DNA of 64,000 bases from Haliotis rufescens. Taxonomy: Eukaryota. The position numbers and the translations under genes are program-made. Where the stretch lies: assembly GCF_023055435.1 (NCBI RefSeq), contig NW_025964013.1, forward strand, positions 5,394,001-5,458,000, in the 5' to 3' direction. This document shows, in pieces, positions 1 through 64,000 of the stretch. The notes beneath the pieces were generated by a model. The model was not told the DNA's origin. It saw only the letters and a list, made by a program, of their open reading frames with translations, and searched no databases. Position 1 is the stretch's first letter, and each line of letters begins with the position of its first letter.

Positions 1-460
1 ATATGAGACACTATGAAGTGGTGTATGGGTAGATATAATACTAATCTATGGCATGAAACATATATGAGGTTTAAGTTGATTTTGACAGCCCGGGCCGAGT
101 CGGGGCAAACACATGTGACAGATTTTCATGAGAAAATACAGTAAAAGTGCTTGACTTTAACGGGTCCGTTTCCTTTAAATGCGGTGTTCTGTGACATTAT
201 AAAGTGATATGTAGGTAGATATATTACTAGTCCATAGATGTAAACACATTTGATCATACATCTGTGAGTTTAAAGTTGATTTTGACAGCCCGGGCCAAGT
301 CGGACCGAACACAGACCAATCACTTCTAATATAGAATGTTGAGAATGTAGAGGGAAAAGGGCTTCCCTTTGAGCACCGTGTTTTCTTTAACTACTGCAAT
401 ACGAGACACTAAAGTGATATATAATTAGATATAATACTAGTCTCTAGGTGTAAAGAATGT
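1..460. repeat. Degenerate internally repeated block, probably part of a non-autonomous element
   Basis: The motif AAGTG(A/G)T(A/G)T..TAGATAT..TACTA.TC recurs at about 16, 201 and 412. AAGTTGATTTTGACAGCCCGGGCC recurs at about 73 and 273. No boundaries are visible. Confidence 0.35.
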
Positions 461-1884
461 TTAGTAACTTTTGAAGTGCTAGGACAGTTATTAACACGTG
501 TCGTGTCAGCCCTATCACATTCGAAGAATATCAACTTCCAGAAAACATCCTGTGTTGGTTTAACATGAATTAGTAAAGGTTAATTAGGGATGCCCAACAC
601 GTTAATTAATTAAAGAAGAGTAGTCAAAACACTGTCATTTCCTCCCCAGGACATCACACCCCTACACGCTAAGGTCGGTGAGAAACCTTCTCATCAAAGA
701 AAACACACTGTCAAGACACTGACCTTTCTACGAGGACTCACGGAATGTAGTCATAATTATCAATTTATTACATTGTTGAAGATGTATTTTGATTCAAACT
801 CAATTAAACGAGAGAAAAAAATATAAGTTTGTGGACATTTGAGATCTGCCGAGATATGTACGTTTCGTTTCATTATTCTGCAATCCATTTTTAGTATTAC
901 CCGCTGGCCCGGCCCGACTTTCATGCAATCCCCATATTTATATGCACACACACAAAGATTTGTAGGTACTCCTGCAATGTATGTCCTTTTCAGCACTTTT
1001 ATACAATTTGTTGTATCAAAATTCACAATGTCAATGTATACAGTCATAGAATTTATTAACATAAAATATAAACACACAAGTACGCGTTGTTTGGCTTCAG
1101 TGACTTCTGGGAAGGTGGAAGACTTATAAATGCTTTTGCATTGGAGCGCCGTTCCCTCTGGCTATTATGTTGGGTCACTTGGCACGCATCTACAAGGACC
1201 AGCGTTGCCCTCCGTCCGCCCATGACTGGTAGAGTGTGTTTTGACGACACATGTAATTCTATTTTTGTGTCACGTGTTTCACCATGTGGCGAGTGTTAGA
1301 TACAAACGAGTTGTCGCTTATGTCGCCAGCAGGTATAGAAGTCGGAAACCGCCGGAAACGAGCTTCAGTTGTCTCCCGAGTTGGTCGAGAGAAGTCCACA
1401 CTGGGACCCGTGAGGTAAGATCAGTATGATGTTAGGCCAAAGTGTATGAGTGAAAAGTTAAAGTGATAGTGTATCTCGTTCTTTCCCTCCCGATATGTTG
1501 ATGTCAAAGTGTTTCTTCTGAAAGAATGTTTTACATTTAATTGTGTTTATTGTAAACTTAGTACTGTATTGCCAGAATGTAACTGGACAAAGAGTGGGAA
1601 TTTCGTCCGTATACCTGATTACGGGACACACGTATCACGCTTCTTGTGTGTGCAGTCACGTGTGTCCAGCATCACATCTGTGCAGTCAGGTGTATCCTCT
1701 ACAGTAGTAATCCAGGATTAATCCTTCAGTCAAGATGTCATGCGCTCCCAATGCCATATCCAATGGATCTGAACGCTATTTTTGGCCCATTGAAACATAG
1801 AGAAGAATACACGAGTGTCTGTCAGATGCCATGTGTCTTACGAGTTGTTTCAAAACTATGTAATAAGCAAAAGCCACACGCTTG

Positions 1885-2878
1885 ACACATCAACAAGTCC
1901 GGTCCTTACGCTAAGCTGGTACATACATCAACTGGTCCACTCTTAACGCTTGGCTGGTACATACATCAACTGGTCCCCTCTTAACGCTTGGCTGGTGCAT
2001 ACATCAACTGGTTCAGTCCTAACGCTTGGCTGGTACATACATCAACTGGTCCACTCTTAACGTTTGGCTGATGCATACATCAACTTGTCCACTCTTAACG
2101 CTTGACTGGTACATACATCAACTGATTCAGTCCTAACGCTTGGCTGGTACATACATCAACTGGTGCACTCTTAACGCTTGACTTGTACATACATCAACTG
2201 GTTCTGTCCTAACGCTTGACTGGTACATACATCAACTGATTCAGTCCTAACGCTTGGCTGGTACATACATCAACTGGTCCACTCTTAACGTTTGGCTGAT
2301 GCATACATCAACTTGTCCACTCTTAACGCTTGACTGGTACATACATCAACTGATTCAGTCCTAACGCTTGGTTGGTACATACATCAACTGGTCCACTCTT
2401 AATGCTTGACTGGTTCATACATCAACTGGTTCAGTCCTAACGCTAAGCTGGTGCATACATCAATTTGTCCACCCTTAACGTTTGGCTGGTGCATACATCA
2501 ACATGTCCACTCTTAACGCTTGACTGGTACATACATCAACTGGTTCAGTCCTAACGCTTGGCTGGTACATACATCAACTGGTCCACTCTTAACGCTTGGC
2601 TGGTACATACATCAACTGGTTCAGTCCTAACGCTTGGCTGGTACATACATCAACTGGTCCACTCTTAACGCTTGACTTGTACATACATCAACTGGTTCTG
2701 TCCTAACGCTTGACTGGTACATACATCAACTGATTCAGTCCTAACGTTTGGCTGGTGCATACATCAACTGGTCCACTCTTAACGCTTGACTTGTACATAC
2801 ATCAACTGGTTCTGTCCTAACGCTTGACTGGTACATACATCAACTGATTCAGCCCTAACGTTTGGCTGGTGCATACAA
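1885..2878. repeat. 38-bp minisatellite, about 26 copies
   Basis: Unit CTGGTACATACATCAACTGGTCCACTCTTAACGCTTGG alternates with a variant carrying TTCAGTCCT. It ends about 70 bp before the gene 1 acceptor. Confidence 0.95.
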
Positions 2879-2961
2879 CAATACAGCCGTTGTATCGTTA
2901 CGTTGTTATATTTCTGTAACAGTTAACATTGACTGGCTTTCTACAGAATAGCTGACCCAAG

Positions 2962-4466
2962 ATGGCGTTCCACTCTCCTCTGCTCATCGCCCTCGCCATC
3001 GGCAACTTGGTGTTCTTCATCATCAATCAGCTATTTGGTGCACTGAACATGGCCGGAGTAAGAGAATGGCTGGGCATTGATATAAGTAAGTACCACATGA
3101 GTAAAAAAATTGTATTGGACAATTAGCAAGATAATATGTTCGTAAAATGTCATCAGTGTAGCTATAATTGACATGACACATTTAGGGTTGTAACTAACCA
3201 TGTAAACATGCCCTTGGTCAGATGGCAACACGACTATAAGGTTTACTTCTCACAAATAGTTAAGACCCATCCGATGTTTTCATATCACTATAGCTAATCT
3301 GTCCTAGTATGATAGATTGACTATAGTAATATATAAGACTTGGGTGGTCCTTAGCTTCGTTTGAGTAGTATAAATATAATCGATGCCGCCCCTCAAACCG
3401 ATTGCGTCTACTGGAGTATCTATTCTGGAGACATTCATACTTTATATAAGAAAATATCCAGCCATAAACCTCTTGCTTCATTCTGTTAAGACTTCCGTTG
3501 CAATCTACAGAACCAAGACATGGAGAACTTGTTTGTAAATTATGTCGAACAATGCATAATTCGAATAGAGCTCGTCTTCTTTGTGGAAGGACATAGATGC
3601 ACGTCATAACTGATTGCCTGTAACTTTCAGATATTTTCGGCCAATCAATGGAAGATGCCTCCGATCAACGGTACCTCGAGATCACGCCCTCTTCAGCCAC
3701 ATTCAGCATCTGGGGCGCCATCTACATATGGCAGGCTATCTGGGCCATCTACGCCCTCGTCAACATCTGCCGCCGTACCCCTGACGGCTACGTCTACAAC
3801 AGCCCCACCCTCCTCAGTGCGACCTTCTTCGGTGTCTCCATCTTCAACTGGATGTGCGTCATCACCTGGACCTTCGTGTGGGGATGGGGTCACGTCTGGA
3901 TCGCCTTTGTTTTCCTGGCCATCGTCTTCATCACCATCTACATCTGCATAGGACTCTCTTACAAGGCACTGGCGCAGCACCACGACGCTCTAGTGAAACA
4001 AGGACGTAAGGTGGACATCTGGTTGATGCGCATGTTGGTGCAGAATGGCCTTGCCTTCTATGGCGCATGGTGCACTATTGCCACTCTCCTCAACCTTGCT
4101 ATGGCTCTGACTTACACCGCCAAACCCCAGTTTGACCAGAGTACCTCATCCACCATCGCTCTTAGCATCCTGTCCGTTGAGCTAACAGTCTTCGCTATCT
4201 CTGATTGGACAATTATGGACAAATACTCACGCTATACTTTTAGTCCCTATATCGTTGTCATGGTTGCACTTTCTGGAAGTATGGTCAAGAACTGGAATCC
4301 AGAGAAGACAAACTCTATTTTCACAGCGGTTTTACTGGGCGTGTCGATATTATGCTTCATCACCAAGATAGTTCTCATGTTTTGGCGACATTGTCGGGAC
4401 TCGAACAGAGACAAAGTTGAACTTCCGACCATCACAGAGAAGCAGAGTACGAGTACTAGACTGTAA
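2962..4466 (+). CDS. Paralogue 1: TspO-like 8-TM membrane protein, 319 aa
   Basis: Exons 2962-3085 (MAFHSPLLIALAIGNLVFFIINQLFGALNMAGVREWLGIDI, donor A|GTAAGT) and 3631-4466 (acceptor TTTCAG|). The phase-1 join is in frame with ORF 3648-4466. Motifs EITPSSATFSIWGAIYIWQ and NGLAFYGAWCTIATLLN. Upstream acceptor at 2946; AATAAA near 4620 and 4690. Confidence 0.9.
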
Positions 4467-5241
4467 CAGGGCGATGCTGGTCCCAGCCTTTTGAACAGTT
4501 TACAGTAGAGAAACGTGTTGATATAAACTTTTGTCACTCTATGTGTGTAATGTTGAGTATATTCAAAGTGCCATGTGATAGTTACACAGTCCCGACACTG
4601 TAACCACAGATATAAAGAAAATAAAACAGATGAATAATGCTTAAGTGTCGTGTATAGAGTTTCCGTATGATACGATCATGTCAGTGTGTAATAAACGCAC
4701 ATATGATTGATGCCGACGAGAGAAGAGGACCAATAGGATGTAACAGAAGGATGCTGGTTCCATGCTTTATTAGATTACAGAAGAGACAGTGTCATTAGAC
4801 AATTCGTATATATATTTATCATTTAACTTAAGCATTTATCCATGACATAAGCTTATGACATAAAAACATGTATGTCATACCCCAATGACATAAGTATGCA
4901 AATTAGATATGCAAATTAGATAACCGGAAGAGGGAGCGGTTTGATTTGAAACTATATATTATAAGTGAAGTTACACCAGAGATATAATCAGATTACACAG
5001 AATCGTTGTTGTTACCGTTATTAAAGTTTCAATTATTCTGCAAAAGTCTGTTCAAGTATTTTGTTTAAAATAATCCGAGGAACTTTTTTTCTCAGCGAAT
5101 TGTTTACTTTGGTCACATGGCTATGGAAAACATGTATCACTACGCACGATCTATACGTAAGATTTCGACAAGTTGCTGATGTTAATGTTTAATGCAATTA
5201 TTCCTTGATTTGGAAGCAAAAATGTGAAAATGATAAATAGA

Positions 5242-5381
5242 ATTCATCACTCGTGTTTTTTAATATGGGAAATATCAACCTCGTCCCGTTAATCGGTATT
5301 TGCCTCGCCAAAGGCTCGGCAAATACCGATTAACTAAGACTCGGTTGATATTTCCCATATTAAAAAACACTCGTGATGAAT
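5242..5381. mobile_element. 140-bp imperfect hairpin with CTCG mismatches, Crypton-like terminal structure
   Basis: The arms are complementary except at three TC/TC mismatches within CTCG and one short internal mismatch. Centre is CTCGCC-AAA-GGCTCG. The Crypton assignment is from recalled similarity only. Confidence 0.5.
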
Positions 5382-5832
5382 CCTCTATATATAACTTGTG
5401 TAGATAAAGATAATAATAATAATGCAAGGTATATCGTCAGACCAGACAATCATTTTTGTACATGATACAGATACACGCACACACCAACACACATGCACGT
5501 TGCACCTCACCGCATCTTCTCGTAGACACGCGACAGCAACCACTTAGTCTTTAGATTCACATAATAACGTATAATTATCAACATATGATAATATGGTGGG
5601 TTGCCTTTTTAAGGGGCACAATCTCACCGATAGATGGGTAGCCTGGTGTTGACTAGTCGGAGCCAAGAGGGAATTGCGTTAAGATACTTATCGTGCCATA
5701 ATAATAGATAGGAATGCCTTTAGTAACACTTGGCCTAAAGTCATAATGGAATTCGTCTTTCTTTTTTGCAAACAGCAGCAGAGCACCTTTTTTTAAACTA
5801 TCTAAAAAAATAAACAATTAATTGAGTTAATA

Positions 5833-6010
5833 CGACTAACGGGATCGGGTGGTCAAGCTCGGTCACTTTGTCGATGCATGTCATCGCATCCCAACTGCGT
5901 AGACCGAAACTTTTGATGTCAATCACTGGATTGTCTGGCCCAGGCTGGCTTATTTACATACCCCATCATATGGCTGGAATATTGCTAAGTGCGGCGTTAA
6001 ACAACAAACA
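5833..6010 (+). mobile_element. Short retroposon family B, 5'-truncated copy
   Basis: Matches 15353-15596 (CGACTAACGGGATCGGGTGGTCA...GCTGGAATATTGCT..GTGCGGCGTTAAACAACAAAC). Confidence 0.85.
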
Positions 6011-6622
6011 ATTATCACTTGCCATACAATCAATTTTCACTTCAACATTAGTTTCCTGTTGGTCAACAAACTCATTTTAATACACGCCTATACCTCAAAC
6101 TTGTCATGGGTGTGAATTCAACTGGTGCCGTTTCCCGTTACCAATTGTTTATCTAGCGTCCCCATTTGCTCTTCTATCCATCCCCCCGGACACAGGGAAA
6201 TGTCCGCGTTATAATAGGTTGTGTCTGTGTTGGCTGCATACACACAGACCCTGGGGGAATGTCGGCTGTCACTAGGTGCAGTCAGATTCCGTTAGCAAAC
6301 TCATCGCCATACTCATACCATGAATGTACCCAGTTTCCGATACATACACTCTGCAGTTGTCTCCCTTGCATAATTCTCACCACCGTTCAGGTTGTGGTTT
6401 TCCTCGTGTCGGGAAACGTGACAGGCATACATAACAGATTCAGTAGTGTGTAACCGACGGTTGTGTAACCACCAATATCACGTTGTTGGGTTAGGTAAAC
6501 ATATTTGTTTAATGCTTATCTACTACTTCATCCCACCACAAAGGGGTGCGGGTGGGGCTGGGGTGGGGAGGGAGGTGTTTTCGGAATGGAATGAAAAAAA
6601 TCTTTTTTATTTATTTTTTATT

Positions 6623-6625
6623 TGT

Positions 6626-6684
<59 letters not shown>

Positions 6685-6692
6685 GGGGGGGG
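6623..6692. repeat. (TG)n microsatellite followed by poly-G
   Basis: Directly visible. Confidence 0.95.
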
Positions 6693-7874
6693 CGTATGAT
6701 ACAGTTCTGTGACCATCAAAACCCCCGACCTTCCCGCACACACCATAGGTTACCAGTTCCCCAGCAATTGTCAATATGCACCAGTGCTTTTCGGCTTACA
6801 GTTGTACTTATGTACATACATGTGTCATGTGCAAAATAAGAACCACGAGTAAGTAGATTCTACGACGTAGTTTGTGGCTCTCGTTTACAGCATAACTGGC
6901 GTTGTAGGTGATGATGTATGCCTCTATCCGTCCATGACGCCCATGTTCCAGGTGTAGTTGTCTTTGTAGTGCTTCAGCTTCTGTTGAACCGTTTCATCAC
7001 CTACGTCTAGGCTCGCTAACACAATGATATTAACCATCACAAAACACACAAGTATGGTAACCTCTATATATACAGATTGTAAATATTCTGTTATATAACT
7101 GTAATGATAGGACCTTATTCTGTTCAAGCTTCATTCTGAAACTGTTTAGAAAGGGCCCTATTTTGTATATATTCCATCATTAAAATAAAATCCCCTTTCA
7201 CGGTATATGTGACACGGAGACAACAAGTATATGACGGGACTTCAATCACATTCCTATAATCAGTAAATAAACCTATATCCTAAATGGCTTTGCAAATTAC
7301 CGACAAATGTATGTTTGAAACCTGCTTTTAACAAAACACGTCGAAACCACACCAGACACATGTATTTTCTTTATCTGTCTGTCTAGTCATAAGTTAATAT
7401 AAGAAATATTAATATTAATATTGAGAAATAAAATATGAGAACCAGCTTGTGTGAAGGCTTCAAGTTTGAATTGTTCAAAATAAAAAAAATAAAATTCAAA
7501 GTTTGTGTCAGAGAAATGCACAACATGTTTTGGAGATATGGGATGGATATTTTCAGTAGTTTTGAAGAAGAATTTTAGCTTCAAAGCGAACCTGGACATA
7601 AAGTTACTTTTCGGATCTGAACGTGAGCTGAGACAAAATATACAAGTATGGCGATTTGACTTATGATTTAGCTTGGGACCGTAACGATAGTTTTTGTCGG
7701 ATGTTTATTTAATGAAGATCTACGTGTAGGTCCTGTCCCAACAATGAAATAGTCCATTTTGACCCGATAGCCAGGCAGCACATAACAGCGATAACGTCCT
7801 CGAGCGAGTACAATTAATGTTCCGATATGAATGCTCCGGAGGTTTCTGATCCGGTTTCACACAAAGGGCTAAGG

Positions 7875-7911
7875 CTATATCCAGAGACCATATAATAGTC
7901 TCTGCTATATC
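7875..7911. mobile_element. Probable DNA-transposon excision footprint (P/Galileo-like)
   Basis: 7-bp direct repeat CTATATC (7875-7881 and 7905-7911) flanks a 23-bp imperfect palindrome CAGAGAC-CATATAATA-GTCTCTG. Confidence 0.55.
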
Positions 7912-8469
7912 TCATTGTACTATTGGCCTTACCCGCAGGTGACAGGACCCGCTACCCTTGCTCCAAGGCTGTACTGAAAGATAAGTCCATGGATGGGTTG
8001 TCATTTTACCCCCCTAATAGGCAAGTCAAGACAAATGAACAGTACAGAGATCCTGTCTCTTATAGGGACATCTTATTCATAGTATATATATAATCTAGAA
8101 AAGTATGATCAGATTTAAACTAATAATTAGAGACTTGTGCAAGTCTAAGGTCAAGTCACTTGACCAAGACAAATACCAGTTTTTTTATGTTTACAATGAC
8201 GCAGCAGAGGGCAGTTGCGCGAAACGGATTTAAAACGGGGTCGTCTCAGAATGCCTACAACCATTGTACACGGTAGGCAAACCAATGAAGGCGTGATGAT
8301 TGACTGTACATATAGAGGTTACATGTGCATGTAAGAGTGAATATCATCCTACCCTATTCTTCATCCGGGGATGAAATTATCTAGTGGTCAGGCTGATTCT
8401 CCCTGGTGAATTTGAACCCATACCAGTGTGTTTAATCCTACTCAACATATATATAACATATATTTACCC

Positions 8470-8470
<1 letters not shown>

Positions 8471-8501
<31 letters not shown>
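8471..8501. repeat. Poly-C tract
   Basis: About 31 consecutive C. Confidence 0.95.
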
Positions 8502-8503
<2 letters not shown>

Positions 8504-9335
8504 AATTCTCACCCCACACCCCAACCAAACATGATTAAAAATTCAAGTATCAACATAAATAACACCAGAATATGTTAACCTGTTGCTAGTTCTATTTATC
8601 TAGGATCGGATACACTGTCACTTTTTTTACATCTGAACACTCAAGACCCATCTCTTTGCATTAAATTGACACTTTTCACATGTTTTCACATATCTGTCGA
8701 CATCTTGCCACATTTTCTTCCAATAAAAGTTAGTGTAAATTATCCCAGGATACATTTTCCTATTTCCACTTAGGTATGCTTCACTTGGATGAATTACCCT
8801 TAATTTTTGGACATAACTTATCCCAGATTTCCCACACTAAGGTAGGATACTATACTCTAGAGTAACCCCTATTTACAATTTTGCTCCTAAATAGCTTTGA
8901 CACGACCCTCATGTATGTTTTAAGGTAGCCTGGAACAGACAGTCACGTGGCGGTATAGCGAGAGAAAACAAGTCACCGCTGACCATATTCCCACACATGC
9001 CACAGACATTGCTACGCTTGAGTGAATTTACAACTACCGTAGTTACCTCCCTTCAATACATGCTTTCATCTTTCGTGTTACCGAGAATAGGTGGATTCAC
9101 TTCAGGCTAATCATATTCACGTTTTTGGCCACGTTATTGCTGTTCGTCACTTAATCCGTGGGTTTGTTGTGTAAGTCCTGGGGAGTCAGTGAACACGTTT
9201 ACCAGTCGAACACAGAAACGCAGAATCTGAAACATGTGAGTAGAAATAAATGTCTGTATATCTTAGAATTTAACAAAATTGAACTGTTAGTGTAGGAACT
9301 TAGATTAAAGTTAATAGCAGTCTATTTATATTCAT

Positions 9336-9435
9336 TTCTTTGATAGGCATTTAGAAGTTGGAGTACTAAGTAAGGATAAGAAATTATGGATGAACAACGT
9401 TTCGGTGTAGGTGCTAACACCGGTATCAAGCAAGT
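9336..9435 (-). mobile_element. Penelope-like pLTR fragment
   Basis: Shares sequence with 27681-27820. The minus strand carries a degenerate hammerhead-like motif TTGATAC-CGGTG..CACC-GAAACG. Confidence 0.55.
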
Positions 9436-9952
9436 GTTGCTTATTTATGTTATATTTTATATTTACTTATTTATATTAAGCTGAAAAATAATATTGTAGA
9501 GTGTAAACAGACCTCGCGACCGTGCGGCTGTTGGTGTTGACACGAGGCACGGACTCTCGGGACTCTCATTCCGTAAATGTTTAAATAAATGACAGTTGTA
9601 TGTGGTTTTAGAATAAGTCAAATCGATGAATTGTCTTTGAACTATAAGTGGGGAGGTCGATAACAATCTGCCTTCTACCGGAGGCACATCTCTAGCGTGT
9701 CCGTTGCCTGGTGATTGCAGCAGTAGATATAGATATATATATAGACGAGGGGATGTACTCAGGTCGGAGTCGCCCCCGCCTGTCCCTTCCTCTGCATCAC
9801 GCGCATGGAATGGCGTCACACATGCTGATGGAGAGAGCGATGTTTGTCCTATTTCTTATAACAACGCGCTATATTCTAGATAGCTTGGTGAATACACGTT
9901 GCATATTAACCTCATCGTGACAAAGATCAAGCAGCCAAAGAATACGTTTGTA

Positions 9953-10302
9953 TCGCCTCCGTGGTCTAGTGGTAGAGCGTCCGCCCGGAGAGCGGAAGGT
10001 CCGGGGTTCGATACCCGGCCGCGTCATACCAAAAGACGTTAAAAGATGGTACTTGTTGTTACCCTGTATGGCGCTCGGCATTAAGGGGCTAAAACAAGGA
10101 CTGGTCGGCTCGGAGTCAGTATACTGTGTCTGAGTGGGGTATTCATGCTAAACTGCGGCATGGTATCTCAGTTAGCTAGCTCTATAAATCGGCATCAGTC
10201 CGGACTAGTACAAGCAGCCACACAAACACACAGACGTACATGCACGTCGCTATATAAGTGCAATAATCTTGGACGCGACGTTAAACCCCATTTCACCTCA
10301 CC
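9953..10302 (+). mobile_element. tRNA-derived SINE family C (Meta/MESC-like core), full length
   Basis: A box TGGTCTAGTGG and B box GGTTCGATACC. Core GATGGTACTTGTTGTTACCCTG..TGGCGCTCGGCATTAAG. (TCACC)n tail. TTGTATCG duplicated at 9948-9955 and 10303-10310. Confidence 0.85.
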
Positions 10303-10390
10303 TTGTATCGATCATCTGGTGTGGTCAGTGCGGACACAATGTAAACGGTCCAATGTCCGTGTGGACAAATACCCAACTCGCCATGCGCCA

Positions 10391-10968
10391 TCCGTATGTA
10401 CAGTCTAGTTGTCATATATCAAGTGGATCTTCCATTGTTTGAATATCCGTGTGTACAGTCTAGTTGTCACATATCAAGTGAATCTTCCATTGTTTGAATA
10501 TCCGTGTGTGCAGTCTAGTTGTCACATATCAAGTGGATCTTCCATTGTTTGAATATCCGTGTGTACAGTCTAGTTGTCACATATCAAGTGGATCTTCCAT
10601 TGTTTGAATATCCGTGTGTACAGTCTAGTTGTCACATATCAAGTGAATCTTCCATTGTTTGAATATCCGTGTGTACAGTCTAGTTGTCACATATCAAGTG
10701 GATCTTCCATTGTTTGAATATCCGTGTGTACAGTCTAGTTGTCATATATCAAGTGAATCTCCCATTGTTCGAATGTCCGTGTGTACAGTCTAGTTGTCAC
10801 ATATCAAGTGAATCTTCCATTGTTTGAATATCCGTGTGTACAGTCTAGTTGTCACATATCAAGTGAATCTTCCATTGTTTGAATATCCGTGTGTACAGTT
10901 TAGTTGTCATATATCGAGTGGATCTTCCATTGTTTGAATGTCCGTGTGTGCAGTCTAGTTGTCACATA
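10391..10968. repeat. 55-bp minisatellite, about 10.5 copies
   Basis: Unit TCCGTGTGTACAGTCTAGTTGTCACATATCAAGTGGATCTTCCATTGTTTGAATA. It ends about 35 bp before the gene 2 acceptor. Confidence 0.95.
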
Positions 10969-11027
10969 TGAAGACCTACTTGAGATGTATTCTTCTGTTC
11001 CAGCCGCCCCCTCCACCACTGACCAGA

Positions 11028-13002
11028 ATGGCTGGACACTCGCCGTTCCTCATTGCCTTGATGGTCGGCAACTTGGTGGCCTTCCTCGCCAACCAGTTCC
11101 TCAGCCTCCTGGGCAACACCAGAGAGTTTCTGGGGATCGACTTAAGTACGTCACCCTCACATGTATCATTTAAACACATGACAAGGTTCTATGTGGTTTC
11201 AAACAAAGAAACTATACGCATCACGTGACGAACGTTTTCATATTTACCAGCTGTAACCCAAGTACGGCATGCAGCTCTTTCTTCTATCTGTTTTTCATTA
11301 GCCCAATAATGTCTAACTTGCAAAATCCAGCGTAATAGTTAATTACCAAATGTGAGGCGAAAGTGTTGGTTTCCTTAGTAAAGTGTTATTCCTATTTATG
11401 GGGAATGTGGAAGCAAGTGTGGTATCGTTGCCTAAACCGCCGCAAAGATTTATGCAGAGTTGGACCCTTCTCAATGCCAAGATAAAACCATTCATCTCTC
11501 GCCCCCATAACTTTGGTTGTGTGCTTTCAAACAACTATACATAAGGCATAAAGTGTCAAACGTGCTCCTGTATAGCAAATTGCAACACTGAACTTTCTTC
11601 ACTACATATCATCAACTTACAGGTAGTCTAAAGACCCGCTATTTATGGTGGGAACCGCTGGTCATGGGGTAGGACGATAGGGTAGTCTGTCGCCACCATA
11701 CCTTTCGTTGTAGGTTTCATGGCATACACTTGTACTACTCCTAGCGTCCTTCCAGCTTTTCCTTATCACTTTTTAAGGACTTGTAACTCATCACTTTGAA
11801 CAGTATTTTAGTTACATCACGACGTGTCAGATTAATGTGGGAGAAAAGCCCGAGTTTACTTACACGCCACGTTTCCCCCTTGTCTGACAACCCTTAAGAC
11901 TGGTATTTTGCTGTCAACCCAAGGAACATTGCCACGGCGCAGGGGTACCTCTTACCGAAGGTAGCCATGACAGCCAGTGTCCGGCACTGATGAATTCACT
12001 TGGATTTGTAATATATACTACACAAATTAGATATTCGGGGGGTGAGGGGAGGGGGCTAGTATGTTTACAGCTAGTCTAAAGCATAATTACTTTTTTTCTC
12101 GACGGGCCGAGACCAAAAAGTTGTCAATATTGAAGCAGAAAACTGACATTGTGCTGTTGCTGTATATTTTAGAGCTCTACCCAAATACGATTGCAAACAT
12201 CTCGGACAAGCTAATGCTCGAGATCACGCCCTCTGGTCCCACCTTTAGCATCTGGGGGGCCATCTACGTGTGGCAGGCTATCTGGACTATCTACGCCCTC
12301 GTCAACATCTGCCGCCGTGCCCCCGACGGCTACGTCTACAACAGCCCCGCCCTGCTCACATCGACCTTCTTCAGCCTCTCCATCCTCAACTGGTTTATCG
12401 TCATTTCTTGGACCTTCCTGTGGTGCTGGGAGCTAGTATGGGCGTCGTTTGTGTTTCTGGCTCTCGCCGCTATTTCCATATACACACTCATTGGTCTTTC
12501 TTGCAAAGCCCTGGCTGAGCACTCCGAGACACTCATCAAACAAGAGCGGAAAAAGGAGATCTGGCTCATCCGGGCATTTGTTCAAAACGGACTGGCGTTT
12601 TACGGAGCCTGGTGCACCATTGCTACTCTCCTGAACGTGGCCACTGCCCTGACCTACGGCGAACACCCCAGATTTGACCAGAGCACGTCCAGCACAATCG
12701 CATTAAGTATCCTGGCCGTGGAGCTTGTGGTATTCTCCATCTCAGACTGGACCGTATTGGACAGGTATACGAGGTATATATTCAGCGAGTACATCGTCGT
12801 GATTATCGCCCTTTCCGGGAGTATCATTAACAACTGGAATCCCGAGAAGCGGAACTCGATCTTCACTGCTGTATTGCTGGGTATGGCGGTGTTTTGTTTA
12901 GTCGTGAAGATGATCGTGATGTTGTGGCGTCACTTCCGGGACACAGGCAGACAGAAAGTGTTCATTCCAACGACAGAGTCAACGCAAGGCGGAACAGCGT
13001 GA
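11028..13002 (+). CDS. Paralogue 2: TspO-like 8-TM membrane protein, 315 aa
   Basis: Exons 11028-11145 (MAGHSPFLIALMVGNLVAFLANQFLSLLGNTREFLGIDL, A|GTACGT) and 12173-13002 (TATTTTAG|), phase 1 and in frame. Motifs EITPSGPTFSIWGAIYVWQ and NGLAFYGAWCTIATLLN. Upstream acceptor at 11003. Confidence 0.9.
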
Positions 13003-14879
13003 AGTCACCAAGTTAAAACACACATGATGACAATATCTGAATATCTCCCTTTACCTCAAAACGGGCATTATCCCTTATGAGCGAGTACATCACCATGGAC
13101 TTTGTTTTTTGTGCACTTCTAGGATTGATACAATCCCCGGCTGGTTAACCTTCTATGTTATAGTGAGGTTGCTATGGTGACCCATTGGACAATGATGCTC
13201 ACCCTGTTGGACACTGGTGTGTTCCTGCACCGCCATTCCAGCCTCATTCACACTTCAAAAGACATTACTGCAATTACTGACTTTGTAATACTTGACTCAA
13301 CACTCATCCATCCTGTAATGTGTGCCTGTAACTTGCCTGTGTTATGTGTTTTTCATGGTATTATTTTTTTTTCATTTTAATGTAAATATTACGTCAGCGT
13401 ATATCACCTACCTTTGATAGAAATAAAGGTCTTATTTTTCCAAATGTTTCACAATTTGCGTTGTGGTGTTCTTCGTGGTAAACCCGTACTGCTTCCCTCC
13501 ACTTGCGAGCCGCTACGGCCGATTACACATCACGGTTGTATATCAATTCGTACCAGATATAATCCGATTATAGATCTTTATGTAAGAACACACATCCTTC
13601 CGTTGCATTTAATTTGTACTAAAATCTCGAAAGCAAAAGGAAGGAAATGGCAACATACAGTTTAGTCTTACAAAGGGCCGTGTTCTGCATCGCTCCAGTG
13701 AATGCGATCAACCCAATTCCACCCAGAACAGATATTGTATTCAACTGCTACGACTGTGAGCTTAATGTCCTAGTTACATTATTGTCATATTGCAGGGTAA
13801 CTTATTGTTAAACAATGTTACAATTGTAGTATATAAGTTACATTTACTGGAAGTTTACGGCATTGTGTTTGGACAATAATTAGTTGTCAGGAATGTAGCA
13901 CTACGTAATCAGCGTTGTGGAAGTTGCTATATTTAGATGGTTGTGTGGTCAAGAGTGATCTAGAATCTTCTGTAATGTTCCAGTGCCTCTACACTGGTCT
14001 GGCACTTTGTGAAAATTTCCAGATTGGATTTTTGGAAATAAGAGAACAAGAACGTGCTTGACCACTGTTGCTGCTTGGTTAATATTATCATCACTGATAT
14101 TTTCTATCACCACTGCTATCATATTTAATATTGCTATTGTGCTTGTACTGCCATTGAATTGTGTACTGTCTTTCAATTGTGTATAGTAGTTTTGTTCACG
14201 ATGGCTGTCCATTATTACATGAACATAACATTGTTGCACTGTAGCAAGTACATTGTGTACGCCAGACAGTATATTGTGAATGACACAAACACTAACAAGG
14301 ATCTCTCCGACAGTTTGCATGGGCGACAAACATGGCTATGTGTTGGATGGTGTTCACATTTGATGTTGATAAAAGAATATTAAAATTATGAACAGAGGGT
14401 TGCGCAACATAATTATTAGGTATACATATTTTACGAAGAGAATCATACTAATAAAAAAATAATGATCATCTTCTACATGATTATTTTACTATTGATACAC
14501 AACCCTTTTTCCCGTGAACGAAATCTTTCTTGTGCAAATGTATATTTAGAAAGAGTTATACATTTTAAATAGAGCGTAAACACCAATTGAAATTGGCGAG
14601 GTTTAACGCTGCAGATATAGCTGAAAGGTCAGAAGTCTTCCCTTCGGCAAGTATCCTCTCCCTGGCAGACCCACGGGTGTGTATGTATGTTACAGCGGAG
14701 CATACTCCAAGACAACTGGCATCCGGTTTACTACTCTGGAAATCATTGCTGGATTGAGAATATTCACAGTACACAACCATACCATATTCATACGAAATGT
14801 CCACTAAAACCGGTCGCAAAACAGCTTGTTTGATTCTTCAGTCGTAAGCTGTAATCCCCACCTCAAAGCGAATGTTAGA

Positions 14880-14933
14880 CAGTCCATCTGCCACCTGCTT
14901 CTCATCGTCTGCGGCCAGCAAACACAGGTAAGT
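14880..14933 (+). other. Candidate non-coding first exon and donor of paralogue 3
   Basis: Perfect CAG|GTAAGT at 14927/14928 in unique sequence upstream of the gene 3 acceptor (19002). The exon start is a guess. Confidence 0.35.
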
Positions 14934-15094
14934 TCCCAGTAGCCTGGTTCCCTGTCACGTATTGAAATAACCACAAACACAAATTTAGTTTTTAAAGATT
15001 TATTACATCCCTTAAGTTACGTTTAAACCCCAATAACAACACTTAAATGCAAACTAATTCTAAATTAACTAACACAACTAACTAAACTAGCTTA

Positions 15095-15330
15095 GTGGGA
15101 AGGCGCGGGGCTAGCAACCGCCTGGTGCTGAGATCATATCCCGCTGGTGGCCGGGTTGTTATTCAGCCTGGGCAAGTGACTTAGTTCAAATGTGCCTCTG
15201 TTCCCCCAGCAGGGAATGGGTACCCGATATGTGAGGTGGATGTAAAAACCTTCTGGCGATCCTGGCCAGCATGGGCTGATTTGTTTTCATGTGCAAGCAA
15301 TAGCTGCAGATATTCACTCGTTCGGGATAA
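15095..15330 (+). mobile_element. Old CORE-type SINE remnant
   Basis: CCTGGGCAAGTGACTTA...TGTGCCTCTGTTCCCCCAGCAG.GAATGGGTACC resembles the CORE domain. Confidence 0.45.
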
Positions 15331-15352
15331 TAACTTTCCTCACTTTATACAC

Positions 15353-15596
15353 GATCCGTGAAGATTCCGGGGTAGAATAGGTCTTCAAAAACCCATACTT
15401 GCCGTAAAAGGCGACTAACGGGATCGGATGGTCAGGCTCGCTGACTTGGTTGATACATGTCATCGATCCCAATTGCGTGGATCGATGTTCATGATATCAA
15501 TCACAGGATTGTCTGGTCCAGACTCGATTATTTACTGACCTCCGTCATATAGCTGGAATATTTCTGAGTGCGGCGTTAAACAACAAACCAACCAAC
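15353..15596 (+). mobile_element. Short retroposon family B, full length, no tRNA head
   Basis: 12-bp TSD CACTTTATACAC at 15341-15352 and 15597-15608. Starts GATCCGTGAAGAT and ends in an (AACC)n tail. Confidence 0.9.
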
Positions 15597-15892
15597 CACT
15601 TTATACACTGTGTACAATTGAAAAAACATTGAGTAGAAATAGTCTTGCTCGGTGAGGAAAGTAATTATGGAGAAATGGGAGGAGAAAGAGAAGGAGGGTC
15701 GTAAGCAGGGCGAATATAAGATTTAAACTATTAATCAGTTGATCCTTGGGACCACTGTCCTGGTCACCTCTTCGTATGAGTCCACATTTGGAATAGTATA
15801 TCAGTATATAGTATATTCCTGATGATAGTGATCCGGATGGCGGACTCGTTCCACCTTTCACATATACCCGTACTCTAATGTATTTCGTTTTA

Positions 15893-16330
15893 ACTTACTT
15901 ACTTACTTACTTTGGAGATTTAACGTGCGCTTTCCGACTGATGCGTATTTCGCACACGGGCCCGGCCAGGCCATTTAATGTGTTTCCGAAAGGGGCGAAA
16001 GTGGTGTGTGCAATCCAATAGGGGGCTTTAGGGGTTGCTTATATAGAATTTGGGAATTTTGAGATTTGGAATAGATGTCGATGGGATTGGGGAGGAGAAC
16101 TAAGGGAGCTGGGTATGGTGGATGTTTGTTTGTTTATGTATTTTTGATTTGGTAGATTATAGTGTTTTTAGATGCGTTATATTAGTTCCGTTTTGATTAA
16201 GAATACGCCTAAGGCCTTGAAGTTTTCTAGTTTATTTTGTGGGTTTAGTATTGCTTCTAGAGTGAGAACCTTGTTTAGATTGAGGGTGGTTTGTAATGCG
16301 GTTCGATGTGTTAGGTAGTGTGTGCAGTTT
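15893..16330 (-). mobile_element. 3' end of a LINE (I/Nimb/Jockey-like)
   Basis: The minus strand encodes NCTHYLTHRTALQTTLNLNKVLTLEAILNPQNKLENFKALGVFLIKTELI* (post-CCHC C-terminus), followed by a 3' UTR and a (GTAA)n tail at 15893-15912. Confidence 0.6.
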
Positions 16331-16854
16331 TAAACGTTGAAGTCACATCTGTACCACCCGACATCTCGCGTTCACAAAGAATCGGAATCCCGGGCTATTG
16401 TTTGTACTTGATGTTTACACCGATAAACAATGACAACAATATAAACAATGTGGGTGTTTGTTCAAGAGGTGCTAATTAAGGAGATTACTGTGAGGGGTCC
16501 AACTCCACGAAGACAAGCTTTAGTTACTGTTGTTATTATACACAATTGTTTGGGAAACAATGAACTTACTGAAAAGGAAGTAAAGCGATTAAATACGACA
16601 AAGTGGGGCCAACCCAAATAACAAGGCACACACAAAAACGTAACTTAGGAATACCTGAACAAAAGAGTCTTAACGTCATTGTCTAATGACACTGTGTTGT
16701 TGTTCTGAAGACTCGCATACACAAACCACTAATTGACCTGGCGGGCCCGTGTGAGAAATACGCATAAAGTCGGGAAAACACCATCTCTCTCTAGCACTGG
16801 TCCATGACACCATACAAGCAGACACAGGTGACTAGTTACACAGTTTGGTTTGAC

Positions 16855-17295
16855 GACCCGTGAAGATCCGGGGTAGAATTGGTGTTCAGCACCCCATGCT
16901 TGGCATAAGAGGTAATATTCTTGTCGTAAGCGACGACCAACGGGGCCGAGTGGTCAGACTCGCTGACTTGGTTGTTGCATGTAATTGTATCGCAGTTGCG
17001 TGGATCGATGCTAATGATGTCATTCACTGGATTGTCTGGTTCAGACTAGACGGGGGCGGTCGGGTAGTCTAGTGGTTAAAGCGTTCGCTCGTCACGCCGA
17101 AGACCCGGGTTCGAATCCCGACATGGGTACAATGTGTGAAGCCCATTTCTGGTGTCCCCCGCCGTGATATTGCTGGAATATTGCTAAAACCGGCGTAAAA
17201 CCATACTCACTCACTCACTCAGACTAGACGATGTACAGACCGCCGACATATAGCTGCAATACTGCGGAGTGTGGCGTTCAACAACAAACAAACAA
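16855..17295 (+). mobile_element. Family B retroposon, interrupted by a family A SINE
   Basis: Starts GACCCGTGAAGATCCGGGG, resumes at 17221 and ends in (AAAC)n. Confidence 0.85.
17053..17220 (+). mobile_element. tRNA(Asp-like)-derived SINE family A, nested
   Basis: A box TAGTCTAGTGG, GTC anticodon-like loop, B box GGTTCGAATCC, (TCAC)n tail. TSD AGACTAGACG at 17043-17052 and 17221-17230. Confidence 0.9.
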
Positions 17296-17505
17296 ATATA
17301 CCTGGTGCTGACGTTTTATATTTCATGATTATGGAAAAAAAAGATTTTTGTTACTAAGTTATTTGTTCGGTTACTGCTTTAGGATGTTGTTTTCATTAAT
17401 AGAGAGAGCCAAACACAGTGTTCAGGACATCCAGACAATCATTATTATTATCGTTGTTGTTATTAATAAACCCGAGTAATTTTGCCATAAAGCACCATGT
17501 AAATA

Positions 17506-18859
17506 TACTGAGTCAAATTAAAAACTTCACATTTTAAAAAGTAATCCCTTATATGATATACAATGGACAAATGTATCAGAGAAGGTAATTTTTAATCATT
17601 AATGTCCAAAGAAGGATTTTAATTAACGGTGGTAACCATAATTTGTTCCACGCACCTACGGTATTCGGTAATAACATCAACAGTTTAAATCATTAGTCCC
17701 AAGCACGAGAATCTGATGGCACACAAGTTCAGTAGCGTGTATGGCCACCATGTGCGTTGACAACTGCCACACAACGCCTCCGCATGGACCTTGTGATGCT
17801 TTTGAACACATGATTGGGAAGACACGCCATCGTTGCTGCAAAATGGTGCCAAGATCTTGCAAATTCTGTGGTTGGTTCTGGAGAGTACGCAGACTTCTGC
17901 CAAGAGCATCCCAGACGTGTTCGATGGGATTGAGGTCGGGAGACCTTGACGGCCAGTCCATGACGTTGACTCCCGCATTTTGAAGGAAATTCCTCGTCAA
18001 AATTGCTGTGTGGGGTCTGGCATTGTCGTGTTGGAAGATCGAACCGGGTCCATGTACTGCCATAAAAGGCAGAAGTTCTGGTGCCAGTACCTGGTCGCGG
18101 TAAGCAGCAGCGTTGAGGTTGCCACGGATGACAAGAAGCCTGGAACGTGCATTGCCACAGAAAGCACCCCACACCATTATGCTTCCGCCTTCGTCTGTGT
18201 AATTGAGTCAGAATCGGCCCGCAGTATGGCCGTCGTGCTTGAAGGTGAACAGTTCTCAGACGGTTTCGAACAGTTTGCGCACTCAGTCTACCCCTAAACA
18301 GTTCATTTCTGGTTGATGTAGCCGTCAAAAATCGGTTACGGGGGTGGCGTAAGACAATCTGACGATCCTCTGCATGTGACGTCACACGTGGTCGACCTGG
18401 CCGAGGGCGATCAGCGTTGGTACCCGTTTGCTGTAGACGCGTCTGTAAATCATAAACAGTCCGTCGACAGCCCATCGTCCTTGCGACTTCAGCTACGGAC
18501 GTTCCCGTCTGCAACATGCCGATGGCACGTTCACGTTGCACATTTGAGAGGCGTGGCATGACAAATGGCCGTAAAGACTTTTGTTTTCTTGTGTTTTTCT
18601 TTTTTTGTTAATGACCGCTAACAAGTGTGGCTGAAAACACGTGCGGTATTATGGCCACGTGACCAGTTGCACGTGAAAAAACACCTTTGCCACTATAGTG
18701 CTGTGCACATGATTTTGATCGATTCACCTGCACAAAAACGGGTGTTATCTGAAGACAATACGTGGCCATTACTGTTTAAATACACAATAAGGGTCCACAA
18801 TGATCACTGGTCAAAATGTTAAAATTTTAGGATTGTGAAGTTTTTAATTTGGTTCAGTA
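17506..18859 (-). mobile_element. Tc1 (DD34E) DNA transposon, internally deleted and frameshifted
   Basis: 26-bp TIRs TACTGAGTCAAATTAAAAACTTCACA (2 mismatches) with TA on both flanks. Transposase 18559-17729 has an HTH, GRPR, MVWG and FQHDNARPH-...-SPDLNPIE with 34 residues between D and E. Confidence 0.93.
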
Positions 18860-19016
18860 TACATCATGCTTTAAAATAATATAACATAAATCTTTCCTCC
18901 GTCAGATTTCAAATCGAGAGCTTTCCTTTCAAACGTGTCAGTATTGGTAGCATAATATATGATTCTAAGACAATGATATGATATGTTTCTGTTATCTTCC
19001 AGGGTATCCAATTACC

Positions 19017-22000
19017 ATGGTTACCGAGACGCGTGGACACTCTCCTGTTCTTATCATGAGCTTGCTGCTCAACTGGACAATGCTTATCCTCAACTTGTTG
19101 ATTTTCTCCCTTGGACGGACGCCACAGCTGGTGGGTGGCTCCTATAGTAAGTAAACACTCCCACCTGTCTGGGTTGACAGCGACAACAAGAGGGAAACAC
19201 TCCCACCTGTCTGGGTTGACAGCACCTATAATAGATAAACACTCCCACCTGTCTGGGTTGACAGCGACAACAAGAGGGAAACACTCCCACCTGTCTGGGT
19301 TAACAGGCCTGTAGTAAGTAAACACTCCCACCTGTCTGGGTTGACAGCACCTATAATAGATAAACACTCCCACCTGTCTGGGTTGACAGCGACAAGAAGA
19401 GGGAAACACTCCCACCTGTCTGGGTTAACAGGCCTGTAGTAAGTAAACACTCCCACCTGTCTCGGTTGACAACGCCAACAATAAGTAAACACTCCCACTT
19501 GTCTGGGTTGACAGAGCCTGTAGTAAGTAAATACTCCCACCTGTGCGGGTTGACAGAGCCTGTAGCAAGTAAACACTCCCACCTGTCTGGATTGACAGCG
19601 CCTGTAGTAAGTAAACTCGCACACCTGTCTGGGTTGACAGCTCCTGTAGTAAGTAAACACTCCCACATGTCTTGGTTGACAGCGCCTGTAGTAAGTAAAC
19701 ACTCCCACCTGTCTCGGTTGACAACGCCAACAATAAGTAAACACTCCCACTTGTCTGGGTTGACAGAGCCTGTAGTAAGTAAAAACTCCCACCTGTGCGG
19801 GTTGACAGAGCCTGTAGCAAGTAAACACTCCCACCTGTCTGGGTTGACAGCGCCTGTAGTAAGTAAACTCTCACACCTGTCTGGGTTGACAGCTCCTGTA
19901 GTAAGTAAACACTCCCACATGTCATGGTTGACAGCGCCTGTAGTAAGTAAACACTCCCACCTGACTTGGTTGACAGAGCCTGTAGTATGTAAACACTCCC
20001 ACCTGTCTGGGTTTACAGCACCTGTAGTAAGTAAACACTCCCACCTGTCTAGGTTGACAGCACCTATAATAGATAAACACTCCCACCTGTCTGGGTTGAC
20101 AGAGCCTGTAGTAAGTAAACACTCCCACCTGTCTGGGTTGACAGAGCCTGTAGTAAGTAAACACTCCCACCTGTCTTGGTTGACAACGCCTGCAGTAAGT
20201 AAACACTCCCACCTGTCTCGGTTGACAGAGCCTGTTGTAAGTAAACACTCCCACCTGACTTGGTTGACAGAGCCTGTAGTATGTAAACACTCCCACCTGT
20301 CTGGGTTTACAGCACCTGTAGTAAGTAAACACTCCCACCTGTCTGGGTTGACAGAGCCTGTAGTAAGTAAATACTCCCACATGTCTTGGTTAACATCGCC
20401 TGTAGTTAATAAACACTCCAACCTGTCTGGGTTGACAGAGCCTGTAGTTAATAAACACTCCCACCATTTCAGGTATACATCGCAAGTAGCGCCTTGTAAG
20501 CCCATCTGCATGGGTGGGTGATGCTTGTAAGATGTGAACACACATGGGAATCCCACCTTTATGGGTGTTAAATGCTTTTCTAGATGAACAACCACTGTGA
20601 ATCCCATATTGCCTTCAGCAATGTTCAGCCTTCAGCAATGTTCACAGTCCTATCGCTTCATACAGTGTACCCATGTGGCGAATCGAACCCGGGACTTCGG
20701 TAAGAAGATCCGGGATAGAATAGATCTTCAACAACCCATGCTTGTCGTAAGAGGCGGCTAACGGGTATCCTGTGGTCAGGCTCGCTGATTCGGTTGATGC
20801 ATGTCATTGTTTCCCAAATGCTTGGATCGATGCTCATGATGTCAATCACTTGATTGTCTATTCCAGACTCGATTATTTACAAACCACCATCATATAGCTG
20901 GAATATTACAAACAACACAATTCGGTATGATAAAGAATGCTTCAACCACTAGGTTAGGTTTTCATTTGTAGAGCCAAAATGTACCTCCTGTTTATTCACA
21001 CATGACGATCTAATCTTGTGTGATGTTCCATAACAGAACTACTGATCTACGACATCAAAGACATATCTGACAAGTATGCTGTAGAGATTACTCCGGCCAG
21101 TCCGATGCTCGCTATCTGGTGGGTCATCTTTGTGTGGCAGGGACTGTGGATGGTGTTCGCCCTCATCAACATCTGCAGGTACGTCATCCCACGCGCTCCC
21201 AGAAATACACGCCCCATGACAGGATCCGCTGATAGGGGGTTCGAATCCAAATCTGTCCCAATTCAAAATTTGACAGTACCATACCCGTACTCGGGGGTTT
21301 CACCAAGGTGGTAAATGTCTGAGACCTTCACCATATTGGACCGTTTTCCTACATTAAGATTAAGTAATATTACTTAAATAATACAGTGATATTACTTAAT
21401 ATTACTTAAATAATGCTTGACAGATTTAAACTCACTCGCTCAGCAATACAGCGTAAATGTGCTACAAGCTGCCCTCTGCAATATACACCGTGTTAATGGA
21501 GGCACTATTGTTACGAGGCGATTTCCAAATTGAAACAGGAAAAGCCAGATTCGGTTCGTACAGAACTAAATTGTGAAATCAGTAAAGGATCACACAAGAT
21601 CAATGAGAATCAGCACGTGATATTAAAACACAGGTTTAGGGTGACAATACAAAGGCAATACAATGGGTCCATTAAGTATAAGGGGCGGTCGGGTAGCCTA
21701 GTGGTTAAAGCGTTCGCTCGTCACGCCGAAGACCCGGGTTCGATTCCCGACATGGGTACAATGTGTGAAGCCCATTTCTGGTGTCCCCCGCCGTGATATT
21801 GCTGGAATATTGCTAATGGCGGCGTAAAACCATACTCACTCACTCACTCACATTAAGTATAATTACGAATGTTCCTGGGTTTTTTCTGTGGAATGTCTTG
21901 AACCTGACTCTTGAGTCCCAAATAGTGTTGGAAGCTTGCAGGAATTCGAGGTTTTCTTATGAGTATCAAATCTGCACTTGAAAAGTACTTGACTCAAGTC

Positions 22001-23177
22001 GGGTCGAAAAAGACCTGGGTTCAGTGTCATGTAGCTCCTATCGGTACAGCCAGTCTTCTAGAACCACCTTAAACAAACCAGCAACAATCGCCACACCACA
22101 CTATGCATTCATGGTCAGCAGTAAAGCTGATAATAAACCTGGCACAGCAGAGTGCTGTGCAAAGACTCGGTTGTGGATGGACTGTATTATAGCCGTGGTG
22201 TTGGCTCTTTTAATAGCTACGAAGACACAACAACAGTCTATGTACGATAACCTGGCCACATCTGGCCCCGGCAACACCTATTTTTCTTTTTTCTCATAAC
22301 AATGATCGTCTAATGTATTTAAAATTCATATTATCTGTTTCGCCTGAATACGTCGCTCACTCACTCATAGCGGAAAACGCTTATACGAATATATTAATAA
22401 CTTTCAATGAACATAAAATAATACATCAGTAAGTTGTTTGGCGCATCTACTCATGCACTGGAAATGAAACCGAATCTTTATTTTTTCAGGAAATCCCGCC
22501 ACGGCCCAGTGTACGTCAGCCCGGTATTACTGAGTCCTACGTTATTCCTGACCTCCGCCCTCAACTGGGGCGTGGTCCTTGGGTGGAGCCTCCTGTTTGA
22601 CCGGGAGTACCTATGGTTGGCCTTCGCGTTCCTGCTCCTCACATGCCTGTCCACGTACATCTGCCTGGGTCTGTCCTACCGGGACATGGCCGCCCACAGA
22701 CCCACCCTCGTCAAAGAAGGCAGGAGGGTGGATGTCTGGCTGGTGCGGGTGTTAGTCCAGAACGGCCTTGCCATGTATGCAGCTTGGTGTACTTTTGCCA
22801 CGTTGCTTAACCTTGCAGCAGCACTCGCCTATGCAAGAGACTTCGGAATCTCACCAAGAACGAGCTCAACCATTTCGCTTGGCATCCTCGCTGGTGAGCT
22901 GGTGTTATTTGCTATCTCTGACTGGACATTTCTTGATAAGTATTCCCGTTACACCGTTTCTCCCTACCTTGTGTTGATAGTGGCGCTCACTGGTAGCGTG
23001 GTCCAGAACTGGCAATTAGGGGCAGCTAACTCTATATTCACCGTGGTGTTGCTTGTCGTATCGGTGATCGCATTTTTGGTGAAGATTGGACTAACAATTC
23101 TCCGACATATTCGAGAGACCGACAGAAGAAAGGAAGCAGTGACAACGCTTGATGATAACTTTACATTTCGCTTCTGA
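19017..23177 (+). CDS. Paralogue 3: TspO-like 8-TM membrane protein, 319 aa, three coding exons
   Basis: Exons 19017-19146 (MVTETRGHSPVLIMSLLLNWTMLILNLLIFSLGRTPQLVGGSY, A|GTAAGT), 21037-21178 (KLLIYDIKDISDKYAVEITPASPMLAIWWVIFVWQ..NICR, CAG|GTACGT) and 22490-23177 (TTTTTTCAG|G). Phases 1 and 2, all in frame. Upstream acceptor at 19002; AATAAA at 23254. Confidence 0.88.
19141..20463. repeat. 42-bp minisatellite, about 31 copies, starting at the gene 3 splice donor
   Basis: Unit CCTGTAGTAAGTAAACACTCCCACCTGTCTGGGTTGACAGAG. The first unit overlaps the exon end CCTATA|GTAAGT. Confidence 0.95.
20665..20912. mobile_element. Family A fragment (-) abutting a family B copy (+)
   Basis: GTACCCATGTGGCGAATCGAACCCGGG (reverse family A), then GAAGATCCGGGATAGAATAGATCTTCA... 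to GCTGGAATATT (family B). Confidence 0.75.
21235..21360 (+). mobile_element. Degenerate family D SINE fragment in the extra intron of gene 3
   Basis: GGTTCGAATCC B box, and ACCATACCCGT.CTCG.GGGTTTCACC.A.G.GGTAAA.GTC matching 24703-24745. Confidence 0.6.
21682..21850 (+). mobile_element. Family A SINE, full length
   Basis: 12-bp TSD CATTAAGTATAA at 21670-21681 and 21851-21862. Near-identical to 17053-17220. Confidence 0.92.
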
Positions 23178-23499
23178 ACGTCAACAAGCTGTGGTACATT
23201 TTCATAACAATTGTCAATACGTGTTCATTTTACCTGTTTTTGTACGCTTTTGTAATAAAGCACATGATTGATTTTCCACCACTGTCCTTATGTCCTCCTG
23301 TAGTATCAAGATCTTAAATCGTTTTTGACTGAGCTCGTTGTTGTGGTAGATAAAAGTTAACTCTTCGTTTACTTGCCTTCAATCGTTGGACCAGATATAT
23401 GATATTATGTATTGAGAGAGAGTCTATACAATTCTGTCAAGAGCTGAACCTATCTAAAAGTATAGCTCCTCCTTGTAACATGACAATCTGTACCATAAC

Positions 23500-24215
23500 A
23501 TATTACATAGAGGGTGTCGATACTTTTCAACAGCTGAACGTGTTATATTGAGGATATCGACCCTTGTCAACAGCTTAACGTATTATATAGAGCGTGTCGT
23601 TCCGTGTCAATAGCTGAACATGTTATATAGGGGGTGTTTGTCGTTGACAACGACTGGACACGTTATATTGAGGGTGTCCATCCTTGTCAACAGCTGAACA
23701 TGTTATGTAGGGGGTGTCTGTCGTTGACGACGGCTGAGCAAGTTATATAGAGGGTCGATCCTTGTCAACAGCTGAACACGTTATATGGAGGGTGTCAGTC
23801 GATGTCAACAGCTGAATATGTTATATACAGGGTGTCAGTCAATGTCAACAGCTGAACACGTTATATAGAAGGTGTCAGTCGATGTCAACAGCTGAACACG
23901 TTATATAGAGGGTGTCAGTCGATGTCAACAGCTGAACACGTTATATAGAGGGTGTCAGTCGATGTCAACAGCTGAACACGTTATATAGAGGGTGTCGGTC
24001 GATGTCAACAACTGAACATTATATAGAGGGTGTCGATCCTTGTCAACAGCTGAACATGTTATAGAGGGGGTGTCTGTCATTGTCAACAGCTGAAGACGTT
24101 ATATAGAGGGTGTCAATCGATGGCAACAGCTGAACACGATATATAGAGGGTGTCAGTAGATATCAACAGCTGAACATTTTATATAGAGGGTGTCAGTTGT
24201 CAACAGCTGAACGAG
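23500..24215. repeat. 40-bp minisatellite, about 18 copies
   Basis: Unit TGTCAACAGCTGAACACGTTATATAGAGGGTGTCAGTCGA; the central copies are the most homogeneous. Confidence 0.93.
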
Positions 24216-24568
24216 ATAACAACACGTCTTCACCTAGCACAACAATAGCGTCGCACTGTCTCTGTCGCCAACCTGTCTCTTTGTGTTAAAAGAGTCGGTG
24301 TCAACACAAGTGAATAAATGGTGTGTAAATTACCTATTAAATATTTTCGTAAATTCGCATAATCCTTAAAAGCTATAAAATAATTTATCATACCTCCATA
24401 TCAGAATGATTAGATCTGATTGGTCCACATGATCTTGATAAAATACTGTGTAACCCGCCTTGGAGGGTAAGAAATTTCTTATCGGTGAAATAATTCTTTT
24501 ATAACCCACCACGAGCAATGCAGACTGCACTGCATTTCTGAGAGACCGAATAAATCCCTTACACCCCG

Positions 24569-24847
24569 GGGGGCACCGGTGGTCCAGTCGCCTAAGGCGC
24601 CGCAATTCGCTGTGCAGAGTTGCGTCCCTTGGGCTAGCCAGAAACCTATGATTGTGGGTTCGAATCCCGGTTCGCCCCGATTATGTTTCTAGGTTTGTCA
24701 GCACCATACCCGTGCTCGTGGGTTTCACCGAAGCGGTAAACGTCCGTGACCTGCACCACTTCGGGCTTTCCTCCCACATTAAGCTGACACGCCGTGATAT
24801 AACTGGAATATTGTTAAAAGCGGCGTTAAACCCAACTCATTCACTCA
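24569..24847 (+). mobile_element. tRNA(Leu/Ser-like)-derived SINE family D
   Basis: 12-bp TSD CCTTACACCCCG at 24557-24568 and 24848-24859. A box TGGTCCAGTCG, B box GGTTCGAATCC. The 3' tail is shared with family A. Confidence 0.85.
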
Positions 24848-24947
24848 CCTTACACCCCGCTTCAAAGCAAAAAGCGTGTCACGTCACATCGCACAAGTTA
24901 ACCTCAGCTCAATCGAAATCCGCGGTAGGATAATCCCCGTTTTTACA

Positions 24948-25216
24948 TGGTATAAAACCTAACGAGGGAAGCATAAAACTCCATGTACCCGGAGTGATCT
25001 TCCTACAAAGAATTTATATTACCGACAAGATTTAATGTGACATTGTAAAGGAACTAACACAAATTTTAAAACTGAGAGAAAACAGCTGTTCGATTTTACA
25101 TGGGATTTACCGCGTCCCTCGTTAGGTTTTATACTACTCGCCTCCGGCTCGTGTTATAAATCCTAACGCGGGACGCAAAACACCGTACCCATGTACCCCG
25201 AGTGATCATGCTACAA
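24948..25216. mobile_element. Second Crypton-like hairpin element
   Basis: Hairpin 25098-25195 centred on CTCGCC-TCC-GGCTCG. About 60 bp at 24950-25008 is repeated directly at 25155-25216. Confidence 0.45.
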
Positions 25217-26983
25217 CTTATAATATATATAATGCTGTGTTACAGAGGGTTACCTATAACAGACTCACATATTTATATTAGTAGATAAACCTTTGGCGAG
25301 AAAAAAAATCAGGTAAACATAATAAAACATTATGTATCCTTGTTCAGGGCTGATATTTCATAGAGTCATGTGCCATGTATTGTAAATATCAGCTCGCGGC
25401 GGAGCTTGGTGCACGTGCAACCGCGATAGAGAACGCATTCCTCGTGCATCACGCAATGACGACACACCTCGACAAATACATTTTTCAAACATTTTCTACA
25501 AGATAATGTTTTGTCAAAGTATAAGAGTTGGGATGTGTTTTAAATAGGGGAATATCCTCGTAACTCACCATTATTTGTAAGGAATGGAGAGCTTCTCGGA
25601 CATTTCCCTCAACATACAGTCTGTCACGGTGACTATTGTATTTTTCGCCCTGACGAACGCTCTGTTCTGAACTAGCGCAGTTAGGTAACACGGCTCGGTG
25701 GTCACGTGATCTCGTATGCCGCTGCTTCTACCCTGTTTGCTTGTTTGTATCCACCTCGCCCAACTTAACCCATGGCCCACCAAGATGTAGGTCAGTGCAC
25801 TGGGTTATGCAAGATCGGTTTTATAACTCATGTTGAAAGCACGTGCAGTATAATGTGTAAAACTCTTGTCCCAAGTGAATATGTAAAGATAAGCTTTGTT
25901 AAAACACAACATACAAATACATGTAAATAGGTATTTAATTTGACGATTTTCGGTTTAGCTGTAAACCAGGTGTTCGCGACAAGGTGAGCATATCCTGCCC
26001 AAACGGTGGCACCCGTCACAAACACTTGAAAATCAAGACAAAATAAAGAAATGCATCGGACATCATTTTCGTCACAATTGAGTCAAATTTGGAAATGCCC
26101 TTTACATCACTTCCATTAAACGTTTTGAAAGCTTTATTGAGGCCTTAAATGTTATAATCCTGATCCTATAAAGTTTTAGCAAAAGTCATGTGACGTACAC
26201 GTGTGACGATGTTATATAAGCTGTATTAACCTTGTAACAATGGAGACGTTCAGGGAGTCAAACGCGTCAATCGTTCCTTGAATCGAGACGGGCACAAGAC
26301 AAATGTTTTCTGACGTTAATATAAATAGTATTACTTCAATTTTTGGACACATACTATTAAGAAATGTACAGACACGAGAACGTTGTGTTACATTAGCCAT
26401 CAAGACACACTTATATTTGAATTTATGATACCCTGATTACTGGCATGAATATTTTTCCTTTCAGTCTCATAGGTCTTGAAACTGTGTTTATTCTACACGT
26501 GTGAGGACACATGTCCTTATATCACCACGTGACCTGATGTCGTGACCCCGTTTCTCCAAAGTAAATACAACATCAAGACTGTTGCTGGCCCGGGCAGTGG
26601 GCGTAACCTGGTGCGTTTGGGAGATCTGCACACACACACAGAACAACGCAAGAACAGGGCAAGCGACGACGCCTAGTGATAACAAAACACCCTCTTTCAA
26701 TAATAATGACGTGTAAGTATTGAATTAATGGTGCATATTCTTGTTTGGTGTGCTAGTGTCTGTTCATGTCGGACAAAACATGAAGTGAGATTCAAAGACG
26801 TCTGATGAAACTTATGGTTAGTGAATTTGGTTCAGTTAATACTGCCGTGTAAACAGTAATAATAATAATTTGTACTTCACTGATCAATAGAAGGATAATG
26901 GTGGCAGGCATTTAGCACAGTGTCATCCATGAACATCCATCATTTTAGCATGGACTACCATATATAAGAGACGAACAATGACG

Positions 26984-26984
<1 letters not shown>

Positions 26985-27017
<33 letters not shown>
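26985..27017. repeat. (CA)n microsatellite
   Basis: Directly visible. Confidence 0.95.
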
Positions 27018-27019
<2 letters not shown>

Positions 27020-27680
27020 TACCGAGGAAAATGCATGTACCTGATATTTTGTTTAATATTTTATTTTCATTTACATCACAAAAGACTTCTTCAGATGTAT
27101 ATATAAATATATAAAATGTACCTGGTGTAATAAAGAAGTTGCTCATCCATAACAATTTTGTCTTATTTACTATGTATGTTAGTGACACGCGAACAGCTCA
27201 CCCAAACGCAGCCCATAGAAGCTGAATTCTTCCCGAATTGGCTGTGACTGAACTAGGGGTGGGCTTGTTCAACAGTGCGGATCACACACGAAGTCACGTT
27301 GCATCTCGTGCTCGAGTACATGCACCGACGGAGGTTCAGAGTTTAGGAGCGTTGTGTAAGCGCTGACTTTAAGAACGCAGGACGCCACAAGTCGCCACAA
27401 TTGTATCAACACTGCTGCATGTACAACGTTGATTAGTGTGAAAGGTGAGTAGAGTATTTCGGCGCTACTTCAGAGGGATAATGTAAAGCGACCAATTTAA
27501 TATTGAGTTTATTCGTTTAATAATGTGGCCAAAAAAGTTCATTGTTACTGCCCCCAACAATCACCTGATGTGATTAATTACCACTACCGATATTAGTTAA
27601 TAGATGGTTTTCCAGTATATGTGACTATGCGGAATGATGTCTGAGAAAGCAGATGTGTTGTAATTTCTTCTTTTAAGTCA

Positions 27681-27820
27681 GGATAAGAATTTATGGATGA
27701 ACAACTTCTTTATTACAATTGAGAGCGACGTTTCGGTGTAGGTTCTAACACCGTTATCAAGCAACACACAAATTCTTATCCTTACTTAGTACTCCAACTT
27801 CTAAATGCCCATCAAAGAAG
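27681..27820 (-). mobile_element. Penelope-like solo pLTR with inverted tail
   Basis: 13-bp TSD TTCTTTTAAGTCA at 27668-27680 and 27821-27833. Segment 27771-27820 is inverted relative to the 9.3-kb copy. Hammerhead-like core on the minus strand at 27725-27764. Confidence 0.65.
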
Positions 27821-29086
27821 TTCTTTTAAGTCATTAGGATTCCGATGTCTTGTCAGTCAAGCTGATTACTTCACTTAGGTTTGGTTGCAAAATAAGATAC
27901 ATAAAATCACTCCGATGCATGTTGGTAGCAATGATAAAATCACTACACTGATAACGACTTTGTTTACAAGGTAAGCGTCAGTATGCTGAGATCAGGGCGG
28001 TAACGACACACTTCACTGCATACACTGGATGCATCGCGTCAGTGATGTTGTTCACACCCAGTCAGTAATGGTGTTCACACCCTGATAGACACGTGTATAG
28101 CAGGTAAATACTGACAGATAAATAGTTTATTTATGTCTCAGGTTACATAAGCTAGGTATATGCCCAAAATAGAATGGACATGTAATTTAAAAGTAACGTT
28201 CAGCCACAATATCCTACATACATTGTAATATACATGGTACGCCAGTATACTGTTCATGAATTAAATAGTTGTTTTCATTTATAAATTTTATAAAGCGTTC
28301 TTGCTTATAATACTTGACTTAAATACAAGTTGGTTTAAATCAGTCAATAAAAGTAGGATGTAATAACATACATTATTACTCTGTCGCCGAAATACCTCTG
28401 TTCAGGTATTCCCTGTATAATGGGCAGTGTTGAATATCATGAAACACTTTCTTTTATTATATCATCTACATCCTTCCCTGGATTTAATTCTAAAGTTTTA
28501 TCAGTATTTACCTTTCAGTTAATCTGTTTCATTAAACAGCAGGGAAACCATGTAAGTTTATAAATATAAGCAGTAAATTCAATGCAGAAGTAGTTTATTG
28601 AGGCATTCAACATGTGAACTTGTATTTAGACTTTAGAAATGCTTGTTTTTTCCATGTCTATCTTCAATTGAGACAGTGTTGTTATTGCTCTGGAAGTACA
28701 AACAAGACACAGAGATATGAAAACACTTCTCTAAAAACGTCTGAAGTGACTATAAAATAAAAACAAGACATAAGAAAAACAATTTACCATTATTTATTAG
28801 TATTATGACCCCAATCCTAATAACCCCCCCCCCCCCCCCGTGTGTTTGCAGCAGTTCACATAAAAAAACACACCAAGTCTCGTGTGTCATTTCACCCCGG
28901 AAATGTTATAATATTGCAGCATGGAATGAAGATAAAGATTAAATGAATAATACATGTGAGAATTACATATTATTTACTTCAAATAAAGAAAATCTCTCAC
29001 AAAGCACTTGGATTTTCCCCCTGTATTCTCAACTTGTGAAAAATTGTCCTTTACGATAATGACAATACTACTCAAGAATGTGAAGT

Positions 29087-30810
29087 TGTGGGGATTATTT
29101 TGGAAAATTACACAATTGAAATGTCAAACCCATGTACATGTCAACGAGTTTTTTCTACTAATCGAGATAAAATGATTAAACTTAACTTTGAAAGCAAAAT
29201 CTTTGAAATTGAACAAACCACCAAGAGATGGATGAAAAGAATTATAACCCCATTAGGCAAAATTACAATTATCAAATCAATGCTCATTTCAAAACTTAAT
29301 TTCCTTTTCCTTACCCTTCCTAGTCCCCCAGATGAATTCCTTAGAAAGATAAATACTATTCTTTTCAAGTTTTTATGGGATAATAAACCAGACAAAATAA
29401 AGAGAACAGTTGCTTGTAAACCTATTTCCCTTGGAGGACTTGGTATGATAAATATTTTTGCATATGTTGATGCTTTGAAAATAATCTGGATAAAAAAGGT
29501 TACTAAATGTTGATTTGGAAAAGAAATGGAAAATTTTAATGACTAATACTACTCCTGAATTTCCTGATTTACTATTTATGGGAAGTGATTTTCCACTTAA
29601 GCTTGCTAAAAAAAAAAAAAACAATTTTGGAAAGATTGTTTTACTGCCTTTTCTAAATATAGCAATAAAATAAAACCCAATAATTATGAAGAGTTCCTGA
29701 GGGAACCTCTGCTATACAATAAAAATATTATTATAAATGGCAAATCATTAGATAACAAAACCTTTCATCTCAATAACATACACAGCATACATTGCTTGCT
29801 AAGCAATGATGGAAATTTTATGACATTGCAACAATTCTGTAAGAAATACTTCAATATAAATTTTCTTGAATTTTATGGTATTACAAGATCAGTAAATACA
29901 TACAGGATACAATTAGGCATTAATAAAGACCTGCATCTGGAAACAACAAACAATACAAATATATCTATTGCCAATCTCTTTTCATGTAAAAAAGGCTCAA
30001 AGAAATACTACTATGTAATAAGTCAAACCGATGAAAGCTTAAAAGTTATTGACAAGTGGGAAGAGGAACTTTTAATGGATATGAACTGGCCTAGCTTATT
30101 TATCAGAGCACACAAAACTACTCCAGGCCCTAAACTTAGATGCTTTCAGCTTAGATTGCTCCACAGAATTCTACCTGTTAATACTTATCTACTCAAGATG
30201 CATATTGTTGACAACTGTCTATGCACTTTCTGTAATGCCGAGCCAGAATCTATCCAACATCTGTTTTGGGACTGTAGGCTAAGCAAAAACTTCTGGAAAA
30301 GATTTTCACAATGGATTGAATCCAAGTGTCCACATACTGGCAAGATAAATCTTACTTCAGACCTAATTCTTTTTGGCTTTTCAAAACATTTCCATACCGA
30401 TGATATTTTTTATCTGATACTCTTATTGGCCAAATTTCACATTTATAGATGAAAAATAACCAACCAACCATTACACATTTCCAAAATGAGGTTAAATATT
30501 ATTACCAAATAGAAAAATATAGACACTTTAATAAAGCCAAACAGACTGAATTCTATACGGAATGGGCTCCTTATGAAAACCTTTTGAAAATATAAACATT
30601 TGCTATTCCAAAACGTTACTAAATATATATCCTGCATTCTGTCTTCATAAGTACTAAAGCTTCTAGTGAGTGTGAATGTGTGTATGGATGTGTGTGAATG
30701 ATATGTACTTTCATAAAAAACCCTGGTCATGTATTTTGACTCTTACCAAAACATGATGTACTTTTACCAGTAACAATGAGTCATCTCTAATAAAGATATG
30801 AATGAATAAA
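29087..30810 (+). mobile_element. Tx1/L1-clade LINE, 5'-truncated ORF2 pseudogene nested in the Kolobok-like element
   Basis: LGKITIIKSMLISKL, FKFLWDNKPDKIKR, GGLG and zinc finger CTFCNAEPESIQHLFWDC. Stops and frameshifts are present. AATAAA near 30790 and 30805. Confidence 0.88.
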
Positions 30811-32819
30811 TACATTTCTGTATTACTAACAGATTTGAAAGTGAAGATGATAGATAGACAAATACACTCTTTACAACACATTATCTATATTACGTGACCA
30901 TATACACTGAAAGCATGCAATACAGTACTCATGAATACACAATTTACAATGTACAAATTGGGAGCAGAAGAGCGTATGTGTCTAGTACATATATATACAT
31001 AAGGTGTTTCTCTAAAATTCAAAGAGACAGTATCATGTATTCCCAAGTATCATAATCACCTTTTTTTGGTCATGAACATCTGCACCCAGAGACAACAAAA
31101 GCATGTCGTCAAGCATTTCTATTTTCACATATACATCAACATCAAGTTTATCAGTCAGACCTGCACAGAAACAATTTCTGACTAACATAACCATCAGAAG
31201 ATGACAAATTTGAAAGAACAAATCATCTGTTTCCATTTAATGTGTCTGTCCGTATAAAAGAGTAGTTATTGTGCTATCAAAACAATAAGATGGAATTGGG
31301 ATTCGGAACTTTGTATTTCTGTGTCAGGTACACACCACTATGAGTCAAAATCAAACTTGTTGCCATGGAAACAAAAAATATATAAAAAAATAAAAAAGGT
31401 TTATTAGAAAAAGGCACCTGTTGACAACCTGGTCTTTGTGTGTGCACAGTTTTAAGCCTAGTTTTTTACCTATTAGTTTTAGAGATATGGGCTGCACAAA
31501 CAAACCACCATAAACCATGCTAAACAGAGTCAAAGTAAAAAAACGTGAAAACAGGAACAAAAAATTTTTTAAAATAATTATTCCCTAAATAGCAAAAGGC
31601 AGCACTTAATCCCCTTGTTAATACTTGAACCAAATTCGAATAAAACATATCTCACAGTCTTCAAGTATGCTCCGAAAATATGGATGGACAGACAGATCAG
31701 ATGACAATATCCAACCGCATTATATGCAGAGGGGATAAAAATGAATATGTGTACTATAATGAGAACAATACATGTATCAAATGCATGTCACCAAACCATC
31801 CCTTACACACAACCAGATTGTAAGCTTGGTATAGTCCTTGTTGAGAAAGAGGACTAATTTCGGAATGACATCCGCAAGGGTTTTCTTTACATCTGTATTG
31901 CCAAGACCATCTTCTCTATCACGCTGAAAATTTTTGCGCAGGTGACCAAGATTCAGTCCTGATCTGGCAATTTTCTCGGCAATTGACATTTTCATGACCC
32001 CTTCGGCTAAGAGAGAATGGAGTGTTTTGATGTGTTTGGCCTTTTCTTTGTTGAAGAGAAGTAGATTGTGGACTGCTGATGGTGGGAAACTAAACCTAGC
32101 AAGTTCCTGAATTTTCATCTTTGTATGAGATTCAAGCTTACCAAGGACCTTTACATCTTCTATGGCATTGTGTGCTTCATATGATGAGTGCAAAAAGGTC
32201 TTGGCTAGATTTTCTTGCTTGTATGATGATTGTCCAGGAACGGCCTTGAAGACAGGTAGGCTATCAATAAGACCTGATACAGTTGAAAAATTGTGCTTCA
32301 CACTGGATGTTTAGCAATGCAGATGAAAATACAGGAACATCAAATCTTCTTCCATTATGTGCCACAAGGAATACATTGGGAAACCCACTGAGCCATTTAC
32401 AAAACTTGTCAACTGCAAACTGAACAGTTTCAGGCTGAACTTGTTTCCTATTGACCGTCATTGTATACTACTCAAAAGAAGTTACGGATCAGCAGATTCT
32501 TTCAAATTACTATAGTTAATCTGTAATGGCATGAGAGATTAACTATAGTAATAGAAAAGAATTGGGTGATCCTTAACTTCTTTTGTCTAGTATACCACTA
32601 TACCAGTAACCTGTTGAGATTGGTACTTTTGGAAGTACATTTCATTAACCGAGCACTACCGAAGTGATTTAGGATACATCTGTACTTTCGGATTGGTAGT
32701 CTAGGTCTATTCCTCATCCACCACCACTTGCATGTGCCCCATGTTTTGGTGATTATACCTGGTTTCCATGGTGCTAATGGGATAAGGTCCTCCCGCTTGG
32801 ACGTTACACCAGTGCACCA

Positions 32820-33020
32820 TTGCACCATTGCAGGTAAACCTGCAGTCTAAGTTGATGGCTATATACAACGGGCTGGGCTGGGCTGGGCTGAGACAATGCA
32901 GATAAAGTGACTTGTCTTAGGACACAACAAGCATCATCAAGTGGGTTTGCTAGGATTCGAACTGGCAACTTTTTGATTGATTGCCTAGTTGGTTAAACTC
33001 TCAATCATGCACTTGGCTAC
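32820..33020 (-). mobile_element. Old CORE-type SINE remnant
   Basis: The reverse strand shows a B box (GTTCGAATCC) followed by TTGTGTCCTAAGACAAGTCACTTTATCTGCATTG. Confidence 0.45.
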
Positions 33021-35324
33021 ATGATCAAATAAAACTATTAGTTGAATTTTTTCAAAATTCTCACCTGTTTGAAGATGAGACTGGTAGACTTTCAATGTTA
33101 GATGCTTAAGGAGTCTGGTCAGAATGTCCACTTTCATCATCAGAACTAGCATCAGCTACTGGTACAGTAGAGGAATGGGATGACATCAATCATCTGAAAA
33201 ATGAAAAATTGAAATCCAAATTGTTTTCATGTATTATACCCGAATTAATATTGGTTCTTTTATGTGCTGAAACAATTTCAGTCATGGAACAACTTATTCT
33301 ACAGTCCCATCTGATGGATTGATCTTCCATGTCCCACAGAAATATTTAACCTATGGAAAAGTGTCTTGTTGTTTCTAAATGATATACAATAGTTGCATAT
33401 ACATTGTACAATGGAATATTTTCAAAATAATCTTATTTCCATCTGAACATATCTCCCACTATTCAACACAAGCTATACATGTACATACTAAAAATATATA
33501 GAAAAGAATAAACCTAATTTCAGGAGGTGCATCTGGTAGAGAAATAAACCTGATGGGTTAAAGCCAGACCAGGAGCAACAATGAGAAACAGGAATTCCAA
33601 ATTCAATTTTTTTTTTTTTGAATATCCGACACCTATACAAGATGATATTCTTTGTTTATATTTGACGATTTCCAGTATCTACACACACGGTCGTCATTAA
33701 ACAATGAATTCATTTGATTCAGAGTATCCACCATGTCTATTGTATCATTGTGTTATTAACAATTGGTTTGAACACAAATGACTAGTTTCATAAACAAACA
33801 TTGTTATGACATTGTATAGAACTTACTCCATCTCCATTCTAAATGAATCATTTGCAGCCTGTTGAGTCGACTCTTTGGCAACAGCTTCAACATAGCCTCC
33901 ATCCCTCCGTTCCATGCTTTTTAAACTTCTCTGGTTTGATATTTAATGTTGAAAGGAGATTATTCATCCTGTCTGGTCCCCCAACGCTATCGATCATAGC
34001 TGTAAATAGATATTAGCCACAATATAATCATGATAATTATAAGAATGTATCTAATATTATTTTTAGGAATGAGGGAGGGATGTGTGCCTGTTCATATAGT
34101 TGGCAGTAAAAATTCTAAGTTTAATCAATACTTTTTATAAATCGGGCATAGCTGTCTGGGAGCAATACTGACTTAAATTTCACCCCCACCCCCTAGACAC
34201 AAGGACAACTGTCACAAGCGTGCAATGTCTGACCCTTTTCCCATGTTGAAGCATACTGGAAAAAAGCCTTACTATACTTACTTACCTTTTGTTGAAAAAA
34301 CAAGACAACATAAGACATTAATAAAACATGATATCGTGACATGAACAATAAGAAAGGCATGACGCTGAAATATATGATCGAAAACAGGACAATATTTGTG
34401 CTTTACATCATCGGAATGCCAAAACTTTGAGAGCATTTTATTGGTCAATTAAATGTAAAACAAAAATAAAAATTTACCTGTTCCAAGCTTTGTGTTGATA
34501 ACAAAACATGGCATCCCTGACTTCCCCTTCTTCTCCCTGTGCGTCTTCCCGTATGGAACCATGTTTATTTGCCCACATTGTCTGACATTTCACGCACAAA
34601 CAGCCGCTAAGTCCTTTCCTCATCTCGCCGACAATATTCCCATACGTTAATGGAATAGGGCCCAATTTGCAAGCGACGAGATTGGAGAGAAGTTCCCCGA
34701 GCTCGACCATCCTTCGCTCTTCCTTCCATCTCTGCTTGCGTATTTGCCGAGTTTGGTGTTTCGAAAAAGAGGACAGTCGTCGTCCTTGCAAGGATCACCA
34801 AAGTAAACATGGCAAGCTGGGTAGTTGTGGTGGATGAGCACGTTTGATTTTAATATTTTGGTGTGATTACCGGTCTTTCACCTTTTTGAATCGACCACAG
34901 CTGTCTGCCAGTCGCCATGATTGTTTACAATAAGGGGCGTAATTCTTACTCGGTATTACATCACCCCAACATTGCCGATGTTGGAAACATCGGCAAAAGT
35001 CGTAGTTTTCACCGGAAGTGTCCCATTATACAGGGGATACCTAAATAACAATAAGCTGGTTTTACACATTGTTTAATCCCAAAGCGCGTGTATATGTACC
35101 ACCGGAACTAGGTTAACAAATATAGAAAACTCTCAACATCGATGTTATACGTGTAGAGATGACAGATAAGACCGTTATGCACGCACACTCGATGACTCCA
35201 CGCAGGCTGACGTCACATGGCATTGTTCGCCTATGTATCTTTCAACAAACTGTAACAATTTACGTCATAGTGTATTGTGACGTTTCGGGGCGGAAATCTA
35301 AAGGTGTGTAGGCCGTTGTTAGGT

Positions 35325-35490
35325 TTGTATGTTTGATGTTTACAATGGTCACGTTTACGATGGTCTGTTAATAATCGAGTCTGGACCAGACAATCTAGAG
35401 ACTGACAACACTAGCATAGATCCACGCAAATGGGATACGATGACATGCATCAACCAAGTCAGCGAGCATGTCCATCCGATCCAGCTGGTC
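35325..35490 (-). mobile_element. Family B retroposon, diverged and truncated
   Basis: ATAATCGAGTCTGGACCAGACAAT...ATGACATGCATCAACCAAGTCAGCGAGC. Confidence 0.75.
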
Positions 35491-36310
35491 TCTTTTTCCG
35501 TTGTACAGTAGTAATTGAAGACGTTTTATTCTGATAAACTCAAATGGAGTATGCCGTGTGTCACACACTATGGATACATACTGTCATCCGCTTGACCTAG
35601 TTAAGACGGGGACTCCCACAGTTCCATCAAATGAAGTTTTAAAAGGTTATAAGCGGTAAGTAATAAATGAAACACAAAAACTCGCCCCTTGTAATATCAA
35701 TTTTAGAAAACTCGATTAGTATTCAGCATATAGTTAAAATGCGTGTGTTAAATCTTCATAGAATGTCGTACTCAAAATGTTTATTTTTCTTTGTTCCACT
35801 TCAAAACATTCCAGAAACTATCATAAAAATGTTAACGTGTATACTTACGAGGAGCCGAGTCATACCGCAACGAGTCAAGTGAAGAAGTATCCTGCTCAGA
35901 ATTACATAAGAAAACAATCGACAGGTGATGTGGATTACGAAATGTACCGATACCGCGATACCATAGTCATGCTATAATTCGTTTTCAATATTACTGTTAT
36001 TTAACTGTTTAACCCATTCTAGACTAGACAAATTCATATACTAACCTGTCAGTCCTTGTGTTTCCCAGAGAATAAATTAAAAACAAATTTGGCAAGTCTT
36101 GACTGCCTCACCCCTGAAATTAACCATTGTCCCCGGCTCCATTTTGATTATAGTTTGGATTTTGTACATATATATTTTTAAATAAGATCACCTTAATTCT
36201 GGGACTAAATGTTTGTTTACTGATCTATTCGTTACTATAGTTACCTCATTTAGTATAATTGACCTCTTACTCCAAATATGCTATACAGATACATCCCAGG
36301 ATATACATCG

Positions 36311-36402
36311 GAGTGAGGGAGTATGGTTTTACGCCGCTTTAAGCAATATTTCCACAATATCCCAGCGGGGAACACCAGAAATGGGCTTCACACATTGTAC
36401 CC
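36311..36402 (-). mobile_element. Family A SINE, 3' fragment
   Basis: GAGTATGGTTTTACGCCGCTTT.AGCAATATT...CACCAGAAATGGGCTTCACACATTGTACCCA. Confidence 0.8.
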
Positions 36403-36548
36403 AAGGATATACATGGATGTAGACAGATAGGTGTACGGGATTTCACTAGCTAGATGGACCGATCATTTGGCTAATGTTGCAGCAAATTGTATGATAAAGC
36501 TATACATAATCAGAAGGTGTTGTGTTTCAGGTGTGGTTGTGATCGCCC

Positions 36549-38449
36549 ATGATGAAGTCGGTCCCGCCAATGTTGTTGCAGGCCCTCAATGTAGGGGCTC
36601 TCCTCGCCTTCATACTCACCGCCGCCTTCAACGGACTGGCGTCAGATACTAGCATAGGTAGGTCAGTGACGACTGTGGGCGCATGGTATGTCTTTCCTAT
36701 GTGCTGTAGACAAGCATGAGTCTTTGGTGGTGATAATTTTGGACTATTGGGATTAGGGGAAATTTCCATGAGAAATATATGCATTTGGTAAATTTGTTTG
36801 AGTGTGTTTATCTTTTGATTTAACGTGAAATGTGTTGTATAATAACGCTGATGAGGAGAGTAGGCTATTACTTCTGACAAGAACATTATAAAGATATTCT
36901 ACGTCCGCTTCAGTGACCATTGAAGAAATAATGTGGAAAGTTATAATTTCTTGAAATGTTGAAATGTCAAATAGCAGTTGAGCAAAATTTGTATTTCTGT
37001 GTTTACACCAATAAATGTGGTAGTATGTCCATGTTTATTTTACTATGTAAGTGGTATGTTTAATGTTAGACCTGCATCACTACGGGCTTCCCCCACCCCC
37101 ACCACCCCCACCACCCCCACCACTACATTGCTGAAACGTCATGATATGACTGGAAAACTGTTCAAAGCGCCGTTAAAATCAACTCACCTTTACAGGGCGA
37201 ACATATATCACGTATTATGAAAATATAGTGATGTGCGACTCTTTAAGATTTGTCTCTAATTTTTGTCTTTAATCTTTCACTCTCTATCGCTCCTAAGTGG
37301 GTCTTATATTGTGCTGATGCCACAGACGGGTGATGTGGCTGCGTGTTGAAGCCTCGCATCATGGATTTCTGTTAATTTCGTTGCCATCAGATATTAGTCA
37401 TCCGACTGAGACGTAAAAAGCGTCCAATGATCATCTCATCTGATGTGGCTATTTGAAGTAGTTAATCTTTCGGATAAAGCGTTAAAGTAACAAGATCAGT
37501 ATTTGTTTGAATTGTGCTCAGTGCACTCCTGTGCGAACCCGTTATGGGTTGTTATTTTGAATATAAGACTCATTAATCAAGCTGTGGATGTTTTTACTTT
37601 GTGTTTCTTGCAGGCGTCTTCCTAAATTCCACAGGGGACATCTCGGACGTATTCTACATCGAGATCACTCCCGCCGGCTGGACCTTCAGCATATGGGGCC
37701 TCATCTATGCCTGGCAGGCTGTCTGGATTGTCTACTCATTGGTCCGCATCTGCAGGAAGAGTCCAGAAGGACCTCTCTACCTCAACCCCGTTCTTCTGCC
37801 CCCCGCCTTCTTCGGAATGTACATCCTGAACATGTTCCTCAACATCAGCTGGCTCCTGCTGTTTGACCGCCAACTCATCGAGCTGGCTTTCAGCTTCCTG
37901 TTCGCCATTGCCTTCACCCTGTACATCTGCCTGTGGATCTCCTACACCTCCCTGGATAACAACATGGAGGTCCTGGCTAAACTCAATCTTAAGATTGAGG
38001 ACACTTTAGTGCGTGCATTCGTCCACAACGGGCTTGGAATCTATGCGGCTTGGACCACCATTGCTTCCTTCCTCAACATGGGCTTTGTGATTGCCTACAG
38101 AGCTAACCCCGCCATCGACCAGAGCACCGCGTCCTCCATCTCCCTCGGCTTCATCACCGCCGCCTTGTTCCTCTTCGTCATCACCGACCTCTTCCTATTC
38201 GACAGATACAGTCGGTATACCATCACGCCTTATGGCGTCATCGTGTGGGCTCTCTCAGGCAGCCTGGCCAAGAACTTTGACGCTGCTCGCGGGAACTCTA
38301 TCTTCACCATTGTACTCATAGTGATAGGCGTGTTAGCTCTCATTGCCAAGATAGTCTTCGTCATCATCAGAAGCAAGTCCAAACCTGTGTTTACCTCATC
38401 CACGAACATTACCATGCCGGAGAAGCAGGACACTGTCGGCATGGCCTGA
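36549..38449 (+). CDS. Paralogue 4: TspO-like 8-TM membrane protein, 314 aa (closest to family consensus)
   Basis: Exons 36549-36657 (MMKSVPPMLLQALNVGALLAFILTAAFNGLASDTSI, G|GTAGGT) and 37614-38449 (TTCTTGCAG|), phase 1. Motifs EITPAGWTFSIWGLIYAWQ, LNISW and NGLGIYAAWTTIASFLN. Upstream acceptor at 36530. Confidence 0.92.
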
Positions 38450-38478
38450 CGTCATCAACACGTTTCATAAACTGGTGA

Positions 38479-38705
38479 AACCCGTGAAGATCAGTATCAG
38501 TATTGGTGTTCAGCAACCCATGCTTGTCCTAAGGGTCGACTATCGGGATTGGGTGGTCAGGCTGTCTTACTTGGAGGATGCATGCCACGTATCCAGTAGA
38601 TCGATGGTCATGAATGTAATCACTGGATTGTCTGTTCCAGACTCGATTATTAACAGACCGCCGTCACATAACTGGACTATTGTTGAGTGCAGCGTTAAAC
38701 AAGAA
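38479..38705 (+). mobile_element. Family B retroposon in the 3' UTR of paralogue 4
   Basis: ACCCGTGAAGATC...TTCAGCAACCCATGCTTGTC...GAGTGCAGCGTTAAACAA, starting about 30 bp after the stop codon. Confidence 0.8.
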
Positions 38706-39219
38706 AACACTCATAAGCTGGAGACGATGTATTTAAACATTTTTATGCTGGCGAATTGCCAAAGTCGCATTTATATCATATTCCCAGTGTTGTGAACACA
38801 TTGTTCACAAGATCGGATTCGTTTCGCATTTGTCCCTATTAACGAGTAACGTGTCAAATACAAATCTCAACAACACGAGTTATCGCCCTTCTTTGAAGCA
38901 TGTTCTGTTATCAGAACAAGCCTGACAACACAATAACATATACATGGTACATATTTAGATGTGCGTAATATGCAATGCAGTCAATGATTTGAAGTGTGAC
39001 TATCTCCCAGGTGTTCAACTCATGATCAAGAATTGATTTTCTTGTTTGATTTATTTCTCGACATTTTTACATATTGTATTGTATTTTGTAATAGAAGCGT
39101 GTTATTATTTATATTTAACTTTGAAAAGCAATGATGCTCTAATCTGTATATATAAATATAACTTATTTGATTAAAATCTTAACTCATAATATTCTGAGTC
39201 TTTTCTTCATTGAACGTTT

Positions 39220-39495
39220 CGTGAGGAAAAATGGGGTTTAACGTTGCGTCCAATATCATTGCACTTATATAGCGATGTGTGCCTCTGTGCCTGTGTGCGT
39301 GCGCGCGCTATACCGGAAGTATGCTGAATTGAAAGTGCTAGGCCACTGAGATACCATGCTACAGTTTAACATGAAACCCCACTCAGACACAGTATACTGA
39401 TTCCTAGCCGACCAGTCCTTGTTTTAGCCCTTTAATGCGCCAGGCAGGGTAACAAGTACTATATTTTAATGTATTTTGGTATGATGCGGCCGGGG
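39220..39495 (-). mobile_element. Family C SINE, 5'-truncated
   Basis: Reverse complement of 10015-10300 (CACTCAGACACAGTATACTGA, GACCAGTCCTTGTTTTAGCCC). Confidence 0.8.
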
Positions 39496-40393
39496 AAGTG
39501 TCAGGTTAAGATTCAGTGAGTTTAAAAAGAAGATATCCCAACATCTCAACGTTATGAGATCGAAACTCAAAGAACGCAGATCATAGACGTTACGTCTCTG
39601 GTAAGGTTTGATATTCAGCTGCAAAATCTCTGATGTTGGATTCGGAAGAACGGTCAGCGAGCCAATAAGGTAACTCGGCACAACGAATGTGTCACCCTCA
39701 ATCACTCGGCAATCCCTGCTCTATGTTCAAGGCCACAAAGACATTGCCGTTTATCAGTTGTAACAGTGCTTACGTCGAATATAAACTACAAAGGACATTC
39801 ATATCTAAATACACAAAAGCTCACATATACATAAGTGTATGACCGTTGTTTTTCGCCCCAATCAGCAATGTCATAGCTATTTTGCGGGGGTCTGTTATGA
39901 TTAGTGAGTGACTGAATACATCAGCAACGACTTGTGGTCGTACGATGACACGTTTTGAACAGCCACCGAAACTGACCAGCCGATCCTCTCTTGTAGTTGC
40001 GGCCTCCTCCCGTGACGCGCATGGGAGGGAGGGGACTAATTCTTCCCTGAATCTCAACCGGAATGAATACATTAAGGGACACAAATAATGTTTAAAAACA
40101 AGTACAGTCCGTTTGATTCTATCTGAGACCGATGAATTGCTCACTAACTCAAAATCAATAATTGCAACAAAACCAAAATGTGCACAGCGACATGAATTGG
40201 ACAGACCAACTCTGATGGTTTGTCTCATAATTTTGGACAACCGAATAAAACAACTGTTCAACAAACGATCATCATATTGTTGACATTTATCGCCATCCCA
40301 CACCAGGGAGGACCAGTCGCTCATGGAGCAGCCAGGTAATGAACAACCATGTGCACCGTATATGGGGGTCATCTCAAAAGACGTTTTGGGTGT

Positions 40394-42948
40394 TCAATCT
40401 GAGTCACTGTTGCAGGTTTCTGAAGCCGTGACAGTGCATTCGGAATCGGTGTCGCTGTTGTCCGAATCGCTACCGCCGCTGTCCGAGTCTACCCTGATGA
40501 TCACTGGCTTGATTGTGGCATGGTCCAATCCACTATGATCCCAATATTGTCTCTCTATTTCATTCTCAACTTTCTCAACACACTTTTGCCACGTTTCCTG
40601 CGTGATGGTGTCTATTGATTGTTGAACCAGTTTCTGTACATCCCACAGTTTGAATGTTGTATTTTGCCTGGCAACATCCGATTTAATGGTACCCCAAATT
40701 AGTTCTATTGGGTTTAAATCGCAATGATAGGGCGGCAATCGCAAAACTGAATGGCCATGTTCTTTAAGATACTCGTCATCTTTAAAGACAGGTGAGGTTT
40801 TATTAGACTTTATAATATCATACAGAACAGGTTTCGTTGCCTTTTGTGGATACGGTATTGCTTTGTGTGTCAACCATTCTATCATATCATGGAGATGGAG
40901 ATGAAAAGGCCAAGGCACAAGTTGTAGTATTCTCAGTTGGAATATTGATGGATTGTACAAACACGCGAGCTCTTCATTTAGTGATTTTAAACAGTTCTGC
41001 AGTAGATGCGACATTATTAGTTTCTGTGAGTCGTTTGTTAAGCAGGAAGATGACTTGATCTATTGTCCGTTTTCAATCATTTAACTTTTGTCGACCTAAA
41101 CATAAACAACGTGGGCGTTACAGTAGTGGTGTAACCGTATTGGTGAAAGATAATTTAATCAAGAACAATCTTATTCGTCGAATATGTCATTCATTTATCG
41201 ACTGTGTTGTGTTGCACTTTCAAAGAAGTTATTTTGGATTACAAAAAAGATTCAGTTTCAATATGTGTTTATATCTCGCCTGAAAACTCCCCTGTTAATA
41301 ATGAGGCTAACATTGATCCAATAAGTCGTCTTGAGGGATATATTGAGACAATCAAAAATATCTATAACAATCATAACCCACTACTTGCTGGAGATTTCAA
41401 TGCAAGGATGCGTACATTTCTGGATTATATCCCAGCTGATGACCTCAACTTCATCCATGAGAACAGTGATGACTATCCAACTGCTGGGTTCGATATTCCC
41501 CGTAAAACAAAGGATGACACTCGACACAACAGTTACGGTGTCAAACGAGCAAAATTATGTTGCACACGTGATGTCCATGTACTAAACGGGCGGTTATTTG
41601 ATGATATGGATTAAAACTTGACTTGTATCACACATTAGAATGATTTTATTCCAGTTTGGATTTGGTTTTGTTTGGCTAAACCAAGACATTGGTAATATTC
41701 AACATTTCATGACATATTTTAAACGAAGATTTTACGACTGCCTCAATCAATATTGGCACTTTTCCCTGTCATCATCTACGAAATGCAATTACTACTCACA
41801 GTTCAATTCATTACTAAATGTGGAATCATATATTACTTGTGTTATGTCTTCTTACCAACGTAGACTTATAGCCATGTTCCGGTGTAATAATTTCAGACTT
41901 GCTGTTGAACTGGGGCGTCACAACAACATCCCATATAATGAACGTGTATGCACTTTCTGTTTTTCAAAGGGACATAACCATGCTGAAGATGAATTCCATG
42001 TTCTCATGATTTATGACCAGTATTCTAGAGCAAGAAGAAACTCTTTTCCCAAGCGTCTCGTTACCCCTCCCTCTATTGAGAATTTTATAAGACTTTTGTC
42101 AGCTGAAAACGAACAAATTATAAAAAAGCTTAGGTAAATTTCTCTCCCAAGTCATGAATATCGAAAGGAAACGGTAAATCATTATTAAATCTATTCAGCA
42201 TGCAAATATATATACAGTATATTTCCATTGTATTATGGGCCGGTGGCCTAAAGTATCGAATAAATTTATCTGTCTGTCTGTCTGTCATATCGCCCTTCCT
42301 ACTGTTAGACGTTGGGGCTTTTGTGTTAGGTACCTGAACGCCATGATATGGAGCATTGTCCATGACAACCAGACTCTTGGGGAGCAATACCGGTAGCAGT
42401 TGAGTTTTAACACATTCTAGGAATACCGCTCCGTTCATTTCGGTATGATAGTCTCGGTTGTCCTTGGATTTTGCCTTGAAGACTAGCGAACAGCCTGGTA
42501 GGAATCCCCGACTCTTGCAGCCAGCATGGAGCACAATAAGCCGCTCACCCTTGCCAAGTGGCAATTTCCTGCACAGAAATCAGAGGAGGAGCTAGGGAAC
42601 CATTGTGTTCCTGTGGTATGGGAAGCGTTTACCCACGTTTCGTCCAAGTATACGGGCTCATAACCCTCGTAACGTTTTTCTCGTATTGTGCGTAAGAAAT
42701 GGTTCCTTAGGCGAACAATCAGACCTCTCGCATAATGCATGTCTATTGTCGGAGCCTACTTTTTTGTAACGGAAACCAAATTGGTGTAGCAATTTCCATA
42801 ACTGATATTTTGAAATGGTCAAAGAATGATTTGTCTCCATATATGTTTTTAGAGTACGGAGAGATTCATAGATATTTTGTTTATACAGAGTCTTAATGGC
42901 GTTTCTAACCATCTCTTGTTGAAATGAATCGACTTTAAAACATCGCAT
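40394..42948 (-). pseudogene. IS630/Tc1-superfamily transposase, DD83E (Sailor-like), split by a LINE
   Basis: PVYLDETWVN, GKGERLIVLHAG, DYHTEMNG, VMDNAPYH...KGDM | IEWL...LRLPPYHCDLNPIELIW. There are 83 residues between the second D and E after removing the insertion. Frameshifts are present; TIRs were not identified. Confidence 0.85.
40889..42284 (+). mobile_element. RTE-X-like LINE lacking its RT domain
   Basis: 7-bp TSD TCATATC at 40882-40888 and 42285-42291. APE motifs LSWNIDGL, VYISPENS and AGDFNAR. Near 41630 it jumps to the C-terminus GFGFVWLNQ..FRCNNFRLAVELGR..RVCTFC..EDEFH. AATAAA and a (TCTG)n tail follow. Confidence 0.85.
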
Positions 42949-43321
42949 GGGTTTTGAGATGGTCCCCTCAGGTGTGTCACTGCAGGTTGAAGAAAGTGGA
43001 GCCTCGGTCCTAAATTAAATATTAAAACACCTGGCTGAAGTTATTAGTAAGTTGATAGCAGTATTCAGACACATCCTAGAACATCGATATGTATCTGGTA
43101 TCGCCATGTATTCCCGCTCAAAACAAGAACAAGACTACGTAGTATTCCGGAGACTATGAACGGGGTGGGGGTCCGGCATTTATGGGGAGGTGGATATTTG
43201 GTAGAGACAGAAAACGGTTCGGGAAAAACCAGACACTGAACTATAAATGTACTGGTTTTGGGAACAGAATCAAATTTTCAGGGTGGTTACTTTGTCCCCC
43301 GTCATGTGTGTACTCGTCATA

Positions 43322-45365
43322 TGACTGTTTACAAAGATGTCCTATTGACCACCTGACTGTCTCCAAAGATGTCCTACTGAACATCCGACTGTCTACAAAG
43401 ATGTCCTACTTACCACCCGACTGTCTACAAAGATGTCCTACTGACCACCCGACTGTCTACAAAGATGTCCTACTGACCACCCGACTGTCTCCAAAGATGT
43501 CCTACTGAACATCCGACTGTCTACAAAGATGTCCTACTGACCACCCGACTGTCTACAAAGATGTCCTACTGTCCACCTGGTTGTCAACAAAGATGTCCTA
43601 CTGACCACTCGACTGTCTACAAAGATATCCTACCGACCACCTGACTGTCTACAATGATGTCTTACTGACCACCTGACTGTCTACAAAGATGTCCTACTGA
43701 CCACCTGGCTGTCTACAAAGATGACCTATTGACCATCTGACTGTCTACAAAGATGTCCTACTGACCACCTGGCTGTCTACAAAGATGTCCTGCTGTCCAA
43801 ATCACTGTCTACAAATATGTCCTGCTGTCCAACTCACTGTCTACAAAGATGACCTACTGACCACCTGACTGTCTACAAAGATATCCTACCGACAACCTGG
43901 CTGTCTACAAAGATATCCTGCTGACCACCTGACTGTCTACAAAGATATACTGCTGACCACCTGACTGTCTACAAAGATGTCCTACTGACCACCTGACTGT
44001 CTACAAAGATGTCCTGCTGTCCACCTGACTGTCTACAAAGATCAAAGATATCCTACTGTCCACCTGGTTGTCCACAAAGATATCCCACTGACCACCTGGC
44101 TGTCTACAAAGATATCCTTCTGACCACCTGGCTGTCTACAAAGATATCCTTCTGACCACCTGACCGTCTACAAAGATATCCCACTGTCCACCTGGTTGTC
44201 CACAAAGATATCCTACTGACCACATATGGCTGTCTACAAAGATATCCTTCTGACCACCTGGCTGTCTACAAAGGTATCCTTCTGACCACCTGACCGTCTA
44301 CAAAGATGTCCTGCTGTCCACCTGACCGTCTACAAAGATATCCTACTGACCACATGGCTGTCTACAAAGATATCCTTCTGTCCACCTGGCTGTCTACAAA
44401 GATATCCTACTGTCCACCTGGCTGTCTACAAAGATATCCTACTGTCCACCTGACCGTCTACAAAGATATCCTACTGACCACATGGCTGTCTACAAAGATA
44501 TCCTTCTGTCCACCTGGCTGTCTACAAAGATATCCTACTGTCCACCTGGTTGTCCACATAGATATCCCACTGTCCACCTGGTTGTCCACAAAGATATCCT
44601 ACTGACCACATGGCTGTCTACAAAGATATCCTTCTGACCACCTGGCTGTCTACAAAGGTATCCTTCTGACTACCTGACCGTCTACAAAGATGTCCTGCTG
44701 TCCACCTGACCGTCTACAAAGATATCCTACTGACCACATGGCTGTCTACAAAGATATCCTTCTGTCCACCTGGCTGTCTACAAAGATATCCTACTGTCCA
44801 CCTGGCTATCTACAAAGATATCCTACTGTCCACCTGACCGTCTACAAAGATATCCTACTGACCACATGGCTGTCTACAAAGATATCCTTCTGTCCACCTG
44901 ACTGTCTACAAATATGTCCTTCTGACCACCTGGCTGTCTACAAAGATATCCTACTGTCCACCTGGTTGTCCACAAAGATATCCCACTGTCCACCTGGTTG
45001 TCCACAAAGATATCCTACTGACCACATGGCTGTCTACAAAGGTATCCTTCTGACTACCTGACCGTCTACAAAGATGTCCTGCTGTCCACCTGACCGTCTA
45101 CAAAGATATCCTACTGACCACATGGCTGTCTACAAAGATATCCTTCTGTCCACCTGGCTGTCTACAAAGATATCCTACAGACCACCTGACTGTCTACAAA
45201 GATGTCTGACTGGCTACAAAGATGTCCGCCTGTCCACCTGACTGTCTACAAAGACGTCCTACTGACCACCTGGCTGTCTACAAAGATGTCCTGCTGTCCA
45301 AGTCACTGTCTACAAATATGTCCTGCTGTCCAACTCACTGTCTACGCAGATGTCCTGCTGTCCAC
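43322..45365. repeat. 32-bp minisatellite, about 64 copies, with 384-bp higher-order repeat
   Basis: Unit GACTGTCTACAAAGATGTCCTACTGACCACCT. An identical variant block starts at 44306, 44690 and 45074. Confidence 0.95.
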
Positions 45366-46055
45366 CTGTGCTTCGGCGACCACAGACAACGTTAAAAAAA
45401 AAAGCTTCAATCTCCTGATGAATCACTGGTGACACTTTGATTACATTGCAAATCTGTGCAACACTAAAACAACAGAATGGTAATGAACTGTCAATGAAAA
45501 TATCAGGCTGAATTACCAGGTGAGCTACAGCACCGTCGGCCATTATTATTCATCTGCAAAATAAAGGTGTAAAATTGCTCGAAAATACCGATCCATTATC
45601 ATAGCGATATGTTTGTTAATGGCATTCATATTTATCATATATTACGATAATATATTTAATAAATGCAAGTGAGTGAAAATGTCTTTCAAGATGGTGGCAA
45701 ATATAACTATATAATCAACATTAAAATATCTATATGCAGAGCCATATTAAAGAAAAAGCGTAGATCTAAATGTGAGGTTCATTCACGTGAGCTATCACCA
45801 CTCATGATGGCAACCCTGTCAAAAAGAACGTCCCCGTTCGTGTTCACTTGATCAAGACTTAGTGTCTTATCTTATCGTGATATCAAAGGGCACCTGCACT
45901 GAGAAACGAATATATACCACCACCCGACACGACTGGTCTTGGGACTATTTTAGTCATCTGAATCGTGAGACTTGGATGTTGCCGAAGTCAAGTTAGCAGA
46001 AATTGTCATGGATAATCCTTAAAACTGGTTTCAAGTCATCAGTTCCATGTTCACT

Positions 46056-47731
46056 CTACTCATGTTCAACCTCATTCGTTGTGACCGAGGGCTCCACAGT
46101 GGTGGTCGCCTTCTCCATGTCTTCCTCCGGAGTCACCTCTTCTCCCTTGGTCTCATCGGGCCCGGACCCAGGAGGAGGAAACAGCGGCTGTGTCATTGCT
46201 CTGTAGATGGCTAATGCGATCTTCACAAGGAAAGCCACCACAGTCAGCGCCAACAGGACAAAGATAAAGATAGTATTAGCGTCAAGCAAATTATAGCCTC
46301 TTGCAATGATGCCCACAAACGCCCAGATGACGACAGGATAGGGCGTGAAGGTGTAGCGGGTATACTTGTCAAATACGGAGAGGTCGACGACCACGTAGAT
46401 GATGATGACAGCAGCCAGGAAGCCGAGAGCAATGGTTGAGGCAGTACCCGGGTCAATTGGGGGCAGAGACTGGTAGGTGATGACGATGGCCATGTTGATG
46501 AAGGTGGCCACAGTTGTCCATGCGGCGTACAGGGCCAGACCATTGTGGACAAATATAGAGATGAGGACAATATCTACCCTCCGACTTTGATTGGACAGGA
46601 TGAACCTGTTCTTGTACATAGCTAGGTAGGACAGGCCGAGGCAGATGTAGAGAGTGACTGAGATGCCAGCCAGAACCACGAATGCCAGTCCTATTAACTC
46701 TCGGTCGAACATGAACAACCAGAACACATTGAGGACGAGGCTGAGGATGTAGATGCCGAAGAATGCTGTCGTCAGGAGGATCGGTTTCAGAAAGAGGGGT
46801 TCCCCCGAGGCCGACTTCCGGCAGAGAAGGGTCAGCTCGTAGATGATCCACACGAGCTGCCAGACGTATATCAGGCCCCAGATGATGAATGTGAAGCCGG
46901 CGGGGGTTATTTGTGAGATGAACCGGTCAGAGATTGCGGCAGTTGTGGTCAGAAACACGAAAGCACCTGAAATTGAGGTATATTGGTTACAATCAAAGTG
47001 ATATAAGGAACGTATTTACGTGTTTCTTTGATGATGTAATTAATTACATATCACTAGTAAATCATATAACATACATTATGTCTGTAAAGGTTTGGCCCAT
47101 TTGTAAAAGACTAATATTGAATATATGAACACAAGGTAGCAAGAGGCAGAAGTAGGTCTACTAGATCGTGCTTCACAACTGCATGGCACTGACATCTTAA
47201 TGTGGAAGAAAATCCAAAACTGACAAAAGCCAAAAAAGTAAACGGCCGGGGAACAAAAATTCAGCACCTGAAAATTGGATTTGATAAAAAATTATAAACG
47301 TTATCCAAACGCTGCTGGGCATCGAGTCGCCGCAACACTGCCAACATGTCCGAAACAAAACTGTAATACCCTGTCATATACATCATCGTCGAATAACCAT
47401 TTGTTGTTTGTGTCAGCTTTAGCCACCATCAAATATTGGTGTATACTTTCTTTTGCCCAGCAGTTTCGTAGACCACACACTTTTTGTCCCGCGGTTGCAG
47501 TTCTAACAGACCACAGATCAAGATGAGGTCGAATTTGGAATTGGAACCAATGAACATCGGATCCCGCCAGGCCTAGGACGCAACTCTGCACCCTGCTCAC
47601 ATGCCCTGTTGTGATGCCCCATGTTTACCTGTGCCTGGGAGACCGGCGAGGATGTTGAAGATCACTGTCACCAAAAACACCGGAAGCACCAGAATGGCGA
47701 AGGCTTGGAGGAGAGTGGTCTTGTTCACCAT
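46056..47731 (-). CDS. Paralogue 5: TspO-like 8-TM membrane protein, 337 aa, acidic C-terminal tail
   Basis: Exons 47731-47629 (MVNKTTLLQAFAILVLPVFLVTVIFNILAGLPGT, G|GTAAAC) and 46966-46056 (TTTCAG|), phase 1. Motifs QITPAGFTFIIWGLIYVWQ, LNVFW and NGLALYAAWTTVATFIN. Upstream acceptor at 47742. Confidence 0.92.
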
Positions 47732-48189
47732 CTTCAGTCTACTGTATAACACAGAGAGTATCAAATACACATCAAATACTCACAACTGATTTGAAATACA
47801 ATTACATGCAGCCGCCATATATTTCCATGTTTGGACTAATCACAGTTGACCTAATTCGTTTTCATAAAAACGTTGAGGCTGTGTTTACGTTTCTCATTTT
47901 CATCCAAACATTAAACAGCGAAATAACTATCAAAATCTAAACCAGTTTGTATTTACCTTGAACAGCATGCAACGTACCCTGTAGTTGTAGACCTAACCAG
48001 ATATAATACTTTTCGACTCATTAATATATTCTTCCAGTCACCCCCTCCCCTGAAGCCGAACACAGGACACCTCCGTGGTCCAGTGGATAGAGCATTTGCC
48101 CAGTTCCCTGATTGTGTAATGCGACAGGACTTTAACAGATGTACTTGTTTTACCCTGCCATACAACATACCCTTAAAGACATACAACAA

Positions 48190-48285
48190 GTCTGAGGTCT
48201 GAGTAGAGGATCCATGTTAAACTGCGGTGTGGTATCTCAGTGGGTTTGCACCATAACACTGGCATAAGTCCGGACTAGTACAAAC
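48190..48285 (+). mobile_element. Family C SINE internal fragment
   Basis: CATGTTAAACTGCGG.GTGGTATCTCAGTG...AGTCCGGACTAGTACAA. Confidence 0.7.
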
Positions 48286-48319
48286 GACAACAAATATTGT
48301 TATGTTTTCAAGTACTATG

Positions 48320-50175
48320 AAGGTTCACATTTGATCAGTCAGTTAGTAATATACTGTGAGAAATGGAAACTTAATGTTAATATGGATAAAACTGGTCTTT
48401 CGAAGGAAACAATTGTAACTGTCACATTATATAAATACCTTGGGGTTTCATTTTCAAGCAAGTTATCCAGGAATACTAGTGTACTTGTCATGCAGCACCG
48501 TAAGCTTAGAAAATATTATTAAGAATATTACAAAATTTAAAAACCGGAGTGATCTTTCTAATAACACATTATTAAAGATAAACGATGTAAAACTATGTGC
48601 TATACTTTTTAATTATGCCTCAAAGTGAGATTGACCAATCAGAGAGCAGAACGACTAACCCCCATATGAGCCCGTATACCGTCAGTAACAGCCATTTTAG
48701 ATTTTGCAAAACCTGCCTGATATATTTCACATGAAAATTCTGGTACAGAAATTCTTTATTCGACACTGTCTTTTGTTTTACTATCATAAATTGTGATGCA
48801 CAAGGACATTTGTGTTTAAAGAAACCACGTTCGTGACTTTATTAATAAACAGTATAAAGAAAAAAAAATTACAACGGAGGTCACTGAGTTACAAATAGCA
48901 TAAACATAATATTGGATGACGTCACAATCAAGAAACGTGACGCCAATGACTTCACATAGCAATAGAATTGATAGCAGCCCGTCGTTAGAGGTAAGCGGAC
49001 TGCTGTAAGTTACAGTTGCCCGCAGATTTCTGTTAACATGCGAGTATTTTTATGAAAATTCGATACATTTTACCTATAAAACTTGTTTAAACATTCACAT
49101 AATATCTTCCATTGTTAACGTTTATGTTTACATTAAATCGGAAACATATGAACTGGTCCTGTCGTTTGTACCGGTTGTACGTTTTGACTTGACATGTGCC
49201 ATAAAGATACCAAATAGTGTACACTTTTCGGAAACATATGGCCAAATATTTTTCTTCTAACCCAATATAACACCGTATACGGCCACTAAAGACCCAATAA
49301 CTAATGATATGGCTCAGAGATACGGGGCTTCTATGGGTACAGGGCGATTGGACTAGTACACTTGTATGCATGTAAAAGATTTCTTGGTGTCAAACAGTGT
49401 ACTGTGTACAGTGTAGTGTTATGATCTATGGCGAAAGTGGGCGGGTACCTTTTTGTGTTTCAGTACATTAGAATAAATAAAATCTTGGTTTAAAATTTTA
49501 AATATGCCTTTTACAGATTGACAAGAAAATGTGAAAATATGATGTTGTTATATTAAAGCCATGGAGTTCAAAATTTGGTTTATTAATATGTAAAACGTTT
49601 GTTAAACGAATGTGGATACAGTTATGTATGGAATGAACAATGTGTACCAGAAAGCCCAGATAAAGTATTGTTGTCCATTAGGCAAACACTTAAAGATATA
49701 TACCTTCACAAAAACGCTTTCTATTGTAGACTCTTCTAGTAAATGTAATTGCAATAAGTTTTTAAAATCTCATACACACACCAGCTTATTTATTTATTTC
49801 AATCTTAGAAAATATAGAATTACATAATTTCGATGAAATTCCCACAAACTAATTGAATGTACACAATTAAGATTTTGTAATCAGTGTAATCCAGATCTTA
49901 TTGAAGATGGATATCACTTCCTGTTAATTTTCCATACATGTCATAATCTAAGAAGTCTGTACTTAAAAAATGAGAGCTTTTTGTGTACCAGTACCACAGA
50001 CTTGTCACTCTAAAAGCTTCAGTTAAACTTGATGTCATACGCAATTTGTCAATATATATATCATGCTATGTCTGTTAGAAATAAGTTTATGTTGTATAAA
50101 ACTGCTTCCTAAACGCTGTATACTATGGGCCTGTGGCCTCACAGTTTTGAACGAATAAATTATCTATCTATCTAA
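48320..50175 (+). mobile_element. Decayed RTE-X-like LINE, interrupted at about 48630-49500
   Basis: YCEKWKLNVNMDKT, YKYLGVSFS and RFCNQCNPDLIEDGYHFLL. Its 3' end TATGGGCCTGTGGCCT...GAATAAATTATCTATCT parallels 42234-42284. Confidence 0.7.
48630..49360. mobile_element. Possible non-autonomous DNA element inside the LINE remnant
   Basis: Imperfect inverted motifs CCAATC..CCCATATGAGCCCGTAT and ATACGGGGCTTCTATGGG..GATTGG. The ends are not resolved. Confidence 0.3.
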
Positions 50176-50889
50176 CTGAAAAAGTTAAAAATACCAATAA
50201 ATTTAAGACCACGCGAGCAGGCGTTGATGATGTCAACTGTTTGGTGTGACACCACGTCCTGCTACACCTGTACCGTGTCTTAAAGTGTGACCTTACATCA
50301 GTGTTAACTGGTTTCAATGAGTCGATGTCTAATTCTACGGTTCGTTAAGTTTAGATTTGATGATAATGCGTTTGGATGACGTTCAAGTCCCGATGGCGCC
50401 GATGACTGAACGAGGCAGAGACGAGGATCACCCAACTCGTATCTTCTCAATAGTTGTCGCTGATCCCCAGGCGCTTGTGTGTACTAGAACGAATTCTGTT
50501 CATTTTCAGTACCATTTACACATCTGTAATATTCAATAAAAAGAAACAGGTGCTTACCTTTTGTGTTATAATCAAGCATTGAAGGTACCGGAGAAAGCCG
50601 GACTCAGTCAGTTGGTAAACGTGACGTGCCTCTCAAACGTGCTATGCGGGGTTACTGTATATGTGTAATTCGTATCCCTCGTTAAGCATCGCCTCGGTAC
50701 ATTACAAACATTCATGTCACAATCAACTCGAAATCCACAGTAAATCACAACGTACAGTGTTTTATGACGAAAGCACTATTATAGTAGTTGTTTATAAAAC
50801 CATAAATACTCATGTGCGTCGTAGTGAAAATTACATTGTCTAAATCTGTTGGATTTTGTTAAATGGAAATAATAACGTCAATATTTTGT

Positions 50890-51375
50890 AGTACAGATGA
50901 TATTGGCGTCAACGGTTTCCAGTACAGATAATGTTGACTGTCAATGTTTTCTTGTACAGATACTATGGACCGTTAATGTTTTCTTGTACAGATAATATAG
51001 ACCGTTAATGATATCTAGTACAGATAATATAGACCGTTAATGTTATCTAGTACAGATAATATAGACCGTTAATGTTATCTAGTACAGATAATAAAGACCG
51101 TCAGTCTTTTCTTTTACAGATAATATGGACCGTCAGTGGTATCTTACAGAGATACTTTGGACCGTCAATGTTTTCTCGTACAGATAATATGGACAATCCA
51201 TGTTTTCTAGTACATATGATATAGACCGTCAATGTTTTCTCGTACAGATAATATGGACAATCCATGTTTTCTAGTACATATAATATAGACCGTCAATGTT
51301 TCCAGTACAGATACTATGGACCGTCAGTGTGTTCTTGTACAGATAGTATGGACTGTCAATGTTTTATTGTACAGA
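50890..51375. repeat. 32-bp minisatellite, about 15 diverged copies
   Basis: Unit GTACAGATAATATAGACCGTTAATGTTATCTA. Confidence 0.9.
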
Positions 51376-52121
51376 ACATATCACAATACGATTTCAAAAA
51401 CAGGTCAAGCAAGTGTAGCACGCAAGGCACATCGCTGGCCCTGGACTTTCGCATGACGTGAATGTCTACCATACGTGCTCGGCATCAAGTATGTTACTGA
51501 TGTTGGTATGTATATCTATATTTTGCTCTGATTCACCTCAACTTCCACATCTGAGAAAATCAACGCCCAGCAAACTTACTAACATAACAAGAAACTGTAT
51601 CGGAGGGGCAGTACTACTGAAGCAGAAAGATTCCTGTTATAGAGAAAAAAAACACGGGACTCTGTTGATCCTGAAGATGAATCATCTAGCCTTTTTCATA
51701 TTCGAGTCATTCCCCCCATGGTTGATTCATAATTTCTGTATGTTTCTGCATACAGACCTATAGCTGCGTTAGTTTTATGTGTTAGAATACACGTTCGGAA
51801 TGGCCAATGAGTTCCTGGCTCAGAATCAGCTGCATCAACAATAACGAGATGTCGACATTATGTTTAATTCAGGCGAGATCCATGGCATGACAGTTTATCC
51901 AGCGTTTGGCATCACCTGACAGACGCAGTCCTACCGTCACAGATCTAACGTTGATGATTGGTCGATGAAATTATCCCCGGGATAGGCGGTGTCACCTGTT
52001 TATACCATAGCACTCGGCAGCCACGAGGTTCTATCTATCTTCAATCTTCATGACAATTCATTGTGTGAGGTAAGCCATAGTTCATTGATACAATTTGCAA
52101 CATCTGTGTACACTGTATACA

Positions 52122-53288
52122 TACCTCTATAAGCTACCTGTAGATGTAACAACATCTCTGTTAATTAACTGTATCTGTTACAACATCTCTATAAACTATC
52201 TGTAGATGTAACAACATCTCTGTTAACTAACTGTATATGTTACACAATCTCTAAAGACTACCTGTATATGTTACAACATCTCTATAAACTACCTGTAGAT
52301 GTAACAACATCTTTGTTAACTAACTGTATATGTTACAACATCTCTATAAACTACCTGTAGATATAACAACATCTTTGTTAACTAACTGTATATGTTACAA
52401 CATCTCTATAAACTACCTGTAGATGTAACAACATCTTTGTTAACTAACTGTATATGTTACAACATCTCTATAAACTACCTGTAGATGTAACAACATCTTT
52501 GTTAACTAATTGCATTATGTTACAAAATCGCTATTAACTACCTGTATATGTAACAACATCTCTATAAACTACAAGTGTATGTACAATCTCTATAAACTAC
52601 GTGTATGTGTTACAACATCTCTATAACCTCCCTGTATATGTTAAAACATCTCTATAACCTCCCTGTATATGTTACAACATCACTATAACCTCCTTGTATA
52701 TGTTACAACATATCTATAACCTCTCTGTATATGTTAAAACATCTCTTTAACCTCCCTATATATGTTACAACATCTCTATAACCTCCCTGTATATGTTACA
52801 ACATCTCTATAACCTCTCTGTATATGTTAAAACATCTCTTTAACCTCCCTATATATGTTACAACATCTCTATAACCTCCCTGTATATGTTACAACATCTC
52901 TATAACCTCCCTGTATATGTTACAACATCTCTATAACCTCCCTGTATATGTTACAACATCTCTATAACCTCCCTGTATATGTTACAACATCTCTATAACC
53001 TCCCTATATATGTTACAACATCTCTATAACCTCCCTGTATATGTTACAACATCTCTATAACCTCCTTGTATATGTTACAACATCTCTATAACCTCCCTGT
53101 ATATGTTAAAACATCTCTTTAACCTCCCTATATATGTTACAACATCTCTATAACCTCCCTGTATATGTTACAACATCTCTTTAACCTCCTTGTATATGTT
53201 ACAACATCTCTATAACCTCCCTGTATATGTTAAAACATCTCTTTAACCTCCCTATATATGTTACAACATCTCTATAAACTACCTGCAG
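52122..53288. repeat. 31-bp minisatellite (62-bp dimer on the left, monomer on the right)
   Basis: Unit TGTATATGTTACAACATCTCTATAACCTCCC. A 62-bp period is seen at 52321/52383/52445. Confidence 0.95.
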
Positions 53289-53647
53289 GTGTTACATAGT
53301 TATAACCACACTATGTATTGCGTTGACATATGCCGATTTATGGACATGTTTATTTTTGAAATGATGTTTTCAATGTGGTTTGTGTGGGGTCATCTTTAGC
53401 CGAGCTGATCATTACTCACGTATGTTTATTGCCGTTTCTCATAATCTGTTCTACGGTGACCTTGCCCTTCTTTTCAAGGCGTTGCCAGCAATGTCCAAGC
53501 GTTCGAGAAACATTAACGTCATAGATGATGAAACCGATTTTCCTTTATGAACCGCCAGACAGTCCTATGACAGTAAATAAGAGCGACCAAACCATACAAT
53601 CCACACCAAAATAGGAACTTTTCCGACTATTTGATAAGAATGAGTTT

Positions 53648-53715
53648 ACAGACCGCCGTCATATAGCTAAAATATTGCTGAGCGCGGCGTTAAAAAACCA
53701 ACCAACCAACAACCA
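53648..53715 (+). mobile_element. Family B 3' tail fragment
   Basis: TTACAGACCGCCGTCATATAGCT..AATATTGCTGAG.GCGGCGTTAAA followed by (AACC)n. Confidence 0.75.
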
Positions 53716-54211
53716 ACTAAGTGGAGGATGTATCATCACCCCGTTTAATTAAATTACAGTTACAGAATTCAAACCGTCAACGTCAGATACAATCCGACTC
53801 GGATATCCTATTTTTAACTCTCTGCCTGCAATGTCTATTGATGTTTAGAATAATCTGTCACATGTCATTACGTGGTTATATTGATTTCCCATTTCGAAAA
53901 TGACAAGGACAGACAGACTCTTGCTCAAAATATTTTTTGGTCGGGGTTATAGCGTACAATGCCCCAATATAGCTTTCAAAAGGATACGCTCAAATATATT
54001 CGAAAACATGTTGTCATCACTGTTTGATAGTGATTCATAAACACATGTTCATGATATAGTCGGAATCGTACCATCGACTTTGCCTTTGACTGAGATTTCT
54101 ATGAATATGGACAAGGGGCTTTGTCACTTATATTTACGTACAGAGTTGTTGTTTTCAGTATCACACAGTGCTGACGGCGTCGCCACTGTAGACTCGAATA
54201 CGTGGCTTCAA

Positions 54212-55230
54212 ACCAACATGTTTCTTGTAAGTTCCTCAGTCCGCACACTTTACCAACATGTTTCTTGTAAGTTCCTCAGTCCGCCCACTTTACCAACATG
54301 TTTCTTGTAAGTTCCTCAGTCCGCCCACTTTACCAACATGTTTCTTGTAAGTTCCTCAGTCCGCCCACTGTACCAACATGTTTCTTGTAAGTTCCTCAAT
54401 CCGCCCACTTTACCAACATGTTTCTTGTAAGCTACTCAGCCCACTCACTTTACCTTGTAAGTTCCTCAGTCCGCACACTTTACCAACATGTTTCTTGTAA
54501 GTTCCTCAGTCCGCCCACTTTACCAACATGTTTCTTGTAAGTTCCTCAGTCCGCCCACTTTACCAACATGTTTCTTGTAAGTTCCTCAGTCCGCCCACTG
54601 TACCAACATGTTTCTTGTAAGTTCCTCAATCCGCCCACTTTACCAACATGTTTCTTGCAAGCTACTCAGCCCACTCACTTTACCAACATGTTTCTTGTAA
54701 GCTACTCAGTCCACTCACTTTGCCAACATGTTCCTTGTACATTCCCCAGCACACTCACTTTACCAACACGTTTCTTGTACATTCCCCAGTCCACTCACTT
54801 TACCAACATGTTTCTTGTACATTCCCCAGTCCACCCACTTTACCAACATGTACCTCGTACATTCCCCAGCCCACTCACTTTACTAACATGTTCCTTGTAC
54901 ATTCACCAGCCCACTCACTTTACCAACATGTTCCTTGTACATTCCCCAGTCCACTCACTTTGCCAACATGTTCCTTGTACATTCCACAGTCCACTAACTT
55001 TACCAACATGTTCCTTGTGCATTCCCCAGTCCACCCACTTTACCAACATGTATCTGAAACAGGCCCCAGCCCACTCACTTTGCCAACATGTTCCTTGTAC
55101 ATTCCCAAGCCCACTCACTTTACCAACACGTTTCTTGTAAGTTCCTTAGTCCACTCACTTTGCCAACATGTTTCTTGTACATCCTCAAGTCCACTCACTT
55201 TGCCAACATGTTACCACTTCACTTTACCAA
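54212..55230. repeat. 40-bp minisatellite, about 25 copies, upstream of gene 6
   Basis: Unit ACCAACATGTTTCTTGTAAGTTCCTCAGTCCGCCCACTTT grades into ACCAACATGTTCCTTGTACATTCCCCAGTCCACTCACTTT. Confidence 0.95.
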
Positions 55231-55522
55231 CGGCATCTAATTGAAGTCTCTCTTTTTGGAAGTTAACGTGATTGTGCCTCTGTGTGACATGCAATACCTA
55301 TCATGATCGAGGTAACTATCGTCAGCTATTGTTTTAATCCAACGCACTGGTGAGCTTTGTTGTACTGAAATATTGTTATTAAATCAGTGATGTATCTTTT
55401 TGGCGTGCTTTGGATATTGAAACGTGTTGTCGTCGCTATATGACTGAATTTAACTCACTCGCTCACTTAAATGTTTGTTCCTCTACGTGTTCTCTTTTGT
55501 TACTTAGTGAGCCTCAGTTACA

Positions 55523-56567
55523 ATGAAGTGGTCGGGCACCTCCCTGATTCTTCTCAACGTCTTGACCCTGCTGGTGTTTGTGGTGACAGTCATACTCACC
55601 TTCTTTGCCGAGCTTGGAGGATCAGGTAATTGCACTCATTCCACCCATTGTACCATCTCTTGGTACTTGTAAGAAATTATTATACCGTATACTCAAGGAT
55701 CCCATGCATGCTGTACATTTTTGTGTAAAAAATTGAATTCTTTGATATCAAATTTCAGACATTTTCCTGGATACAACAAACAATGTGTCCAACCTTAATA
55801 ACAACGTGTTCAGGAAAGCCCGATGGTCTATCTACGTCTTTGCCTTCATATTTGCTCTTCAAATTCTCTGGCTCATCTTTTCGCTGACCCTGATCTGTAG
55901 GAAGGGCCCCGAGGGGCCTCTCTACCTCCACCCCGTCCTCTTCACCCCCGCCTTCTTCTGGGTGCACATCCTGGGTGATCTACTCTACATCGGCTGGCTG
56001 TTTCTCCTCGATAGACAGGCTCTGGAACTAGCCTTCGTCTTCCTCCTAGGTTCGGAGCTCTGTTACTACGCGTGTCTCGTCCTCAGCTACAGAACCAGGT
56101 TCGAACACAAGCTCGAGCTACAGAAGCAGGGACGGCATGTTGACAACGTGCTGTTCATACTATTTGTTGAGAATGCCATTGGTGCCTTTGCGATCTGGAT
56201 TCTTGGTAATGCACTGTTCACCCTAGCTATGGTGATGACCTCCCTGTCCAGTACGCCACTGGGCCCAGTTGCAGGCGGATGTGTATCATTAGGGTTTCTT
56301 ATTGTCCTATTGACAACGCTTGACATTGTTGACATTTTTGTGGTCAGGAAGTTTAGTGAGTACACCTTTAGTACTTACATTGCAAAATTAATTATTATTG
56401 TTTCAGTAGTGGATGCAAACATTGGACGGACAAACCTAAACACAATCTTAACGTTAATTCCCCTTGGGATGGAGATCAGCTTTTTTCTTGTTAAGATTAT
56501 CATTGTAGCTATGGACAAAATTAAACATTCTGTAGTGCCCAACACTGAGACTGAACTGTTAATGTAG
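55523..56567 (+). CDS. Paralogue 6: divergent 8-TM membrane protein, 303 aa
   Basis: Exons 55523-55625 (MKWSGTSLILLNVLTLLVFVVTVILTFFAELGGS, G|GTAATT) and 55759-56567 (TTTCAG|); 133-bp phase-1 intron. Retains ICRKGPEGPLYLHPVL and LLDRQALELAF, shared with paralogue 4. Upstream acceptor at 55507; AATAAA near 56867. Confidence 0.88.
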
Positions 56568-57206
56568 AGCCATATTGCCTGTAGGTTTGATGTTGTGATT
56601 TTTATTGTGTAATCAATAGTATAATGCAAGCTTTAGTTTTCAAAAAGCTTCTTGGGTAATTTGTGCAACTGCACAGATTGGTGGACTGACTGATTTTTCA
56701 CTCAATCCCTGAAGCACGTCCAAGTGTTGTATTTCTTTGGCCAAAACATTGGTACATTTTCCTTTTTTACAGATTTGCTTGAATATAAAAACAACGTAAC
56801 ACTTATTTACAGTCCACGGTTCGTTATGTTTTCACATTCTACCTCGCTCATGCATTGTTTACAACTAATAAATACTGGCAGTATTACCAGAGCTATCATT
56901 ATCGTTATTCCACCCACACATCGAAAAAAGACTCAAATGACAGGTAGTTGTCATTAGGTGAAATTCAGCCATATAAGTTTAGATTGAGAATTGTTTTATC
57001 CTTTTTGACAAATTATTCTTGACTTGAAACGCTGTAAACACTGCATCCCATACACGGAATATAACACGGTTCAGTTGTTTATGTGTTACGGATCACTTGC
57101 TGTCAAAACAGTACATACATGTAGTTTAGATTTTGTGACAAATAGATGTGTCTATCCCAACTTACCGATTGGTAATAATACTGAATCAACCGACACAATT
57201 TAACTA

Positions 57207-57343
57207 GAGTGAGTGAGCTTTCAGTATTACTTCAACAATATCAGGGTGGGGGACACCAGAAAAGGGCATCACACATTGTACCTATGTAGGGGATCGAACC
57301 CGGGTCTTCGGCGTGACGAGCGGACGCTTTAACTACTGGGCTA
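57207..57343 (-). mobile_element. Family A SINE
   Basis: GGGGACACCAGAAA.GGGC.TCACACATTGTACC...ATCGAACCCGGGTCTTCGGCGTGACGAGCG. Confidence 0.85.
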
Positions 57344-57679
57344 CTTGAATTTAACAAAAACAGAATTACACTACACGTTCTTGAAATAAGACTGATCAAG
57401 CGAAAAAGTATTTTGTTCGTCAATGACCGCAAGAAAATGAACACAACTTTACTTTACTTTTCTAAGCAAACTACAAACAAAACCTCAATTATCCACAAAA
57501 TGTGTCCGGAAAAAATACGTTTTCTCTGCAATTAAAATCTCGAAAAACAGACATATCTTCCACCCGTTTCTGATTCTACTGTTGATTTATTAAGAATATG
57601 AAGAACAGAGAGTTCAGCCTCCAACCCTGACTCCAAAAGAAGTACAGAATATATATCTGTGATTGACTCGCACTGCGGC

Positions 57680-57885
57680 TGACCGCCTCCGTGGTCTATT
57701 GGTAGAGCGTCCGCCTGGAGAGCGGAAGGTCCGGGGTTCGATCCCCGCTCGCAACAAACCAAAAGACGTTGAAAGAATGTACTTGTTGTATATGGCGTCG
57801 TTTCCCTGTCACACGTGCATGCAAGTCGCTATATAAGTGCAATAATCTTTGGCGTAACGTTAAAGCCCATTTCAACTCTCCTCAC
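57680..57885 (+). mobile_element. Family C SINE, internally deleted
   Basis: Head GACCGCCTCCGTGGTCTATTGGTAGAGCG joined to tail GTCGCTATATAAGTGCAATAATCTT. Confidence 0.8.
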
Positions 57886-58133
57886 ATTACTGGGGTGGAG
57901 TGGCCGAGCGGTCTAAAGCGCGAGACAAGCAGGTCTTCACGGTACCGTCAATACCCCGAGTGTACGTTACATTCACTATGTGCACTCCAAACAAAACTAC
58001 TCATCTGTTGGTTAAAACACGAATAGGAACATACACCCGTAGCACAAGTGTCAAAACGGTGTCATTTTACTATGGGCAGGTTACTTAGTTAAACGTACCC
58101 CTGTTTACCTAACAGGGACGGGTACCCGATATA

Positions 58134-58407
58134 TGTTTGTTTGTTTATTTGTCGTTTAAAGCCGCACTCAGCAATATTCCAGCTTTATGACGGAGGTTTA
58201 TGAATAATCGTGTCTGGACCAGTCAATCATGAGAATCATGAGCATTATGAGCATCGATCCACGCAATTGGGATACGATGACATGCATCAATAAAGTCAGT
58301 GAGCCTGACCCCCCGGTCACGTTAGTCGCCTCTTACGAGAAGCTTAGTCACCTTTTACGGCAAGCATGGGTTGCTGACGACCTATTCTACCCCGGATCTT
58401 CACGGCT
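58134..58407 (-). mobile_element. Family B retroposon
   Basis: Reverse complement of family B, including the 5' CCGTGAAGATCCGGGGTAGAATAGG and the duplicated 22-nt hairpin. Confidence 0.88.
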
Positions 58408-59395
58408 ACCCCGATATATGAGACTATATACACCCGAGGGAGTTGAGAATGACGACCGGAATGAATACGGATCCACTGATCGAGGAACACATATAACATC
58501 AACGCCTTTGGGCAGATATGTTTGGATAAGTACGGTATATAAATGAATGATATAATAATTAATTATACATATTTTCACATTTCCACTCTGCATCAAGTAA
58601 GAACAACAGTTTATTCTTCTCAACTGAATCAAAAGCCTTGCAAAAAATGAATGAATTCCGCGTAGAAATGATGCTTAGTTTTCAAATCAAAGACATTTAC
58701 AACTGAGCTAACGACTGTATATACAAGCGACAAAACCCTTTCCATTACCATTTGACGTACCTAAATCTAAGCACTGTTACCATTGTGCGATTCTGACCAT
58801 AGCATAGGCAATACAAAATCATTGTTTATAATTACTATAAAATAAGACAAATTGTCATGTCTGACACCAGTTTGTGACACTGTTATGACTTATCAGTAAC
58901 TTCTACCGTACCCACTATCCAATATGTTTGGCCGGGATTCTTGTTTAACACAGGCTAGTGTATCGGCCCCTGCTTCAAAACACGCACTTTGTGTCCCAAG
59001 AGTCCCACTATTTGAGTTTACTTCACCAGACATTATTTCAGAACATCCAACCACAAGTTACTTTTAGGGCTAAAACCTGGGGATAAATTAGTTTTTTAAA
59101 TCCTTGGCAGCCCATCCCACTCCCTCCAAATAGCAAATGCTCGATCCCAAACCAAGCGCGAAGATATATGAGAGTAGTACAAGTAAAACGTTTACCTGCT
59201 ACATCTAATAGCGAAATAAGCTTGTTATCCCAATGTCCCTTTCTCAAATAAAAGCAATATCATCCCTATACTACAAGAGAATACCAACTTATGTATTGAA
59301 TTTAACAATAAATATATATACTTTGGAAATATATGTAAGACCGAATAACCACACATGACTGAAAAGCTGAGGCATTCACGTTTACATTCTCAATA

Positions 59396-59671
59396 CTTTG
59401 TTTATTTCTTTGTTTCTTTGTTCGTTGTTTGTATGTAGCTGTATTGCAGCTATATGACGGCGGTCTGTAAATAATCGAGTCTGGACAAGACAATCCAGTG
59501 ATTGATATCATGAGCATCGATCCACGCAATTGTGATACGATGACATGCATCAACCAAGTCAGCGAGCCTGACCACCAGATCCCGTTAGTCGTCTCTTACG
59601 ACAAGCATAGTCACCTTTAACGGCAAGCATGGGTTGCTGAAGATCTATTCTACCCCGGATCTTCACGGGTC
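59396..59671 (-). mobile_element. Family B retroposon, full 5' end
   Basis: 5' end GACCCGTGAAGATCCGGGG at 59671. TSD TTCTCAATA (59387-59395) and TTCTCACTA (59672-59680). Confidence 0.88.
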
Positions 59672-59967
59672 TTCTCACTAGTAAGAAACCTATGAATAAT
59701 TAACTGCTTCGTCAAAAAACCGTTCATGATATAGCTAAACATTCCTTCATCGGGCCATGCATATCCGTCAGTGCCGCTGGTATTGAATCCGATACATGAA
59801 TTTTAAACATTGCATAAGCTTTGATGTATGGGAACTGACAAGACATATGTAATATATTTAAAAAAACATTCTCGTCTGTATGTGCATACGTATGCGGGGG
59901 CAGGTGCGGGTGCGTGTGCGCGTGCGTACTTGTGTGTGCGTGTGTGTGTATATCATAAACATAAAAC

Positions 59968-60128
59968 GGCTCGCTGAATTGGTTGATGCATGTCATCGTA
60001 TCCCACTTAAGTAGATCAATGCTCATGATGTCAGTCATTTTGAATTGTTTGGTCCAGACTCGATTATTAACAGACCGCCGTCATATAGCTGCAATACAGC
60101 AGAGTGCGGCGTTACATAAACAAACAAA
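59968..60128 (+). mobile_element. Family B retroposon, 5'-truncated
   Basis: GGCTCGCTGA.TTGGTTGATGCATGTCATCG...GAGTGCGGCGTTA. Confidence 0.8.
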
Positions 60129-60515
60129 ACTGTTTACAGTCTGTTCGGATGTGTTCTTGTCAGACTTTGGTCTGAATAAGTAAAGGACACACAACTGAAT
60201 ACTGAATCTTTATTCACTGAAACAATCGTAGATACGTAGGTCAGATACACATGTTCACCCTGAATACATAAACGAAACACAATAAAAACAATCACACATA
60301 GAATATATCAGTGACAGTGTTGAAATACAAACGTGACAGTCATTCATCAATGTCTGAAGAATAACCCATCTAACTCGAATATCAAGGAAATTGCAACAGA
60401 CTAATTTGAACAACTTTATAGATGACAACTTATTAATTCTATTACAATCAATCAATCCTTGTTTCTAAATACAGAGAAGGCCATAGGCCTATATTACATG
60501 CATACAAAGTAGTTT

Positions 60516-60815
60516 AGGTGAGGTGAAATGGGGTTTAACGTCGCGTCCAAGATAATGGCAAATTATGTAGCGACGTGCATGCACGTGCGTGTGTGGCTGC
60601 TTGTGCTAGTCCGGAATGTTTATAATGAAGCCAACTGAGATACCATGCCGCTGTTTAACATGAATTCCCCACTCAGACACAGAATACTGACTCCGAGCCG
60701 ACCATTGTTTTAGCCCATCAATGTCGAGCACCAGGCAGGGCAACAACAAGTACAATTACTGTCTTTTGGTATGACGCGGCCGGCGATCTGTGCGGACTAG
60801 ACCTTGGAGACGGTC
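60516..60815 (-). mobile_element. Family C SINE
   Basis: (AGGTG)n tail, CACTCAGACACAG and GGTATGACGCGGCCGG. Confidence 0.8.
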
Positions 60816-61028
60816 ACAAAGTAGTTGAAGGTACATTTATTTATACAATATACAACAATAGCCATGGTAACTGATAAATAACATCAAGTCGTTGAATAAG
60901 TGCATGCTTTCTAAGATTCATGGCATTGAAGATGAACACTGACAAATGTTTAATTGTAGTAGTATTTGTAGTCTTCATTGGTAAATAAAATGTATACAAT
61001 TGAGGACCTTGAAAAAATAATCATAAAT

Positions 61029-61287
61029 GTTTTGTTTGTTTGTTGTTTAACGCCGCACTCAGCAATATTCCAGCTATATGACGGCGGTCTGTAAATAATT
61101 GAACAGACAATCCAGTGATTGACATAATGAGCATCGATCCACGAAATTGGGATCAATGACATGCATCAATCAAGTCAGCTAGCCTGACCACCCGATTCCG
61201 TTAGTCACCTCTTACGGCAAGCATAGTCGCCTGTCACGGCAAGCATGGGTTGCTGAAGACCTATTCCACCCCGGATCTCCACGGTTC
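61029..61287 (-). mobile_element. Family B retroposon
   Basis: (TTTG)n tail through to the 5' end AACCGTGGAGATCCGGGG. Confidence 0.88.
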
Positions 61288-61898
61288 TTTTGTTATGATT
61301 CAGGAATTATTTGGTTTTGCAACTAGAGAAATACCTACTCATGTTTTATTAAAAGTGTTGAAATACGAATAAATACATTCATAAATTTGGCTCTATATTT
61401 AGTGACATAATTACTATGAAAATTAAAATAAAAAATAATATTATGACCTAATAAAATAACACGTATTGTATGATCGTCATCTATTTGGAAGAGCTTTTCG
61501 TAAAATCCTAAATATACCCTTATGTTTTCGTTTCGCTGCTGTAACAAACATTGTTATGAATACCGTTTCAAAACACAGAAAGACGGGGGATAGACGAGAA
61601 ATAAGACTAATAAATAATACTTCGAGAAAGCAGTTGTTTTATGTTCACTGGACATTCATTATATTCATAATTATTTTGAAAATGTGTGAATTTTACGTTT
61701 GCTATTTATGGGATATTTTACGCAAATTTAAAATGTCTCATCGTGTGTATTTGCTTGTTTAATGAATACTTGTAATTTTTCTCTCTTAAATTCAGATATT
61801 AAAACCGCTCATCCCCGTCCCACTTGATTTTAGACTTAAACATGTATGATTTTACACTTCAACTTGTATTTGTAGTTTAATTAATGATAAACTAAAGA

Positions 61899-62222
61899 GG
61901 TGAGGTGAGGTGAGGTGAAATTGGGTTATGTGTGTGTGTGTGTGTGTGTGTGTGGCTGCTTGTACTAGTCCGGACTGATGCCGATTTATAGTGCTAGCTC
62001 ACTGAGATACCATGCCGCAGTTTAACATGAATACCCCACTCAGACACAGTATACTGACTCCGAGCCGACCAGTCCTTGTTTTAGCCCCTTAATGCCGAGC
62101 GCCAGACAGGGTAACAACAAGTACATTTTTTTAACGTCTTTTTGTATGACGCGGCCCGGGATCGAACCCCGGACCTTCCGCTCTCCGGGCGGACGCTCTA
62201 CCACAAGACCACGGAGGCGGTC
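61899..62222 (-). mobile_element. Family C SINE with internal (CA)n
   Basis: 13-bp TSD GATAAACTAAAGA at 61886-61898 and 62223-62235. Near-identical to 9953-10225. Confidence 0.92.
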
Positions 62223-62601
62223 GATAAACTAAAGACAACATAACTGACACGAATGTAAACAAAAAGAAACACAGGGGGATTCTACAACATTAATACACTG
62301 GGCAAGGTAGATTCTACGCTACTGGCTTATACAAAAGGAAACCACTACCACCTAGAGTATATATTACGATTAGCTGCCTTTGAGTTATCCAAAAGGTCAA
62401 TGACGTTACTAATCGCTTGCAAGCGAAAAGGTATGTTGTTCCACACTTCTTTCAGCATTGGGTCGGGTAGGGTCGGAATAGTACTTTTGGCTATCGAATC
62501 GATAGTTATGTGGTTCACTATCGATATTAACTATATGTATGACGTTAAATCTGTGGTGCATTCTTCGTGTTGTTGAAGTGTCGATTCGAGTCATAAAGTT
62601 A

Positions 62602-62747
62602 GTGTGAGTGAGTGCGTTAGATTTTACGCCGCTTTTAGCAATATTCCAACAATATCACACCAGACACCAGAAATGGGCTTCACATAATGTACCCATATCG
62701 GGAATCGAACCCGGGTCTTCGGCGTGACGAGCGAACGCTTTAACCAC
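62602..62747 (-). mobile_element. Family A SINE
   Basis: TTTTACGCCGCTTTTAGCAATATTCC...GAATCGAACCCGGGTCTTCGGCGTGACGAGCGAACGCTTTAACCAC. Confidence 0.85.
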
Positions 62748-63314
62748 ATAAAGTTAACAAAATAAAGAGGCAATGTGTGAACGTAAAGCAGATTATTTGT
62801 GTGAACGATCTAAGCTATTTAGGGTCCGTACCAAGTTTCGATTGTAGCTTACAATGATCTTAACCAACATTCGCTTTGTGCAAGTGGATGGCGATTGTAG
62901 CCGAAGCCTAAGATCGCGATCTTAAGAATTTACAATAATTGTAGCGCTAAGATTGTTCTGTGCAAGTGGACGCTGGGCTTTTTAGCTATGCTTGGTGTTT
63001 TGTGCAGTGGGTTTTTACAGAGTATGGCAGCTCTGTGAGCTCGCTGATATTGTTTATGTTGTTTGTGAGTTATGGGTGTGGTTGTGGCTGATGGGGCAGT
63101 TGTAAGCTTTTGTATTTCGTTGGCAAGAAAAGCTGCACTGAGCTGATGATGTGGTGTGGGTACAGGGTCGTTGGCAGGGGAGGGGTTGAAGGAAGTGGGC
63201 CTGGGAGGGATGACCTTTATTGGTTCGGGGCTTGGATATGTTGCTTGTGATGCATGGGTTTGGGAAGTAGGGGTGGTTGTGGTGTGTAGTGATTGTAGTT
63301 TTAAATACAATGTA

Positions 63315-64000
63315 AACTGGCGCCCAAAGGAAACTTTACCAACTGAAAATATAAATTTTAGACAAAGTATAAAATCTTTTTCGATGAAGTCTATCTAAAA
63401 CACATAACCTAAATACAACAATAGTGTATGCTGAAAATGTTAATCGTCTCTTACATGTTTGCGAGATAACACGCGAAAAAGTGAAAAACACGTGCACCAC
63501 GGACAACTGCAAATGCACGTACGGGTAAGGGTATAAAACGATTGCAACGGCAAGTCAGACATCCACAGTGATAAAAAACACACAAAAGAAATGACACGAC
63601 TCACATTCGAACAACGTGAACGAGCCTTGGGTATGGTACAGATGGGAGCCACCCACGCCCATATTGCAAGAACCTTCGGTTGCTCCCGTGTTGCCGTTAC
63701 CAACTTGATGCAACGTTACAGACAGACAGGGCGGACCGCTTACAGTCCAAGAACAGGCAGACCCAGGGTGACCACGCCCCATGATGACCGGTACTTGCGT
63801 ACTTTGCACCTCCGAAATCGCTTCCTGACAGTGACGTCATCGGCGACAAATGCCTTAGGTCACAGGGTTAGTCGACAGACAGTGGCCAGGAGACTCCGGG
63901 CTCATGGAATCAGGGCTTTTAGACCATACAGAGGACAGCTATTGACAGTGCAACATCGTCGTCTGCGATTGAGATCGGCCCGGACTGTACGACGTTGGCA
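63315..64000 (+). mobile_element. Tc1 transposon, 5' part; transposase ORF from 63591 runs off the window
   Basis: MTRLTFEQRERALGMVQMG...TGRPRVTT..DDRYLR..HLRNRF..SRQTVARRLR..RPY, homologous to the 18559 transposase. The left end near TA|AACTGGCGCCC is tentative. Confidence 0.88.

Follow-up and report, generated by a model that had tools for sequence, protein, structure and literature searches.

A Haliotis-specific gene expansion within an ancient eight-helix branch of the TspO/MBR superfamily, with putative TSPO-like ligand handling

Results

Six intact genes for eight-helix membrane proteins lie in a window of Haliotis rufescens DNA (the whole stretch of 64,000 nucleotides that was analysed), and the encoded proteins belong to an eight-helix branch of the TspO/MBR superfamily that is both ancient and uncharacterised. 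We consider it probable that the genes represent a Haliotis-specific expansion of this branch and that the proteins handle ligands in a TSPO-like manner.

The six loci matched the large exon of paralogue p4 with tblastn E-values from 3e-40 to 2e-85. All six genes contained an ATG start codon, GT-AG introns, an open frame without internal stop and a coding sequence divisible by three; they encode proteins of 303-337 aa with pairwise identities of 26-65%. The following gene models were obtained:

p1, exons 2962-3085 and 3631-4466, plus strand: 319 aa; phase-1 intron (GTAAGT...TTTCAG), frame intact
p2, exons 11028-11145 and 12173-13002, plus strand: 315 aa; frame intact
p3, exons 19017-19146, 21037-21178 and 22490-23177, plus strand: 319 aa; start codon tentative
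p4, exons 36549-36657 and 37614-38449, plus strand: 314 aa; most canonical copy
p5, exons 47731-47629 and 46966-46056, minus strand: 337 aa; frame intact
p6, exons 55523-55625 and 55759-56567, plus strand: 303 aa; frame intact, signature mostly lost

The six loci, with their open frames and canonical splice sites, bear out the original prediction of six intact paralogues, and its outer coordinates were exact (2962 is the ATG of p1, and 56567 is the end of the p6 stop codon). The models of p1 and p5 match the RefSeq entries LOC124128686 (P0150) and P0156 (LOC124126493/LOC124126489), respectively, and the model of p4 is 100% identical to LOC124128680 (P0001); RefSeq labels these Haliotis genes "uncharacterized protein". 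The highest degree of identity, 65%, was found between p2 and p1. The first intron is a phase-1 intron at an identical position in all six genes. The exon architecture is shared to this extent, but p3 contains a third exon due to an additional phase-2 intron with canonical sites (21179-22489, GTACGT...TTTCAG). Intron 1 of p3 also harbours a 42-bp minisatellite at 19141-20465.

The genes had been described as a tandem array of six. They are indeed clustered, but the array is not strictly head-to-tail because p5 is encoded on the minus strand, and the count of six is a minimum. The cluster runs past the window, reaching p0 upstream (8 kb) and p7 downstream (14 kb). It comprises at least 8 distinct genes on contig C235, and at least 14 distinct family loci are present in H. 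rufescens (8 in the cluster and 6 dispersed elsewhere). The spacers between the cluster genes are filled with transposon remnants and minisatellites. A large part of the window also belongs to a repeat:

11546-64000, no strand assigned: in-window part of an apparent 78.9-kb head-to-tail repeat unit, with the second copy immediately downstream at +78.9 kb

The two copies (C235:5405546-5484363 and 5484363-5563243) are 99.0-100% identical; judged from the sequence, this repeat could be either a real duplication or an assembly artefact. Because the repeat junction falls inside intron 1 of p2, no exon 1 can be recognised in the second copy of p2.

Next, we considered the kinship of the proteins to TspO. 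Neither the abalone large-exon peptides nor P0001 matched the Pfam family TspO_MBR (PF03073), even at E ≤ 1 or 0.1, and the abalone proteins themselves fall below its gathering score of 24 bits. PF03073 was, however, matched by 18 of 50 animal members (best E 2.9e-7) and 13 of 49 prokaryotic members (best E 4.3e-9) of the family, and no other Pfam family recurred among the members searched. Several relatives exceeded the 24-bit cut-off, spanning profile positions 9-144 of 145; the scores were 30.2 bits for P0018, 30.8 for P0082, 38 for a Terribacillus protein and 34 for a Fictibacillus protein. An hhalign comparison of the family profile with 23 canonical TspO proteins of Rhodobacteraceae yielded an E-value of 5.2e-6 (probability 86%, 122 columns) in the register of the signatures, whereas the prokaryotic profile matched canonical TspO weakly (E 0.019). 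Searches of the PDB sequences with the animal and prokaryotic family profiles retrieved no TSPO chains. H. rufescens keeps a canonical TSPO gene separately on contig C246 (100 bits to PF03073).

The AlphaFold2 model of p4 (pLDDT 92.3) contained eight long helices, matching the eight hydrophobic segments noticed originally, as well as a short loop-1 helix. A structural comparison with TspO had been suggested as a check, and TSPO chains indeed ranked first. Among 48,161 chains, the top match of the p4 model was BcTSPO (4ryi_A, Z 11.1, 18% identity), with residues 7-198 superposing on 146 of its 151 residues; RsTSPO reached Z 8.1. The predicted model of an Asgard-archaeal member (pLDDT 94.6) had eight helices as in abalone, and BcTSPO and RsTSPO were its first and second matches (Z 13.6 and 13.2; third match 10.7), values to be read against the Z of about 13 that unrelated helical bundles can reach. 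The Foldseek E-values for TSPO were about 1. The TSPO matches covered about 97% of the TSPO chain at 14-18% identity, versus 3-10% for other matches. In the predicted models, helices 1-5 form a TSPO-type bundle that includes the short loop-1 helix and can be superposed on solved TSPO. Helices 6-8 are modelled as an additional unit of three helices, which bacterial and Asgard-archaeal members already possess; the proteins are larger than a TspO of about 18 kDa with five TM helices only.

The TspO signatures were located in p4 as follows:

37667-37708, plus strand: loop-1/TM2 signature TPAGWTFSIWGLIY, aligning to the TspO motif W-PP-W-F---W--LY
37838-37852, plus strand: TM3 signature LNISW, from the hhalign register and the mapping to RsTSPO
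38042-38077, plus strand: TM5 signature YAAWTTIASFLN, from the hhalign register and the mapping to RsTSPO

The equivalences to TSPO that had been proposed for TM1-5 coincide with the hhalign register. Residues W59, F61, W64 and Y68 of p4 correspond to W44, F46, W50 and Y54 of RsTSPO, N113 and W116 to N84 and W87, and Y180, W183, A187 and N191 to Y132, W135, A139 and N143. W64, W183 and A187 are invariant in the family, and A139, the counterpart of A187, is the equivalent of A147 in human TSPO. In RsTSPO, W50, W135 and residue 139 flank the bound heme, and loop 1 lies above the pocket (PMC10077581). The signatures in loop 1/TM2, TM3 (LN-LW) and TM5 (PY--W---A--LN) are all present in p4, partly altered in p0-p3 and p5, and largely gone in p6. 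Together, the Pfam hits of relatives, the hhalign match and the top structural ranks of TSPO confirm the predicted TspO likeness, and support a remote homology of the abalone proteins to TspO/MBR, with a core of five helices of the TSPO type followed by three C-terminal helices.

The eight-helix family comprises 4,095 cluster representatives at E ≤ 1e-3. Members occur in bacteria, Asgard archaea, marine invertebrates and fish, including sharks, carnivores, filter feeders and anaerobic prokaryotes; none from tetrapods, insects or nematodes were among the matches listed. The animal and prokaryotic profiles aligned with an hhalign probability of 99.9% (E 1e-31), and the members have in common the signature, eight predicted helices and a profile homology that spans TM1-TM7. 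The prokaryotic ORFs bear the signature (V/T)PAGxxFSIWGxIY; together with the fish relatives, they show that a longer TPAG family of bacteria and fish, mentioned in the original prediction, does exist. No paper on the eight-helix family was found in the literature.

The prediction of a lineage-specific expansion applies to the copy number but not to the eight-helix architecture, which is ancient, the Asgard-archaeal member having an equal fold. The copy-number expansion is lineage-specific because the abalone copies form Haliotis-only clades. The tree contained two such clades (support 96 and 95), and a single Haliotis clade was not rejected (AU p = 0.39). Orthologues of p5 were present in H. 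cracherodii (97%) and H. asinina (79%), its nearest non-orthologue is Haliotis p4, and p6 is sister to p7. The expansion is older than the split of H. rufescens and H. asinina.

The paralogues have diverged to different extents. Of 43 family-conserved positions, 42 are retained in p4, 37 in p0-p2, 36 in p5 and 17 in p6. The loop-1 signature of p1 reads TPSSATF, and the loop-1/TM2 signature of p3 is degenerate (TPASPMLAIWWVIF). In p6, a divergent family member, TPAG is lost, W64 is replaced by F and A187 by N. A diversified loop-1/TM2 pocket had been proposed, for which the evidence is weak: the paralogues differ more from each other in loop 1 than family members do in general (45% versus 56% identity), but not in TM2 (61% versus 62%). 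The dN/dS ratios were 0.16-0.48 for most paralogue pairs (0.16 for p2 versus p1), the values of old pairs being rough because dS is saturated.

Discussion

By analogy with TSPO, a planar hydrophobic ligand would be held in the cavity between helices 1-5, beneath loop 1, and might also be modified by the protein. The best guess for the ligand is a tetrapyrrole, i.e. a porphyrin, heme or bilin; a sterol or another lipid is a possible alternative. A chlorophyll-specific role is unlikely because members occur in anaerobes and archaea. The duplicates would have diverged under purifying selection, with p4 retaining the ancestral pocket. The loop-1 and TM3 changes in p0-p3 and p5 could mean altered specificity, and loss of the pocket signature in p6 and p7 could reflect a new function or the absence of any.

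A TSPO-like fold with another job is the strongest competing explanation, though we regard it as rather unlikely. The proteins might be housekeeping membrane enzymes, transporters or lipid handlers, with polar-residue chemistry unrelated to tetrapyrroles and an array that arose by birth-and-death duplication without ligand diversification. Numerous polar or charged residues in or near the helices are indeed invariant or nearly so (S47, N113, D121, R122, R170, N175, R237, Y238, N257 and N264), and a simple binding-pocket model does not account for N113, D121, R122, R170, N175, R237, Y238 and N257. Moreover, members from archaea to fish have conserved the three C-terminal helices, and the family is found in Asgard archaea and in anaerobes that are not phototrophic. 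Prokaryotic gene neighbourhoods contained neither tetrapyrrole-related genes nor any other conserved context, and spacers such as those of the cluster are expected where a locus duplicates readily. However, the residues shared with TSPO are those round its porphyrin/heme site, and loop 1, which forms the lid of this site, differs between the copies although most of them are under purifying selection.

A more far-reaching and clearly improbable reading is that the family is a second class of tetrapyrrole-handling membrane proteins, shared by animals and prokaryotes, with the Haliotis loop-1 variants as a repertoire for binding or detoxifying dietary porphyrins and bilins (vetigastropod shell pigments). 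An adaptation to algal grazing, by binding of dietary chlorophyll catabolites (pheophorbides) or handling of shell or tissue tetrapyrrole pigments, appears very doubtful. It would fit the conserved TSPO-type pocket residues, the restriction of the expansion to Haliotis, and the diet-dependent shell colour of H. rufescens, on which work is cited in PMC5723588. However, the other grazers Lottia, Littorina and Aplysia had only 1-2 copies each among the matches listed, and the transcriptome paper on porphyrin shell colour names no TSPO-like gene. A convergent or compositional resemblance of Trp-rich helices in an unrelated family can practically be dismissed: it would fit the missing direct Pfam match of the abalone proteins, the missing sequence match to solved TSPO chains and the weak Foldseek E-values, but above-cut-off Pfam matches over nearly the full profile in animals and prokaryotes agree with hhalign on one register, and TSPO ranks first for abalone and first and second for the archaeon, at higher identity than other matches.

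With TSPO-like ligand handling as the preferred reading, several known systems can be compared. Bacterial TspO (PF03073; BcTSPO 4RYI, RsTSPO 4UC1, 8E7W) has the same five-helix bundle and short loop-1 helix, and shares P, W, F, W and Y in loop 1/TM2, N and W in TM3, and Y, W, A, L and N in TM5. It has about 150-160 aa and five helices, whereas the long family has 250-340 aa, eight helices, an invariant (V/T)PAGxxFSIWGxIY and a conserved R237-Y238 pair. The function of bacterial TspO was tested experimentally, whereas the long family is known here from sequences and predicted models. Animal mitochondrial TSPO (18 kDa translocator protein; mouse 2MGY) belongs to the same superfamily and shares the TM5 Trp and the equivalent of human A147, but abalone has its own canonical gene apart from the eight-helix copies, and p4 contains no CRAC-type cholesterol motif after TM5. 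Vertebrate TSPO2 is a lineage-specific TspO-family duplicate with altered ligand binding; unlike the abalone case, it is a single five-helix duplicate and not a multi-gene eight-helix expansion. Also comparable are unnamed prokaryotic proteins of 250-270 aa, which in some genomes are classed by Pfam as TspO_MBR. They belong to the same family and have an eight-helix model and the signature of the abalone genes, but are single-copy, intronless and 24-31% identical.

The physiological role of TSPO is disputed, although porphyrin binding is conserved across the TSPO family. Because the eight-helix branch has kept the TSPO pocket residues and added three helices, it offers an independent system for asking what the pocket is for. 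The abalone expansion provides natural variants for comparative binding, i.e. the canonical p4, p0-p3 and p5 with altered loop 1, and p6 and p7 with lost signature. For abalone biology, these are candidate genes for the handling of tetrapyrrole pigments, a link that is circumstantial.

Six intact eight-helix genes in the window

The original prediction of a real array of TspO-like genes was borne out: with the large exon of p4 as the query, six intact loci were recovered in the window (Haliotis rufescens, C235:5394001-5458000; 41% GC, no N), designated p1 to p6 in order of position. Each gene has a short first exon, placed by mapping Haliotis proteins from the annotation and by a sensitive search for N-termini. 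All six models begin with ATG, have a coding sequence length that is a multiple of three, lack internal stop codons and encode products of 303-337 aa; p5 is read from the minus strand. The RefSeq proteins P0150, P0001 and P0156 agree with the p1, p4 and p5 models, respectively, and the sole discrepancy is the codon split by the junction. These three proteins were used for full-length analyses, and p2, p3 and p6 were analyzed exon by exon. Because the mutual identity of the six proteins is 26-65%, they represent old paralogues and not recent copies.

A common exon architecture had also been proposed. The site of intron 1 is indeed shared by all six genes, with a phase-1 GT donor at the matching codon and a polypyrimidine-AG acceptor, but p3 contains an extra canonical phase-2 intron (21179-22489). 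Minisatellites and transposon-type ORFs occur along the array:

1887-2881: minisatellite, 38 bp x 26, upstream of the p1 start codon
10390-10973: minisatellite, 55 bp x 10.6, upstream of the p2 start codon
54212-55212: minisatellite, 40 bp x 25, upstream of the p6 start codon
19141-20465: minisatellite, 42 bp, 31.6 copies, from the last bases of p3 exon 1
43322-45354, 23497-24212, 50876-51375, 52125-53296: spacer minisatellites, 31-40 bp units
17732-18559, 40397-41014, 31780-32301, minus strand: transposon-type ORFs between paralogues
29796-30449, plus strand: transposon-type ORF between paralogues

The arrays upstream of p1, p2 and p6 have unrelated units and end about 55-310 bp before the start codons; they are likely to sit in promoter or 5'UTR regions. 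As the 42-bp unit contains a GTAAGT donor, intron 1 of p3 opens with donor-like sites repeated one after another. A spacer array of 32 bp x 58 lies about 700 bp past the p5 stop codon. The transposon-type ORFs contain Tc1/mariner-like HTH domains, a DDE_3 endonuclease fragment and a zf-RVT reverse-transcriptase zinc finger, and one of them matches the PML C-terminal domain (E 3e-10).

Remote homology to TspO

No TspO match emerged when the abalone exons and peptides were scanned directly against Pfam and NCBIfam, and searches of PDB sequences with family profiles retrieved no TSPO chain; the animal alignment found nothing and the prokaryotic alignment a single chance viral coat protein. The Pfam scan of relatives in the long family, i.e. 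the eight-helix family with the TPAG motif to which p1 to p6 belong, yielded PF03073 for 18 of 50 animal and 13 of 49 prokaryotic sequences, and no other family recurred. Several relatives exceeded its 24-bit gathering score, spanning profile positions 9-144 of 145. In Terribacillus (38 bits) and Fictibacillus (34 bits), the long gene is the sole TspO_MBR match of the genome.

For profile-profile comparison, 23 Rhodobacteraceae genes served as the canonical TspO alignment. The animal family aligned with it over 122 columns (hhalign, E 5.2e-6, probability 86%), and the register was exactly that of the motif equivalences proposed previously. The prokaryotic profile gave the same register, weakly (E 0.019). 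Single exons of abalone TSPO proved too short for an informative alignment with the family profile; one of them paired TM5 of TSPO with TM7 of the family (E 0.08). This pairing hinted at an origin of TM6-8 as an internal copy of the core, which was rejected, the two halves aligning at E 0.25 only. The ESM Atlas suggested DUF1774 (0.87), which was without support from the Pfam scans, and otherwise returned only unnamed clusters of the long family, rotifers included.

The AlphaFold2 model of p4 comprises eight long helices and a short loop-1 helix (pLDDT 92.3, pTM 0.89). TSPO ranked first for this model, as expected if TM1-5 match TspO: among 48,161 solved chains, the best match was B. cereus TSPO (4ryi_A, Z 11.1; rmsd 4.1 Å over 146/151 residues, 18% identity, model residues 7-198), and R. 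sphaeroides TSPO (RsTSPO) reached Z 8.1. Foldseek also gave TSPO the top probability (0.96), yet at E ~1. The model of an Asgard-archaeal member has the same eight helices (pLDDT 94.6), and B. cereus TSPO and RsTSPO took ranks 1 and 2 (Z 13.6 and 13.2), followed by a chain at 10.7. Its helices 6-8 resemble generic three-helix bundles only. Pfam matches of the relatives, profile-profile alignment, structure and residue mapping thus converge: the abalone proteins are true remote homologues of TspO, and they stand outside the narrow 18-kDa five-helix TspO family.

An old and unstudied variant of the TspO fold

Animal members of the long family were found in gastropods, bivalves, an annelid, a nemertean, a brachiopod, echinoderms, hemichordates, sharks and teleosts. 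Relatives are also encoded at 224 of the prokaryotic loci scanned, from Bacteroidota, Chloroflexota, Myxococcota, Rhodobacteraceae, Terribacillus, Asgard archaea and Bathyarchaeia, mostly as ORFs of 250-270 aa with the motif (V/T)PAGxxFSIWGxIY. The animal and prokaryotic profiles match across TM1-TM7 with 99.9% probability (E 1e-31), and since members of both groups share the eight-helix design, it is ancient. The architecture is no novelty of the abalone lineage, being present in archaeal, bacterial and animal members. An exhaustive profile search returned 4,095 cluster representatives with E <= 1e-3; at the stricter E <= 1e-30 there were 464.

No conserved partner was present among 127 neighbours in the prokaryotic gene neighbourhoods (ABC 8, MFS 7, SerRS 6). 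Canonical TspO is absent from five genomes with the long gene, and both types occur in one Rhodobacteraceae genome, without a clear pattern. In the latter genome, the canonical TspO scored 134 bits and a long-type frame of 255 aa 22.7 bits (C16:354127-354537, C1:272083-272448). The canonical TSPO of abalone is a separate gene (C246:3634561-3636479), whereas the long-family genes lie on other contigs; an intron of about 1.5 kb splits it between profile positions ~102 and ~91-145. Database names are 'uncharacterized protein' (RefSeq) and, for one UniRef entry, 'Tryptophan-rich sensory protein', and our literature search turned up no publication dealing with the long family. The eight-helix architecture represents an old TspO-fold variant, catalogued but unstudied.

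Expansion in Haliotis

The family profile had 23 matches in the whole H. rufescens assembly, representing at least 14 distinct loci in the cluster and elsewhere. The cluster extends upstream to p0, which is 8 kb from the window and 96.7% identical to p1, and downstream to p7, which is 14 kb away and sister of p6. A head-to-tail repeat of 78.9 kb with 99.0-100% identity (C235:5405546-5484363 and C235:5484363-5563243, on the contig of the window) includes window positions 11546-64000 and makes p2-p7 double. This repeat may reflect either a very recent duplication or an assembly artefact. Its junction falls in p2 intron 1, and therefore no first exon can be recognised in the second copy of p2.

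Six further copies are located away from the cluster: a pair at C235:4.166 Mb, two on contig C334 and two on contig C90. The pair (C235:4163001-4172000, 1.2 Mb off) consists of the p5-like LOC124123732 (96% identity) and the p4-like LOC125371773 (88%) on opposite strands. LOC125371773, the copy C235b, encodes 241 aa, lacks the N-terminal part and has a dN/dS of 0.71. The pair looks like an inverted duplicate of p4-p5 with one member decaying.

A quick ML tree, rooted on the prokaryotic sequences, placed every abalone copy in one of two Haliotis-only clades, one with p4, p5, p6, p7 and both C90 copies (SH-aLRT 96), and the other with p0-p3 and both C334 copies (SH-aLRT 95); a single Haliotis clade was not rejected (AU test p = 0.39). 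With p5 as the query, its orthologues came first, with identities of 97% in H. cracherodii and 79% in H. asinina, followed by the p4 type of Haliotis at 51%, and among the matches listed none outside Haliotis exceeded 44%. These two results indicate an expansion confined to the Haliotis (or vetigastropod) lineage, so that copy number, as predicted, is a lineage-specific feature. For p1, p4 and p5, orthologues from H. asinina nest within the clades, and the expansion therefore predates the split of Haliotis species. Other species had at least 1-3 sequences each among the matches listed, often as lineage-specific pairs of their own, in a set clustered at 90% identity that is not a census.

For older pairs, dN/dS was 0.16-0.37, rough values with dS saturated; it was 0.35 for p0/p1, 0.48 for p5 and the dispersed copy C235a, and 0.71 for p4/C235b. 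Family-conserved positions are kept at 42/43 in p4, 37/43 in p0-p2, 36/43 in p5, 17/43 in p6 and 18/41 in p7. The p0-p2 proteins have lost W59 from loop 1 and N113, D121 and R122 from TM3 (p4 numbering). A diversified loop-1/TM2 pocket had been postulated. Loop 1 agrees weakly, as the sole region more variable among p0-p5 than across the family (45% versus 56% identity, a comparison that does not test for positive selection), whereas TM2 does not (61% versus 62%).

Pocket residues and a candidate ligand

RsTSPO numbering comes from an alignment of the canonical profile with solved RsTSPO chains and is confirmed by the A138F and A139T mutant chains. Through the hhalign register, the family residues correspond to RsTSPO as follows:

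Loop 1/TM2: W59 to W44, F61 to F46, W64 to W50, Y68 to Y54
TM3: N113 to N84, W116 to W87
TM5: Y180 to Y132, W183 to W135, A187 to A139, N191 to N143

Within the animal family, W64, W183 and A187 do not vary. In RsTSPO, W50, W135 and residue 139 are joined by a water molecule next to bound heme, loop 1 lies directly over the pocket, and A139T is the counterpart of human A147T (PMC10077581). The best-supported inference is that the long family would have a binding site of the TSPO type, accepting a planar hydrophobic ligand. Because the residues in common are those beside heme in RsTSPO, a tetrapyrrole is the first candidate. The CRAC cholesterol motif is absent after TM5 of p4. Given the many conserved polar residues, another biochemical activity is conceivable.

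With regard to the abalone, one hypothesis is that the expansion may serve the binding of dietary chlorophyll catabolites or of pigment tetrapyrroles. The presence of the long family in anaerobes, archaea, carnivores and fish speaks against a chlorophyll-specific role. For a link to pigments, there is circumstantial evidence: tetrapyrrole shell pigments are commonest in vetigastropods, haliotids included, and protoporphyrin has been reported from the foot of Haliotis (PMC4930200), and PMC5723588 cites work on how shell colour in H. rufescens depends on diet.
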